64,000 nt of DNA from Pelagomonas calceolata (lineage: Eukaryota), in contig CAKKNE010000001.1 in assembly GCA_918797485.1 (NCBI GenBank), positions 1,240,001-1,304,000 of the forward strand, given 5' to 3'. The notes under the pieces are model-generated. The model ran no database searches and was not told where the DNA came from. It was given only the letters and a program-made list of their open reading frames with translations. The translations under genes and the position numbers were made by a program. How positions within the stretch are numbered: the first letter of the stretch is position 1; every line of letters starts with the position of its first letter. Below, in pieces: positions 1 through 64,000 of this stretch.

Positions 1-129
1 CATTGGCCCACGAAGGTCGTCACGACGGACGTCTACGAGAGCTTCGCCGCGCTGCCGGATCACGTCCGACTGCGGTACGGCGAGGCGCCGCGCGCCGCGC
101 GGACTCCGGAGGTCGAGGCGTTGCTGTGA
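1..129 (+). CDS. 3' end of an unidentified protein gene (partial, runs off left edge)
   Basis: Frame 1 is open from base 1 (HWPTKVVTTDVYESF...EVEALL) to TGA at 127-129 with GC3-rich codons; converges on the RING gene. Confidence 0.55.
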   Translation, partial: HWPTKVVTTDVYESFAALPDHVRLRYGEAPRAARTPEVEALL

Positions 130-212
130 CTCTCGCGGCGATGACGCCATCGCCGCGACGTTTGTAATACTGGTCTTGTGAACGTGAGTTATGTGTGAGA
201 GAGATAAAGGGC

Positions 213-1206
213 CTAGATGCCGAGGAGGTCGTCGATGTCGTCCGTGTCCGCAGCCGTGAAGTGCGTCTCCTGCTGAGACGGCGCCGGCGCTTTCGCGGGA
301 GACGCGCCAGCTCTGGTGCCGACGTCGCGCTGACACAAAGGACAAGACCTATTGCGTAAGAGCCACTGGTCCAGGCACTCCGCGTGCTCCGCGTGGCGGC
401 ACGGTAAGATCCGGACAATATCATCATCATCATACTCGCAGCGGCAGACCGCGCACTGCTCGCCGAGAATAGCAAACGTTTCACCCTTGCTCTTGGCTTC
501 ACCGTACGTGCAGGTCGGCAGGTCGTCGAGCTGCTTCTGGTCCGTGCCTTTGGATACTTTCCCGACGTTCTCCCCTAGCTGTAAAAGTTGATCATAGGTC
601 ATCTGCGACGGCGACAGCGATCTTTCAGTAGCTCCTTCCGGAGGTTCGATCCCGCCGTTCATCGCCATGAGCAGGGCCCTATCGTCGTCCTCCTGCTGGA
701 GGCGCCAGGCCAGCGCTAAGCTCTCGTCGTAGTCGTCCTCCTCCTCCTCTTCGTCGCCTTCGTCGCCTGTGTTGACATCGACCGGTGAGTTCGGTTGATA
801 CGCCATCGAGCCGACGAAGGCATGGTTTCCACGCAGATCTGTCACCCTCGTCGTCCTCACCGTCGGACGAAGCCTCCTCGCGCCGCCTCTGGGAAAGCTC
901 CGCATGTCTAGCTGCTCCCTCCTCCTGCTCCCGCGCGTACCGCTCCTCGCGCTCCTGGAGCTCGAGGGCCAGTCTGAGGGATTCCTCCTCGGCGTTCTCG
1001 GGCTCGTCGGGCGGCGGGCTCTCGCGGCGCCGCTCGCGCACCGGCGTCGGCGCCTCGCTCGGGTCGCAGTTCGCGCTCGGGTCCCGGTACGGAGACAGGG
1101 GCGGGCCGGCCGGCGTCGGCGCCTCGCTCGAGGTGGCGGAGGCGAACGCGAGCGTCCGTTTCGCGCGGTCGGCCTGGACGGGCGTGTCCTCGGCGTAGCT
1201 CGCCAT
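213..1206 (-). CDS. RING-H2 E3 ubiquitin ligase (BIG BROTHER/RNF38-like) with UIM-like helices; two exons, 1206-846 and 766-213
   Basis: C-terminal CAVC...LPCRHAEHAECLDQWL...CPLC, MTYDQLLQLGE motif and two SLxLAxxLQ helices; a GT-AG intron at 845-767 joins ORFs 679..1206 and 213..905 in frame (DDEG/DEGDEE). Confidence 0.85.
767..845 (-). mobile_element. Introner-family intron (79 bp, diverged) in the RING gene
   Basis: Minus strand reads GTGACAGAT-CTGCGTGGAAAC...TCGATGGCGT...GATGTCAACACAG; matches the family TIRs and core; removal restores the frame. Confidence 0.8.
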
Positions 1207-1741
1207 TTCTTCCTGTGTCCGCTTGGAAATGGTTCCTCGGGCGCTCTTACGCGCCGCCTGGCTGCGCTGGGATTGAGTGCAGTGCCACAGGAACGGCTTT
1301 TTTTTCGACGTGCGTTGCCTTCCGGCGGCTAACGCTTCACGCAGGTCGACGGCGTGAACCAGAAATGCGTGTGCGCTGCTCAGCAGTCCACGAAACGGAC
1401 GGCTGCGAGCTACGCGGCGGCTCGATAACGGCGCTGAGCAGGACCTCGTTGTGATGCCGCATGCTGGAAAGCCTCCCAGCAGCCGTGCAAGTCATCACAA
1501 GGCGTCCGTCTACCAGTAGACTCGACGTCAATAGGCACGGGTGCTTCCCAAAAACGTGCGGGAGTTGATGCCTGTGGCTTTTTGAGCGCCGGGACCCGCC
1601 TGCCGCTGCTGGCCGCTTAGCTGTCGATCTGACACGCAAACCTGTTCATCAGGACGCTAACGCATCACCGCGAACCGCTGCGAGCGCACGCCGCGTGCCC
1701 AGGAGCGCAGCCGGACCAGTCCCTCCTTAAAAGCAGTGTGA

Positions 1742-1801
1742 CCACTGCGCGCCGCGCGCAACCTTAAGGACCCACTGCGCGCCGCGCGCAACCTTAAGGA
1801 C
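1742..1801. repeat. Perfect 30-bp tandem duplication upstream of NSE4
   Basis: CCACTGCGCGCCGCGCGCAACCTTAAGGAC x2 (1742-1771, 1772-1801). Confidence 0.9.
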
Positions 1802-1829
1802 CGCGCGCGCCCTCACAAGCCGCGCATCG

Positions 1830-3130
1830 ATGCCGAGGAAGGCCCCCCTCCAAGAAAACGCGATGGAGGACGACGACGATGAGGCGCCGCCCCCTCAAAA
1901 GCCCCAGCAAAAGAAGCGCAAGCGCCGCGAAGCTAAAGATAGGACGCCCGTCATGGACGGCCAGACGGAGGAGGAACGCCGGATTCTGAGGCAGGAGCAG
2001 CGCAACCTGCAGGACCGAATCGGCGAGCGCCGGGCGGCGATGTGTGCGCTCGACTCGGACGAGTTCAAGAACCAGCGGGCCGCGAACAACGGCCTCTTCA
2101 AAAAGGTTAGATATAATCGGGAGATGGTCAACGATGGAGACATCATGGTCGGGCTGGCCGAGTGCGCGGTCGCGCGCGCGGGCGCTCTCGCGAAAAGTGT
2201 GAAGCAGTACGGCGCGAAGGACATCTGCGACGCTTTGAAGGAATCGTATTCCAATTCTCGGGGCGAGATGGACTGGGCTGCGCTAGGGAGAGACGGCGCT
2301 GGGTTATTCAGAGCACCCCCGGAGCTCAACTTCTTCTGCGGGCCGCTCGAGAGACCTGTCAAGGAGCGGAAGAAGGTCGAAAGGAAGAAGAAGGCCGACC
2401 TCAAGGATGATGGTGTGGGAGAAACAAAATTCGAGCAGCGCGAGGGCGGCAGCGGCGACGGCGACGAGGTTTGTGATACGGTGTCTGCAATCAACCCCCC
2501 CGGGCAAATTGCCCTCGTCATGTTTTACCACGTAACGAGGGTCCAGACAACTCGGGGATAGTAGAGATGGGCATCCGGAGTTCTTCCACCGCCCGCGTCG
2601 CCCTTAAGGTCACCTCCCCTTCCCAATGGGAGGCACCGAGTCATAGCGACGGTTCATATATCTACACACAGCGCGACGAGGCCACGAACCTGCGCCTGCA
2701 GCGGTTGAACGACGTCATGGCGGCGAAGATGCGCGCGGCTTCTGTAGAGCCCAAGCCGGCCGACGAGGATGCTGAGACCGCGGGGTTGGACCTGATGTCG
2801 CTGCTCGTGAACCCGGACTCGTTCTGCGAGACGGCCGAGAATTTCTTCGACCTGTCGTTCCTCGTCAAGGACGCGCGCGCGACCGTCGGGGTCGATGACT
2901 CGACGGGTTTACCCGTGTGTCGTTTAGCCGAAGCCCCGGACGGCGCGGTCCCCAAGACCCAGAACGTGGTGGTATTATCGATGGCGGACTGCAAGGCCAT
3001 CGGCGAGCTCTGGGGCATCGAGAAGCCGCAGCTGCCGCGCGAGGACGGGGCGCGCGAGCGGGCGCAAGCCGCAGCTCAACGCGCTCCTCCGCCGCCGCCC
3101 GACGAGGGCGAGGAGTCGGACGCCTACTGA
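1830..3130 (+). CDS. NSE4: SMC5/6 complex kleisin subunit NSE4/EID3; exons 1830-2468 and 2672-3130
   Basis: N-terminal ERRILRQEQR...LFKKVRYNRE..DG, central DWAALG..LFRAPP..FFCGPL, C-terminal LLVNPDSFCETAENFFDLSFLVKD; an in-frame GT-AG intron at 2469-2671 joins the two ORFs. Confidence 0.88.
2469..2671 (+). mobile_element. Intron (203 bp), probable diverged introner-family copy
   Basis: Begins GTTTGTGATA-CGGTGTCTGCAATCAACCC (compare CTGTGTGGAAATCAACCC at 50799) and ends TCTACACACAG; phase-0 join gives GDE/RDEATN. Confidence 0.65.
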
Positions 3131-3399
3131 CGGCGGTGACACGTGTAATAAGTATAGATATCCGGAGTTTCTCCGTCCGTTGTCCGTTGTCGCCGCGCGT
3201 CTCTTCCTCCGCTGTGGCGAGGTCCCGCCGAGAGGAGACGGGACGCGAGAGAAAATCTGCCCGCCAACACGCAGCTGCCGCCCCATCAAAATCGAAACAA
3301 GGGGGATAGTACACCTGTGAGACCGCGGACGGGCGCCCCGGTGGGACCGGTCCGGGTCAGAGTAACGACAAGCAGACGGACGTAGGAGGCGCCTTACTA

Positions 3400-4741
3400 T
3401 CATGGGGCGGCCGCGTCCGCTGGTGCGGGCGCCGGCGGCGCCGCGCCCGCGTCCACATCCATCGGCGCCGCGCTCGCGCCGTTGTCCGCCGGCGCGGTCG
3501 CGGGCGCCTCGGCCGCCGCGACCTCGGCGGCGACCTCAGCGGAAGCCTCGGCGACCACCGCTGCAGCCGCCTCGGAGGCGGCGGTCTCCGACGCGACATC
3601 TGCGGCGGCGGCTTCGGTCACCTCGGCCGTAACAGCGGCCGCCGCCGCTTCCGCCGCCGGCGCGGCCTCCGCGGCCGGCGCGGGCGCTTCAGCCGCCGGC
3701 GCGTCGGCCCTGCGGTGGGGAGCGGGCTCAGTACACGCCGTCGACGACCAGGACACCGGTAAAAAACGGCTCCTGCGCCGCCACGAGGTCCTTCCACTTC
3801 TTCACCAACGCTTTAGCTAAAGTCTGCACGTCATCAGACTCCGCCTTCTTCAGTTTGTTGACCGTCCGCCCGATGCCGCACGACGTCAGCGCCGTCACGT
3901 CGACGTCCATGCGCCCGAGCATCTTCAGCATCTTCTTGATCTCGTCCCAGTTCTTCTCATTTACTAATTTCGGCAGGACCTTATCCGCCGCGATCACGCG
4001 CTCGGGGACCGAGGCCCAGGCCGAATTGACGACCTGTTCTGGGGGCGGCGGCTTCGGCTTCTTGGCCGGAGGCGGCGTGGGCGGCCGTTCCTTGCGCTTG
4101 GGCGGCGCCTTCGAGGCCGCGCCTTTGCCGGCCTTCGTGATCTTGCCTAATTCAAGCTTCTTCTCGGGCTTTGCCGATGATGATGAGCGGGGCGCCCTTT
4201 CTTTTTTTTCCTTTTGCGGTTTTTCCTTCTTGGCCGGCGGCTCGCCGGTCAAAAATTCCGGGTAGTGGGCGCGCGCGATTTCCAGCAACGATCGGTACTG
4301 CTTCGACTCGCCGGGCTTCTTGTAGTACTTGTCCACATGTCGCGAGGGCTTGGCGCCGCCCTCCTTGGTGGGTCTAGGCTTTTCGGTAATCTGCCAGTTG
4401 TCCTCCTTGAGCTTGGCGTCTAATGCCGCTTTATCTGTTAATCGGTCCGTGCGCTTGGCCTTCTTCTTCTTCTCCTTCTTCGGTGCTTCAGGAGCCTCTT
4501 CCTCTTCGGCGGCGGGCTCGTCTTCTTCCTCCTGGGGCTCCTGCTCGTCCATGTAGGCGAGTAATGTACTTTTCACTACTTTTTTGATGGCCGACTCCTC
4601 GGCACCTAACGCCGCGGCGACGGCCTTCCGCAGCGTCTTCACGGTGAGCGAGCCGTCGCCGTACTGCGTCTTAATGGCCTCGTCGGTCTCGAGTATCTCC
4701 TTCGTGCGCGCGGCGACCGTCGCGTCGTCGACCTCGGCCAT
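3400..4741 (-). CDS. Chromatin/transcription protein: DEK-C-like N-terminus, MBD-like segment, TFIIS-N/Med26 domain, Ala/Glu/Pro-rich tail; exons 4741-3768 and 3709-3400
   Basis: LTVKTLRKAV..LG (DEK-C-like); W....PR......HVDKYY..PG..QYRSLLEI (MBD-like); LTSCGIGRTVNKLKK...AKALVKKWK (TFIIS-N); a predicted 58-bp intron links to ORF 3400..3756. Confidence 0.75.
3710..3767 (-). mobile_element. Predicted 58-bp intron, minimal introner-family copy
   Basis: Minus strand GTTTTTTA-CCGGTGTCC...GTCGACGGCGTG-TACTGAG...CACCGCAG; phase-2 join is in frame (QEP/ADAP). Confidence 0.6.
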
Positions 4742-5070
4742 GGCTAATGTGTGCGCGCGGCCCGCGGGCGCTGTCGACCTTTTACTGCTGTGCTGAGTTT
4801 CGCGCCCAGTTCGGCGGCGGCGTGCGCGGGCGAGCAGCGCTGCGGTCCGCGGGTGGTAGATAGGTTCGGTCTGAACTCACTCGCGAGTCCTATGCGCACG
4901 CAATGCGGTAGCGGCCTCTAATGAAGCCTAGCGAGGTGCTCTGCCGCAGCCTCTGCGAGAGCATGTAATGAGTGCTCTGTGCGCAGCCTTCGCTGCACCG
5001 CGAACGTATTGCCTGCTTGATTGACGATCAGATACATACCGGCGAACGCGCGGCACGCTTGGCGCCATCG

Positions 5071-5808
5071 ATGCGGCACGCAATCACACGGAGACCGGCG
5101 CTGCTGCGGCCACTGGCGGCATTGCTGGGCGCCGCGACTACAACGCTGCCGCCGCAACCTGCGCGTGCTACCACGGATGTAGTCGTGCGAGTCATGGATT
5201 CCGATCGCGTCAAGCTCGAGCGCGCCGGAGTTGTACGCTTGGCCGGCGTGCGGACGCCGACGCGGGACGTGCCCGTCTGCTACAATCGCGAACCGGGCGC
5301 GAAGACTCGCGGCCTGCTTTCGCGCGGCGCTAAAGTCGAAGTGGAGCTAAGCAGCGGCGACGCGAACATTGTGGTCGGCGGCAAGTCCGTGAGCGAGACC
5401 ATCGTGCGGGAAGGCTACGCCTACGCGACGCCTAGACGGCGGCGCGCCTCTGATGGGGAAGATTACCTGGGTTCAGTGCTCGCGGATGCTCAAGAGGCCG
5501 CGAAGCGCGACCAGCGGGGCCTCTGGCGGCCCTGCGGCGACGCCTCACCGGTGGTACCGGTCGCGACTTTTGACGACATAGATTTTCAACCGACGCCCAC
5601 GAAGGACTACGGCGACGCGCCGGCCAAATACAAGTCCTGCGCCGAGTTCGAGTTTTATGAAGACGCGCTCGCGATCTTCGAGCGCGCGCCCGAGGGCGTC
5701 CGGAAGCGATTAGATCGAGACGGCGACGGCGTGCCGTGCCCCGGCCTTCCCCACACGACGGACCGGGAGCGGTATCGGTTCAAGAAGCGGGCCGAGGCGT
5801 CGTCGTAA
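5071..5808 (+). CDS. Staphylococcal nuclease (thermonuclease)-like domain plus Excalibur Ca-binding domain, with N-terminal targeting peptide
   Basis: VVRVMDSDRV..VVRLAGVRTP, SVSETIVREGYA, AQEAAKRDQRGLW (SNase); SCAEF....DA......RLDRDGDGVPC (Excalibur); RR plus hydrophobic stretch plus AxA at the N-terminus. Confidence 0.8.
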   Translation: MRHAITRRPALLRPLAALLGAATTTLPPQPARATTDVVVRVMDSDRVKLERAGVVRLAGVRTPTRDVPVCYNREPGAKTRGLLSRGAKVEVELSSGDANIVVGGKSVSETIVREGYAYATPRRRRASDGEDYLGSVLADAQEAAKRDQRGLWRPCGDASPVVPVATFDDIDFQPTPTKDYGDAPAKYKSCAEFEFYEDALAIFERAPEGVRKRLDRDGDGVPCPGLPHTTDRERYRFKKRAEASS

Positions 5809-5830
5809 CGTAGTGTTTTGTTATATATCC

Positions 5831-6148
5831 ACGGCTCCGAGACGATTACACATACTATTTTTGAGTGTCCGAAACTGGACGACATCAGAGGAGTTTTTCT
5901 CCAGAAATTAGAAACGATCTTACCCGAGACGCGCAACATGACGAACGCGGATTGCCTGGCTTTGTTGATGGGAGATGATCCGCCTCAGGAAATTGAGAAT
6001 TTGCTCTACCGTTTTTTGACGTCTCTTTTTAGGCGCCGGCTGGGTATCCTAGCCGCGCAGGGAGAAGGCCTCTAGAGGCTTGGTGTATGTCCTTTTGTTT
6101 AGGATATTCCTTCCTTGCCAGTGATTAATTATTTATTTATTTATTTAT
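5831..6148 (+). mobile_element. 5'-truncated non-LTR retrotransposon (LINE) remnant
   Basis: Lower GC; encodes ETITHTIFECP (end of the ORF2 CCHC knuckle) to a stop at 6075; (ATTT)n tail at about 6128-6148; flanking direct repeat TATATCC at 5824-5830 and 6149-6155. Confidence 0.75.
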
Positions 6149-6182
6149 TATATCCGCACTACTTATACTCTCCTTCCGCCAG

Positions 6183-7520
6183 CTACTCGGCCGACAGCCC
6201 CGCATCGGCCAACTTCTTCTCGAGCCGCGCGATCTTCGCGAGCGCCTCGTCCAACTCCTTCTGCAGCTGCGCCGCCGTTTTGACTTTCGTGAACGTCTTG
6301 GTTACAGTAGAGACGCCGGCGCCCGCCTTGGCCGGGTCGAGCGGCGCGGTTCTGGGGGGAGCGTTCGCGCCGGCCCACCACTCGTCCGCAGTCATCGACG
6401 GCGCCCCGCAGAAGGCGTCGGGGAAGATGTCGTCCTGGAAGGCGTCGGAATTGCGCGGCACGATGAAGCTGAGGGGCTCGACGGAGCCCTTGCCCGCTTG
6501 GGAGACCAATTTCAAACAGCGTGCCGTCTCGCACCTCATCACATCTAACCCGCGCTTGGGCACGAAGCACGTGCCCTTGGCGGCCTGGGTGGACCGGTAC
6601 TCGGACAGCGCGAAGGCCCAGGGCTTCTCTGCGATGTTCTCGTAGTAGCGGATGTTGCCGTCGCCCTTGCCCGCTAAGTATAAAACGCGTGTATCCACGT
6701 CGTAGTAGGGAATAATCACACCAGAGGCCTGGTCCAACTGGATCTGGTGCACGGGCTCGCCGCCCAACTTCTTCACGTCCCAGAACTTGATCTGGCGCTG
6801 GCTTTGTTTGGTGAAGCCGACGGAGCAGAGCCGGTCGAAGCCGCCCAAGAATGAAAGTTTCGTCGACTTGGCGCCCGCGTGGGCCTGGTCGATCTCGCCG
6901 ACTATGGATTTCGAGCGCGGGTCGCCTAACCGCAATTTCTTGTCCTTCGAGGACGTCGCCCAGACCTTGCCCTCGTGGTCCCAGACGATGTCCTGGATGA
7001 GCTGCTTGTGCTCGTCGCAGCTCGCGGACTCGCTACCTTTCTCAATATCCCACACTTTCACAGCCATGTCCGCGCTCACGGAAGCCAGGACGTTATTGGC
7101 TGTGGGGTGGAATCGCAACAAAGTCACCTTCCGGCCGTGGCCGTGGAGGTCGACCAAGGGTTCCGTCAATGTTTCAGTTAATCCATCGGCCGGGATGCCC
7201 CAGATTTTTATCGTCGAGTCCTCAGAAGCCGACGCGATGACGTGCTCGTGAAACGGATTGAAATCCAAGTCGAGCACGGCCGACTTGTGGCCCGCGACGA
7301 GCGGCGTGCCGGCCTTGTACTCGCCGACATCTTTATGTTTCACGACGGCGAAGGGGCCGCCGCCGCCCTGCAGCGCGACGGCGAAGAAGGTCGTATTCGC
7401 TTTGATGTATTGTTGCTCGCCCGTCACGGTCGCGAGGCGGAAGCCCTTATAAGTTTGGTCGACCTTGGGGGGTTCCACATAGACGTGGCGGTACTTCGAG
7501 GCTCGGATGAAGGAGGACAT
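6183..7520 (-). CDS. CORO: Coronin (WD40 actin-binding protein)
   Basis: MSSFIRASKYRHVY, WD repeats, LYLAGKGDGNIRYYE, VPRNSDAFQDDIFPD and a C-terminal coiled coil. Confidence 0.96.
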   Translation of the reverse strand: MSSFIRASKYRHVYVEPPKVDQTYKGFRLATVTGEQQYIKANTTFFAVALQGGGGPFAVVKHKDVGEYKAGTPLVAGHKSAVLDLDFNPFHEHVIASASEDSTIKIWGIPADGLTETLTEPLVDLHGHGRKVTLLRFHPTANNVLASVSADMAVKVWDIEKGSESASCDEHKQLIQDIVWDHEGKVWATSSKDKKLRLGDPRSKSIVGEIDQAHAGAKSTKLSFLGGFDRLCSVGFTKQSQRQIKFWDVKKLGGEPVHQIQLDQASGVIIPYYDVDTRVLYLAGKGDGNIRYYENIAEKPWAFALSEYRSTQAAKGTCFVPKRGLDVMRCETARCLKLVSQAGKGSVEPLSFIVPRNSDAFQDDIFPDAFCGAPSMTADEWWAGANAPPRTAPLDPAKAGAGVSTVTKTFTKVKTAAQLQKELDEALAKIARLEKKLADAGLSAE

Positions 7521-7833
7521 CCTTGCTCCTGGCGTCGGCCGGCGTCGGCCTGGGCCTTAGCTTGGCTGGATTTGCTCGGAGGGGGGCTGGCGTCGACTGG
7601 CGTCGGCGCTGCGTGTGTGCCTTAGCTTAGAAAGCTCTGCGGCGCTCGCGTACTGCGCGGCGCCCGTATATCCAGCAGTTTGGTCCTCAGCAAATTCCTG
7701 GCCAGCGCGCTGCACCGGTCGGCTGCTGGCGCGGTTGCTGCAGCTATCCGAGCCGTGAAGTCACGCCCGTGTGTACCGATGGCGCTGCGTGTGTCGCGCG
7801 GCACAATTTTCGAGCAAAGGCGCGCCCGCCAGC

Positions 7834-7854
7834 GCTAGTATCGATAACGCTAGC
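7834..7854 (+). promoter_or_regulatory. GCTAG-box element, variant
   Basis: GCTAGTATCGATAACGCTAGC between divergent coronin and oxygenase genes. Confidence 0.55.
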
Positions 7855-7955
7855 ACATTATGCCAAGGTTGCCATAGTGAGCTAAATTGGACCAAAAAGC
7901 CAACAACTCTCAAGAATTAATGCACCACCACGACCACTGAACAGTGCTGGCAGCA

Positions 7956-8795
7956 ATGCACAAGCTTGCACTCCTAGCAATACTGCTCACAGCAAGCGCA
8001 GGAGACGACAGCCTCCAACAACTCGTCGAGGACCTGCGCCAAGAAGCAAGGGAGGAATTCGAAAGCATAAAGGGCATCGACGCCAGCGAACTCGACGGCT
8101 ACGTCGACGCGTTCGTCGCCGACGGCTTGTCGAGGATCACGCGGCGCGTCTCCATGGAACTCGACGACGACGGCGAGGCGCAGGCGCAGTTCGAGTGGGT
8201 GCAGCGGGAACGGCGGCCGACGGTGGTGGCGCCCTTACCGTGCCCCGACACGCACCGCTGCGGCGTTTGCGGAAGGGCGTCCTCGAGGCACGTCGCGAGT
8301 CCCTTCGAGGTCGCGCTCATCTCCAATAATGCGGAAGAAGCGGCCCCGGGCCTCTTCCACCAGCGGGGCAAGACGGCGCGCGCGCTGGAGGATGTTCAGC
8401 TGCCTGCAGTCATGAGCCTGGCACGCCGCGCCCTGACGATTACGGGAACCACATTCAACGCGTCGCTGACCCTCGCGGGGGGCCTCCTGACGCGCATCGC
8501 CGCGGAACCCGACGGCGCCCTGCAGGCGCCCTCCCAAAAACCCTACTGGGAGGCCCACGTCGACCAAGACAACAAACAAGCCTACGACTACTCGGCTTTG
8601 GTGTATTTCGAGGACGGCGGCGTCGACTTCGAGGGCGGCGCCCTGATCTTCGAGGACGGCGAGACGATCCTGCCGCGGCGCGGGCGCCTCGTCGCGTTCT
8701 CGAGCGGGCCGGAGAACGGCCACCGCGTCGCCAGGGTCGAGCGGGGCGCGCGGACGGCGCTGGCGCTCTGGTTCACGTGCGTGCAACCGGAGTGA
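7956..8795 (+). CDS. Secreted/ER 2OG-Fe(II) oxygenase (OGFOD3/prolyl hydroxylase-like)
   Basis: Signal peptide; YWEAHVD...YDYSALVY...FEGG...FSSGPENGHRV..V..G.R..LALWFT (HxD...H...R). Confidence 0.85.
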   Translation: MHKLALLAILLTASAGDDSLQQLVEDLRQEAREEFESIKGIDASELDGYVDAFVADGLSRITRRVSMELDDDGEAQAQFEWVQRERRPTVVAPLPCPDTHRCGVCGRASSRHVASPFEVALISNNAEEAAPGLFHQRGKTARALEDVQLPAVMSLARRALTITGTTFNASLTLAGGLLTRIAAEPDGALQAPSQKPYWEAHVDQDNKQAYDYSALVYFEDGGVDFEGGALIFEDGETILPRRGRLVAFSSGPENGHRVARVERGARTALALWFTCVQPE

Positions 8796-9050
8796 TGCGG
8801 CGCGTCGGCCACCGCGGAGGCCGTGTTTTTTGTACGAGGCGCTCTGGTTCATGTGCGCCGCCGCAGAGTGATTACTGGCTGTTTCGTGGAGGAACGCCGG
8901 TTGCGCGCGCCGTAGACCACGGCGCGCGTCCAAGTGCCAGGGCATCTGGAGCCAATGTTGTATAAGTTGTTTTATTGGTGAAGAATCTTCTGCCCGTCCA
9001 CTCATCAGAAGCCGTCCGTCAGGGGGGGGGGACCGGCCCGTCGCGGGCGC

Positions 9051-10346
9051 CTAGGGGAACTGGTAGCCGCCACCGAACTGGTTGCCGCCGAAGGGCGCCG
9101 CGGCCGGCGGCGGGACGTAGGGCGCCGCCGGCGGCACCGCCGGCTGCGCCGGCACGGGCGGCATCTGCTGCTGGACGACGGGCACGGCCGCCGGCACCGG
9201 CGGCGCCGGCGCTGTCATAACGGGCACGGCCGCGCCGAGCGGCGCGGCACCTTCCGGCGCCGTGACGGCCGGCGGCGCCGGCGCGGGCGCCGGCGGCATG
9301 CCGGCCCCGAGCGTCTGGAGGACAGGAGCCAAATCGGGCTCGGGCATGGCCGCCGGCGGGCCCTGGCTGCGGCGCTTGAAGGCCGGGCCGTCGGCGAGCT
9401 CGGCGGCCGCCGCGCGCTTCTCTTGCAGGGAGGGCACGAAGTCGTCGTCCTCGCTATCATCATCTTCGGGCTTCTTCTCCCAGTCCTCGTCGTCGTCCGA
9501 GTCCTTCTTCGTGTTCGACGGCGGGCGGTACTTGCGGGGTTTGGTAGGAGGCGGCGGCGTGCCCGTCGGCACCGCACCCCCGAGCGCACAATAGTTCTTG
9601 TTCACGTCATGCACCAAGTCGGCGCGCCAGCCGCCCTTCTCGAGGAACTCCTTGACCGTCGTCGCGTCCTTGTAGGCCTCGTAGCGTAAATTGCAGGCCG
9701 TGCCCGGCCGCTTCGGGTTGGTGGCGATGAATTTCACTTCTACGGTGTCCGGGCACTCGCGCGGATCAATCAGGCGGCCGGGGTGGTTGTCCGGCGGCGG
9801 CGGCGGCGCCGGCGGCTCCCGGGCTGCGGCCGTCGGCTGCGGGAGCGTCGCCATGACGGCGGCAGCCGCGTCCTCGACGTCGTCGTCGGGGACCTTGATA
9901 CTGGCCTCGACCTCGTGCAACTCCAGATCCTCCTGGTCGCCGACTAGGGCGCCGGCCGTGTACTGGACGTGGAAGAGCGCCGCGGGCTGGCCCTTGTCGT
10001 CCAGAAAGTCCGACTCCGCCGCGGACAGCCAGCCCGTGACCTTGCCCTCGCTGTAGGCCGGGCCGCCCTCTACCAAACGGATGATCTCCCTACCAATCAG
10101 CGGGTGGCCCTCCGTCTTCCACTCGTCGCCCTGGTCCGCGGGCGTGAGCGGCGCCGGCGCGACCGGCGGCGCGACGGCCGCGGCGGGCACGGGCGGGGCG
10201 ACGAAGGGCGCGGCGACGGCCGGCGGCGGCGCCTGGAAGAGCGGCGCCGGCGGCGCCACCGCGGCGACGGGCGGCGCGACGGGCGCGGCCGGCGCCTGGA
10301 GCGGCGGCTGCTGGGGGGGGAAGCCGTAGCCTCCGTACGGGTCCAT
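9051..10346 (-). CDS. Pro/Ala-rich protein with a Tudor-like domain and an NPKR...RYEAYK domain
   Basis: 431-aa ORF; W..EGHPLIGR.I.R....GKVTGWL...LFHVQY..GDQEDLELHEV; NPKRPGTACNLRYEAYKDATTVKEFLEKGGWRADLVHD. Confidence 0.75.
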   Translation of the reverse strand: MDPYGGYGFPPQQPPLQAPAAPVAPPVAAVAPPAPLFQAPPPAVAAPFVAPPVPAAAVAPPVAPAPLTPADQGDEWKTEGHPLIGREIIRLVEGGPAYSEGKVTGWLSAAESDFLDDKGQPAALFHVQYTAGALVGDQEDLELHEVEASIKVPDDDVEDAAAAVMATLPQPTAAAREPPAPPPPPDNHPGRLIDPRECPDTVEVKFIATNPKRPGTACNLRYEAYKDATTVKEFLEKGGWRADLVHDVNKNYCALGGAVPTGTPPPPTKPRKYRPPSNTKKDSDDDEDWEKKPEDDDSEDDDFVPSLQEKRAAAAELADGPAFKRRSQGPPAAMPEPDLAPVLQTLGAGMPPAPAPAPPAVTAPEGAAPLGAAVPVMTAPAPPVPAAVPVVQQQMPPVPAQPAVPPAAPYVPPPAAAPFGGNQFGGGYQFP

Positions 10347-10843
10347 GGTGTCCGCGGTGGGTTTTGTGGGGCGCGCGGGCTGGCGCGCGCGGCTTATGTG
10401 GGCGCCGAGAGTTTCGGCGGCTCCTCAGCAAGGATGCTGTTTAGGCGGCGCTCGCTTGCGGCGTCGCTTTCAAGACCTCAGCGGTCTTGTGGGATCCGTT
10501 TGGGACTTTGGAAGCCCAGTGGTTCACCCGTAACTGCTCTGGCGGCTATGTAACAGACCCTCAGCGACGAGGCAAAGCCGTGGGCCCGCGCAGCCCTGGG
10601 GCTGCTTGAATTCGGGGTCCGCGCCGGGACCAAGTGTCCTGCGCCGCTCCAGGCCTCAGCACGGGTCGCTGGGGGGCGGCCACGAGTACCGTCAAAATTT
10701 TCGTTCAAATGGGAACCCGAAACATGCGAGAGGCGCAGCCTTTTTGCAAGCTACGCCCACGCACGCAACGTGTCAGGGGCTTTCAATCTCCCTCGTAGTC
10801 GCAGAAGGTCGCACACTTGACGTGCTGCCCAAAAAACGAGGAA

Positions 10844-11968
10844 ATGATACTCACAAATTGCCCAGTATGCGCTGCCCCTCTCCCACCTACGAGTGCCAAG
10901 CAGTGTAGCCGCTGCAAAACGCGCTACTGCGGCCCGGAGTGCCAGAAGACACACTGGGAAGAGGGCGGCCACGACAAGCTCTGCAGGAAGATAAGGAAAG
11001 GTGGCGGCGCCGAGCAGTATAATGCCAATACGAAGTATACGGAGGCCGTAGCGGTCGCGGCGGAGGCATGCGCCGACGACACTAAGGGACAGACGTGCTA
11101 CATCTGCACGCAGGCCCTCCACTGGAAAACAAAGGAGGGCCTCGTACGCGGATGCTCGTGCCGCGGGACGGCGGGCTTTGTGCACTTGTCGTGTCTGGCG
11201 GAGCAGGCGAAGATCTTGGTCGCGGGGGCTTTGGAGAATAATTTGTTCGACCAGGCGAATGAACGGTGGAAGCGGTGGCATACGTGTAGCTTGTGTGAGC
11301 AGCAGTACCACGGCGTCGTATTGTGCGCGCTCGGGTGGGCGTGCTGGAAGACGTACGTGGGCCGGCCGGAGATGGACACGGATCGGATCATGGCGATGGG
11401 GACGCTTGGGGCCGGTTTATACATAGCAAAACACCACGAGGACGCGTTGTCCGTGCAAGAGGCTGAGTTGGCTATGCTGCGGCGCCTTGGCGCATCAGAG
11501 GAGCTAATTCTCATCGCGCAGAGCAATCTTGCGACCACGTATGAGGACCTTGGGCGTAAGGAGGCCCCGTGCCTACGGCAAAAGGTTTACTCTGGACATT
11601 TGAAGCTCTACGGCGAAGAACATAAACACGCCCTTAGAGAAGCATACAACTACGCGAACGCTCTTCATGGTCTACAGCGCTTCGAAGAAACCAAGGCACT
11701 GCTGCGCAAAACCATTCCCATGGCGCAGCGCGTTCTCGGAGAGAGTCATGAACTCACGCTCAAGATACGGTCGCTTTACGCGATATCTCTCTACAAGGAC
11801 CCCGACGCCACGCTCGACGATCTCCACGAGGCCGTGAATACGCTCGAGGACACGGCTCAGAGCGCGCGGCGCGTGCTCGGTGGCGCTCATCCGATCGCAG
11901 CGGCGATTGAGCAATCCCTGCGAAAGTCGCGAACAGCCTTCGACGCCCGCGAGACAGTGAGTGCCTAA
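10844..11968 (+). CDS. zf-MYND + RINGv + TPR protein
   Basis: CPVC...CSRCKTRYCGPECQKTHW..H..LC (MYND); CYIC...GCSCRG..GFVHLSCL...CSLC (RINGv); kinesin-light-chain-type TPR ends (LGESHELT, LGGAHP). Confidence 0.88.
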   Translation: MILTNCPVCAAPLPPTSAKQCSRCKTRYCGPECQKTHWEEGGHDKLCRKIRKGGGAEQYNANTKYTEAVAVAAEACADDTKGQTCYICTQALHWKTKEGLVRGCSCRGTAGFVHLSCLAEQAKILVAGALENNLFDQANERWKRWHTCSLCEQQYHGVVLCALGWACWKTYVGRPEMDTDRIMAMGTLGAGLYIAKHHEDALSVQEAELAMLRRLGASEELILIAQSNLATTYEDLGRKEAPCLRQKVYSGHLKLYGEEHKHALREAYNYANALHGLQRFEETKALLRKTIPMAQRVLGESHELTLKIRSLYAISLYKDPDATLDDLHEAVNTLEDTAQSARRVLGGAHPIAAAIEQSLRKSRTAFDARETVSA

Positions 11969-11989
11969 AGAATAGCCACAAACAACAAA

Positions 11990-14428
11990 TCATACCCGCC
12001 CACAGACCCCCGCCATCGCCGGCACGCCGCTCGCCAGGCACGCGTCCTGGGCCACGGGGTGGTCCCACGCCGCCCGCGCGGTCAGCGGGCCCGCGGGCCG
12101 CCGGCCGTCCGGCACTTCTAATGAAGGCAGCTCCGCCTTGTCCAGCTCGGGCAGCGCCTCGAATAAACCCGAGACCAGCCGCCGCGACGCCGTCTCGTCC
12201 AGGCCCGTGACGAGGCTCTCGGCGTGCTTCGGCGCCGCGCGCGCGGCCGACGCGAACAGCTTTTGAGCCTCGCGGCGCGCGTCCGCCTCCGTCGCGGCCG
12301 CGAGTGCGCGCCGCGTCGGCTCGTCGAGGTTCCGCTCGCGCAGCGCCAACTGCTTCGCGCGCGCAAAGCGGCCCGCGCTCGAGCTCCGCGTCGGGTCGGC
12401 CAACGCGTTGACCTTCGACGCGTAGTCCGCGGCGAGGCGCGGTAGTAATTCGGGCGCCGGCGCCGCGAGCGCGACCCTTACACCCGCCGGCGGCACGCTC
12501 TCGTCGCTCACCCCAGAATCTTTGTAGAAGCCCATGGAGTACTTGCAGCCGGCGAGCGACGCCCCGAAGAGCGGCTCCGCGACGGCGTCGGCCACCAGGA
12601 GCTGCCACAGCCGCGCCGAGGCCCGCATGAAGGCGTTTCCTGAGGAGACGCGCCAGCACGGCAGGTAAAGCACGGCCCGCGCGGGCCCGTCGGCGCGCCA
12701 CTCGCGCGCCGGCCCCCGCGCGCCGCGGGGCCGCGGCACGCTCTCGACCTGTCCAGGACTTTCAGCCTTCGTCGTGCCTCTTCTCAACAAATCGCAGTAG
12801 ACGCAGGGCTGCGGCGGCCGCCACCACTTCTTGGCCGGCCGTTGCCACAACGCGTCCTCCAAATCGACGCGCGCGTAGGGGATCCTCCTACTCAAAGTCG
12901 CGGCGTCGAGCTGGATCAGCTGCGATTCGGGCCTCTGCAGGAAGGCAGTGGCTCTACATCGTTGCGGCGTCAATAGAGCAGCCAGCGCGAGCGTGGACAC
13001 GGCGACGTCGCGCGGCGGCGCGCGGAAGCGCCGGCCCGCCGCCGCGAGTCCCCTCGGATCTCTTTCGGAACGCATGTTCTCCGCTATTTCCACTGCTGTT
13101 GGGGGCCTCGGCGCGTCCCGGCAATTCCTATCAGCTAGCGCCGCGCAGTCTCGAGCAACACTTTGGATTGCCGATGGAGCGCTCGAAGCTAGTGCGGCAC
13201 ACGCGGCCAGCACGGCCGCGACGGCGTCGCGCCAGCCGTCTGTTCTAGCTAGAGGTACCCTAATCTCGAACAAGGCAAAACCCGTGTCCGCGTCGCCGAC
13301 GACTGGTTTCGCGCCCGCGTACACGGCGGGCGCGCCGGGCCGCGGCTGTAACGCGACGCCGGCTCTTTTTAAGCGAGACGCCAGCCCGCCCGGCCCGCCG
13401 TGGGCCAACGAGTGCGCGGCAACGACGTCCGGCCGTCGAGCTTTGTAAGCAGCGAACCCCCCTACTTTGTCGTAAGGTATGGACCAATGCAGCGTGACGA
13501 CATCAGCACGTCCTGGTTGCTGCTTCGAGACGATGAGATCAGGAGCACCCTGGTCCGGCAGCGGGTCCGTCGTATAGGGTTGCGGCACGGGGAAGACCCG
13601 TTGAGGCGCTTGAGGAAACGCGTTGACCACGGCGGAGGCGAGGCGATCCGCATCCACCGGCGCGACCACCGCCAAAGTAGCATCTCTCAACCCGTAGCGC
13701 TCCCGAAATAACTTGCGAGCAAAAGATGCGGCTCTATCAGCGCCATTGCCGTCCTTGTCATATTTCGGAGGTAGTAATGTATAGCGCGTCCCGGGCCCGA
13801 ATTTTGATAACGGACCAACAGATCTATCACGTAACAATTCAAGATCGAGCGCCGCTCCCGAAGGTAGGGATTGGGCCTCGGCGTCGACGCGCCTTGCTTC
13901 TCGTCGCGTCGTCGAGGCGTCGAACTTCTCCGCGGCTGTGGGCGAGACGGCCGACGACACACTTCGTAACAACGCACCGACGTACCGCGGCGCGCAGTTC
14001 GCCACATACACCGTCCTATCAAAAGCGGTGTACGCGTTCGCCACTCCGTCATAATCGATCGCCTTTTGTTCGAGGTTGCTGGCAGCCATCGTCAGGTGCT
14101 CGGTCAAGTGGGATAAACCTTCAAAGGGCTCTCGCAGCTGGCCGGCGCCCACCGTCAGCGCTAACGTCGCGTCTCTTGCTTCTGGGTCTCCCGCGACGAC
14201 TATTCTTAAACCTGAAGGTGTTGTGACGTAGCGATAATCTCGACTATCAACAAAACTCGGGTTCGTCAGGATTCTGACGAGCGGTGAGGGGAGTTCATTT
14301 GCGTTGACCTTGCTTGCTGCTGTGGCGGCGGCCGGACCTAGTAATAAGGGCCGCCGCGGGAGCTCCAGAGCCGCTGCTGTGCAGGCACTGAGCCACAGCC
14401 CTGTCCTCAGCGCCATTCGACTTGGCAT
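11990..14428 (-). CDS. M16 (insulinase/pitrilysin) family metallopeptidase-like protein with targeting peptide
   Basis: DSRDYRYV..PSGLRI, GLSHLTEH (HxxEH), NAYTAFDRTVY, LAHGGPGGLASRLK. Confidence 0.85.
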   Translation of the reverse strand: MPSRMALRTGLWLSACTAAALELPRRPLLLGPAAATAASKVNANELPSPLVRILTNPSFVDSRDYRYVTTPSGLRIVVAGDPEARDATLALTVGAGQLREPFEGLSHLTEHLTMAASNLEQKAIDYDGVANAYTAFDRTVYVANCAPRYVGALLRSVSSAVSPTAAEKFDASTTRREARRVDAEAQSLPSGAALDLELLRDRSVGPLSKFGPGTRYTLLPPKYDKDGNGADRAASFARKLFRERYGLRDATLAVVAPVDADRLASAVVNAFPQAPQRVFPVPQPYTTDPLPDQGAPDLIVSKQQPGRADVVTLHWSIPYDKVGGFAAYKARRPDVVAAHSLAHGGPGGLASRLKRAGVALQPRPGAPAVYAGAKPVVGDADTGFALFEIRVPLARTDGWRDAVAAVLAACAALASSAPSAIQSVARDCAALADRNCRDAPRPPTAVEIAENMRSERDPRGLAAAGRRFRAPPRDVAVSTLALAALLTPQRCRATAFLQRPESQLIQLDAATLSRRIPYARVDLEDALWQRPAKKWWRPPQPCVYCDLLRRGTTKAESPGQVESVPRPRGARGPAREWRADGPARAVLYLPCWRVSSGNAFMRASARLWQLLVADAVAEPLFGASLAGCKYSMGFYKDSGVSDESVPPAGVRVALAAPAPELLPRLAADYASKVNALADPTRSSSAGRFARAKQLALRERNLDEPTRRALAAATEADARREAQKLFASAARAAPKHAESLVTGLDETASRRLVSGLFEALPELDKAELPSLEVPDGRRPAGPLTARAAWDHPVAQDACLASGVPAMAGVCGRV

Positions 14429-14643
14429 TGTTGCAAGGCGTTAGGCAGTGCACGACACCATTAATGTGAGTGCCTCGAGGCATTCATCTTGCTCTGCAGC
14501 GGCAAACACACGGTGCACGAGGCAAGCACGCTGAGGCGCCAGCAGCCTCGAACTTGGGCCGGCCGCGCGACACCTAGCACGACTAGTCGCTCCCTCTACA
14601 TGTCCTTAAACGAAATTAACGTAGAATTCGCGGCGCGATGCAT

Positions 14644-14666
14644 GCTAGCGACCGTAAGACACTAGC
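14644..14666 (-). promoter_or_regulatory. GCTAG-box element
   Basis: Reverse complement GCTAGTGTCTTACGGTCGCTAGC; about 215 bp from both divergent ATGs (14428 and 14881). Confidence 0.75.
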
Positions 14667-14880
14667 AAGCCGCAAATTATTATCCGCTCCACACGGCTCT
14701 ATAGCCGTCTACGGGGCGTGCGTCGCACATCGAAGCAAGCCACTCGGGCCCTCTCGAGCGTGGGCTGGCGTGGGCGCAATTTGAAGCGTCGCCGTGCTGT
14801 CCTTTGCCCCTGAGGCTGCAGGTCACAAAAATAGACCAATAACTACGCCGCAAGGAGCGAATAGCCACAGCTCGTGAACG

Positions 14881-15723
14881 ATGAGCGACGACAACCCCTT
14901 CAGCGACCCCTCCCTGCAAGCGGCCGACCAGAGCCGGACGCAGGAGGAGCTGCCGTCCTGGGCGACGGCGCCCGCCGACGGCGCCCCACCCACGAGCTGG
15001 TCACCACCGGAGGACAATAAAAACGAAGAGGCCTGGTCCGCGCCGCCGCCCAATGCGCAACCCGACAATAGTGGAGGCGGCGTCCGCGGCGCCGCGCAAC
15101 GACTGGAACAGAAACTGCCCCAGACGCGGTCCGGCCTCATCATTTCTATGAGATTACTAAACATGGGCGTGTCCATCCTCATGGCCGCCGCGGCCATCAT
15201 CAAACTGCTGAGTTTACCAGCCTTCACCAAAGGTGTACTATGTCTCTACATCTGGTTCTTCGCGCTGCTCATATGCTGCTTCGAGACGCACCTAGCGCAA
15301 GTGTCGCGGATTATTGGCGAGAACTTCGGGTTTTTATACAACGTCAAGGGGCGGGTCACGTTCTTCATACTGGTCTCGTTTTTATGTTTCAGTATTGGAT
15401 TAATTGGCCTCATCTCCGGCGTCGGGTTACTAGTTGCGGCGGCCTACAACGCTTATGTGATTTACAAGCACCCCGACTACGAGCGGGAGATGCTCGAGAA
15501 CGATGTGGAGCAGCGGGGCCCGTCGTCCGTGTACGGGGTTGCCGGTTCTGTAGTGGCGCCGCCCGGGGCGTCGTCGGGCGGCGATTCGAGCTGGCTGGAG
15601 GGCGCCGGGGCCGCCGCGGCGCAGAACCCGGAATTAGCCGCTTCGGTCGGGTCGGCGGCCGTGGGCTGGGCGCGGAAGAACCCGGAGGCGGCGGGGAAGA
15701 TCGCGCGCTCGGCCGTCGTTTAA
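14881..15723 (+). CDS. COPI-associated/TVP15-like Golgi membrane protein
   Basis: N-terminal NPF motif, several TM helices, ENFGFLYNVKGRVTFFI signature. Confidence 0.8.
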   Translation: MSDDNPFSDPSLQAADQSRTQEELPSWATAPADGAPPTSWSPPEDNKNEEAWSAPPPNAQPDNSGGGVRGAAQRLEQKLPQTRSGLIISMRLLNMGVSILMAAAAIIKLLSLPAFTKGVLCLYIWFFALLICCFETHLAQVSRIIGENFGFLYNVKGRVTFFILVSFLCFSIGLIGLISGVGLLVAAAYNAYVIYKHPDYEREMLENDVEQRGPSSVYGVAGSVVAPPGASSGGDSSWLEGAGAAAAQNPELAASVGSAAVGWARKNPEAAGKIARSAVV

Positions 15724-15725
15724 CA

Positions 15726-16709
15726 CTACTTGTCACTTACACATTGGGGCGCGACGACCGCGGGCAGGCCTTGACGCATCTCGAAGAGATCAGGTAAAGA
15801 ATCGCCCCGCGCGGCACCAGTCAACGTGGTAGAGGCAGCAAGCAACGATGCCCCGACCCAGGCCGCATCACACGACGCGCACGGCGCCGTCAAGACGCCA
15901 GCATCTACACCTAACGCCCGGAGCTCATCCAATAATCGCGTCTCCAGGCCCGGTATCAACGACCCGCCGCCGACGACGAGGACGCGCTTCGACAGCGCCG
16001 CGCGCGCGTCGATGGGCGCCGCGCGCAGCACGCCGTGCACGAGCGCCGCGAGGCCCTCCCGGTCGTCGAACAACACCTCCGAACTGTCGCCCCGCACCCG
16101 AAAAGCGACCGAAGCGCCCTCGAACGCGACGTCGGGGCCAGAAGCCGCTTCTTTCCCGCGACACCGCACGAAGCAGAGCGACGCGACGGCGGCCCGCGCG
16201 CGCTCGAGCGTCTCATACGGAAGCTTCGCCGCCACGGCGTCAACACCAAAGCCGTCCGCGTAGGAGAGCGTCGCATCTAACAAAAAGCCGTCGACCACCG
16301 CCGCGCACCGCGTGCTGCTGCTGCCGACGTCGACGACTATTGACGTAGGGGCGTCGCCGCCGACCGCGGCGCACGCTATAGAAGGAGCGAAGGCGAGCTT
16401 CTCGGCGCCGGCGTCGTACAGGGCGTCGGCCAGCGCCCGTCGCAACGCTCGCGGTAGTGCGGCGTCCTCGACGTTGAGAACAATACGTTTTTGCGGCATC
16501 GTCAGTAGTTCTTCCGCAAATAATCGCGCCACAAACTCATCCAACGCGCCGCGCCAGGCAATCTCATTCAATCGCTCGCCGCCTTGCGCCAGCGCGCCCA
16601 ACGGGGACGGCAGTCGTACCCTTGGACATGGTTCGCCGGCGATGCCGCAGCGGACGTAGACGGCGCCCCACTCGAGCACGATGGCTGGTTTGCTTGTTGG
16701 TGCGGGCAT
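15726..16709 (-). CDS. Actin-related protein, Arp10/11 (dynactin)-like
   Basis: IVLEWG..YVRCGIAGEPCPR, VVDVGSSST, APIDAR..L...VVGGGSLIPGL..RL, AAWVGAS. Confidence 0.82.
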   Translation of the reverse strand: MPAPTSKPAIVLEWGAVYVRCGIAGEPCPRVRLPSPLGALAQGGERLNEIAWRGALDEFVARLFAEELLTMPQKRIVLNVEDAALPRALRRALADALYDAGAEKLAFAPSIACAAVGGDAPTSIVVDVGSSSTRCAAVVDGFLLDATLSYADGFGVDAVAAKLPYETLERARAAVASLCFVRCRGKEAASGPDVAFEGASVAFRVRGDSSEVLFDDREGLAALVHGVLRAAPIDARAALSKRVLVVGGGSLIPGLETRLLDELRALGVDAGVLTAPCASCDAAWVGASLLAASTTLTGAARGDSLPDLFEMRQGLPAVVAPQCVSDK

Positions 16710-16922
16710 GGTGCTGCGTCCTACGATGCGTGCGCGTTCTCTTCGCAGCGTCCGCGCTCACGCCACAGCACTCAAAAGGTGGTGCGTGTGTGCGCGCTCC
16801 TGAAGCTGTAAGCGATGGGATAGATGGCTCCGTCGCAAGAAGCGGTATCGACAGCACACGACTACGATGCGTGGCGTGTTTTACCACCCGCGCGCGGCGG
16901 CATTCGGCTTTTGGCTGCTATT

Positions 16923-16943
16923 GCAAGTGTGTTACACGCTAGC
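16923..16943 (+). promoter_or_regulatory. GCTAG-box element, variant
   Basis: GCAAGTGTGTTACACGCTAGC between divergent Arp10-like and WW genes. Confidence 0.65.
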
Positions 16944-17010
16944 TAACTCTGCGATCTGCGATGAGATCTGAGCGTAACTGCGCGATTTGCAGCCTCTCGC
17001 GGCGTAAACC

Positions 17011-17682
17011 ATGCTGCACCTGTCCAAGCTCCTGGTGCTTGCCGCATGCGGCGTCGAGGCAATGCGGCCAAGCACCGGCAAAGCACCAAAGTGCTCGCGG
17101 CGGCAGTCCTTTGCAGCGGCCGCAGCGCTAATCGTGCCGACGGCAGTAGTCTTGCCGACCGCCGCCACCGCGGCGACGGCGGAGCAGGTCGAACGAGCCG
17201 CGAAGCAGGGCATCTTGAAATGCTTCGAGAAGCGCGACGACAAGCTGGTGAACGTGTGCAAGCTCCAGGAGATCGAGGAACGCAAGGCCCACGAGGGCGA
17301 CGCGCCGCGCCAAGTCACCGCCGAGGTGCCGGTCGACATGGATGCGTTGCGAGTAGCGCGAGAGAAGGCGGCGGAGAAGCGGGCCAGCATCAAGCTGCGC
17401 GAGACGCCCGAGTGGCTGAGCGGGTCCAAGTCGGGCGAGGCCGGCGTCGCCGCGCGCGAGCGCCTGCCCGGGCCCTTTGGCGGTGGTAAGAAGAAAGAAA
17501 AAGCGCCGAAGAAGAAGGAAAAGAGCGAAAGAGAGCTCCGCGCCGCGGCCGAGGCGGCAGCGAGGGAGGCCGCTGCTGCAGGACTTCCCGAAGACTGGGT
17601 GGAGGTCACGGACGAGGCGTCGGGACGCGTCTTTTACGGGAACGTGAAGACGGGTGCGACGCAGTTCGAGCGGCCTCAGTAA
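17011..17682 (+). CDS. WW-domain protein with signal peptide and lumen-like (RR...AxA) targeting
   Basis: C-terminal LPEDWVEVTDEASGRVFYGNVKTGATQFERP; signal peptide followed by SRRQSFAAAAAL. Confidence 0.8.
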   Translation: MLHLSKLLVLAACGVEAMRPSTGKAPKCSRRQSFAAAAALIVPTAVVLPTAATAATAEQVERAAKQGILKCFEKRDDKLVNVCKLQEIEERKAHEGDAPRQVTAEVPVDMDALRVAREKAAEKRASIKLRETPEWLSGSKSGEAGVAARERLPGPFGGGKKKEKAPKKKEKSERELRAAAEAAAREAAAAGLPEDWVEVTDEASGRVFYGNVKTGATQFERPQ

Positions 17683-17695
17683 CAACACACTAAAT

Positions 17696-19093
17696 TTAGT
17701 CGTCCTCGGAGAGCAACACGCGCCGCGCCGGCGACGACAGCGCGTCGTCGCGAATCAATTCCAGGCGCCGCGCCGTGCGCAGCACAGCGGCTTCGTCGAA
17801 GGCCTTTCCAACAACCTGGACGCCGACGGGCAGGCCGCCCGACGTGCGGCCGAACGGCACCGAGAGCGCGGGCAGGCCGGCGAGCGACGCGAAGGCCGTC
17901 AGGAAGTCGTTGGCGTAGTCCCGCGGGAGGTCGTCGCGCAGGTCGCGCGCGAGCGAGCCCCGGGCCTCCTTCGTGATGACCGACGGAGCGTTGAGCTTCG
18001 GCGCCGCCGTCGGCGCGACCGGGAGCATTAACACATCCACAGAGGACAACACGTCGTCGAGGCGCGCCCTCGCCTGCGCCCTCACGTCGACGGCCCTCTC
18101 ATACAACCCCTCGGCGTGGCGCTCGCCGAGCAGCCTCTTACCGAGGGCCACGCGCCTTGTTACTTCAGCACCGAAGGGCGGGTTCTCATGGTTGACGTGG
18201 TACCTCGCCAGATTCGAGTGCGCCTCGGCCGCTGCCAAAACGTGGTAGGCCGCGGCGCAGTCCCGCAGGAATTGGGGAGAGAGCGCATCGCATTGGTCGG
18301 CCTTCAGAGCGTTGGACGCGCCCGCCACGACGCTTTCTATGTCATCGTCGACCTCTACATTGATAGAAGCGACGCGGTCGTTTGTTGGGATAGAGAGCAT
18401 TGAAAGGTAGTCTGGGACACACTCTTGACTAGACGTCGCGTCGCCGTCATCATGGCCCGCAATAAGCCCGAGAGCAAACGCGGCGTCCTCGACAGATCGC
18501 GCAAAGACGCCGACGCAGTCCGTGGAAGAGCAGTAGGCCAACAAACCCCGTCGAGACACGCGGCCGTAGGTCGGCTTGACGCCGACGACGCCGCACCAGG
18601 CGGCCGGCAACCGGATGGAGCCGCCCGTGTCGCTCCCGAGCGCGAGCGGCACGATACTCGAGGCGACGGCCGCGGCCGAGCCGGACGACGACCCGCCCGG
18701 CGCCCTTCTCAAATCGAGGGGGTGCCTTGTGAAACCGCGTTGACAGGTCTCGCCCGTCGAGCCCATGCCGAATTCGTCACAATTTGTACTGCCGATGACG
18801 TTGGCGCCGGCTTCCCGTAAACGCGCCACTGCAAAAGCGTCCTCGCGCGCTTTCCAACTTCCGACGGCACGGCTGCCGGCCGTTGGCGTTTCATCTTTGA
18901 TGCATATGGAGTCCTTGACGGCGACCGGCACGCCGCGCAGCGGTCCGTCGGGTAGTTTTCTATTCGTTGCAGTTGCATCTACTCTAGCGAAGGCGTTGAG
19001 CTTCGAGGTTCTCGCGCGGCGCACGGCCTCCTCTGCGACCGCTAAGCAGGTGCGCTCGCCGCGGCGGATGGCGGCTGCTAGGGCTAATGCCAT
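17696..19093 (-). CDS. gatA: Glutamyl-tRNA(Gln) amidotransferase subunit A-like amidase
   Basis: GPLRGVPVAVKD, NCDEFGMGS, PGGSSSGSAAAVA, LGSDTGGSIRLPAAWCGVVGVKPTYGRVSRRGL, SNLARY, FGAEVTRRVALG. Confidence 0.9.
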   Translation of the reverse strand: MALALAAAIRRGERTCLAVAEEAVRRARTSKLNAFARVDATATNRKLPDGPLRGVPVAVKDSICIKDETPTAGSRAVGSWKAREDAFAVARLREAGANVIGSTNCDEFGMGSTGETCQRGFTRHPLDLRRAPGGSSSGSAAAVASSIVPLALGSDTGGSIRLPAAWCGVVGVKPTYGRVSRRGLLAYCSSTDCVGVFARSVEDAAFALGLIAGHDDGDATSSQECVPDYLSMLSIPTNDRVASINVEVDDDIESVVAGASNALKADQCDALSPQFLRDCAAAYHVLAAAEAHSNLARYHVNHENPPFGAEVTRRVALGKRLLGERHAEGLYERAVDVRAQARARLDDVLSSVDVLMLPVAPTAAPKLNAPSVITKEARGSLARDLRDDLPRDYANDFLTAFASLAGLPALSVPFGRTSGGLPVGVQVVGKAFDEAAVLRTARRLELIRDDALSSPARRVLLSEDD

Positions 19094-19227
19094 TTTTTCA
19101 CTGCATGCGATGCTTACTCGTGCATGAACACTTGCGACTGGCTGCGGCAATGGCGGAGCGTTCGTTCTATGCCCAAAATCGCATCGCTACGCCCGTTGAC
19201 AGCGAGTTGTGATCGAAGGACAACCGG

Positions 19228-19254
19228 GCTAGCGGGGCATGTAAACACACTAGG
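19228..19254 (-). promoter_or_regulatory. GCTAG-box element, variant
   Basis: Reverse complement CCTAGTGTGTTTACATGCCCCGCTAGC between divergent gatA and NEIL3. Confidence 0.7.
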
Positions 19255-19371
19255 AGGCCCGCCAGTTTTTGGCGTTTTGGCTGTGTTTGGCCCGTTTCTC
19301 GATCGCGAGTTTACCAGCACTCACACTGCGTGCGTCCGGTGTGCACTCGCCGCGCCCACCGCGAAGAAACG

Positions 19372-20628
19372 ATGGTAGAGGGCCCAGGAGCCACCAAAAA
19401 TGCTCGCAATGCGCGAAAGCTCGTGGGCTGCCGTCTCGCATCCATCGAAGGGATCGACAGCGTGCCCGTCGGTGCGCGACTGGCAGAAGTGCTCTGCCTG
19501 GGGAAGGAGGTGTGGCTCATCTTCGCGTCTGAAGCCGCGGCCGCGACCGGCGACGATTCGGACGACGTCGTCGATCTGTGCGGCGGCAGCGACGACGACT
19601 CCGTCATTGACTTGTGCGGGAGTGACGACGCCCCCACGCCGCCGCCGAAGCAGGAACACGCGGTGCGCGTCCACTTTGGCATGAGCGGCTCCCTCAAGGT
19701 CGATGCGAAGACGCCCGGCTACGGTGCGCGCGCCCTGCGCTGCGCCTTCGACGGAGGACGGACTCTAGACGTCTTCAACGTCGGCGAATACGGCGGCGTG
19801 CATGCGGCGAGAGACGTGGAAAAGGTGCGCGAGAAGGTCTTCACGCGCACGAGCTTGGACGTTTGTTCAGAAGCTTTCGATCCGGCTGCGGCGGCGGCGC
19901 GGCTGGCGCGCGAAACGAGCACCGTCGCCGTCGCCGTCATGAACCAGGGCGTATCGCCTGGCACGGGCAACATTATCAAAAACGAAGCCCTCCATAGGGC
20001 ACGCGTCGCGCCGGATCGAAAGGTCGGCGACCTCTCCGAAGACGAAGTAAAAGCCGTCGTCCGCGAGCTGCGAAGTTACGCGCGCGCCTGGCTTCAGGGC
20101 CGGCGGCCGCCATTCCTCGTTTATGATAAAGCTGCGTGCGGCGACTGCGGCGGCACCGTGTCTGTGTCCAAAGGCGCAGCGACGGCGGGGCGGGTGACGT
20201 TCCACTGCGCGGCGTGCTGTGCTCAGACGACGTCGCCGCGGCCGCAGAAACGTAACGCATTCGACGTATTGGCGCAGCCGCCACCGAAGCGCCCGCGCAC
20301 GGAGCCGGCGCCGGTGCGCATGCGCGGCCACTCTTGCAAGAAGCCTCTGGAAAAAGTGAAGCGGGTCAAGAAGACAAATGAGAACGAGGGCCGCCTCTTC
20401 TGGTCGTGCGGCCGGCGCGATTGCAAGGCCGAATTCAAATGGGCCGACGAGTCGTTCCCGAAGTGCGGCTGCAAGAAAACGTCGATCCTGCGCATCTGCA
20501 AAAAAACGGGCCCGAACGCTGGGAGGTGGTTCCACGCGTGCGGTCAGCGCAAGTGCTCGTTCTTCGAGTGGGCGACACGCGAGAAACTAGACGCGGCGCT
20601 GGGGGACCAGCTGCGGCCGCTCCTCTGA
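19372..20628 (+). CDS. NEIL3: NEIL3-like Fpg/Nei DNA glycosylase with two GRF zinc fingers
   Basis: N-terminus MVEGPG, LGKE, VHFGMSGS, H2TH segment NQ...PGTGNIIKNEAL, zinc finger, two GRF fingers (NEGRLFWSC; GPNAGRWFHAC). Confidence 0.92.
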   Translation: MVEGPGATKNARNARKLVGCRLASIEGIDSVPVGARLAEVLCLGKEVWLIFASEAAAATGDDSDDVVDLCGGSDDDSVIDLCGSDDAPTPPPKQEHAVRVHFGMSGSLKVDAKTPGYGARALRCAFDGGRTLDVFNVGEYGGVHAARDVEKVREKVFTRTSLDVCSEAFDPAAAAARLARETSTVAVAVMNQGVSPGTGNIIKNEALHRARVAPDRKVGDLSEDEVKAVVRELRSYARAWLQGRRPPFLVYDKAACGDCGGTVSVSKGAATAGRVTFHCAACCAQTTSPRPQKRNAFDVLAQPPPKRPRTEPAPVRMRGHSCKKPLEKVKRVKKTNENEGRLFWSCGRRDCKAEFKWADESFPKCGCKKTSILRICKKTGPNAGRWFHACGQRKCSFFEWATREKLDAALGDQLRPLL

Positions 20629-20729
20629 ACCCTTCACGCCGTCGACGCGGCGGCGATGATCCGCTCCTATGAATGTGCTAAGATTGTGCACCCTTATTGC
20701 GTGGTCGGGGGGAAGGGGGATTAGTCGGA

Positions 20730-22373
20730 TCAGGCGTAGCCCTCGAGCTCGGAGTCGGTCTCGTCGTCGTAGATCATGCGATGCGGCGCCGCCCGGGCCA
20801 GGCGCACGGAGCCGCCGGCGGCGCCGTTCACCAGTTCCAGGCCGGGGATCTCGGCGACGAACGCCGTCATCTTCGCGAAGCCCAGGGACTTGTAGTCGAG
20901 CATGCGGCCGTACTTCCTCCTATAAAGTCCGGAGATTGTGTTCATGGCGACCTCGTCCCGGTCACTTGAGGAGATCAGCGCGCGGACGTCCTCTTCGACA
21001 TCCTCCCGCGAGAGTTGTTGCCGGGAAAATCCAGGAGGTGTGGGGTCCGGCGTCGCGCGTTCGCTTCTAGGAGGCCGCGGCGGCGGCGTCAGGCCCGGCG
21101 GCTTGATGATCGAGGGCGGCGTTGGGGGAGGTTCCCGCCTGACTGGCGACGACTTGGGCTCCGGGGCCGTCTCCGGTTGGCCCGAGAGGAAGCCCCAATT
21201 TTCCAGAGATTTGCGTAAGCATTGGGCTTCACTATCCGACCCCTGGCAGTGCTCCAGGCCGTCCTCGATGTGGAGCGTCAGCTTCTTGGCGCCTCGGTCC
21301 AACAAACGAGCGGCAGACCGCAGACACAGCGACGCGGCGATGGTCTTATCCCTAGAACCGTGCCAGAAGACGATTTTGAGGTCCCGAGCGGATCTCGCGG
21401 AGATCGGCGTGCAGGAGTAGAGCTGGCCGAAGGAACAGAAGACGCCGCCGATGGTCTTCGGATGAGTAGTAGCCGCATCCAAAGCGGTACAGCCGCCCTG
21501 CGACTCGCCGAAAAGCGCGACGCGGCGGTAGTCCCCGCCGAACTTCTCCGCCTCCTTGTCGATCTCGGCATGTATGAGTTTTCTAGCTTCCGCCAGGTGG
21601 TTCTGGTCGATGTCCTCCTCGATCTCCGGCCGCCCGCCGGCGCCGCCGTGATCGGTAAAATAGTCGTGCCAGGCGGATTCTACCGGCGTTTCTCCCGGGT
21701 AGCAGCTTATTTCTCGTTTGGGTGCGTTCAGGAAGACCAAGCGGCAGCGCTGTCCTAAATCGCCCATAGATTTAAGACGGGGCTTCCAGCTCGAGGCGCA
21801 CTGCTTCGCGTCGCAGGCGAAGCCGTGGAGCAGCAAGATGGAGCAGACGGCCGGGCCGTTTTGCGGTTCGACGACGATGGCCCGTCCGAGCCTCACTTCT
21901 CTGGTCGGTTTCGTCGTGATCGGCGAATTTGTGGTAGCGCTCCGCGTCGTGATGGGCGACGCGCGCGGCGCGGGCGCCGGCGCCTCCTTGACGGGCCGCG
22001 CGATGGGCTTGGGCTTCGGTCTTTGAGCTGGCGCCGGGGCTTGCACGGGCTTCGGTCTTTGAGCGGGCGCCGGGGCCTGCGCCACTCTCTTCTTCGGCCT
22101 CGTAGGTGCAGGGGCGGGCGCCGGGCTCGCTATCTTTTTGAAGCCGGGCGGCTTGGCGACGGGCGGCTTCCGCGCGGCGGGCGCCTTGGCCGCGCGGTTG
22201 GCGTACACGCCCTCAGTGTACTGGCCGTTGGGCGCCGCGTTCTCGCTCTCGCTGCCGCGCCGGACCCGGGCCTTGGGCGCGGGCCGTCTCGCGGCCTGCG
22301 GCCTCGCGGCGCCTCCGGCCTGCGGTCTGGCGCCGCCGGCCTTGGGATTCACTCTAGCGGCTGTGGTGGGCAT
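20730..22373 (-). CDS. Phospholipase/carboxylesterase (abhydrolase_2) with a basic disordered N-terminus and a C-terminal OST-HTH/LOTUS domain
   Basis: LLHG, VFLNAP, AWHD, GESQGG nucleophile, HGSRD, GLEH; C-terminal LYRRKYGRMLDYKSLGFAKMTAFVAEIPG. Confidence 0.85.
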   Translation of the reverse strand: MPTTAARVNPKAGGARPQAGGAARPQAARRPAPKARVRRGSESENAAPNGQYTEGVYANRAAKAPAARKPPVAKPPGFKKIASPAPAPAPTRPKKRVAQAPAPAQRPKPVQAPAPAQRPKPKPIARPVKEAPAPAPRASPITTRSATTNSPITTKPTREVRLGRAIVVEPQNGPAVCSILLLHGFACDAKQCASSWKPRLKSMGDLGQRCRLVFLNAPKREISCYPGETPVESAWHDYFTDHGGAGGRPEIEEDIDQNHLAEARKLIHAEIDKEAEKFGGDYRRVALFGESQGGCTALDAATTHPKTIGGVFCSFGQLYSCTPISARSARDLKIVFWHGSRDKTIAASLCLRSAARLLDRGAKKLTLHIEDGLEHCQGSDSEAQCLRKSLENWGFLSGQPETAPEPKSSPVRREPPPTPPSIIKPPGLTPPPRPPRSERATPDPTPPGFSRQQLSREDVEEDVRALISSSDRDEVAMNTISGLYRRKYGRMLDYKSLGFAKMTAFVAEIPGLELVNGAAGGSVRLARAAPHRMIYDDETDSELEGYA

Positions 22374-22547
22374 CCTGATCTTGGAAAGGATGCCTCGCTG
22401 CCGATTTATAGGGCGACGAGCTAGCGTCGCGGCTCTGGCGTCGCTATCGGATCACTGCTGAGTGCTGGAGGAACCACCGTGGGCACTCGGCAAGCACCAA
22501 CAGGCGATATATCCGGCAGGCGGCTAAAAAGGGCTCGAGAGATTAAT

Positions 22548-22572
22548 TTAAGTGTGTTACTGTTACGCTAGG
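22548..22572 (+). promoter_or_regulatory. GCTAG-box element, variant
   Basis: TTAAGTGTGTTACTGTTACGCTAGG between two divergent esterase genes. Confidence 0.55.
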
Positions 22573-22711
22573 TCAAATTATACAAAAATTCGACCAAGCA
22601 AAACTGTGTGCCGCTGCGGTAACGCATCGAGCTAGTTGCTTCCTGATTAATGACCCTCTCATTACCGATAATCGAATCCCCAAACGCCAGCCGATGCGCC
22701 GCAGCCTAGTG

Positions 22712-23404
22712 ATGGCTGCAAACATCGCCACCACTGCAGCGGTGCGGCCGACCGTCATTTTTTTACACGGCTCCGGCGACACGGGTCGCGGTGTCGAGGG
22801 CTGGCTGCGGTCCCTGGCTCCACCGGACGCGCTGGCAGCCATTGATTGGGAGTTTCCGACGGCCGAACCCATTCCGTATGCGCTCGCGGGCGGCCAAGTC
22901 GCTAGTGTATGGTACGACCGCGTCGGCGGGTTCGAGCCGCATCATCCCGAGCAGACCGACAGCGTTGAGCGGAGTGCGTCTCGCATTCTCGCGCTCATTG
23001 ATGCCGCTGTCAAACGTGGCGTTCCCCCCTCAAAAATCGCGGTCGGCGGCTTTTCCATGGGTGGAAATTTAGCATATCAGACCGCGGCTCGCTACCACGC
23101 GGTCGCCGGCCGGGAGCCGCTCGGCGCCGTCGTCGGCCTGTCGTGCTACTCTGCAAAGGACTCGCGGGCCCACGCGCTACTCAAGGGCACGGGCGACCGC
23201 TGGCCCGAGACCTACGTCGCCCACGGCTCAGGCGACGACTTCATTCTGCCAGCCTGGGGCTCGGCGACCTACGAGGCCCTGAGCGCGGCCGGCGTCGACG
23301 CGTCCTTCCGCCACTTCTCCGGGGCCCACGAGATGACGGCTCCGGAGATCGCGGACGTGCTGGCGTTTTTGCGGCGGCGGCTGCTCGATGAGACTTGTGC
23401 GTAA
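22712..23404 (+). CDS. Acyl-protein thioesterase / LYPLAL1-like esterase
   Basis: IFLHGSGDTG, FPTA, VWYDR, GGFSMGG, HGSGDD, GAHE; alternative start at 22694. Confidence 0.9.
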   Translation: MAANIATTAAVRPTVIFLHGSGDTGRGVEGWLRSLAPPDALAAIDWEFPTAEPIPYALAGGQVASVWYDRVGGFEPHHPEQTDSVERSASRILALIDAAVKRGVPPSKIAVGGFSMGGNLAYQTAARYHAVAGREPLGAVVGLSCYSAKDSRAHALLKGTGDRWPETYVAHGSGDDFILPAWGSATYEALSAAGVDASFRHFSGAHEMTAPEIADVLAFLRRRLLDETCA

Positions 23405-23441
23405 GGTTGTGATGAATACAAACAGTGTTATATGCAAATGC

Positions 23442-23909
23442 CTACGACGACCCTCCGAACTCGGCCGCCCGCGCTTCCAGTTCGGCCGCGGTTGGCGCGC
23501 TTGAGCACTCGCACCTTTCTCCCGACGCGAGCGCGACGAGCGTGTCAGAGACGAAGTTCGCGCAGTCCCAGGGGCCCACGTAGGCGTCGACGGGGAAGTC
23601 CGTCGTCATCTGTTCGCCGACGTGCTGCAGGATGGAGCCGACGTCGTCCAGGCCCTTGGCTCGCGCGCCGAGGTACGCGTCCGCGGCATTCTGGCCGATG
23701 ACGACGTGGCAGTCCTGCTCGATCCACTCCCTATCCAGCATCTCTTGTAGCTCGGCGGAGATTACTTTTGCCGTTACGGCGTCGTCCAGAGCTGCGACCG
23801 TGATCGGTGCGACTTGGAGCGGTGCGAGGCGAGCAATTGGAGCGGTGGTGGACGGCGCGACGAAGGCGTGGACGGCAGGCGCGACGAGCAGGAGCGCTGC
23901 GGTCCTCAT
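23442..23909 (-). CDS. Plastid-targeted conserved hypothetical protein
   Basis: Signal peptide with ASAFAP-type cleavage (VHA-FVAP); LDREWIEQDCH..IG and YVGPWDCAN.VSD motifs. Confidence 0.75.
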   Translation of the reverse strand: MRTAALLLVAPAVHAFVAPSTTAPIARLAPLQVAPITVAALDDAVTAKVISAELQEMLDREWIEQDCHVVIGQNAADAYLGARAKGLDDVGSILQHVGEQMTTDFPVDAYVGPWDCANFVSDTLVALASGERCECSSAPTAAELEARAAEFGGSS

Positions 23910-23932
23910 GGCTGCAAAGTGGAGTAGCTGCT

Positions 23933-23933
<1 letters not shown>

Positions 23934-23964
<31 letters not shown>

Positions 23965-24003
23965 TCTCTTGCTTGCAAAATTGCTTGCTACTTGCTTGCT
24001 TGC
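23934..24003. repeat. Imperfect (TTGC)n microsatellite
   Basis: Repeated TTGC/CTTG units in the 5' region of the 23909 gene. Confidence 0.85.
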
Positions 24004-24273
24004 TGTGCGCCGCGGACGGAGCTTCTTCAAGCAGAGAGGGCGTTTGTGTGCGAGGTTTGACGTCTGCTGGGGTGTCTCAGGCAGCACCGGTAGGCGCAGC
24101 GGAGCAGCAGGCAGGTGGTTTAGTCTCGGGCTGTCAGAGAGAGCAGTTTTGCCAGCTCCACATCAGTCGCGTGAAGAGCAACTAGCTTTTTCAAATTTCG
24201 GCGTTAGGAGCTGCAGTCGCAATCGCATAGATCGACGCAGCGATTGCTTATCGAAAGCTGCGTCGTAAGCACA

Positions 24274-25680
24274 ATGCGGCACACCAACACATGCATCATC
24301 ATCTGTGCCACAGCGGCAGCACTGGTCACACCGCCGTCGCGGACGCTTACACGCATCTCCAAGACGCCGCGAACCCCCTATGCGAAGACGTACGACTTTA
24401 ACAGCGACCAAGTGCCCGTCGGAGCCGCGGCGCGCCGCGCCGTCGAGTTCTTCGCGGCCTGGAACAAGCGCGACATGGAGGCCGCGTGCGCCTGCTTCAG
24501 CGACGACTGTGTTTATGAGGACACGCAGTACTCCGGAGCCTTCGAGGGGAACGAAGCTGCGGGAGCACTTGGATAGAGTCGCGGACGCGCTACCTGACAC
24601 CTTTGCGTTTGTTGTGGACGACATCGCGGACGGCGGCGACACGGTCGGTGTAAGGTGGCACGTCGAGAACGACGGCGAGCCGTTGCCCTTCACGCGAGGC
24701 GCGTCGATCTACAAAGCGGACGGGAACGGCCTCCTGTGCTCCGGATTTGATGTGCCCGAGCCGGCGCCGCTCAAGCCCGGCGGGTCTGGCCTGGCATTGC
24801 TCTCGCTGGCCTCGAAGATCATCGACGAGCCGGTCCGCGCCGCGCCGCTCCTTTGCGCGCTGATCTACTGCTGGCAGCTCTTCCTCGCCGAGGGCCAGCT
24901 GCTCCCGGGGCCTAGCGCCCTAGCGCTTGATGGAGCGACGTGGGTCGAGGTCCGCGACCTCTCGCTCAACTTCTGGTTCGTCGGGCCGTCGGTCTTCGGC
25001 GGCGCGTTCCCGGTCGTGCATCCCGGCCTCGAGCTGTGTGGAAACCAACCAGTGAGTTAGGTTATCTACGGAAAGCACGTCGCGTCGATGGCGTCGGACG
25101 CCCGAAATTTGATTTCCACACAGGCCTCGAGGCCATATTCAACCTCGTGCTAGCCTGGTCGGCACTCTTCGCGGGCTTTGCGGCCGACGGGCGCCGCGGC
25201 CGGCCGCAGGGCTCGATGCTGCCGACGCTCGCCGGCATGCAGTTCCTCACGAACGCCTTCTTTTTACCTTACCTCGCGACGCGGCCCAGCGAGGAGGACG
25301 GCGCCGTCGTCGCGTTGGACGAGCTCTCGCCGGTCGAGCGCGCGACGGAGTCGCGGGCCCTGCCCATTTTGCTCGGCGGCGTCGGCGCGGTAGCGGTCTA
25401 TTGGTTCTTCGCCGCGCGACCGGAGTTCGGAGGCCTGGACGAGCGCCTCGGCTCGCTGCAGCAGCTCCTGGCCGGCGATCGCCTGGGCTCGTCGTTCCTC
25501 GTCGACCTCGGGCTCTACGCCGCGTTCCAGTCGTGGCTGATTCCCGATGACTTGAAGCGACGGGGTGTCGAGCTGGACTCGGATAGGGCCCGTCCCCTGC
25601 GGAGAATCGGATACGTGCCCTTCGTGGGGCTGATTGCCTATCTGCTGCTGCGGCCGCGGTACCCGGCGACGCGGGAATAG
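24274..25680 (+). CDS. SnoaL/NTF2-like domain plus multi-TM C-terminus, targeting peptide; one apparent frameshift (about 24550) and one GC-AG intron (25026-25123)
   Basis: FFAAWNKRDM....CFSDDCVYEDTQY...FEG, then a shifted frame (KLREHL...VGVRWHVE...LPFTRG); the intron join gives VVHPG/LEAIFN. Confidence 0.75.
25026..25131 (+). mobile_element. Introner element: 90-bp element (25034-25123) with perfect 11-bp TIR and perfect 8-bp TSD; GC-AG intron 25026-25123
   Basis: GCCTCGAG-[CTGTGTGGAAA...CGCGTCGATGGCGT...TTTCCACACAG]-GCCTCGAG. Confidence 0.92.
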
Positions 25681-25689
25681 CTGTCTGTA

Positions 25690-27722
25690 CTTCCTCCCAC
25701 TCGACCTACTTGAGCTCCCAGATAGACGTCTGAAAGCGTCCGGAAGAACCCAGCAGAAGTAGGAGTGAGTTTGAGGAGGTCTGAGGTGGGTCCGTGGCTA
25801 CCTATGACTACCCTTACTTCAACTTGAGGTTGACGTGGGGGGGAGTTGAAGCTGAGATACTACGGAGAGCTAAAACCCGCGAGGTAGAGGGGCTGTACTC
25901 TCGGAGGGCCAGCCGCGCGTGACGGGGGTGGTGCGGGTTTCCCTTAATACCAGGGAGTGTCCCCAGCCCCCTCGCCCGCTCGGTACACATAAAGACCTTA
26001 GACTAGCACAAACGGCGCCCTAATCGTCCTCGGACTCACTGCTCTCCGACTCTGAGGCATCATCGATGTCTTTGTCGGGGTTTTCTTTCTTCCATTGGGC
26101 GAGCAATTTTCTGAAGGCACGCTTGGCCTTCTTGATGGTGTCCGAGGGGACCTTCCGGATCTCTTCGAGGCCCTTAGTGGCGCGTTTCCGGTTGCCGACG
26201 TGTTTCGCGTAGTCGTTGTCGCCCTCGGTTTCCAATATTCCTCGCAGATTAACGTTCAGGACGCGCCAGCAGGCTTCGAGGCGCTCGGCGGGGTACTCCT
26301 CGTAGCATTTATTGACTGCGTCTCGCAGTTCAAAAAGGTTCGACGTAGAAACACAGCTCGTATCCGACTGTAGCGAGTTGAAGAAGGCGATATCATCCAT
26401 ATTGGTGTCGGGAGACTGTGCCGGCTGTTCACATACAGTGATTAAGAAGTCTTCCTCCTGACCCTTTTGTTCGAACACCTCTTCATTTGCCTTTGCTGTG
26501 TGTGGTCGTGCCCCATCGTGCTGTAACCAAATTTCTTGACCGGCCTCCGGCTTTCCAGACCCCTTCTTATACCACCACATCTTCTCTCGGATTGCCTCCA
26601 TGACACCTTCCTTACCTGTAATTACTTTGCGGTACACTTTGGCATCGACGGTATACGTCTCCATAATGTCGGTGACTCCCTTGACCGTCCCAGTCGCCTT
26701 ATGTGACCTTTTAGCTTTGCGAACTATGGCAAAGTGCCAAATACCTATTTTCCCATCGAAATTGTACTCAGGACGGGGCCGTGCGACCGCCACGAGAAAC
26801 ATTAATTTTGGTGTTCGAGACTTGTGATAAAGCCTCCGAGGGGGCGGCAAAGTGTAGTTCCCATGGGCGTCTGGGAAGACTCGACACACGGCACCGTCAT
26901 CCATTTGAAAGAACCACTTTTCATCAACATGGACGGTGTCCTTATGGTCGGACAACATACCATTGCCATCAATTTCATCTAATGCCCACTTGAGACGCTG
27001 AACTTTGTGTCTCAGACGCAGAAGTGGTTTAATATACTGCCTATGCTTTTTGGCACCGAGAGCTTTGCACCAGCGACGCATAGATTCTTCAGAAGTGCCA
27101 TCGAGATCGGGCAGCTCCTTCACCACCTTGCCCAACAGCTTTTTAGTAGAGAGCTTGCCCCAGTACTTCCAATTAATCTCCAAAATCGTCTCCGCAATAG
27201 GCACGGTCAATTTGGTGTTGGTCGCGGCTCGACCTATTCGCTTCGATGCCAGAGAACGCCGAGATTTGACCGGGTCAGCTCCCTCGGCCTCGGCTTTGCG
27301 CTGCGTCCTGTTCCACCGTGTGATGGACTGATAGCTGATGTTGTACGGCTTGAATTTCTCGAGAAGACGGGCCTTAGCACCTGGTGGTAACGTCCCGCCG
27401 GGCCCGAGCGCCGCGCGGTACTCGGCCACGGCCGCCTGGCGGTGTTCCAAGTCCAGGTCGCTGTGCGACCCGGGCCTACGCTTCTCGAGGGGCGATTCAA
27501 AGGTCTTCTTCGGGCTCCGCACTCGCTTGAGCGCCTTTTTGGCAATCGCAGAGAGTCGCACATTTTTAGGCTGCGGCGACTGCGGCGGCGTGGCCAAGTC
27601 CATGCGGGCGACCTATGCGGTACCCAGGCAACCTCTTACGCGCCTCTGCGCCATCGCTGCGGCTGCCCCACGCGCCGTTTGCGCGTTTAAACCGCGAGCT
27701 CAAGTAGGATGAGTGGGACTAG
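25690..27722 (-). mobile_element. Tc1/mariner-superfamily DNA transposon (plant-mariner-like), apparently full length
   Basis: Imperfect TIRs CTTCCTCCCACTCGACCTACTTGAGCTC (25690-25717) and reverse-complement CTAGTCCCACTCATCCTACTTGAGCTC (27696-27722), flanked by TA at 25688-89 and 27723-24; encloses a transposase ORF. Confidence 0.88.
26020..27603 (-). CDS. Mariner-like DDD transposase (527 aa, uninterrupted)
   Basis: IKPLL...HK..RL.W, VHVDEKWFF, KLMFLVAVARP...FDGKIGIW, QHDGARPH, QPAQSPDTNMDDIAFFNSLQS, GDNDY. Confidence 0.93.
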   Translation of the reverse strand: MDLATPPQSPQPKNVRLSAIAKKALKRVRSPKKTFESPLEKRRPGSHSDLDLEHRQAAVAEYRAALGPGGTLPPGAKARLLEKFKPYNISYQSITRWNRTQRKAEAEGADPVKSRRSLASKRIGRAATNTKLTVPIAETILEINWKYWGKLSTKKLLGKVVKELPDLDGTSEESMRRWCKALGAKKHRQYIKPLLRLRHKVQRLKWALDEIDGNGMLSDHKDTVHVDEKWFFQMDDGAVCRVFPDAHGNYTLPPPRRLYHKSRTPKLMFLVAVARPRPEYNFDGKIGIWHFAIVRKAKRSHKATGTVKGVTDIMETYTVDAKVYRKVITGKEGVMEAIREKMWWYKKGSGKPEAGQEIWLQHDGARPHTAKANEEVFEQKGQEEDFLITVCEQPAQSPDTNMDDIAFFNSLQSDTSCVSTSNLFELRDAVNKCYEEYPAERLEACWRVLNVNLRGILETEGDNDYAKHVGNRKRATKGLEEIRKVPSDTIKKAKRAFRKLLAQWKKENPDKDIDDASESESSESEDD

Positions 27723-27822
27723 TAAGTAACGTTTATGTACGAGGGAAGAGAGAGAGTGAGCGGGGAACGGGATGCGGAGACGGGAGAGAGGAAGCTTGCT
27801 TGCACCGGCGTACGTTCAGTGT

Positions 27823-28576
27823 CTAGAAGGCCACCAGCGCCAGGAGGCCGACCGCGGCGCTCGCGGCGAACGGAGTTGCGGCGTCGGACTCGTGGTGCGT
27901 GGGGGACGGAGTTTCCGGCGTCAGAGTCGGCGCCATTGTCGGAGGGCTCGGGACGCGAAACGCCCGGACGTGGCCGTCAGAGCTGCCCGCGAAGAGGAGG
28001 CCCGCTTCCGTGGGCGACCAGACGATCTTGTTAACCCTGACGGTATAATCTGGGTCGGCGATTTCTTGCTCGAAGTATTTCTCGTACTCATTGTCTGAGT
28101 GGCCGTACACCAGGACGCTGTCGACCGTACCAGCAGCAAGGGTCGAGTCAGCATCGAAATCCAAAGAAAACGTCGACAAATCCTGAGCCTCCTTGTCCAC
28201 GATAAAATACCTTTGCGCATCAATCACGACAATTTCCGGTGATTCCCCGCCCACGGCGAGGTGCTTGCCGTCCGGGCTAAAAGCGATCGTGTTGACCGCG
28301 GAACCGTCAGCGAAAATTATATCATGCAGCAGTTGTCCACTTTCCGCGTCGTAGAAGCGCAAGCTGTTGCCTCCATCGTTTGGAACCCCACCCACCACAA
28401 GCTTTTGACCGTCGCGCGACCACGCGACCGCGTTCACGCGGATACCTTCCGCGCGCCATACCGAGGACGGCGGAGAAGAGGCATATGGCCGCGACGGCGC
28501 CGATCCACATCTTGTTGCTCTGCTTCTTGGCGACGAGCGGCTCGGTCTCTTTCGGGATGGTGCTGTACGAGGCCAT
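27823..28576 (-). CDS. WD40-repeat protein with N-terminal TM anchor and GPI-like tail; frame break near 28450 (possible pseudogene or assembly error)
   Basis: ORF 28322..28576 gives MASYSTIP...TM helix; ORF 27823..28611 gives VNAVAWSRDG, VNTIAFSPDG, VNKIVWSP...GSSDGHVRAF, a PT linker and a hydrophobic C-terminus. Confidence 0.6.
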
Positions 28577-29012
28577 GGTATGCAGGCCTGCGCGTCACCC
28601 GGGCGCGTCACCCGCGTCGCGGCGTCGGTCGGCGGTCGCGAATTTTGTTCATCCTTTTTCGTGTCCGTCGATCGAGCGACCGCTCAAGCGCGTAGTGCCG
28701 CGACTCTACCAGTGGTGTGATCTCTCGGGTCTTGGCTCGTCTCCGGCTCCTGAAGGTGTGTGAGAGCCAGGCTAAAGCTCTCAGCTCTCGTGCTCAGGCT
28801 CCGCGCGCTCTCGCGAGAATTTTGAGACGGGGAGAGGGAAAGGAGATGTCGACGCGCGGATCGTTACGTTTTCGTGAGGAGCGTGCTCAGGAACAGGGCT
28901 GGACTGCGCTTTTTTTGCCCCAGGAGACCTCCCTGATAACGGATGCTGCTTGCAACGTCCCAACACATCACGCCCGGACCCTCGCTTTGCAACTATAAGT
29001 AGTACGTTATTC

Positions 29013-30086
29013 TTACGCGCTCGCCACCTCCACGTCGCCCGCGCCCTGCGCCTTCGCGACGTCGGCGCGCAGCGGGCTCTGCTTGTACTGCGACGACGCC
29101 GCGATGCAGCAGACCAGGGCCAGGACGCCCAGGGGCGACGCGTGCTTGTCCAGAAACGCGATCGCTAATAATACCGTGCCCAGCTTGTTCGCGACTCCTA
29201 TTAATGTATATGACGTCGCCGACACGAGGCCCCGGCACAGCCACCCGGCGTAGCCGATTAATGTGGCCACGACCGACGACACGAACAGCACAATACCATC
29301 CCCCATCGACATTGATATCAGTTTCTCGCCGAATCCTTCCAAATCCCCTCGTACATAAGCCAACGCGGCGAGTAGGGGAAGCGCCAGGAGGTTCGTGAGC
29401 CAGACCGACTCCCAGACGCCCAACCGCAATGCTGACGTTAAATGCTTGCCGAAGGTCATTTCAAAACATATGAGCGCAAAGTACAAAAAGCACCACGAGT
29501 AGCCCGCGAAGCCCTCGACGTAGAACTGGGCGTCGGTCGCGACGTACGCCGACGCCGCGACGGCGGTGGCTATCAACGACGCCAAGGCTTGCGACGACGG
29601 CGCGCTCCGCCCGAGGAACACGTAGTCCAAGGCCGCCACCGCTAACGGCGTCGACGCCCGGAAGACAATAAAGGTCTCGACGTTGGATTTTCGTAATGCC
29701 ATGACCGACGCGTAGATGCTGCCCACAAACGCGACGGCGTACAGCCCGAAGCCCTCGACCTTCGGTCGTGTGAGCGCGCCGATGTCGGCCAAATCTAGCA
29801 CAGCAAGAGCCTTGCAGGCTGCCGTGGCGAAGGCGATCTGCACGACCACGACAGCTCCCGGTCGCAACGGCGTCGCGCCCGAGCCGTTCACCGCCAACTT
29901 ATTGAGAAACAACAGCGAAGACGAGCATAAACAATAGAAGGCGACCGCAAAGATGACTTGCCGTCGCGGCGCGTCGACCGGAAGCTGCCGCGCCGCGTGC
30001 GACGGCGACGGCGCAAAAGTGTTTGGCGGCGCTTCATGCCGTGGGCAGCGCGAGTAGGCCGCCTCGTCGCCCTTGACCAGGGCCAT
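29013..30086 (-). CDS. Nucleotide-sugar transporter (GDP-mannose/GDP-fucose, GONST-like)
   Basis: YCLCSSSLLFLNKLA, ALRKSNVETFIVFRASTPL, CRGLVSATSYTLIGVANK; multiple TM helices. Confidence 0.9.
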   Translation of the reverse strand: MALVKGDEAAYSRCPRHEAPPNTFAPSPSHAARQLPVDAPRRQVIFAVAFYCLCSSSLLFLNKLAVNGSGATPLRPGAVVVVQIAFATAACKALAVLDLADIGALTRPKVEGFGLYAVAFVGSIYASVMALRKSNVETFIVFRASTPLAVAALDYVFLGRSAPSSQALASLIATAVAASAYVATDAQFYVEGFAGYSWCFLYFALICFEMTFGKHLTSALRLGVWESVWLTNLLALPLLAALAYVRGDLEGFGEKLISMSMGDGIVLFVSSVVATLIGYAGWLCRGLVSATSYTLIGVANKLGTVLLAIAFLDKHASPLGVLALVCCIAASSQYKQSPLRADVAKAQGAGDVEVASA

Positions 30087-30434
30087 GCGGCGGTTGGGCG
30101 ACGCCGTCTTTGGGCTCGTGTCCCGGCTGTTGGAGCGCGGGCGGAGAATTGTTGTGCAGCCCAGCCCAGACCAAATAGCCTGAGCCTAGCTGGGGGTTGC
30201 TGCGACGGCGTCGCGGGGCAGCCCGAGCGATGAGCGTGCAGTCACGTCGCGATGGCGTGAAGCGCTGCGTCGCGGCTGCAACCGATGGCGACGGCGGCGC
30301 GTTCGACGGTCGAGGCTCGATGTCGCACGAAAGCAAAATTACGACTGCGCTCCGACCCATACCGAGGAGTCGGAGGTGGTTCATGGCCGTGCTCGAGGAA
30401 ATCATTGGTTTGTTTCGCGAAGGCGAAAAAACTT

Positions 30435-30459
30435 GCTAGTGTCTTACTGAGGCGCTAGC
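30435..30459 (+). promoter_or_regulatory. GCTAG-box element
   Basis: GCTAGTGTCTTACTGAGGCGCTAGC between divergent genes. Confidence 0.75.
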
Positions 30460-30683
30460 TACCTCAAAACGCGGAGCGGCAGCGCCGGCCTTTTTAGCCC
30501 TTGCAGTATGCTATAGCGCTTACTAATTAATCTCCAGAGCGCTCGCGCTGTGCGCGCATCGCTGCCGACTCACGGCCTTGCCCGGACCACTCAGTGCCCA
30601 GCGCTCAAGCCCCACTGTAGTGAGCCCAGCGCGCGGCAGCAATCACAAACGCTCACGCTACTACGCAGAACAAAAACGCAATA

Positions 30684-33158
30684 ATGTCGCAGTCCCTCCT
30701 CGACCTCATCGCGACCCAGGACGACGAGGAAATTGTAGAGGAGGCGCCGGCGCCGGCGCCGGAGCCGGTCCCGGAGAAGCAGCGGTCGCGCGCGCGCACG
30801 GACCAGCGCGCGCTCGTCCCCGAGGGCACCTTTTCACAAAGCGCGGTTCAAAAATCAGAGGCCTGCGCCGACCAGGCCTTCGGGTGGCGCTTCGTCGGCG
30901 GCAAGCGCACCTGGAAGGCCCATGATCTGCCCAAGCCACCGAACGCGAAAGCTCAACCTCGGGTATGTGCCGCCGCCGCGAAAAGATTTGGGAGGCAGAA
31001 CCACACGAGCGCCGCGCTGCGCTGCTACGCGGCGTCATTAAGGGCGGCGCGGGACCCGGCGCTCGTCGGCGACGTCGGCGTCTTCGCGGCGACGGACCCC
31101 CAGCTGCTGGCGGCGACGCGCGATGCCTTCGCGGCCGTGGCGCGGTGGGACGGCGCGCCGCCTTTAGAAAGAACGCGCTGCGCGGCGCTGCTCTACGATC
31201 TATGTCCAAACGACCCGACGGCCTTGGTAAGGGCGGCGGAGGCCTTGAGCTCCGAGCGCGTGCGCGCGGAAGACCGGGGCGCGCGGGCGTGCCTCCTCTC
31301 GGCGCGCGCGGCGCTGCTTCTTGTAAACGCGGCGGCGCCGACGGTCGCCGCGGACGCGCGGCACCCGGCACAGCTCGACGCTTTGATCATAACGCTGCGG
31401 AAGCACGCTCAACAAATCCGCGCGAACGCCACGGCCCGGGACGCCCTGGACCGCGCGCGGCGCGCCGCGGCGCGCGTCGAGCTCCGGGGCAAGCCGGCGG
31501 AGGCCGTCGCGCGGGCCGCGGCGCGGGCCGCGTCCATCGCCACCGCCGTCGCCGCCTGCGCCGACGCCGTCCTCCTCGACGGCACGGCGTTCGCGCCGCG
31601 TGACGACCTTGCGGGCGGCACGATACTAGTCGCGGATCTGGCGGAGAACGAGGGCGACGGCGCCGCGCTGGCCGCGTGGCTCGCGTCCGACGCGACGGCC
31701 CCGCAGCGCCTCGCGGCCGCCGGCGTGGCCGAGGACGCGGCGCGGGTCGTCGGCGACGCGACGCTCTTCCTGCGCGCGGCGGCGGCGGCGTGCCTCCGGA
31801 AGAACACGAGCGACGCGTGGGTGGCGCTCGCCGAGGCCGTATCGGCTGACATCGACACCGACGGCGTCGAGGCGGCGCGGCGCGCGGTCTTTCCGGAGCG
31901 CGTCGCGTCGGCGCGTATTGATGCGTGGTTCGCGCCGCCGAAGCGGAAGAAGAAGAGGTTCCCGCGGGAAGTCTCGGACGCGGCGCGGGCCGCGAAGATG
32001 GTCGTGGCGGCGCTCGCGGCGACTGACGAAGCGGAGGCGTTCGCGCGATCAACAGCGGCGGACCTCCGCGCTGCGCGCGCGGCGCCCGAGGCGCGGCCCA
32101 CGACCGGCCTCGACCGCTCCGCGCGGGCGCCGGTGCTGCGGGCCGGCAGCCGCGCCGCGCTTGAGGCGGCGCTTGCGCAAGAGGACGATGGCGATGTGAT
32201 TGCGCGGTTCCTGCGCGTCGCCGACACGCAGCTGCTCTGGGGCCGGGCCGAGCCGGCTGCCGCGCTGGCCGCCGCGCCGGCGCCCCGAAAGGTTCCGGGC
32301 AATGGTCCGCGGTACGAGGCACCGGCGGCACCCGCCCCCGCGCCCCCGAAGAAGAAGAAGCAGCGCCGCCAGGGCTGCGACTGCGCCGCGACGGGCCCGC
32401 ACCGGCGGACGTGCCCGCTCTACCGGCCGCCGGCCCCGAAGCCCACACCGACGGACTTTTGGGCCCGCGAGGCCGCGCGCCGCTCGGCCGAGGTCCAGGC
32501 GCGTGTCAACGAAATCGGCGGCGGCGGCGACGACGACGACGAAGAGGAGGAGGCCTCGCCGCCCGCGAGCGCCGCGCCCAAGCCCAAGCCCAAGCGCGCG
32601 CCGTCGATGAAGACGTGTCCGGCATGCTCCTTGAAGGTGCACAACCGGCGGGCGACGTGCCCTGGCTGTGGCGCCGCGTTCCCGAAGAAGACCGACGGGC
32701 ATTGGAGCGGCGGCGTCTGGCGGCCGGCCAGCGACGTCGCCGCGTCGGCAGCGCCTCCCGCACCGGCCCCGGCCGCGCCGCCGGCCGCTGTGCCACCTGC
32801 CGTGCCGCCGGCCGCGCCACCGGCTGCACCGACGGCCGCCGCGCCGACGGCCGAGCCGGGCGACCTGTGGACGCCGGACGAGGACGCGGCGCTGCGGCGC
32901 CTCCACGCGGAGCATGTCGAGACCCCGTCCAGCGATCGCGGCGGCCTCTGGGACGTGATTGCGGCGGCGATCGGCACGCGACGAACGGCGTCGGCCGCCG
33001 AGCAGCGGTGGAAGCTGATCAAGCACAAGAGCGCCCCGGCGCCGGCCGAGCCGCCGTCCAAGAAGCGAAAGAAGAGTGAGAAGCGCGTCGAGAGGAAGAA
33101 GAAGAAACAGAGGTCCCGGGTGTGGGACCTCGACAAGAAGAAGTATGTAACAAGCTAG
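30684..33158 (+). CDS. Hypothetical nuclear protein with zinc-ribbon motifs and a Myb/SANT-like domain
   Basis: CDCAATGPHRRTC; KTCPACSLKVHNRRATCPGCG; WTPDEDAALRR...WDVIAAAIGTRRT...EQRW; basic NLS-like tail. Confidence 0.75.
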   Translation: MSQSLLDLIATQDDEEIVEEAPAPAPEPVPEKQRSRARTDQRALVPEGTFSQSAVQKSEACADQAFGWRFVGGKRTWKAHDLPKPPNAKAQPRVCAAAAKRFGRQNHTSAALRCYAASLRAARDPALVGDVGVFAATDPQLLAATRDAFAAVARWDGAPPLERTRCAALLYDLCPNDPTALVRAAEALSSERVRAEDRGARACLLSARAALLLVNAAAPTVAADARHPAQLDALIITLRKHAQQIRANATARDALDRARRAAARVELRGKPAEAVARAAARAASIATAVAACADAVLLDGTAFAPRDDLAGGTILVADLAENEGDGAALAAWLASDATAPQRLAAAGVAEDAARVVGDATLFLRAAAAACLRKNTSDAWVALAEAVSADIDTDGVEAARRAVFPERVASARIDAWFAPPKRKKKRFPREVSDAARAAKMVVAALAATDEAEAFARSTAADLRAARAAPEARPTTGLDRSARAPVLRAGSRAALEAALAQEDDGDVIARFLRVADTQLLWGRAEPAAALAAAPAPRKVPGNGPRYEAPAAPAPAPPKKKKQRRQGCDCAATGPHRRTCPLYRPPAPKPTPTDFWAREAARRSAEVQARVNEIGGGGDDDDEEEEASPPASAAPKPKPKRAPSMKTCPACSLKVHNRRATCPGCGAAFPKKTDGHWSGGVWRPASDVAASAAPPAPAPAAPPAAVPPAVPPAAPPAAPTAAAPTAEPGDLWTPDEDAALRRLHAEHVETPSSDRGGLWDVIAAAIGTRRTASAAEQRWKLIKHKSAPAPAEPPSKKRKKSEKRVERKKKKQRSRVWDLDKKKYVTS

Positions 33159-33168
33159 TTTGTGAATA

Positions 33169-34005
33169 TTACCTCCCAGCACGCCGTCGCAGGAAAAAGC
33201 TGTAATCGTAGACCGCCGCCGGGCGGATGTCGTCGGCGGCAGGACTATCGTCAAACGCTGCGACCCTCAGCGTTTCCCGCACGCCTTGATCGACGCGATC
33301 GTAGCGGTGCCACGCGGTGTACGTTCCTGAAAGGCTCGTCAAAGCCGCGTCGGCGTCGTCGACTACTGAAGCCTGCGCCCAGCGCTCCGCCACGATCAGC
33401 GACGACGGCGACGGAGATTCAGATGCACAGGCCAGGCGGTCGGCCACGATCCGCTGCGGGAGGACGCCGCGCTTGACCGTCGGTGCTCTGTAATTCACGA
33501 TCGTGCGCCTGTCGTTCTGCTGCTCCAGGCGGATGTCGGTCGCGTCGGACCAGAAGGCCTTGAGCGTCGACGCCGCGTTCGTGACATCCGAAGACGTCCC
33601 GAGCGTCGAGGCGTAGGACCGTGCATATCCTTTCGGCGCGGCGCCGGCGTTCGGTATCGCTAGGATCGTGCCACGCCTCGCACCCGCGATGGTCTGCGTA
33701 AAGCCGCCCCGCGGGTAGTACGAGCCCGACTGCGGGAAGCTCACGCCTTCGAAGCGTGACGCTGCCACTGTCCAGTCGCCGACGAGCCAGTCTGGCGTTT
33801 TGGCATCGCAGGTGCTCGGCGGCAGAGGACGCAGCACTTTGGTTCTCGCGGAGAATGCGTCTTCCAACAAGGCATCATTCGCCAGCGCTGCACCGGGTGC
33901 TAGTGCGACTGCTGCAGCCCCTAGATTGCAGCACTGGCGTCGCGTGCATCGTAACGCGGTGGCTGTGCTGCTCCCGAGCGCTGCTGACACAAGCAGTCTT
34001 AGCAT
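33169..34005 (-). CDS. Plastid/thylakoid-lumen-targeted hypothetical protein
   Basis: Signal peptide, TRR...AAAVAL...ALA lumenal signal, PDWLVGDW motif. Confidence 0.7.
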   Translation of the reverse strand: MLRLLVSAALGSSTATALRCTRRQCCNLGAAAVALAPGAALANDALLEDAFSARTKVLRPLPPSTCDAKTPDWLVGDWTVAASRFEGVSFPQSGSYYPRGGFTQTIAGARRGTILAIPNAGAAPKGYARSYASTLGTSSDVTNAASTLKAFWSDATDIRLEQQNDRRTIVNYRAPTVKRGVLPQRIVADRLACASESPSPSSLIVAERWAQASVVDDADAALTSLSGTYTAWHRYDRVDQGVRETLRVAAFDDSPAADDIRPAAVYDYSFFLRRRAGR

Positions 34006-34331
34006 CGTCTGTGTGGTTAAAATCGTTGCCACAGCGTAGCACTACTGCTCTTTTACGTTCTTTCGAGTGCAGATTGGACCAGAGTGCACCTTTTCAGCGA
34101 CACTCTCGCTCTGTTGGCCAGAGCTCAGCACAAAAGCCAGAGCTCGTAGTTCGTCCTAGTATGTCTATCGACACTACCCCTCGAGCCACGCCATTTCGCG
34201 CAGCCAGCCAGCTAGGCTAGCCTGGCTCCCGCTCGGTTTCGGCATCGCGTATCCTGGTCGGTCGTCAGCGTTCAGCCCGCTTGCAGAGCCGTCGGACGGA
34301 CCGGTTTCAAACACCACGTGCTTGGGAGAGC

Positions 34332-35891
34332 ATGAGGTCATTCGCGGCGCGAGCCACGAAGCTCGCCCTGCTCCTCGCCGGCGCAGCGCAAGCGTTGAGG
34401 CCGTCCACACCACAAATACGCACGAAAACCACCTTAAGAGCTTTCACGAATCCCTTCGCGCAGCGGCCCGACGAGCTCCAGGAGCTAGAACCCTACGAGA
34501 CCGCGCCGTTGTTCGGAGAATGCCGACGGAAGTTGGCGGCCTGCATCATTGTGGGCTTTGAAGACTTTGGCGGCGTCGCCACGAACGCGCAAGCGGAAGT
34601 GGAAGTCGCGGCGGCCGACGTGCGCCTCCGAGCACTGGTCAAAAAACTTTTCGAGGCGGGCATCACGCAGCCCTCCCCGAAAGCGGCCTACGGCCTCGCT
34701 CGGTTAGCTACCTGGACCGGCGGCGGGCTGGACTCAAGTAAATGGGTGCGCGAGCCCGAGGCGCTGGAGATCACTACGGACGATGCTGATGAAGCCGTCG
34801 CGTCGCTAGGAACCCATTTATTGGAGACCTACGACGCCATTGCGCCGTTGCGAAATGCTTTGTTGTTAGACGCGTCGCAGGACCCGCAGCGGACCAATAG
34901 GATTGCCCTAAGGTTCGTGCGGGCCTATGCCCAAACGGGCGGCGGCGAGACCTCCGTGCGCAAGGCGGTTCAGACCTTCGTTCCCTCTTTAACGAAGAAG
35001 GCGTCTGCTTTATTCTGTGATGAAAAAGGATCACCTTTAGCAGCATTAAGGCGAGCCCAAGCTTCCGCCGCGGGCGCGCCCGATTGGGCTGGAGACGCCA
35101 TCGCCGACTCGGTCTTCGGCCAACGGCTAAATGAGCCAGACGTAGAGACCTTCCTCGACAAAGATGCGTTAACGTGGCTCGCGACGCACGCCGAGACGCT
35201 CGACGAGCCGTCACAAGTACAGATCGCCCTGGACTACTTCTGCGAGCGCTATCGGTCAGATGAATCCTTCACTTGTGCCGGAAGGACGCCCAAGACCGTG
35301 CAACAACAAATGGACGCCTTTGCTGAATCCACGACCGTTTTCGACGACGACGAGGCCTTCCTGCCGAATCCTGAAGGATTAAGGCCCATGATCCTGGAAG
35401 GTGTTGTCATACCACCTCGTAATGTGACCGTGCCCTACGATGAAGATGGGGGCTGGTACGAGGGCCACGGCCCGTATGAACTTGGGGTAGGTACTGCTAG
35501 AGGAGGCAAACCAAAAACGATTCGTGTCGAGGAGATCCTCTCGCTCAAGAGGCTGATCATGGAGGGCAACAAGCTGGACAACTGTCTGGAGGACCGGAGG
35601 AGTTCGCAGGTCAAATATGTACTAAGAGCGCGGCAGCGGACGAGTTCGTTCTGGTCGTTTACGATCGCGGATCCGGACGGTTCTAATTTAAAACACGTGC
35701 TGTTGCTGGAGGTCTGGCATTTACGAAGGGGCAACGTCGTCCGCCAGGCGGAGGGGCCGCGGCCGCGGACGCTGCCTTCCCCGGAAGCGTGGCACTGGAT
35801 GGAGCACTGGTGCGACCGGGAGGGCGTCGACTGGCGCACGTGGGACGTCTACTCGCGGCTCGAGAACATTTATCCCGTGGAGCCGCTCTGA
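34332..35891 (+). CDS. PcfJ-like domain protein with bipartite targeting peptide
   Basis: C-terminal EEILSLKRLIMEGNKLDNCL...Y...SFWS...LLLEV...VRQAEGP; upstream FTCAGRTPKTV resembles the FSxKGRT motif of bacterial PcfJ-like proteins (recognised from memory). Confidence 0.7.
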   Translation: MRSFAARATKLALLLAGAAQALRPSTPQIRTKTTLRAFTNPFAQRPDELQELEPYETAPLFGECRRKLAACIIVGFEDFGGVATNAQAEVEVAAADVRLRALVKKLFEAGITQPSPKAAYGLARLATWTGGGLDSSKWVREPEALEITTDDADEAVASLGTHLLETYDAIAPLRNALLLDASQDPQRTNRIALRFVRAYAQTGGGETSVRKAVQTFVPSLTKKASALFCDEKGSPLAALRRAQASAAGAPDWAGDAIADSVFGQRLNEPDVETFLDKDALTWLATHAETLDEPSQVQIALDYFCERYRSDESFTCAGRTPKTVQQQMDAFAESTTVFDDDEAFLPNPEGLRPMILEGVVIPPRNVTVPYDEDGGWYEGHGPYELGVGTARGGKPKTIRVEEILSLKRLIMEGNKLDNCLEDRRSSQVKYVLRARQRTSSFWSFTIADPDGSNLKHVLLLEVWHLRRGNVVRQAEGPRPRTLPSPEAWHWMEHWCDREGVDWRTWDVYSRLENIYPVEPL

Positions 35892-35979
35892 TTAGGAACA
35901 TAAGTATATTTAGTGTCTAGCGAGCACGCCGTCGTCGACGCCGCGGCGCTGCCGGGAAGAGCTCTGCGGGTGGCGTTTT

Positions 35980-36003
35980 GCTAGTGTCTTACATGCCGCT
36001 AGC
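35980..36003 (+). promoter_or_regulatory. GCTAG-box element
   Basis: GCTAGTGTCTTACATGCCGCTAGC, about 100 bp upstream of ATG 36106. Confidence 0.75.
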
Positions 36004-36105
36004 CAGGCAAACTCGAGTCTCGCGAGCTTAGCCTTGGAAGCCGTCACGACGGCGATGTTTCGGAGTCAGCTAGATACCTCGAGTCTCATCCCTATAAGCT
36101 CAGAC

Positions 36106-37163
36106 ATGGTGGACAAAAGCGACGAGGAGACGGTCGAGGAGGAAACACAAGTCGAGCAGACCTCGGCGGCGTCGCTCGCCTGGGTCCTCGATACGTGCGC
36201 CGAGGCGGTCGTCGAACTTACGGACGCGGAGGATTTCGCGGACGCCTGTATATCTAGCGGCCCGGCGCACCACGCGCGGCTGATGACCGGCGGGGCGACG
36301 CGGGTGCTGCTGCGCGCGAACCGATCGCTGGTAATCACCCAGGGCCGCGGCTGGGCCGAGCAAGAGGAAGAATTTGAACTCACGCTCGCGGAGCACCTGG
36401 GCGCCGTCCGCGAGTGGATTGCGTTCGAAGAGGACGGCCGCGGCACCCGCGCCGAGCAGTGGGTCCAGGAACACGTCGCGCGGCTCCAAGAGAAGAAGGA
36501 CTGTAGATATACCAAACCCGAGGAGAAAGAGGAGTACGACGCCCGGATCCAGCGCGTCCGCGAGACGGGATTCATCACGGAGCCGGCGGACCCGCGCCGG
36601 GCCGCCGTGCTCGCGCGCCTCGAGGCCACCGTCTATTGCCACGGCGCCATTAACGTGCCCGCGGACGGGGACCGCGACCCGTACTTCGACTATAGCCAGA
36701 CGAACAGCAAGGAGACCGCGGTCGTGTTGTCCCTCAGCGATGGCCTGGGCGGCCGGCGCACGCTCTCTGGCCCGACAACGCGCGGTCGGGGGATTTTCGC
36801 GTCCGCCGCGTCTGCGGGGCCGGCGCGGTCAACACGTTCCCCCGCGTCGGCGACTCGGACCACAAGCCCCCGAAGTACGCGCGCAGCATGATGCAAAGCG
36901 CCGGCGAGTCCCCGCGCGGCGTTCTGAAGCGGATCCTGAGCAAGCTCTCGAAGATCGCGACGCCGGCCGCGCTCGAGTCGCTCCCGCGCCTCGTCGCCGC
37001 GCTGGGCGGGTCCGACTACCTCCACGACATCGTAGGGTCCATCAACCGGAAGTACTACAAGCGGAAGCTCCGGCAGCACGAGGCGCAGGCTGGGAAGGGC
37101 GTCGAGCCCGACCCCGAGGAGGAGCAGTACTGGCGCTACGAGATCCCGCACACCATCTCCTAG
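36106..37163 (+). CDS. Hypothetical protein with an apparent frameshift at about 36765
   Basis: A GC3-rich frame runs from MVDKSDEE to GGRRTL, then continues in another frame (WPDNARSGDFRV...MMQSAGE...YEIPHTIS) across a CTCTCT run. Confidence 0.55.
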
Positions 37164-37250
37164 GGAACGCGTAATCTACGTATCTTACCCACCCTATTCG
37201 CCGCCGCCGCGGCGAGCAAAGAGCACCGGCCTTCATCAAAGCTCCCAGCA

Positions 37251-39114
37251 CTACTCCAAGGCCACGACCTTCCCGATGGCAATCGACTTGCCCTCGTCCC
37301 TCAACGTGAAGCGACCCAACTGCTGTAAATCCTCAAACGGCTCCAGACATATGGTCTGCGGCACCGTCATCGTGCATAATATAACCGCGCCCTGTTTGGC
37401 ATAAGGCAACACGCGAGGCTTCGGCTGGCCCGGCTTCAGTTTAATATTGATCTGTTCGATGATCTTATCTACGACGACTTCTGATTCGACCGTGTGAGCA
37501 TGTAACATACATTCATACCCGGCAGTAACGATCGGTTTATGCTCGAGCAGATCCACCAAAGCTAACTGCGCCGTGAAAGATAACACCGCTCTGCAAGGAG
37601 GCTGCTTGCACAAAACGAAGCCCTTGCAGATGTCGTCGATGTTGACATTATTACCTAACTTGATGTGGACATTTTCCCCTGGTTTTGCGCTAACAATGGG
37701 AACGGTGTCGTTCACAAATATACCTTCCACGGTCGTTTCCGTCTTGGTAGGCATGATGATGACTTTATCACCTTTCCTCACTCTACCAGCTTCGACCTTA
37801 CCCATCGTCATGCAGCCCCGGTCGTGATACCTGTCGAGCAACGGTATCCTGAGAGGCGCATTCGCATCTCTCCCTTCGATTTGTAGCTTATCTAACATCT
37901 CCAACAACGTCTTCTCGGAGGAAATGGGATGACCCTCCTTCGAACAGGCGTCCCACCACTTGCATGCTTTGCTGTCGACCTCCTTGAGGACGTTGGCTCC
38001 GGTAAGTCCAGAAATGGGTATGAATCGGACCTCCTTCTTGATGATATAACCGCACGTTTTTAAGAAAGGCTTGAGCTTCGAGACGCACTCGTCGAAGCGC
38101 TCGCGCTGCCACTTGACCTGCGCGTGGCACATGTCGCGTCGGCGGGCGTGAGATGAATCTCCCGTCACTCTCTCCGCGCCGTGCGCACGCCGTCGCGTCG
38201 AAGGCGTACCGCTCCCACCTCCACGCCATCGACGCGATACCAATGTATAGATATATTTGTATATATGTATACCATATACAAAGACACTGGTAACATACTG
38301 TAGGGTCGTCCATCTTGTTGATGACGACGATCAAGAACCGAACTCCTAAAGTTTTGCAGAGCATGGCGTGTTCTCGCGTCTGGCCGCCCCGCTCGAAGCC
38401 CGTCTCGAACTCGCCTCGTCTGGCGGAAATGACGAGGATGCCCACATCAGCTTGCGCCGCGCCTGAAATCATATGAGGGACGTAATTTTTATGTCCAGGA
38501 GCATCCAGGATCGTGTAGCGCTTCGCCTCCGTCTCGAAGGGCGCGCGGCCGACTTCTACCGTCTTGCCCTTGGCGCGTTCCTCTTCATTGGTGTCCATAA
38601 TAAAGGCTAGAAACCACGACTCGCGGTTCCGTTGTTTGGCCTCCCGCTCGTACTTCTCGATCGTGCGCTTGTCGACGTAGCCCGTTAGGTATAAGATATT
38701 ACCGGATAAGGTACTTTTGCCGGCGTCGACGTGGCCGATAAATACGACGTTCAGATGCTCGCGCGGGTCCTCCTCCTGCACTTCGACGACCTCCTCAACA
38801 ACCTTCTCCTCCTCGGCCGGCGGCGGCGGCGCCGGTGACGCTTGCTGGGCCTTCTCGAGCTTCTCGAGGTCCACTAAGTCCATGTGGTCCCATATGGCTT
38901 CGTTCGCTATCAAATCATGAGGGTTCTGCAGCAGGCGCTTGGCCTCGGTCCGGTCGTTGTTGGCCAGTTTTAGTATGGTTTTCCAGAGCTTGTCCTTCTC
39001 CTCCGGCACCGGTTTGGTCTCGGCGGCGGGCGGCGGCGGCGGCGGCGCGGCGCCGCCGGGCGTCCACTCGGACGCGCCGGCGCTGAAGCTGAAGGAGGCG
39101 GCGTTGGGATTCAT
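37251..39114 (-). CDS. SUP35: Eukaryotic release factor 3; exons 39114-38299 and 38117-37251
   Basis: PAM2-like MNPNAASF, GHVDAGKS, KGKTVEVGRA, DAPGH, NKMDDPT/VKW, LGRFTLRDEGKSIAIGKV. Confidence 0.96.
38118..38298 (-). mobile_element. 181-bp GT-AG intron, diverged introner-family copy with an AT-rich segment
   Basis: Starts GTATGTTA-CCAGTGTC; contains CGCGTCGATGGCGTGGAGGTG (identical to the ERGIC3 intron); ends CCACGCGCAG; join restores DDPT/VKW. Confidence 0.8.
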
Positions 39115-39343
39115 GGTTCGTGCGCTCGCGCTCGCGTCGCGCTCGCTTCGCGCCGCGTCGCGGCTCCGGGCTGCTGCAAAGCTGCAAGTAGGTCACTACT
39201 TGCTGATCGAGCTTGCTGCTCCTTCACTGCTCGCGGCGGTTGTTCACTGCTGTCTCTAAGATCCAAGCAGCACACGTGGCGCGCAGCAACCGCTATTTCT
39301 TGCGCTAGGCCACCCAATCGCGCCCCTCGCTAGATTGGAGCAC

Positions 39344-39367
39344 GCTAGCGGCATGTAAGACACTAGA
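39344..39367 (-). promoter_or_regulatory. GCTAG-box element
   Basis: Reverse complement TCTAGTGTCTTACATGCCGCTAGC (23 bp identical to the 35980 copy) between divergent eRF3 and TPS. Confidence 0.78.
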
Positions 39368-39625
39368 AAGCCAAGCTCTTTACGCCCCAGCTAAACGCAG
39401 AGCTCTGTGCAGGCGTTGGAAGTGACACGGCAGCTCTACGGGTCGCCAAATCTATCGCCAAGGCGTGAGCGCACGCTCTCGCTGCCGCAGACCGAGGCAT
39501 CCGAATAGCCAGCTCTCTCTCGCGCAGCGCAGAGCGCCAACGCCGAGCGCCAACGCCGGCCGACGCGGTCCGCATATAGAGCTCATCTCAGCGACCAGCG
39601 AAGCTAAATCACTGGCAGCGCGACC

Positions 39626-42397
39626 ATGGCCGACGCCCCGCCGCAGCCGCCCGCGCCCCCGAGCAAGGAGCAACAACTTAGCATAGAGGAGCAGCAAATT
39701 ATTGCGGAAATCCAAGAACTCCAAAGACATTTGCGCGAACTCAAGGCCCAAGAGGGCCACGACGACGACGAGGAGCTCGTCGTGCCGACCACAAAAACGC
39801 GGACACCGAGAAGGGTCCTCGTCGTGGCCAATAGACTACCTATTAGAGCGAGACGAGACGCGCGCACCGCAAGATGGACCTTCGACACGGCTCCCGGTGG
39901 CTTAGCGACGGCGCTGCGAGGCATCGCGACGGACGTCGAGTTTGTGTGGGTCGGGTGGCTCGGGGCTGATGTCCCGCCCGCCGAGCGGCCTCGCGTCGCG
40001 GAGCGGCTCATGAGGGAACACGGCTGCTACCCCGTCTTTCTCGATGCTCAATTAGTAGATAGGTACTACAACGGCTTTTGTAATGACGTGCTATGGCCCC
40101 TGTTTCACTACGTACCCCTACCGGCCTACCAGGCCGGCGCCGAGAAGAAGTTCGACGCGCGGTTGTGGGAAGCCTATAAGGAGGCGAACGCGCGCTTCGC
40201 CGATGCGGTCCTAGAGGTCTGGTCCGCCGGCCCGCCAACCGAGAACGATTCAACAGCAACGTCAAAGGTGCCGGACTACGTCTGGGTCCACGACTACCAC
40301 TTGATGCGCTTGCCCTTGGAGTTGCGGCGGCGAGATGCGAGAGTCTCTGTCGCTTGGTTCCTGCACACGCCCTTTCCGTCCTCGGAGATCTACAGGATCC
40401 TACCGTACCGACGAGAGCTCTTGGAAGGCTTGTTGCACGCGGATCTCGTTGGTTTTCATACGTATGACTATGCGAGGCACTTTTTATCGGCTTGTTCTCG
40501 TGTGTTAGATGTCAGTACAACGACCCCGAAGGGCATCGAGTTCGGGGGGCGGTTCTGTAGCATCGGCGTCTTTCCGATTGGCATCGATCCCACCCTTATT
40601 AGGAACACTCTGAAGAGCCGAGCGGTGCGCAGGAGAACGGCGGAGCTCGGGGCCACGTTTAAAGGGCGGAAAGTCCTCATCGGCGTCGATCGCTTGGACT
40701 ACATCAAGGGCATGCCCCACAAATTGCTGGCCTTTGAGTTGTTTTTGGCGAGGAACCCGTCGTGGGTCGGCAAAGTTACGTTGATCCAAGTCGGCGTGCC
40801 GACGCGTCCTTGGCCGGTGTGGAAATCGCGACCTCGTCTGATGGACACGAGTCGCGTCGATGGCGTGAAGGCGCCGTGACACTTTGATCTCCGCGCAGGC
40901 ACCGACGTCGCCGAGTATCAGGCGTTGGCCAAGCACGTGAACGAGCTTGTTGGAAGGATCAACGGTGTGTATGGTACGTTGGAGTACTCACCCATACATT
41001 ATATCAATCAATCGATCCCGCAAGACGAGCTGATAGCTATCTATCATCTCGCGGACGCGTGTCTCGTGACGTCCGTGCGAGACGGCATGAATCTCGTATC
41101 TCATGAATATGTCGCCGCTCAAGAATCGTTGGATCAGGATGATACTGGTATAGAGGAAACTAGACCGAGATCTCGAGCTTCGTCGAGCAAAGACGACGAC
41201 GACGTCCTCCAGCCCTTCGTCAAGGAGGGGCCCGGCGCGTTAGTATTATCGGAGTTCGCCGGGAGCGCCCAGTCGCTGTCGGGCGCCATCCGGGTCAATC
41301 CCTGGAATACTGACGAGCTTGCGAGGGCGATCCACGACGCCCTCACACTCACGAGAGTGGAGCGGGAGCTGCGGTGGGCGAAGCTCCACCGCTACGTCTC
41401 GACGAACACGGCGTCGTACTGGGCGCGGAGTTTCGTCGACGAGTTTCGGGACGTCTGCGAGCACCCTCCTTTATTGCCGAAGCTGCCGAAGCTGCCCGCC
41501 GGTCGCGTTTTACAAGCTTATCAAAGGGCCTCTCGGCGACTAGTTGTCACGGACTACGACGGCACGCTGACCCAGATGCAATCACTACCGAGACTCGCGA
41601 CACCAGCGCCCGTCGTCACGCAGTTGCTCGCAACTTTATCAAGAGATCCGAGGAACACGGTCTACGTCGTTTCTGGGAGAGAGAGACGCTTCATGGAGAA
41701 GTGGCTCGGCCGATTGAAAGTCGGTCTGGCGGCGGAGTTTGGATTCTGTCACAGGGCGCCCGGGAGCGAAGAATGGACGTCATTGGGACGAGATCTGGAC
41801 ACGTCCTGGAAAGATGTGGTAAGGCCCATCATGCAGTACTTTGCGGAGCGGACTCCTGGTACTTATATCGAAAGCAAAGAATCATCTTTAGCGTGGCATT
41901 ATCGAGACGCGGACCCGCATTTCGGCGCGTGGCAGGCCAAGGACATGCAGATCCACATGGAAGATGTGATGAGTACGTTACCTTTGGAGATCATCCAGGG
42001 GAATCGGTTGGTCGAGGTGAGGCATGTGGGAGTCAATAAATCTTTAGTCTTGGAGGAGGTTCTGCGGCAGGGTCCGCGGAACGGCTACGACCCGCCGCCG
42101 CCTTCGCGATCCGAGGACTCGCCCCAAGTGGCCTTGACCGAGGACTTTGACTTTGTGCTCTGTGTCGGCGACGACCGAAGCGACGAGGACATGTATCAAT
42201 TATTGAAGAGCTGGCACTCTCGCAGATGCGAGGCCATAGATCATGAAGATGATAGGGCGCCGGACCTGTATAACGTGCACATCGGTCCCGGTGCTACTCA
42301 TGCCGAGTTCTGTTTGGAGAGCGTCGTGGAGCTGCGGAAGATCCTGCGGGGCATGGCCGCGACGTCGCTGAAGGATAGTAGGACGAGGAGGCGGTAG
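39626..42397 (+). CDS. TPS: Trehalose-6-phosphate synthase/phosphatase fusion; exons 39626-40805 and 40899-42397
   Basis: VVANRLP, YYNGFCNDVLWPLFHY, WVHDYHL, FLHTPFPSSE, GVDRLDYIKG, VPTR/TDVAEY, RDGMNLV; HAD motifs DYDGTL...GDDRSDEDM. Confidence 0.96.
40806..40898 (+). mobile_element. 93-bp GT-AG intron, introner-family copy
   Basis: GTCCTTGG-CCGGTGTGGAAATC...CGCGTCGATGGCGTG...TTTGATCTCCGCGCAG; contains an in-frame TGA; removal restores the conserved VPTRTDV. Confidence 0.87.
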
Positions 42398-42606
42398 TTT
42401 TGTTCCTTTCGCTGCGTAAGTGGGGGGGTTTCGTGTACTTTCTTTCTGACTGCGTGCGCGTCGATGGCGCAACGCCCGGCCGCGACGTACTTTTACTTTG
42501 TCAGGCTCAGGCTCAGGCTTGTCAGGCTCAGGCTAATTCGTCGCGGGGTCCCCCGTACCCATCTATTGTTACGGTGCTAGGACTAGGGCTCCCGTACCCC
42601 TCTTTG

Positions 42607-42637
42607 TTTTGCTAGTGCCTTTACGACGCTAGCAAAA
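42607..42637 (+). promoter_or_regulatory. GCTAG-box element, variant with extended hairpin
   Basis: TTTTGCTAGTGCCTTTACGACGCTAGCAAAA upstream of the HAD gene. Confidence 0.65.
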
Positions 42638-42861
42638 CCATCTCCGGCTTTTGTGTCGGCCTTTTTGTAAGGCGAGAGCACGCACATGCAGGGTTACGTA
42701 CCTGCAAGGCTTTGATATCAGTGAGTTTCCTTGCTCCGTAACCAAAAAACTGCTGCGTGCCGCTGGCGGCGAGCTATCCGACTGGGAGAGGTATCTCCTA
42801 GCTGCGAAATTGGTCGTTGGCGGCGAGCGAGCTGGCGAAAGCCGTAGCTCGGCGCGCAGCG

Positions 42862-43404
42862 ATGCCTCGAGGCTTAGCCATCTTCGACTTCGACTGCACC
42901 TTAACCAAATTCCATGTGTGGGGCCGCTTCCGCAAGGCGCCTCTCCCGGAAGTATTGATCGACGCGGACACCTTCGTAGATTTGCCGGCCTTCAAGGCCT
43001 TTGTACAGAAAGCCCGATCCAATGATTTGGAGGTCGCCATCGCGACGTTCGGGCGGCGGGACGTCGTGAATAAAGCTTTGGAGTTTGCCCTCGGTGAAAG
43101 GCACGACATTACTATTTCCACACCAGCAGATCATGTCGACCCGCGCTACGACTTTCCGAATCCCATGGAGGACGAGCCGCCGCGGTGCGCGGAGGGTTCG
43201 GATATTCTGGGGGACAAGAACGCGCAAATTGCAGCTTTGTGTGAGAGGTTTGGAGTGTCGGTGGAAGACGCTTCCTTGGCCGACGACGACCCGAACAACG
43301 TCCAGAAGGCCGTGGATTCGGGCATTGGCTACGTCGAGCACGCGGTGCGCGGCGCGGACGCGGCTTGTTTGGAGCGGATCCTGCGGCACTTCGGCGCCGC
43401 CTAG
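42862..43404 (+). CDS. HAD-superfamily phosphatase-like protein
   Basis: IFDFDCT (motif I), IATFG (II), DKN (III), LADDDPNN (IV). Confidence 0.82.
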   Translation: MPRGLAIFDFDCTLTKFHVWGRFRKAPLPEVLIDADTFVDLPAFKAFVQKARSNDLEVAIATFGRRDVVNKALEFALGERHDITISTPADHVDPRYDFPNPMEDEPPRCAEGSDILGDKNAQIAALCERFGVSVEDASLADDDPNNVQKAVDSGIGYVEHAVRGADAACLERILRHFGAA

Positions 43405-43778
43405 TGCTCCGGCCGCCTAGTCTTTTTTACGGGACCATATCCCGTCAGCGCGCGTATGCTGGTGTAAATAATAGGCTTAAATTGGTTTACGAGCTTGTAG
43501 TGCCGGTCACGAGTGTCTGTTTTGAGATCCGTGCGGCGTATTTGACCTCCTGGCGTGAGTGCCGTATAACACATCCCGACGACGGGATATGTTAACGGTG
43601 GGAGCACTGGCGTCGAGCCGTCCCGGTCTCTACGGCGTTGCATCGCACATACAAGCTCGTAGCGCACCGCGCGTCGCCGATTCATCGGCGGCGGGCGCGT
43701 GCCGCGTTTTTCATAATTAATAGCATACCTCCTTCTAAGCCGAACCGCCCCGGGAACTCCCTCCAAACAAGGTGCCAA

Positions 43779-43798
43779 GCTAGCTGTAAGACACTAGC
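43779..43798 (-). promoter_or_regulatory. GCTAG-box element (1-nt spacer)
   Basis: Reverse complement GCTAGTGTCTTACAGCTAGC, about 70 bp upstream of ATG 43869. Confidence 0.75.
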
Positions 43799-43868
43799 CC
43801 TTCAGGTTTGAGCTCCCCCAGTTGGGGCACCGTCCTCGGCCGCCGTGCCCTTTGTGTGTCGCAGGCTC

Positions 43869-46274
43869 ATGTCGGAGGTAGATGACGAGTCGCTCTACTC
43901 GTTCGGGAGCGGGCAGCCCGATGATACGAGAGCAGCGGACAGTACCAGCTACTCGACGGAATGGGCCCCGCTGCCCGCAAGCGGCGGCGCCTCGCCCCGC
44001 GCGCGCTCGCCGCGCTCCGACGGGGCCTCGACGACCGCCGCGCTGTCCTTTTCGACGGCGGCGGTCTCCGCCGACGCCGCGCTCGACGACGTGGATGAAG
44101 TCGAGAGCGTCGCGGCGCCCGGCGACGACGAGCCGCCGCCGGTAGAAGAGGAGGAGGAGGAGGACATCCTCGATCGCCTGCGGCGCGGGGCGGCGGCGAT
44201 CCAGGCGCGGCGCGGCGCGGACGACGCGGCCGACGACGCGGTCGATGCGCCTGTAGACGAAGAGCCAGCGGAGGAGGCGGGGGAGGAGGACATCCTCGAC
44301 CGGCTGCGCCGCGAGCAGGCGCCGCTCCAGGCGCGCTCCCCAGCGGACGACGCGGGCGACGCGCTGCTCACCGTCGCGCACCTCGGCAACTGGTCGGGCG
44401 CCGCGGACGAGGCGGCGCCGCCGGCGTCTCAGAGCCCGCGCGCCGACGACGCGGCCTCGCTCTCCGACGACGGCACCGGGGCGTCGGCCTCCTACTCGGC
44501 GGACTTCCTGCCGGAGCCGGACCGCGCCGACGACGCGCCCCCGTCCGACGACGGCCGCGAGGAGACGCCGGCGCAGAGCCCGCGCGCGAGCGACTACTCC
44601 GACGACTTCGCGCCCGCCGCCGGCGGCTTTCAAACGCCGGCGCTGCTCACGGTCGCGGACCTCGGCGACTGGTCGGGCGCCGCCGAGGACGCGGCGCCGG
44701 CGCCCCAGCCGCCATCGTCACCTTCAGAAGCCTCGGAAGCCTCGGAGGCGGCCGCGGCGCAGGCGCGCCGCTGGTCCATCGGCGAGGACGCGGCGTCGTC
44801 GTCGTCGTCGCGTGACAAGACGCCCCCGGCGACGCCGCCGCGCGACGACTCATCCTACGAGGACGACTTCGCGCCGGATACCGCCTCCCCACGCATCTCC
44901 CAAGAAGGGGACGAGGAGCCGCGGAGCCCGGGCACGACGGGCCTCGCCGTCGGCACGCTCGTCGAGGCGATCTACGGCGACACGGACGAGTGGTTTCCGG
45001 GAACTATAGAGGCGGCCAACGCCGACGGCACCTACGCGGTCGCCTACGACGACGGCGACCGCGAGCCGCGCGTCGACGCCGCCTTCGTGCGCGTCGTCCT
45101 CCACGGCGGCGCATCGTCGTCGTCGTCGTCGGGGAGCTCCTACGCGACGACGAGCGACGACGAAGCCTCCGGAGCCTACGCGACGACGACGAGCGGCGAC
45201 GAGGACGAAGAGGTCTCGGCCTCGGCCGCGTCGTCGGCGTCGAGCCCGCGGCGAGCCGATTCGGAGTACTCGGAGGACTTCGCCGCCGACGACGACGCCG
45301 CGCGGCCCATCGACGAGGTCGTGCTCGGCGCGCAGCGCGTCGGTCCCCGCGCGCCGGCGGCGACGCGCGACGACGCGGCGGCAGCGGCGGCCTCGGCGGC
45401 GGCGACGCAGCGGGCGCTCGCGCGCGTCGAGGCGTCCTACGAGAATGACGACTTCGAGCTCCCGGACGCGCCGGACTTCGTCCGGCAGCTTGCGATTGGC
45501 GTCGGGCAACGAATCGGCACGGGGCGTATGCCTCCCGCGCCGCCGCCTGAGCGACGTGTTGCCCTCGACGCGCGGACGACCCGCAGCTTGGCGGCGCGCG
45601 TGCGCGAGCGGCAGGTGCCGGAACCCGTCTGCCGCTACGCACGCCGCGTCGCGGCCCAGCTGCGCGGGGAGCGGCGGCCACGGCGCGCCGCACCGCGGGC
45701 GGCGCGGTCACGTTTCCACGCGACGCCGGCGGCGCTCGACCGCGTCAAGATCAAAGCCTCGCTGGCGCTGCTGCGGACGACGCACGACCGCGTGAACAGC
45801 GAGGCGCTCGCGGCCTTCGAGGCGTCGCTGCCGGGCGGGCCCATCCGCGAGGACGACCCGGCCACTAAGCAGAGGCGCCTGGCGGGCCGCCTACGAGCCG
45901 ACGCGGCGCAGAGGTATGTGGAATCGGACGAGTTCTACGCGCGGAGCGCTTTGTTAGGCGACGGCTTCGCAATGCTAGGGGAGTCCATGGCCGAAGCCAC
46001 GGCCGAACACCGGCGCCGGACCGAGGAGCGCGACGCATCGAGAGCGCTGTCGATCACGAGGAATTCTTCGAGCCCGCTCGACGAGGCCGTCGCGACGATG
46101 GACGAGACGCGGGAGAACGTCGCATCCTACATGGCCGACGTCGCCGCGGACCCGAAGCGGGCGGCGTTCCGCGACGAGGTCCTGCGCATGCTGCACCGCG
46201 GAGAGGAGCTGCGGGACTTCGGGTTGGCGCCGTACCGGCTGGGGGCGACGGTGCCGGGGGTGTTTGTCTCCTGA
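43869..46274 (+). CDS. Acidic low-complexity protein with a Tudor-like domain and internal repeats
   Basis: LAVGTLVEAIYG..EWFPGTIE..NADGTYAVAYDDGDRE..V; repeats EEDILDRLRR x2, ALLTVAxLGxWSGAA x2, several Y(S/E)xDF. Confidence 0.75.
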   Translation: MSEVDDESLYSFGSGQPDDTRAADSTSYSTEWAPLPASGGASPRARSPRSDGASTTAALSFSTAAVSADAALDDVDEVESVAAPGDDEPPPVEEEEEEDILDRLRRGAAAIQARRGADDAADDAVDAPVDEEPAEEAGEEDILDRLRREQAPLQARSPADDAGDALLTVAHLGNWSGAADEAAPPASQSPRADDAASLSDDGTGASASYSADFLPEPDRADDAPPSDDGREETPAQSPRASDYSDDFAPAAGGFQTPALLTVADLGDWSGAAEDAAPAPQPPSSPSEASEASEAAAAQARRWSIGEDAASSSSSRDKTPPATPPRDDSSYEDDFAPDTASPRISQEGDEEPRSPGTTGLAVGTLVEAIYGDTDEWFPGTIEAANADGTYAVAYDDGDREPRVDAAFVRVVLHGGASSSSSSGSSYATTSDDEASGAYATTTSGDEDEEVSASAASSASSPRRADSEYSEDFAADDDAARPIDEVVLGAQRVGPRAPAATRDDAAAAAASAAATQRALARVEASYENDDFELPDAPDFVRQLAIGVGQRIGTGRMPPAPPPERRVALDARTTRSLAARVRERQVPEPVCRYARRVAAQLRGERRPRRAAPRAARSRFHATPAALDRVKIKASLALLRTTHDRVNSEALAAFEASLPGGPIREDDPATKQRRLAGRLRADAAQRYVESDEFYARSALLGDGFAMLGESMAEATAEHRRRTEERDASRALSITRNSSSPLDEAVATMDETRENVASYMADVAADPKRAAFRDEVLRMLHRGEELRDFGLAPYRLGATVPGVFVS

Positions 46275-46463
46275 TTTTAATACAATGTCATACTTACCAA
46301 GTTCACCAACCCCGGGGGTCCCGGCCCTCGGCCTCGTTGCGGCGTCGTATATTTTCGATCATTCGCTCATGATCTTCAAATGTAACTTCGCCGCGCTCGT
46401 CCCGCGGCAATGCCCGGAGATCTTCAATGGGAACTATAGGCGCCTCCCGGAAGCGACGCTCAC

Positions 46464-47378
46464 TCAGCTTCGCCAGGCTGCCGGCGTGCGGCCATCGCGC
46501 CTTAAAGATGCAATTACGACGGCCTGCGTCCGCGGCCCATTCAATTCCCACTTCTCGGTCCGCCAGCAGAACTCCTCCGCCGAGGCCGGCACCTTAATTC
46601 CTTCATGCATTCCTGAGGTACCAGTCTCCATCCACCGAGCAAAGTCCGTCGCGGTGGAATCCCGAACTAGTTTGAACCGGGCGGGGTCGAACACGGACGG
46701 GTCGTCTTCGGGATACCGCGCCAGAGCCGGGTTATCCCGAAGCGGGTTCAGCGAGAGACAGTGCTGGCGGCACGAGTGTTTCACGCCCGCGCGAAAGCAC
46801 TTCTCGCAGAGGTCGTATCCAGGGTTTTCGGGACAACGGGTGCACTGATAGCGCAGGCCGACGAGCAAGGTACCCGTGAATCCTTTTCCTCCAGTTTGCA
46901 TTGAGACCATATGATGTTGCATCAGGTGCTCGCGAGCGCTCATGGTGGAGCACGAATCGCACCAGAAGCCCTCGTGCACTTCGTCCGGCTCGCTCGTCTC
47001 ATACGGGCCGCGCTCCAGGCGCACGTTGACTCGTCGCACGCTCTTGGGCTTCAGTTCGCCGTCCAAACGCACGCCGACGCGGTCTTCGGCGGTTTTGCTC
47101 TTCACAACGGTGCCGTGGCGCAGGTTCAGCAAGTCCGCTTTCAGACCGTGGAGCACGACGCGCGTGCCGACGGTGAACAACGCCGCCCAGACCTCCGACC
47201 GCGCCTCGGCGGCCGCGCGGTGGCAGCACGCCATTCGCTTGACCAGCGAACCGCTGTCGCCGGCGAATTGACAGCACAGCGCGAGCACTGGAGGTGGGAG
47301 GCCACCGATGAGTTCTCCGGGGTTGCCGTCCAGCTGCGTCGCCGACAGTGCGTTCGAGAGTTGATCGGCCAACGCCAT
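46464..47378 (-). CDS. ZZ-type zinc-finger protein with F-box-like N-terminus and SH3-like segment
   Basis: LPPPVLALCCQF; VGTRVVLHGL...LN..HGTV...RVGVRLD; HEGFWCDSC...RYQCTRC...YDLCEKC...H; the true C-terminus may continue in ORF 46303..46551. Confidence 0.72.
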   Translation of the reverse strand: MALADQLSNALSATQLDGNPGELIGGLPPPVLALCCQFAGDSGSLVKRMACCHRAAAEARSEVWAALFTVGTRVVLHGLKADLLNLRHGTVVKSKTAEDRVGVRLDGELKPKSVRRVNVRLERGPYETSEPDEVHEGFWCDSCSTMSAREHLMQHHMVSMQTGGKGFTGTLLVGLRYQCTRCPENPGYDLCEKCFRAGVKHSCRQHCLSLNPLRDNPALARYPEDDPSVFDPARFKLVRDSTATDFARWMETGTSGMHEGIKVPASAEEFCWRTEKWELNGPRTQAVVIASLRRDGRTPAAWRS

Positions 47379-47438
47379 GTCCAATAAAATTATCTACAGA
47401 CGCAGTCGCGCGCCTAGCAAAGGAGGGGCAAGAGGCTG

Positions 47439-47463
47439 GCTAGCGTATAACAGACACACTAGG
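47439..47463 (-). promoter_or_regulatory. GCTAG-box element, variant
   Basis: Reverse complement CCTAGTGTGTCTGTTATACGCTAGC between divergent genes. Confidence 0.6.
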
Positions 47464-47581
47464 ATTCGTGCGGATGGTCGTCTGGTGCAAGGCATTCTTG
47501 CTCTCTGGTCAATCACGCTGCCCAATACGGCTCGATAGCACGCATCAGCCGCGCCCGTGTGGCGCGCATAATGCAGCATCA

Positions 47582-49138
47582 ATGGTGAAGGGGCTCGAGC
47601 TCGTGGAAGAGGTCGAGGCTGCCGCAGCCCCATCTCCAAGCGATGCGCTGCTGGAGCTAGCGGGACTACGCACCGCCACGCGACTCACGCAACTCACCTA
47701 CGAATGCGACGCGGGCAGAGTGATCGTGTCGGAGTATGTTGCGCTGAAACACCAGCGCGATGACGCTGCCGACGTGTGCAGGATTTGCCACGGACCGGGC
47801 ACGGTGCGGCCCGCCGACGCCGACGACGAGACCGGCGCGCGGCTGCTGCGCGACACGTGCCGCTGCCGCGGCTCGATCGGCCGCGTCCACGAGGAATGTC
47901 TCGTGCGATGGTACGAGACAGCGGGACTGCCGCCAGATCCGCGGTGTCCAACATGCAGAGGCCCATTCCGCAATGAAGGCGGGCTTGTGCTGTCGCGGCG
48001 GCTGGTTGCGCACCGTCGATCCCAAGCGGCGCAGCGCACGACGCCGGAGACGCCTACGGATCTCGCGCGGCGCCGCCACGCCGAGATTACGCAGGCCACA
48101 GATCTCTGGAGCCGCTGCGACTACAAGGGCGCGAAGAAAGCATTCGAGGCCGCCCTCGATGAGATACGGCGATCCCACGGCGGCGACGACGCCAAGCTGC
48201 GGGGCGATATCTACTACGTGACTGCGACGCTAAATTTGGCCCTCGTCGAGCTGGCGATGGGACACCTTGACGCAGCCGAGCGAGGAGCGCGGTGGGCGCA
48301 GGAGGCGTTGTCGGGGTCGGACCAAGAACTGAGAGCGACACACAACCTCGCATTGATATTGGACGAGCGCGGCCTCGTTGCCGAGGCGGCGGCCCTCTAC
48401 GAGGACGTCCACTCGACACGCCGCGAGCAATTGGGCGCGGCGCATCCCGATAGCCTACGGACGGCATGTAACTTAGGGCGGTGCTATAACCGACTCGGGA
48501 ACACCGACGCTGCCGTCGCCCTGCTGACGGAGACGCGGTCCGCGGCGCTAGCTTCGCTGGGCGACGCCGACGAGCTGACGCTGGCGGCGTCTCACAACTT
48601 ATCTGAGACACGCGCGGCCCGTGGGGAATTTGCCGAAGCGCGAACCCTGGCGCTAGCGTCGCTGGACGCCCGCCGACGTGTCTGCGGCGAGCAGCACATC
48701 CACACGCTCCGGTCGACCCTCGATCTCGCTCGCTTGCTTCGAGCCGACCCCGCGGGCGCCGACGACGAGGCCATACAACTCTGTGCGTCGGCGGCGACCG
48801 GCCTCGAGAAACTTCTCGGCAGAGACCACTCCCAGACCACCCGGGCGCGGAACCTACTTGAGCAGTGGCGCGGGGCGCCGCCACCAGCGGCCCCGACCGC
48901 GCACGTGGACGACGGCCGCGAGCGCATTGCCTTGCTCGAGGCGCTGGACGTCGCCGGCGAGCGGAAGCACGCTGTGCTGGACGCGCTCGTCGCGGTGCTG
49001 CGCGAGAGAGGCGTCGCCGCACTCGTCGCGCCGCTCGCACAAAACGACGCGCTCCGTAGCGACCGGACCTGGGACGCCGTGATCGGCGTCGCCGACCTCG
49101 ACGGTGGGACGCGGTTCGCGCACCGGCTGAATATCTAG
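47582..49138 (+). CDS. RINGv (MARCH-type) + TPR protein
   Basis: CRICH...CRCRGSIGRVHEECLVRW...CPTC; TPR ends LGAAHPDSL, CGEQHIHTL, LGRDHSQT. Confidence 0.85.
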   Translation: MVKGLELVEEVEAAAAPSPSDALLELAGLRTATRLTQLTYECDAGRVIVSEYVALKHQRDDAADVCRICHGPGTVRPADADDETGARLLRDTCRCRGSIGRVHEECLVRWYETAGLPPDPRCPTCRGPFRNEGGLVLSRRLVAHRRSQAAQRTTPETPTDLARRRHAEITQATDLWSRCDYKGAKKAFEAALDEIRRSHGGDDAKLRGDIYYVTATLNLALVELAMGHLDAAERGARWAQEALSGSDQELRATHNLALILDERGLVAEAAALYEDVHSTRREQLGAAHPDSLRTACNLGRCYNRLGNTDAAVALLTETRSAALASLGDADELTLAASHNLSETRAARGEFAEARTLALASLDARRRVCGEQHIHTLRSTLDLARLLRADPAGADDEAIQLCASAATGLEKLLGRDHSQTTRARNLLEQWRGAPPPAAPTAHVDDGRERIALLEALDVAGERKHAVLDALVAVLRERGVAALVAPLAQNDALRSDRTWDAVIGVADLDGGTRFAHRLNI

Positions 49139-49160
49139 ACTAATGTTTGTTTACAAGTGA

Positions 49161-49463
49161 TCATCGCCCCGCGCCGCCGACCGGGTCGATCACAGACTCG
49201 GCGGCGTCCTCGAAGGCCCGCGAGGCCTCGGCGTCCATGACGGACTGCGCCGCGGGGTACAGCTGCCCGACGATGCGCTGCCGCCGCAGGACCTCGAGCG
49301 CGTCCTTGCCCTCTTGCAAAGCGGTGGCGGCTTCGGAACCGGATAAAGCAGCGTTGCGGCGGAAGTCCTCGCGCACGCGGCGGATCGCGTAGTTCCTAAA
49401 GTTGTACTGGTCCACCTGGGCGGCCTCGCGCAGCATCGTTCTGAAGAGGCTGCGGGCGGCCAT
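49161..49463 (-). CDS. LYRM4: LYR-motif protein 4 (ISD11)
   Basis: SLFRTMLREA...YNFRNYAIRRVREDFR...LEVLRRQ.IVGQLY. Confidence 0.9.
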   Translation of the reverse strand: MAARSLFRTMLREAAQVDQYNFRNYAIRRVREDFRRNAALSGSEAATALQEGKDALEVLRRQRIVGQLYPAAQSVMDAEASRAFEDAAESVIDPVGGAGR

Positions 49464-49668
49464 GGTTTCGATTCGCGCACCAGCGCCGAGCGACGCGCTG
49501 GTGGCGTTTTGTGAGACACCTGACACGCTGGCGTGCAAACGACTCGCAGAGTGTCGCGCTGTCGCCCTGACAGTGTTCAGAGTGACAAATGATAGCCGAA
49601 TGCGTCCCCGGGTGTACACGCAGGCCCAGGACGAGCGCTGCGCAGCGATTTTGGTCGAGCTGAGAATT

Positions 49669-49692
49669 TCTAGTGTCTTACAGGCCGCTAGC
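49669..49692 (+). promoter_or_regulatory. GCTAG-box element
   Basis: TCTAGTGTCTTACAGGCCGCTAGC between divergent LYRM4 and ERGIC3. Confidence 0.78.
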
Positions 49693-49862
49693 TGCGCCGG
49701 CGCCGGGCCGACATTTCCTTGGCTTGCAACGCGGCGCCAGTTTCGTCGTCAGCACAAGCTAAAGCTGCTATTTCTTGCGCCGCAGAACTGCCGCTACCTC
49801 TCGCTCCGGTGCGGCTGGCAAGCCCTTGGCCTAGGACCGACAGCATAGCAGCCGCCGCAGCC

Positions 49863-51225
49863 ATGGCCGCGCTCGAAAAACTACGAGAGCTCGACATGTA
49901 CCCCAAGACGAGGGACGAGTTTAGGGTACGGACGTCACAAGGCGGCGCGGCCACGGTAGTAGCATGTCTGGTCGCGATTTGGCTCGTGCGCACGGAGTTC
50001 TCCCATACTTTGGGAGTGGAGACGCGAGACCGATTGTATGTGAACTCGTCTCACGGCAACGGCTTGCGAGTCTCACTTGATTTAGAATTCCCGCACGCGT
50101 CCTGCGAGCTTTTAGCTGTGGACGCGAACGACGACGGCGGTAGGTCCCTGGAAGCCGTGCAGCACATCACGAAGACGAGGCTAGATCAACGAGGACGGCC
50201 CCTACCCGCTAGGCGTGCGGCATCCATAAAACAGCAAGTCGGCAACACGGCCACGCACGAAGATCACATCTCGGCGGATGAAGAAGTGAAGTCCGAAGAC
50301 TGCGGCGACTGTTACGGTGCGGAGGACGACGAGCAGCCCTGCTGCAACACGTGCGAGGAGGTCCAGAACGCCTACAGGAGGCGGGGCTGGACGTTCAAGC
50401 CCGAGACTGCGGTTCAGTGCACGGGTAAAAACGCGTATGATGCGTTGGACAAGGGCGCCAAAGGTGTTTCTGAGGGGTGTCGGATTGCCGGGACTTTGGA
50501 TTTGCCCGCGGTCGCCGGGAACTTTCATGTGGCGCCGGGGAGGCACCTCAAGCAGGCAAACGCGTTTCAAGGTTTAGATGTTGTGTTGTTGACTTTCGAG
50601 CAGTTCAACGTGAGCCACACGGTGAATAAAATAGCCTTCGGTCCCGAGCACCACGACGAGCCCGACTCCGTGGGTAGGGAGGACTCCCGTACGTACAGGA
50701 GGAAGAAGCGAAGAAGGGGGCCGCCTCCCTTGTTAGCTAATCTCACGTCGCAGTTGGACGGCCAGAAGCGTTACATAACGGACGGCTACGGCATGCGCCT
50801 GTGTGGAAATCAACCCGTGTGTCGGGTGCATCGTCACGCCATCGAGCAGGCGTCGCGTCGATGGCGTGGAGGTGAACGCGCCGTAAAATTTTGATTTCTA
50901 CACAGGCATGCATCAATATTATGTAAAGGTCGTGCCGACCGTCTACTCCTATCTAGATGGTTCTACGAGGGAAGTATGGCAGTACTCGGTCACGGAGCAC
51001 GTGCGCCACGTCACGCCCGGAAGTGGACGGGGCCTGCCGGGCGTCTTCTTCTTCTACGAGGTGTCTCCGCTCGTCGCGGAGTTCGAAGAACGGCGGCAGG
51101 GCTGGCGCGCGCTGCTGACCGGCTTGGCGGCTATCGTGGGAGGCGTCCACGCGACGGCGGCATTGGTGGACCGGACGCTCGCCGCTTTATTGGCGAAGCA
51201 TTCGAGTAGGGGGCTAACTCATTAA
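49863..51225 (+). CDS. ERGIC3: ER-Golgi intermediate compartment protein 3 (Erv46); exons 49863-50790 and 50906-51225
   Basis: LDMYPKT, CGDCYGA..CCNTCEEV..AY...GW, EGC...GNFHVAPG, G/MHQYYVKVVPT, LPGVFFFYEVSP, AIVGG. Confidence 0.94.
50791..50913 (+). mobile_element. Introner element (50799-50905) with 14/15 TIR and 6/8 TSD; GC-AG intron 50791-50905
   Basis: GCATGCGC-[CTGTGTGGAAATCAA...CACGCCATCGA...TCGATGGCGTG...TTGATTTCTACACAG]-GCATGCAT; join gives DGYG/MHQYY. Confidence 0.9.
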
Positions 51226-51920
51226 TCCTTCTTACGCCGTATCGCGCGGTGCCGCGCGGCCATGAGCCGTGCGATCTTGTGTCCACAAATGCTCTTGACC
51301 CGCCCCAGCACGAACTGCAGGAGCATCGGCGCCACGTTGATCGAGTAGCCGCTCGTCGCGCCCATCGCCATCGCCGGGTCCACGCCGAGCGACGGGATTG
51401 GTATGGTGAAGTTTCGGATGCTTGAATTTCTAGGTGCCACCCACGAAATGATCACCGAGAGGCGCACCCAGCACAGGAGCAAGTCGATGACGCCGGTGAT
51501 CAGCACCAGGATCGCTGAGAAGAGGGACCCGCACTCGACGGCGTACCTTGCCAAGTGTTTTTTCTCCTCGACGCCGTCGACGAAGGCGTGCCTTGCGGAC
51601 TGTGTTGCTGCTAAAATAGGCTCGCCGAAGATGAGAGCGACGAGGAGCATACCGGCGACTTTCAAAGCCAGCCAAATCCGCTGCGAGTTCAGCGCGTCCC
51701 GTTTTTTCTGTTCTTCTGCTCGTAAAATAGGGGCGGCAAGTGCGATCACGTCGCTCTTTTCCAATGCGACGCCCTTCGGCAGCTCGTCGAGCGCCCCAAG
51801 ATCTCTCAAAAGCCACCGGAGCTGCTTGATGGACATGGCGTGCAAGCGGTCGTCGATGGCGTCGGATTGCGCAGTCCGCATGCAGCACATCGCAGCGATG
51901 AGTGCGAGGCGGCGCAGCAT
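51222..51920 (-). CDS. Hypothetical membrane protein with signal peptide
   Basis: 232-aa ORF with signal peptide, SAP/HeH-like MSIKQLR..L..LG....EKSD and 2-3 TM segments. Confidence 0.7.
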   Translation of the reverse strand: MLRRLALIAAMCCMRTAQSDAIDDRLHAMSIKQLRWLLRDLGALDELPKGVALEKSDVIALAAPILRAEEQKKRDALNSQRIWLALKVAGMLLVALIFGEPILAATQSARHAFVDGVEEKKHLARYAVECGSLFSAILVLITGVIDLLLCWVRLSVIISWVAPRNSSIRNFTIPIPSLGVDPAMAMGATSGYSINVAPMLLQFVLGRVKSICGHKIARLMAARHRAIRRKKD

Positions 51921-52181
51921 TGTGGCGTTTTGCTAGAACGTCTCGTTGTTTGCGTTGCTCTTGGGGAGCAGCCCTTTGCGACGCTCACGCGGCGGAGGCG
52001 TACCGCGCTGCGGCTGCGAGATCCAGAGTGCTCTCAGAGTGCAGGATGCTTGTGGTGCTTCCAGCGAGAAATGGATGTCCCACTGGCGAGAGTGCGCTCG
52101 CGCAGCCAAGTTATAAAGCAAAAAAATGTATTCTTGCGGTAAGCCAAGATCACCCCTTTTTTGCTATAGCTTAATTATCGT

Positions 52182-52204
52182 GCTAGTGTCTTACAGACGC
52201 TAGC
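52182..52204 (+). promoter_or_regulatory. GCTAG-box element
   Basis: GCTAGTGTCTTACAGACGCTAGC, about 260 bp upstream of minus-strand ATG 51920. Confidence 0.75.
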
Positions 52205-52431
52205 TTGGTAGCACCGCACCACTCATTCATTCGAAGCCGTCGGACGATCGGAAATATGGTATACTTGCGTATCAAGTCTTCAGCGTGTTGATACGGTCGC
52301 CGATTCATTCCCGACGCCGACTCAGGCCCGTGGCTCCTAAAAGGGGGTCCCAGCTGTCCAGAGGTACAAGGGGGGGCTCCGGAAGCCGGGGGCGATTTGG
52401 CGACGGGCGACTTGTGTCAGTGGTGGGGCAG

Positions 52432-53949
52432 CTAGGCGAGGAGCCCCGCGGCGAGCGCGGCGCCGAAGGCGAGCGTCTGCGCCGCGGCGCCGTCGCTAGC
52501 GAGGTTTCCACAGACGTTGTTCACTGTGGTATCAATGAGCATGAAGCACATGTACTCGATGTTCGTGTTTGTGCCGGTGACCTCCGTGTAACCAGACGAC
52601 CAGTACGACCAGCACGAATCCGCGGCGGCAGCGCCCTTTGAGTAGACGCAGCCGCCCGCGGTGTTGCAGTCTGCCTCGGCGGTCCCGCTCGCGGCAGTGA
52701 ACGCCGACTCGCAGGTGCCGGGACCGGCAGACGCCGGCTCCACGCACGTCGGGTTCGCTTCCCATCCGATGCCCTCGTGGATGGTCGGACCGAACATCGT
52801 GCACCACCCGCCGGGCTTGTGGTGGTACGCCTGGCAGCGCCCGGGGGCGATCGCGTTCTCGGCAGCGCAGCCGGCCTCGCACTCCGCCTGCGTCATCTCG
52901 CAGGCGGGCTGGTCCGTGCCGCCGCACTCTTTCTTGGTGCCATCCTCGTTGCAGCTCTTCGAGTACTTCTGGTTAGTGCTTACCTGGCCGCCCGACGAAT
53001 CCTGGCCGCGGCACGCGCCCGACTGGCCCTCTTGGTAAACGTTGTCGCAGTGGAGCGCGTCGCCCGGGTGCGGTGTCGCAGGAGTCTCCATTTTCGGCGC
53101 CGCCGTGTAGACGCACCCTGCGGCTGTGTCGCAGGCGGACTCCTCCTTGCCGCCGGCTTCGAAGTCGCGCTCGCAGCCGCAGTAGTGCCACTCCGAGCAG
53201 TCGTCGACGTGGGCGTTGCAGCACCACGCTTCCGAGTCGTCGCTATTGCACGGCGTCGCCGGGCAGCCCTCGATGTTCACGCAGCCGCTCACGCTCGTGT
53301 CGGTCCAGTTGGCGGCGCACTCTTTGTAACCAGCATGATTGCCAGCAGGAGATGCGTGCGAGTCGCCGTTGACGCAAGTCGCATCGTGGTCGTCAGGATC
53401 AATATCGAAGCACGTATAGTCCGCGTTGCCATTCCCCGCGGCGATGTGCGTCGTCGGGTGTGAGTCGCCCTCCCAGCCGTTGTCGGAGGTAGCGGTCCAC
53501 ACGGTGGTAGCGGATTTCGTCCAAGTGCCGCCCAGGTTCGTGCAGGCCTCCTCGACGCCCAGGCAGTACGTCCCGCTGTCCGCGCATGCAACACTGGCTA
53601 TCGAGCACGTGCCCTTCGCCTCGCACTTCTCTTGCGTGTCCAGCGCGGCGTCCGAACACGTCCCGGCGAGACCCGGTCCGTGGATGAGGCAGTACGCCGA
53701 CGCCACGTCGCTGGCGCCGGTCTGGTACGCGTAGCCGAGGCACGTGCTGATGCTGTCGCACTCGGTCTCGCACTCCGCTTGCGTAAGGCCCAGCTTGTAC
53801 TTGCTGTTGACCTTATCGCTACTCCCGCCGTTGCCACGGCACGCGCCGGCCTCGGCAATCGCTGTGTACTTGTCCGTGTTAATCGGGTCGGCCGCCGCTG
53901 CCGTGCCGGCCGCGAGCGCGAGGACGACGAGGGCAGCTTTGCTGGCCAT
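52432..53949 (-). CDS. Cys-rich, probably GPI-anchored surface protein with two PAN/apple-like repeats
   Basis: Signal peptide; two GACRG...N.KY...TQAECE..C...C..Y...C...GP units; C-terminal SDGAA followed by a hydrophobic tail. Confidence 0.78.
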   Translation of the reverse strand: MASKAALVVLALAAGTAAAADPINTDKYTAIAEAGACRGNGGSSDKVNSKYKLGLTQAECETECDSISTCLGYAYQTGASDVASAYCLIHGPGLAGTCSDAALDTQEKCEAKGTCSIASVACADSGTYCLGVEEACTNLGGTWTKSATTVWTATSDNGWEGDSHPTTHIAAGNGNADYTCFDIDPDDHDATCVNGDSHASPAGNHAGYKECAANWTDTSVSGCVNIEGCPATPCNSDDSEAWCCNAHVDDCSEWHYCGCERDFEAGGKEESACDTAAGCVYTAAPKMETPATPHPGDALHCDNVYQEGQSGACRGQDSSGGQVSTNQKYSKSCNEDGTKKECGGTDQPACEMTQAECEAGCAAENAIAPGRCQAYHHKPGGWCTMFGPTIHEGIGWEANPTCVEPASAGPGTCESAFTAASGTAEADCNTAGGCVYSKGAAAADSCWSYWSSGYTEVTGTNTNIEYMCFMLIDTTVNNVCGNLASDGAAAQTLAFGAALAAGLLA

Positions 53950-54456
53950 ATTTCTCTTGTTGGGGCAGCTCTTTTGGTAAATTGGGCAGCTGTTTTGGCT
54001 AGAAACAGCCGGATCGCGCATATCGGCTCCGAATTTGGCCCCCCACGTGCAGAGCTGAAGTTGATGGAATCGCGAGGACGGCTGGAGACCTGCTATTTGT
54101 ACCTCCTATTTGTAACTTTTCCCTCAGAGGCACTAGCTGGAGGGGCATTAGATATAAATATATTTATATCTATTATATTATACATATCTATTGACTCTAA
54201 GAGACGGGCGTCTATCCTGCACGTGCATGAAGTCGGAGGCCACCAGTAAATGCGCGCTTGAGTATACTGCACTGAGCAAAACAAATATATTTCAATTGCA
54301 TTTTGAAAAATAGGGTATTACGACCTTGCTCGAGCATCGAGATGCTCGTATTATAGGCCAAAACCCGAGTAACAGCTACTACAGCTCGTATTATAGGCAG
54401 CCCCCCGTCGCTTCCTGCTGTCCTACTCACCACGGGGCAGCCGCAACGCTCGTGCG

Positions 54457-55641
54457 ATGGCTCGCTGCGTCGCCACGCTCCTTAGCTGCTGCTTCGCCGC
54501 CGCCGCCGCGACACAAGGTGTCCCATTGGAAATCGTCCTGTCTGCGGTGGTTTTCGATGGCACCGCAACCATGGATCTGAATGGCCCAGACAACGACGCC
54601 GTGCAGTGCTTACGGGCCGCCATCGTGGCCGTGCTCCGAGAGGAATACAGTTCTGCGTTCGTCTCCGGTGTCACCGCGACATCCTACGTGGCGGACGGCT
54701 CCACGAACACAAAAGTGACATTTCGCGTTGCCGACAAGGGCATCAACGCGGAGTACGTTCGGGACGACCTCCTGTCCGCCGTGGTGGAACCATCCAACTC
54801 GGACTCGAAGCTGATGCTGTCGCTGGGCGACTGCTGGCCCTACGACAAGGTCGACGCGGAGGCGGCGAGTCACGTCCTACAGACCGAGACGTACCGCCGC
54901 GCCGGCTTCGCCGACGTGGGCGCCGTGGTCTCGAGCGCGGTCGTCATGGACAGATTTACCGCGTCCTACTTCAACGCAGACGCGGTCTCAGTGGCGCAAT
55001 TTGGCGTCGTCGTCGCGGACGTCCTGCGCGCGGCGACGGTCCAGATCGACAACGTCGTGGCCGTGAATTTCTACGGTCTGGACGAAGGGAATGATGGTGT
55101 AGACGCCATACATTCGGGGACCGTAGCCCGAGGTTCGGTCATCCACTTCGACGTGGCCATTCACTACTGGCCTGCCGGCGCGACCGTTTTGGAGACGCCG
55201 GAGGCCATCGCCCAGGCGCTGCTCGACGCCCTGGTCGCCCCAACGCCGACAGCGTTCCAGAAAGCGCTCGATATCTACGGAACGGACCCGCAATTCTGCG
55301 ACGGCTGTGTCCTCTCTTCGGGAGTTCTGAACGTGGCCGCGTCCCAATTTTATATCGACGAAGTCACAATGGACGGGTCGCACGCGGTCACCTCGCCGCC
55401 CGTCCCCTGCACAGCGAACTGCGGCGGCCGCGACGGCGACGACGGACTGGACGAGGGCGAGGCCGCGGCCGTGGCGATCTTCGTCATCCTCGCCGTCGTC
55501 GGCGTCGCCGGCCTGATCTTCTGGCTCTACCGCAGCAACAAGCTCCGGGAGTGCTGTCCCTCCGAGGAGGTCGAGGCCAGCGCCGGTGAGCTCGAGCTCG
55601 ACAAGGTCTCCTCCTCCGCGACAAAGACGGAGATGGTGTAG
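54457..55641 (+). CDS. Type I membrane protein of unknown function
   Basis: Signal peptide, two similar ectodomain halves (V.SAVV.D), TM helix AVAIFVILAVVGVAGLIFWL, short cytoplasmic tail. Confidence 0.75.
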   Translation: MARCVATLLSCCFAAAAATQGVPLEIVLSAVVFDGTATMDLNGPDNDAVQCLRAAIVAVLREEYSSAFVSGVTATSYVADGSTNTKVTFRVADKGINAEYVRDDLLSAVVEPSNSDSKLMLSLGDCWPYDKVDAEAASHVLQTETYRRAGFADVGAVVSSAVVMDRFTASYFNADAVSVAQFGVVVADVLRAATVQIDNVVAVNFYGLDEGNDGVDAIHSGTVARGSVIHFDVAIHYWPAGATVLETPEAIAQALLDALVAPTPTAFQKALDIYGTDPQFCDGCVLSSGVLNVAASQFYIDEVTMDGSHAVTSPPVPCTANCGGRDGDDGLDEGEAAAVAIFVILAVVGVAGLIFWLYRSNKLRECCPSEEVEASAGELELDKVSSSATKTEMV

Positions 55642-55679
55642 TCGCGGGCTTGTGGGATTTTCCAAGCCCACATACATCC

Positions 55680-56190
55680 TTGTAAAATGTTGTCCGACGC
55701 CAAGTCATCTACTAGTACGGTATGGGGACTTGTTCCTCGGAGTGTGGAACTTGGCGACATATACCAAGACGAGGTGCTCGACCATCATACGAAGAATCGT
55801 ATGGAATTAACGCAAAATCATTTTGATTAATTGACTTATAAGACTCTTTCATTTTCTCAGAAAACTCATCACATGTCTCATGAATGTCCGAACAACCTCG
55901 CGTACAACAAAATGTCCAAGAAAATGCTTTTAATTTTGCAACGTAGACAAACATGTGGGGGTACTCTTTGGATATCTTCGCTATTCCACGTTGACCATCT
56001 AGATAACAACAGTCGATGTCGTCGGGAAGATTCTGCAAAGTTTCTTCGTCGTTAACGTTACCGTATACTAACTTCGGTTTAGGAGTCAAATCCGGCGCGT
56101 TCCATTTAATATGTTCTCGGAGGCTAAAAAACCCGTTATGAATGCCTCGGGAGGCGCGGTCTCGACGCGGCAGGATAAAATAGGAACCGG
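55680..56190 (-). other. Low-GC island containing an orphan Cys-containing ORF (55712..56203, no clear ATG)
   Basis: Visibly AT-rich relative to the flanks; open minus-strand frame of about 150 codons. Confidence 0.45.
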
Positions 56191-56196
56191 ACCTAG

Positions 56197-56583
56197 TTAG
56201 CATATCGCCCCCGCCAATAACCTCCTGTCGCCCTCGGGGAGCCGCGCGGCCGCCGCCGCGAGCGCGCGCCAGCCCTCGGGCTCGGCGATGAACGTCTTGT
56301 GGTAGACGTAGACGAAGAGCGCCATGATGAACTCGCAGTCCACGCGATCCGTGACGCCGCCGTGGCCCGGGATCAAAGAGTCGAAGTCCTTCACCTCGTA
56401 CGCGCGCTTGATCGCCGAGGCCAGGAAGCCGCCGAACGGCGCGACGACCGACGCGAAGAGCCCGAAGACCACGGCGTGGAGCTGGATCGGGCTCACATCA
56501 TGTAAAGTGATGAAACCGAGCTTCATCTCGCGCTGCGTCCGGAAGACGGCCGCCGGCTCGCACGCGAGCGGCTCGTGGAAGCT
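56197..56583 (-). pseudogene. 5'-truncated phosphatidate cytidylyltransferase (CDP-DAG synthase) fragment
   Basis: PIQLHA..GLFASVVAPFGGFLASAIKRAY.VKDFDSLIPGHGGVTDRVDC signature; no room upstream for the missing N-terminal majority. Confidence 0.75.
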
Positions 56584-56662
56584 AACGGTACGGGGCATTT
56601 TGAGCCATCTCCAGAGTTCGGCGGCGTGTCTCCAACCTGGTTCTGTTCCTCAGGTCCCCAGC

Positions 56663-56956
56663 ATGAATCGTTTCCTCGTCGCCCTCGCGTTCGCCGCGGC
56701 CGTCCCGTCCGTCAGCGGCTTCGGCGGCTACTCGGGATGTGATGGTTACTACGACGGCACGTTTTGTCCCGCCCCTGACGGTACATGGCCTCAGTTTGGG
56801 GTTGACGGTCTTTTCGGCCCCTGTCATTACTACTTCGAATGTGTTGGTGGAGAGGTTACAACGTGGTATGGGGGATGCCCGGAGGAAAAACCGTTTTTCG
56901 ATCCCGACACTTTAGAATGTGTCGAATATACTGGCCAAGAATGTCCATGTCCTTGA
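56663..56956 (+). CDS. Small secreted chitin-binding (peritrophin-A/CBM14-like) protein
   Basis: Signal peptide MNRFLVALAFAAA; FCP..DG.......C.YYFEC..G......CP...FFDP.TLEC......C. Confidence 0.72.
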   Translation: MNRFLVALAFAAAVPSVSGFGGYSGCDGYYDGTFCPAPDGTWPQFGVDGLFGPCHYYFECVGGEVTTWYGGCPEEKPFFDPDTLECVEYTGQECPCP

Positions 56957-57124
56957 GATGTGTCGGGCCGGCCACGCAAAAAGACGGGCAGCGCGTCGTC
57001 GACATCTGCCACTGCTACTTACCCCTTCCCCTCTGCTGCATATAACGATCTCGTTGTCCTGAACCTTAGACACGAAAGCTTAAGAGAGAGGGGAAAGACC
57101 CAACACGGGTCGAGAGGAACACAC

Positions 57125-58900
57125 CTAGTTCGCCACCAGACACTTGGCGAGCGGCTTGTACTGGACCGTGCCGAAGCCCGTCGCCGCGTCCCAGCCTTTG
57201 GCGGCGGGGAAGCCGCCCACGATGCCGCCCGACGTTTTTCCAGTGGTCACGTCGTTGAAGACGCCCTCGCCGCACTTGTAGAGCGCGGGGTTCAGCCATC
57301 CTAATGGAGACTTGCCCGCTGATAAGCGGCGGTCGTTGATCTGTGCAATAATACCGGCGACGACGGGCGACGCCGCACTCGTCCCTCCGACGGACGCGAA
57401 GCGCTTGCCGCCCTCCAACGCGACCAGGTAGGCGTTCACCACTCCAGCTAAAGCTGATAAATCAGGATAGGCGCGCGACGACGCGTTGTAGACGTGGGGG
57501 AACTTCGGGAGAGAGCCCTTCGCCTCCGCGAGGTACTTCTCGACGTACGAATCCTGCCACTTCGGACGCGTAAAGTCGTTCGAGAAGCCGCTGCCGCCGT
57601 CGGGCCACGTCGTCTCCTCGCCGATCGTGCCCTTCTCCTTGAAATCGGTACCTCCCACAGCGGTAACATAAGGGCTTCCGGCCGGGAAATCCGGGTGGTA
57701 TTTGGTACCAACACCTTCGCGGCCCCAGACGCCTTGATCTCCTGCAGCAAACAAGATGGTGACTCCTGTCGCCGACAGCTTGGCAAAAGCAGTATTGACG
57801 GAGTCCATGTACGCTCGACCCGTCTGCTGCGCCTCGTCGTTGCCGTAGGAGACGGAGTGGACCGGCGGCACGCCATCTTTCGAAAGTAACTGGTTCGCCC
57901 AGCTCAGCAAAGAGTAGTCCGTGGCGTAGTACACTTTTAGAGGTATGGCGCCCGCGACCGCGCCGGCGTACTCGATATCTAACAGAGATTCCACACAGCC
58001 CTGGAAGCCGCCAGAGCAGGCCTTGGGGTCGTTGCCCCCTTCTACTTTGCTGACAGTGACGTTCGTCTGGAGCTTGCACGCCTTCGTGAAGGCTTCGAGA
58101 TCAGGGTCGTCGTAGTACTGCCTTTGGAACTCGGCCAGACCCAGCGAGTTGCCCTTGGCGTGCGAGAGTTTCGGGAACTCGAAGCCGTAGCGCTCGGCCA
58201 GCACGTGGGGGTTCACGAAACCGGAGTACGATGAACCGCACTTCGTCCAGGCCGAGTCGTCGTCGACCGCCTCCGTAGGATGGGCCTCCTGTACTAAAGC
58301 AGCGGGCTTCAGGCGCGGGAATCTTACTAAGTCGCCGACCACCGACACGTGCTTCGCGACTTCCGTGGGTAGCGAGTACGCCTTGACCGCACGAATGACT
58401 TGCGCGTTGCGCTCCGTGTGGCCGTGGTGGTGTAATACGGTAGCGAGGTGCTCCTCCACACTCTTGGCCGGGACGGTCGTCGAGACGACGGACTCGAACT
58501 TGTCGACTGCCGGTACGCCGCCCATGCTCTCGACGAAGTTTTTGACGGCCTCGAGGGCATCCGCCGAGGGCTTGAGGCGCGCCTTCACGCCCTCCACATC
58601 TAACCACTTCCCGTAGTTGGGCGAGGCCGGGTCGCTGCGGTCCGTCAGGTCGGCGTGGAACTTGGCGAACTGGTAGGGACAGTGCTTGAGGAAGAAGGTG
58701 AGAGTAACAGGCTCGTCGCCCTTCACGCGTTCGCCGCGGGCCCAGCGCGGCGCCTCGAAGACGGTCACGTCTTGCTCCATGATGGTGCGCGGGGCCTCTT
58801 TGGCCTCCACGGGGGTGCGCGGGGCCTTTTTGGCCTCCAGGGAGACGGCGGTCGCCGCGCTTGCCCCGAGGACGAAGATGAGGGCGCTCCGGAAGAACAT
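57125..58900 (-). CDS. TPP1: Tripeptidyl-peptidase I / sedolisin (S53) serine protease
   Basis: Propeptide SDPASPNYGKWL; ESLLDIEY (ExxxD), SVSYG, AAGDQG, FPAGSPYVTAVGGT, RAYPD, GGTSAASP, GWDAATGFG. Confidence 0.94.
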   Translation of the reverse strand: MFFRSALIFVLGASAATAVSLEAKKAPRTPVEAKEAPRTIMEQDVTVFEAPRWARGERVKGDEPVTLTFFLKHCPYQFAKFHADLTDRSDPASPNYGKWLDVEGVKARLKPSADALEAVKNFVESMGGVPAVDKFESVVSTTVPAKSVEEHLATVLHHHGHTERNAQVIRAVKAYSLPTEVAKHVSVVGDLVRFPRLKPAALVQEAHPTEAVDDDSAWTKCGSSYSGFVNPHVLAERYGFEFPKLSHAKGNSLGLAEFQRQYYDDPDLEAFTKACKLQTNVTVSKVEGGNDPKACSGGFQGCVESLLDIEYAGAVAGAIPLKVYYATDYSLLSWANQLLSKDGVPPVHSVSYGNDEAQQTGRAYMDSVNTAFAKLSATGVTILFAAGDQGVWGREGVGTKYHPDFPAGSPYVTAVGGTDFKEKGTIGEETTWPDGGSGFSNDFTRPKWQDSYVEKYLAEAKGSLPKFPHVYNASSRAYPDLSALAGVVNAYLVALEGGKRFASVGGTSAASPVVAGIIAQINDRRLSAGKSPLGWLNPALYKCGEGVFNDVTTGKTSGGIVGGFPAAKGWDAATGFGTVQYKPLAKCLVAN

Positions 58901-59052
58901 GCTGTGAGAGCTTGAAGTGGCGAGTGAAGACCGTAGAGCTGCAGCGCGGCTGCGGCGGCGTAAAAAGGGAGGTCTTGCTCTTACCTGGGAGTCCGCGCGG
59001 TGCTTCTAACACAGCGTTTAGCGTCCAGGTCAAAGCCGTGACTATTTTGCTT

Positions 59053-59076
59053 GCTAGTGTGTTACATTACGCTAGC
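59053..59076 (+). promoter_or_regulatory. GCTAG-box element
   Basis: GCTAGTGTGTTACATTACGCTAGC between divergent TPP1 and TIM-barrel genes. Confidence 0.75.
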
Positions 59077-59195
59077 TCTTCGCTGCCAAAACGCCGGTAG
59101 TCCCGTGGTCTAGCATCATTGCTGCGCTGCACCTGGTCAAAAGCAAAGCCACAACACATATCTTGCGGGCTGTAGCTCACACAAGCCAAGCATCG

Positions 59196-59999
59196 ATGGC
59201 TTTACGAGTCTTCGCCTCCGCCTGGGGCAACGCGACGCACTGGGGAAGCCTGCGGCGGCTCATGGACGGCCTGCAGTTCAAAGGCTTCGCGGGGCTGGAG
59301 GCGTCGCTCAGCGACTTAGGGGATGACGCCGACGCGCGCGCGGCGACGGCGCAGCAGGCGCGGGACCGAGGTTTAGAGTTGATCGTGGGCCTCTACAGCC
59401 ACTGGACCGACTACGAAGGCACGTGGGCGGCGGCGGACCCGGCGGAGCACCTCGACCAATTGCGGAGGCAGGTCGACGCCTGCGCCGCGCTGGAACCAAT
59501 GCATATAAACGTCCATGCCGGCTGTGACTCGTGGCCCGAGGACGTCTCGACGCGATTCTTCGAGGACGCGCAATCTATAGTCCCGGCAAACGCCTCCTTT
59601 GAGACGCATCGGGGGCGCCCGCTGGGCCACGCGTTCCAGTGCGAGCGGATCCTGGACGCCGTGCCCGGCCTGCGCCTCACGGCGGACCCGTCGCACTGGC
59701 ACGTCGTCCACGAGCGCTTCCTCGACATGGACGCCGTCGCGGGACGCGTCGACCACGTCCATGCCCGCGTCGGCAACGAGGAGCGGCCGCAGCTCGCGGC
59801 GCCGTTCGACGACGCCGCCGCCGACTGGCACGTCGCGTTCTGGCGGAAATGCTGGGACGCGGGCGCGCGCACGGCGTGCGTCGAATACGGCCCCGCGCCC
59901 TATCAGCTGACCGGTGACTTCCGGGACCTCTGGCTCCAGAACTGCGCCGCGAAGGACCATATCGAGGAGGCGTTCGCCGCGTGGGAGAGGGGGTCGTAG
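59196..59999 (+). CDS. Xylose-isomerase-like TIM-barrel protein (sugar phosphate isomerase/epimerase family)
   Basis: F.GLE, INVHAGCDSW, FETHRGR, LTADPSHW.VVHER, HVHARVG...PQ, EYGP.PY. Confidence 0.85.
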   Translation: MALRVFASAWGNATHWGSLRRLMDGLQFKGFAGLEASLSDLGDDADARAATAQQARDRGLELIVGLYSHWTDYEGTWAAADPAEHLDQLRRQVDACAALEPMHINVHAGCDSWPEDVSTRFFEDAQSIVPANASFETHRGRPLGHAFQCERILDAVPGLRLTADPSHWHVVHERFLDMDAVAGRVDHVHARVGNEERPQLAAPFDDAAADWHVAFWRKCWDAGARTACVEYGPAPYQLTGDFRDLWLQNCAAKDHIEEAFAAWERGS

Positions 60000-60019
60000 T
60001 TTTGTAATTGTGACAAAAA

Positions 60020-61474
60020 TTACCAGAGCAACAACATCCTCCCTTCGCGCGACGGCGGGGCCGTCGGGTCCCTCAAAATACGCGGGACGGGCCCGTAGAG
60101 CGCCGCCAGGCAGGCTTGCGCCTCGGCGTTTCCGCTTCGCGCGAAGAAGCCGGCCGCGGCCGAGGGGTCCGGCACGAGCCCCGGCGCGCCCAGGAACAAG
60201 CGCCCGAGGGCGCAGTACGCCACCGCCGCGCCACCGTTCGCCACGGCGCGCCGCAGAAGCTTCAGCGCCTCGCGCGAGGACGACGCCGTCTTCGCCAGGT
60301 CCACGCACGCGGCCGCGTGGCCCGACGCCGCGGCCATGGCGAGGTATCTGTCTGATTCGCCGGCGAGGTACAGAGAGTACGCACTCGACGCGTCGCCCGC
60401 GGAAGCACCTTTCTTGAGCCAGCGCGTCGCGGCGGCCCGATCCTCGCGGACGCCCTCGCCTCTCATCAGACACCGCGCGTAGTAGCGGCAGGCGTTGCCC
60501 TTGCCTCTTTGAGCCGCCTCGCGCCAGCACGCCGCGGCACCCGCGAGGTCGCCGGAGTTGTACCTTAACACGCCCACGTTTAGCATAGCGTCGGCCGAGC
60601 CAGCCGTGGCTGCGCGCTCGTGGCCGTCGGCGGCGCGTTGCGCGAGCTCCGCGGCCTTCAGCTCGAGGGCCTCGGCCGCCGCGAAGCCACCGCGGCCTCG
60701 TTCCGCGCGGGCCGCCTCCGCCGTGCGTGCCGCCTCGCTGGCGTCCCGGCTGGCCACGTTGTAGAGCGCGTCGGCCTCGCCGCGGTCCGCCGCCTCCTTG
60801 TGCCACGGCGGGATCGTCGACGTTCGTCTACGTCGAAAACGGTGCGCACGCGGCGTGAACCACAATACCAGAGAGTAGCGCGCCCCGCTGAACACGCGGA
60901 CGCCGTGGCGCAGGTCGTGGCCGTGGCAGAACGCGTCTCCCACGTCCAGTGACGCGTAGCGCGCCGAGGCCGCGTCGGAGGTGGGTTGCGCGTAATAGCC
61001 GCCGACGTAGTCGTCCGGGGCGCAGAGCGAGACGACGACGGTGGCAGTGGCGTGCGCGTCGAAGTGCGCGGGGTGCTCCCGTCGTTCCGTCGGCAGATAA
61101 CGCCGTATCAGTGCTTGCGAGAGCTCCAGACTGGAGCAGTCGAAGCGCTTCCGCAGGTACGGCAGCAGTCTTTCCGTCACGACCGGCTCGAGCACGCGGC
61201 AGACGGACGTCGCGACGGGCTGGCCGCCGTCGAACACGGCACACTCGAACGTCGGCAGGCGGTCGACGGTGTCCGGGTCGCGCGCGAACTGCGCGGTCGG
61301 GTCGCTTTCTGCTAACCGTCGCACGAGCGTCGCCTGGTCCCGGGAGAGCAGGCGCGGTAGGAGGTAGGCGCGCTTCGGCAGGCGCGCGCGCCGCTCATGC
61401 ATGCCGTCCACACATGCCGGCGCGTCGAAGGCGATGCGCGGCAGCGACTCGGTTTTTGCTGGACTGCTGGACAT
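60020..61474 (-). CDS. 2OG-Fe(II) oxygenase (lysyl-hydroxylase-like) fused to Sel1 repeats
   Basis: DTVD.LPTFE, IRRY...RREHPAHFD, HGV.V.SG.RYSLVLWF; Sel1 units (AMLNVGVL, GEGVRED..AA..WL). Confidence 0.82.
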   Translation of the reverse strand: MSSSPAKTESLPRIAFDAPACVDGMHERRARLPKRAYLLPRLLSRDQATLVRRLAESDPTAQFARDPDTVDRLPTFECAVFDGGQPVATSVCRVLEPVVTERLLPYLRKRFDCSSLELSQALIRRYLPTERREHPAHFDAHATATVVVSLCAPDDYVGGYYAQPTSDAASARYASLDVGDAFCHGHDLRHGVRVFSGARYSLVLWFTPRAHRFRRRRTSTIPPWHKEAADRGEADALYNVASRDASEAARTAEAARAERGRGGFAAAEALELKAAELAQRAADGHERAATAGSADAMLNVGVLRYNSGDLAGAAACWREAAQRGKGNACRYYARCLMRGEGVREDRAAATRWLKKGASAGDASSAYSLYLAGESDRYLAMAAASGHAAACVDLAKTASSSREALKLLRRAVANGGAAVAYCALGRLFLGAPGLVPDPSAAAGFFARSGNAEAQACLAALYGPVPRILRDPTAPPSREGRMLLLW

Positions 61475-61645
61475 CCTCCTGGTGCTCCCGGCAGTAAGCA
61501 GTAAGGCGTCTCTGTCCCCACTGCAAAACCAGTGCAATTCGTTTGGCACGCGTTTAGCTACAAACTTCTGGAACGCAGCAGTAATGGGGCTGCCTCTGCG
61601 GTCTAATACCTTGGAGCTCGAACGATCGCGAGAGGCTGCCTGCTT

Positions 61646-61668
61646 GCTAGTGTCTTACATGCGCTAGC
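61646..61668 (+). promoter_or_regulatory. GCTAG-box element
   Basis: GCTAGTGTCTTACATGCGCTAGC between divergent oxygenase and kinase genes. Confidence 0.78.
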
Positions 61669-61968
61669 TCGAGCACCAGTGCTGCGCCACGCCCACGCGA
61701 GCCGTCCGGCCGGCCGCGGACCGATGGATGCGGGTCCGGCCACGGAAGCGTTGAGTTTGAAGCCGCGTTTAGGTTTTGGTGGTGCGTCGCTAGATGCGCG
61801 TTGCCGCCGCCCGCGGCGAGAGACAGCTGGTGGGACGTACGCACTTGGGGGCAGTGGCGCCTCGGCCCGGGACTGCTGGGCGGCTGCCCCGTGCAGCGTG
61901 GAGCACCGCACGTGACATCATCTCCTCCTGAGGGTCACGTGGGCGCGAGTCACGTGGGCGCGAGGACC

Positions 61969-64000
61969 ATGTGCGGCGGCCCGCCGCGGCGCGCGAGCCA
62001 GACGCCGACGAGCGACCTGACGGCGACGCCCCGCGGACCATCGCTGTACCCGGGCGCCCGGCCGCCGTTGTCCGGAGGTGACGCGCTCGACCACTCGGGC
62101 CTCACCGAGTGCACGACTGCAGTAAGACGCCAGGACTCGTCTTCTTCCTTCTTCCAAACGCCTGATAGGAGAAGCGCCGCGACGCCGCCACCCGTCCGGG
62201 AGTGCGAGGTCTGTGCCGGTGCCAAATGCGTTTGTTCGCCAGTAGATCTAAGCCCAGCATTACTCGAGAGGCACAACCGGCAGCAGCCGCTGCAGGGGCT
62301 GTCGTCGTTATCGCTAGGTGACAGGGAAGCCTTGAACCTCGATAATTTTGCGATCGTGTGTAAGATCGGCGAGGGGTCTTTCGGGAAAGTCGTGCTTGCC
62401 CGAAAGAAAGACGACGGGGCCCTCCACGCGGTCAAGGCGGTGCGCAAGGAGAAATTATTAGCGTCCGGGTCTGCGGCGATCCAACATGTCCTCGACGAGA
62501 ATAGCATCCTGCAGCGACTGAGGCATCCCTTCGTACTTACCTTACAGTACGCGTTCCAGGACGCCGATCGGCTGTACCTCGTGACGAATTATGTCGGGGG
62601 TGGCACGCTGTATCAATTAATAACACAACGAGGAAAAGTGAAAGAAGACTTGGTGAGATTCTACGCGGCGCAGCTCGCCGCAGCTTTTGCTTATCTCCAC
62701 CTAAATAATGTGGTGTACCGCGACCTCAAGCCGGAGAACGTCCTACTCGGATTAGATGGCTACGTCGTCCTGGCAGATTTTGGCCTCGCGAAAACACTGG
62801 TGGATACGACGACCGCAACCTTTTGCGGCACTCCCCTCTACTTAGCGCCGGAAGTCGTCCAGCGGCGACCCTACGCGTTTTCCGTCGACTGGTGGACTCT
62901 TGGGTGCCTTACGGTGGAGATGCTGACGGGACGGCCGCCGTTCGTGGCCCGAGACTTGCCTGAATTGATGCAGCTCATCGAGCAAGGTAAAAGATCCTTC
63001 GACGTCTCTACTTTGAGTGGCAACGCGTCCATGTTCGTGCTGGGGCTCTTACAAAAGGACGTCTCCAAAAGGTTAAAAGCGCCGGGCGTGTTTGATACGC
63101 ACTTCCTGCGATCAATAGACCGCACGGCACTCGAAAACAAGACCATCGAGCCGCCCTACGTCCCCGACCCCGCGAGCGAAGCCATTGGTAGAGGCGGCTC
63201 GCCGCGCCACGCGTCGCAGCGGGAGCTCGCGCAGTTCGCAAATTTCAACGCCTTTTGTCGAGACGAGTCGCCGCGGGCCCACGCCGAATTATCGTCCAAA
63301 TTATGTGATGCTGCTAGACGAGGAGCCTGTGGGGAGTTGCGGGAGTTGATGGCGGATGGTGCGGATGTGAATCACGGAGACTATGATCGAAGGACGGCGT
63401 TGCATTTAGGGGCCGCGGAAGGTCATCTGGATGTGGTGGACTTTCTCATAGCGCACGGCGCGGACGTGAACGCGCAGGACCGGTGGCGGGGCACACCTCT
63501 CAGGGACGCCGAGGCTAGTGACCATCAAAACGTTGTGGAGCTCCTAAAACGCCACGGCGCGCGCGACTCGGTCACGGAGCAGCGCGCTTCGGTCACGGAA
63601 GCCGACGTCACGTCGCGGTTATGCGACGCTGCTAGGCGTGGCGACGTCGAGTCCTTGAGACGATTAGTTGCGGCGGGCGCCGAAGTGACACGTTCAGATT
63701 ATGATGATAGGACACCGTTACACTTGGGCGCGGCGGAGGGCCACGTCCGGGTCGTGGAATACTTGATTGCGCGCGGTGCTGACGTGAATGCCTGTGATAG
63801 GTGGCGCGGCACGCCTTTACGAGACGCGGAGGACGGCGGCCACTCTAGTGTAGTGCAACTGCTGAAGCGCCACGGCGCGAAACGGTTGAAACGGCGCTCG
63901 CGTAGCCTAGGAAGCTTCGGCAACCTGCGCCAGGCCTTCCGGCAGCAGACGATGCGGAGGAACGTCTCGGCCATAAACATGGCCGCGATCGCGCCCGCAC
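61969..64000 (+). CDS. AGC-family Ser/Thr kinase with C-terminal ankyrin repeats (partial, runs off right edge; absent from the ORF track)
   Basis: Translated by hand from ATG 61969: IGEGSFGKV, AVK, YRDLKPEN, DFG, TFCGTPLYLAPE, DWWTLG, EPPYVP, FANF; then two blocks of DYD.RT.LHLGAAEGH..VV..LI..GADVNA.DRWRGTPL. Confidence 0.92.
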   Translation, partial: MCGGPPRRASQTPTSDLTATPRGPSLYPGARPPLSGGDALDHSGLTECTTAVRRQDSSSSFFQTPDRRSAATPPPVRECEVCAGAKCVCSPVDLSPALLERHNRQQPLQGLSSLSLGDREALNLDNFAIVCKIGEGSFGKVVLARKKDDGALHAVKAVRKEKLLASGSAAIQHVLDENSILQRLRHPFVLTLQYAFQDADRLYLVTNYVGGGTLYQLITQRGKVKEDLVRFYAAQLAAAFAYLHLNNVVYRDLKPENVLLGLDGYVVLADFGLAKTLVDTTTATFCGTPLYLAPEVVQRRPYAFSVDWWTLGCLTVEMLTGRPPFVARDLPELMQLIEQGKRSFDVSTLSGNASMFVLGLLQKDVSKRLKAPGVFDTHFLRSIDRTALENKTIEPPYVPDPASEAIGRGGSPRHASQRELAQFANFNAFCRDESPRAHAELSSKLCDAARRGACGELRELMADGADVNHGDYDRRTALHLGAAEGHLDVVDFLIAHGADVNAQDRWRGTPLRDAEASDHQNVVELLKRHGARDSVTEQRASVTEADVTSRLCDAARRGDVESLRRLVAAGAEVTRSDYDDRTPLHLGAAEGHVRVVEYLIARGADVNACDRWRGTPLRDAEDGGHSSVVQLLKRHGAKRLKRRSRSLGSFGNLRQAFRQQTMRRNVSAINMAAIAPA

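Follow-up and report, generated by a model that had tools for sequence, protein, structure and literature searches.

Why does the same bipartite, palindrome-like sequence of about 24 bp recur between neighbouring genes of Pelagomonas calceolata, a small open-ocean alga of a cosmopolitan group, and what does it do there? The window, a 64-kb stretch of contig CAKKNE010000001.1, had been read by eye in a first-pass annotation, which placed the sequence, here called box A, between functionally unrelated genes, a view with which the gene identities agree. Box A precedes between about half and two thirds of the examined genes and has a density of about 1 per 4 kb.

A bipartite model of the box, trained on metagenome loci only, i.e., on sequence outside the window, found 15 sites at score ≥13 in the window, against 0.1 per Markov-simulated window, besides a borderline site at 7834 with score 12.8. 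All 15 main sites of the first-pass annotation were found again, and its split into 11 divergent and 4 tandem sites is correct. The exact 12-mer CTAGTGTCTTAC has 8 occurrences in the window, 5 on the plus and 3 on the minus strand, where the annotation had put them, its numbers giving the preceding base or the far end of the element. With at most one mismatch, GCTAGTGTSTTAC has 10 matches in the window against 0.06 expected, and at least 10 were reached in 0 of 100 shuffles. Among the weak sites once proposed, the one at 34155 is probably real (score 15.5), and those near 4907, 10540 and 54125, with bipartite scores below 5, were rejected. The copies of box A in the window are as follows:

7834..7854, plus strand: borderline copy, divergent gap between coronin and 2OG-Fe oxygenase genes, score 12.8
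14644..14666, minus strand: divergent gap, score 36.4
16923..16943, plus strand: divergent gap, score 25.8
19228..19254, minus strand: copy with a long spacer, divergent gap, score 20.6
22548..22572, plus strand: copy midway between two divergent RNA starts about 85 bp apart, score 17.9
30435..30459, plus strand: divergent gap, score 34.0
34155..34178, plus strand: weak copy, divergent gap, score 15.5
35980..36003, plus strand: tandem gap, RNA of the upstream gene not over the box, score 38.0
39344..39367, minus strand: divergent gap between eRF3-like and trehalose-phosphate synthase genes, score 37.1
42611..42633, plus strand: tandem gap, score 31.3
43779..43798, minus strand: copy with a 1-nt spacer, tandem gap, score 22.4
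47439..47463, minus strand: divergent gap, score 21.1
49669..49692, plus strand: divergent gap, score 39.0
52182..52204, plus strand: tandem gap, score 37.6
59053..59076, plus strand: divergent gap, score 37.3
61646..61668, plus strand: divergent gap, score 34.7

Within the window, the box occupies 12 of 17 divergent gaps, 4 tandem gaps and 0 of 16 convergent gaps, and none was found in coding DNA, as the annotation had noted. As a stand-in for genome-wide counts, we used at least 121 metagenome loci of the same lineage (about 310 kb), with genes called by a coding model built in this analysis; L001 and L123-L132 were left out of the bipartite model and the gap counts, and L001, L124 and L128-L132 of the flank counts. 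In unselected gaps of the loci among the matches listed, sites with score ≥20 lie in 9 of 20 divergent, 6 of 18 long tandem and 0 of 47 convergent gaps, which is far from the equal frequency in convergent gaps that the annotation had named as telling against its reading. Joined with the window, unselected convergent gaps carry the box in 0 of 63 cases; these gaps are short, about 150-175 bp against 480-490 bp. Three sites scoring ≥20 do lie inside two long gaps called convergent (L018 and L029), where genes have possibly been missed. None of 162 sites falls in predicted coding DNA (244 kb, loci among the matches listed). The claim that almost every gap bears a box proved too strong, since a site is missing from 5 of 17 divergent gaps of the window and, elsewhere, from 10 of 20 unselected ones.

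The position of the box relative to genes is specific. Sides facing a gene 5' end make up 172 of the 231 assignable ones, the other 59 facing a 3' end (p=5e-14), and they divide into 89 by the left and 83 by the right arm, without orientation bias. The distance to 5' ends is tighter than that to 3' ends: from the box edge to the most upstream in-frame ATG, the median is 172 bp and the 5th-95th percentile range 66-316 bp (n=149 sides), close to the 60-350 bp estimated by eye. Viral contigs gave 1 exact match, on a contig of 41% GC and taken as chance, and 0 matches to a second pattern. Prokaryote genomes gave 10, which we read as chimeric contigs or chance because the five genomes searched hold one copy each and because, in L123, L127 and L131, the copy lies among eukaryote-like ORFs adjoining bacterial or archaeal ones. 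In this sense, the box also served as a lineage marker, by picking out pieces that look eukaryotic in genome bins of prokaryotes.

RNA 5' ends keep to a narrow range of distances from the box. The RNA comes from one sample of ordinary polyA reads, in which pile-ups only approximate start sites, and the clusters near the box are:

14692..14704, plus strand: COPI-associated gene, cluster at 26-38 bp, in three runs of the one sample
22509..22515, minus strand: leftward gene, cluster at 33-39 bp
22597..22598, plus strand: rightward gene, cluster at 25-26 bp
42671, plus strand: RNA 5'-end pile-up 38 bp from the box, in both runs
49640, minus strand: LYR gene, RNA 5'-end pile-up at 29 bp, in both runs

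Five of the six clusters upstream of a start codon thus lie 25-39 bp from a box, on either side, a range whose chance of being so narrow is about 1e-4, a post hoc figure. In the stretches examined, 5 of 18 box-adjoining gene starts have a listed cluster, and 4 of the 10 listed clusters lie within ORFs. The box at 22548..22572 has an RNA start on each side. In the tandem gap holding the box at 35980..36003, run X24 has 0 reads at 35994, where the bin mean is 19. The gene at 54457 is expressed from RNA starts at 54333 and 54357 that lack a box, which shows that some promoters do without it. Since box A lies outside the mapped RNAs and upstream of their starts, it is a central or proximal element, not an initiator; no clear initiator k-mer appeared in the profiles taken outward from it. 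TTTTG-type tracts lie within 25 bp of the box in 30 of 158 cases, against 7.5.

Around the box, a CG-poor zone of about ±170 bp is followed by a CG peak 280-300 bp from the edge, both fixed whatever the distance to the ATG (0.18, 0.19 and 0.17), in windows picked after the profile had been seen. This profile is a sequence proxy for a nucleosome-depleted region, the background being the linker-methylation result of Huff and Zilberman (2014) as relayed in an excerpt of PMC5728721. The genome-wide CG autocorrelation showed no nucleosome periodicity.

The annotation had pictured two half-sites around a free spacer of 1-6 nt, bound by a dimeric factor or extruded as a hairpin. The spacer has a consensus of its own, A(G/T)G(C/A)C, i.e., AGGCC, with a mode of 5 nt; 80 of 137 exact matches, about six of which are chance bacterial or viral ones, have 5 nt, and 38 have 4 nt. 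Variation is position-specific: CTAG is nearly fixed, the edges are soft, and the left flank bears a soft GCTT. Both the middle (TTAC, AGGCC) and the flanks are under constraint and lack symmetry, which agrees poorly with a simple symmetric dimer around a free spacer. Inverted repeats of 6-9 bp form the arms, and on one strand the stem could be lengthened by G-U pairs, which would suit a DNA hairpin or cruciform, or an RNA stem, rather than a sequence read-out. We hold such a structure to be highly improbable because the arms do not covary, with complementarity as expected for independent columns and 1 of 31 deviating arm pairs still complementary, and because a T/G mismatch between them is kept in 158 of 163 sites. 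The predicted DNA hairpins are also weak (-0.6 to -8 kcal/mol), the box lies outside mapped RNAs without orientation bias, and an Rfam search of the window and 18 loci gave no match.

The box is conserved between lineages. In the orthologous pair L010/L028, its core is identical at 19 of 19 positions, with protein identity of 95-97% and an identity of 0.61-0.62 at 210 four-fold sites, and a second pair, L009/L084, is less diverged (0.84-0.91 on 55 four-fold sites), both pairs having been selected by both members carrying the motif. The DNA contigs of X12 (organism B) held 0 differing letters and so gave no conservation signal. This survival of the core at a four-fold identity of 0.61 bears on the idea that box A goes back to a transposable element that inserted in promoters, as its relic end or footprint, and was maybe later recruited as a promoter element, which we regard as unlikely. 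In favor of this idea, about 24 bp would be a long site for a single factor, the spacer follows a consensus, the two CTAG can be read as a duplicated target, and some boxes stand in close pairs (7 pairs <120 bp apart, loci among the matches listed). Besides, a second box of about 40 bp, box B, accompanies about 8% of box A copies, almost always on the side without a gene start, and could be leftover element DNA; each of its 13 matches, 7 of which are seeds of the box B model, has a box A of the same orientation 2-50 bp away. In the window, pieces of a repeat C flank two tandem-gap boxes, each on the side away from the promoter:

42564..42590, plus strand: truncated copy of the repeat
43661..43709, plus strand: internal piece of the repeat

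The 159 sites show no excess of target-site duplications over shuffled pairs for k=3-8 (at k=4, 19 of 159 against 17.1 ± 3.7), in agreement with the annotation, so a young MITE is unlikely. Orphan halves are few (10 of 157 left 9-mers, 3 of these cut by contig ends), the constraint is position-specific with asymmetric flanks, and box A is missing from the ends of the DNA transposon in the window. The flanks, once called unrelated, indeed mostly share nothing, the soft GCTT on the left and box B beside 13 copies being what that description left out. A purely neutral relic is unlikely, and an ancient element origin of the box is possible.

If box A were mainly a chromatin boundary, insulator or roadblock between transcription units, the RNA-start distance would follow passively from the barrier. 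The CG peak phased on the box and the upstream RNA that does not cover it in one tandem gap agree with this, as does BEAF32, an insulator found mostly between head-to-head pairs according to the excerpt of PMC12302907 used here. The box is absent, however, from convergent gaps (0 of 63 unselected), where a transcription barrier would be most useful, and its spacing to 5' ends varies less than that to 3' ends, which leaves this reading distinctly unlikely; it overlaps with the promoter reading, the sole difference being whether the factor activates. A replication origin or origin-licensing site, in turn, would be intergenic and orientation-independent with T-tracts nearby, as the box is, and origins often share promoter nucleosome-free regions. 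Still, an origin would leave the fixed distance to RNA starts without reason, and sequence-defined yeast origins are far sparser than about 1 per 4 kb, such that we consider it very improbable.

Box A is thus probably what the annotation had offered as one of its options, a lineage-specific general promoter element, conserved and orientation-independent, upstream of many gene starts: it faces 5' ends, and RNA starts lie in a narrow range on both sides. We infer that it is likely the site of one abundant sequence-specific factor, which would maintain an open promoter in which transcription can start at 25-40 bp from either edge of the box. Since the spacer varies, this factor would have two contact modules on a flexible link; it would clear and phase nucleosomes and may be needed for transcription where the box occurs. 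In a divergent gap, one box would serve both genes, and in a tandem gap, as the weakest step, box B may damp the unused direction. A bolder version, in which one hard-wired 24-bp element drives most genes and alone sets starts 25-40 bp both ways, the factor is possibly transposon-derived, the second box shuts the unused tandem direction, and the two-word grammar is unlike described eukaryotic core promoters, is tentative and on balance doubtful.

A single long motif, present in roughly half or more of the promoter gaps, would account for the sharing of short divergent gaps in a compact genome. The box is a direct bait for finding its factor and a candidate minimal two-way promoter for genetic tools, and with it one can test whether one element is enough to fix the two start sites as well as the chromatin phase. 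The literature searched yielded no description of the box and no promoter element described for a pelagophyte; a repeat library in the supplements of the bioRxiv genome paper could list the sequence.

Among known systems, the consensus sequences of yeast Rap1, Reb1 and Abf1 differ from box A, and the Drosophila BEAF32 and DREF sites are of another lineage and another sequence. A BEAF32-like insulator, as excerpted, shares only the head-to-head position with it. According to the part of PMC6602560 consulted, the three yeast proteins are sequence-specific promoter factors that displace nucleosomes, and Rap1 keeps divergent transcription from initiating within about 50 bp of where it binds, a model for the possible role of box B. 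Rap1 sites, however, are located several hundred bp upstream of coding starts, and starts close to them are repressed, whereas here starts are seen at 25-39 bp from the box. Among stramenopile promoter motifs, those best described in the literature searched are the oomycete INR, FPR and DPEP. In the excerpt of PMC3599244, they are 7-16 bp long, have a forward bias of 1.8-5.9 fold, lie at the start or downstream of it, and occur in 7-18% of promoters. Box A is upstream, without orientation bias and more frequent, and it matches YCAYTYY, MWTTTNC and SAASMMS as excerpted neither in sequence nor in bias or start-site position. Among the oomycete factor specificities in the portion of PMC11267843 seen, the one CTAG-containing site, HSF TTCTAGAA, does not match box A. 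The vertebrate CGCG element (TCTCGCGAGA), unrelated to the box consensus in sequence, is described in the sections of PMC6192621 available as palindromic, driving divergent transcription and located in a nucleosome-depleted region, with the sense and antisense starts no more than about 50 bp away. The likeness lies in close starts on both sides of an arm-palindromic box, here from small numbers in one RNA sample. As those sections present it, the CGCG element is 10 bp, fixed, perfectly palindromic and confined to a subset of CpG-island promoters, whereas box A is about 24 bp, asymmetric, variable in its spacer and present in roughly half or more of the promoter gaps examined.

We consider the box (box A), a bipartite palindromic GCTAG element of about 24 bp found upstream of many genes, to be a real general promoter element, probably undescribed so far. 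The first-pass annotation had claimed eight copies of its exact 12-mer in the window, and eight were found; a box 13-mer with one mismatch allowed occurs 10 times against 0.06 expected. Scanning metagenome contigs for the box pattern returned at least 124 stretches, which were kept as 121 loci of 0.54-0.74 GC (cited by L handles). From these loci and the window, a model of two blocks separated by a variable gap was built; it gave 174 matches at a score of 13 or more vs 4 on reversed sequence. Retrained on the loci alone, it recovered 15 window sites at that threshold vs 0.1 per simulated window, with an additional site at 7834 scoring 12.8, a check that is just partly independent because the loci were first chosen using the window's pattern.

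The box consists of the core GCTAGTGTCTTAC, a spacer of mostly 5 or 4 nt with the consensus A(G/T)G(C/A)C, and GCTAGC, and its left flank tapers off into GCTT (T 0.80, T 0.71, C 0.50, G 0.56); on the right, T follows at a frequency of 0.57. The box thus has two inverted half-sites of ~9 bp that differ at one fixed position, and a constrained asymmetric middle in which length changes of 1-3 bp are tolerated. Lone half-sites are rare, no covariation was found between the arms, and flanking duplications around the box do not exceed chance level. Closely spaced pairs of the box were seen at seven loci (L019 1247-1301, L121 272-325, L053, L105, L116, L027 and L092), some standing back to back with few bp between.

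The window is 63.4% GC, rich in CG and densely packed with genes, including eukaryotic genes for coronin, an eRF3-like GTPase, ERGIC and Nse4; the closest named species for the coronin is Aureococcus anophagefferens, at 70% identity. For Pelagomonas calceolata, the genome paper (10.1101/2021.10.25.465678) gives a GC content of 63%, introner elements and 16,667 genes, with six chromosomes. The host of the window is taken to be a pelagophyte, probably this species. Segmenting the window and the loci with a 3-periodic coding model placed the box in 12 of 17 divergent window gaps, 4 tandem gaps and none of 16 convergent gaps, and at about 28 of 42 window gene starts, as counted from the gap table. 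Among locus gaps that played no role in locus selection, strong sites (score of 20 or more) occur in 9/20 divergent, 6/18 long tandem and 0/47 convergent gaps; at 16 or more, the counts are 10, 7 and 1, together with two coding matches, near noise. None of 162 strong sites falls in coding DNA, across 244 kb, and two long gaps called convergent contain three strong sites, each gap having a seed match, the occurrence through which its locus was picked. Gene 5' ends are faced by 172 of 231 assignable box sides, divided between the arms as 89 vs 83. A multi-copy MYND/RINGv/TPR gene family (window 10844-11968; L002, L022, L043, L065, L110; 57-67% protein identity) keeps the box upstream in some paralogs, the window copy being without it.

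In two loci with the same gene pair, L010 and L028, the proteins are 95-97% identical and identity at four-fold sites is 0.61-0.62; both retain the 19-base box core at equal position and orientation, the nearest 60 alignment columns being 47-60% identical. In a less diverged pair, L009 and L084, the box is likewise conserved, with a spacer of 5 vs 4. Since it was the motif that led to both pairs, they support selection without measuring it.

For RNA, stranded polyA reads of a single sample were mapped on window 14000-23400 and 35600-54600, with pile-up counts covering 22 of 27 and 16 of 20 table rows. The 5'-side pile-ups among those listed form 10 clusters, 4 inside ORFs and 6 preceding a start codon. 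Five of these six are close to a box, their distances from its edge being 26-38, 25-26, 33-39, 38 and 29 bp, and 13 of 18 box-adjacent gene starts have no cluster among those listed. The box at 22548 sits midway between divergent RNA starts ~85 bp apart, and the box at 35980 has next to no coverage from reads of its own locus. The sixth upstream cluster, 54333/54357, lacks a box, and the stretch upstream of it is AT-rich. Its divergent gap (54021-54457) is AT-rich, with a duplicated 14-mer close to these RNA starts; in the RNA runs, expression is seen for the rightward gene, the leftward one being nearly silent. This box-less gap is possibly a second promoter class.

Moving away from the box towards genes, CG is infrequent for the first ~160 bp, apart from a slight increase at 100-110, and reaches its maximum at 280-300 bp. 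This peak keeps its position across three ATG-distance classes and three subsets, and is flatter if anchored on the ATG (p=2e-7, windows chosen after seeing the profile); no general CG periodicity was seen. In several marine algae, methylation is confined to linkers, according to PMC5728721 citing Huff and Zilberman 2014, so a CG peak anchored on the box could reflect a phased linker. In the simplest account, a single abundant factor, its two DNA-reading modules linked, would recognise the box and occupy it in the middle of a short open stretch, presumably cleared of nucleosomes; transcription would initiate at a fixed distance on whichever side bears a gene, and would need the box. Of the features behind this account, the position, symmetry, spacing and conservation of the box are observed.

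Some box copies have neighbouring elements, listed here with others from the window.

Neighbouring and other elements
Box B, companion box: L010, L018, L026, L027, L039, L055, L063, L077, L102, L105, L116, L122, L006
Repeat C: window 42564-42590 and 43661-43760; L026, L052, L063, L088, L093, L094
Window 25695-27718: element resembling a DNA transposon, with inverted ends of 23 nt (91%)
Window 26020-27603, minus strand: 527-aa ORF in that element, low GC3, no Pfam match
Window 38116-38297, 40806-40899, 50790-50905: spliced introns

Box B (~40 bp, core TAAACGCGGGAGCCC; 13 found, 7 of these being model seeds, none in the window) always follows the right arm of box A at a distance of 2-50 bp, in the same orientation and nearly always on the side that faces a gene 3' end. 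It occurs on 8/31 right-arm sides facing a gene 3' end vs 1/83 where a 5' end is faced (post hoc p=1e-4). Box B may act to limit direction, or it may be DNA left over from a common ancestor. The younger repeat C, with two pieces in the window, is on 3'-facing sides in 5/5 assignable cases. It spans 90-170 bp, with one sharp end like the right part of box A and the other truncated, sometimes in tandem duplicate, on the non-promoter side of boxes. Past the right arm of box A, L040 and L070, otherwise unrelated, have a nearly identical non-coding sequence of ~150 bp, for which Rfam gave no match. By eye, the 527-aa ORF looks like a DDE transposase. The introns at 40806-40899 and 50790-50905 are repeat-like and similar to introner elements, and they draw reads that come from many other loci; sequence similar to them forms the end of an ORF at ~25040. 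The ORF at 55712-56203 has low GC3 (0.40) and no Pfam match, within a 49% GC patch. In prokaryotic genome bins, eukaryote-like segments with the box adjoin bacterial/archaeal genes (L123, L127, L131), which suggests chimeric assemblies.

No description of the box was found among the matches listed from freely accessible main-text literature; a query with its sequence gave, among the matches listed, unrelated subjects only, by title. The words "motif" and "promoter" are absent from the main text of the genome paper (10.1101/2021.10.25.465678), as is "motif" from a Hi-C preprint covering Pelagomonas calceolata.

The box belongs to a known functional kind, its length and reach being unusual. To our knowledge, it does not match the yeast and fly consensus sequences. 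It differs in sequence from the CGCG consensus and from oomycete core elements. It would function like the vertebrate CGCG element and has traits in common with yeast general regulatory factors and with BEAF32 sites.
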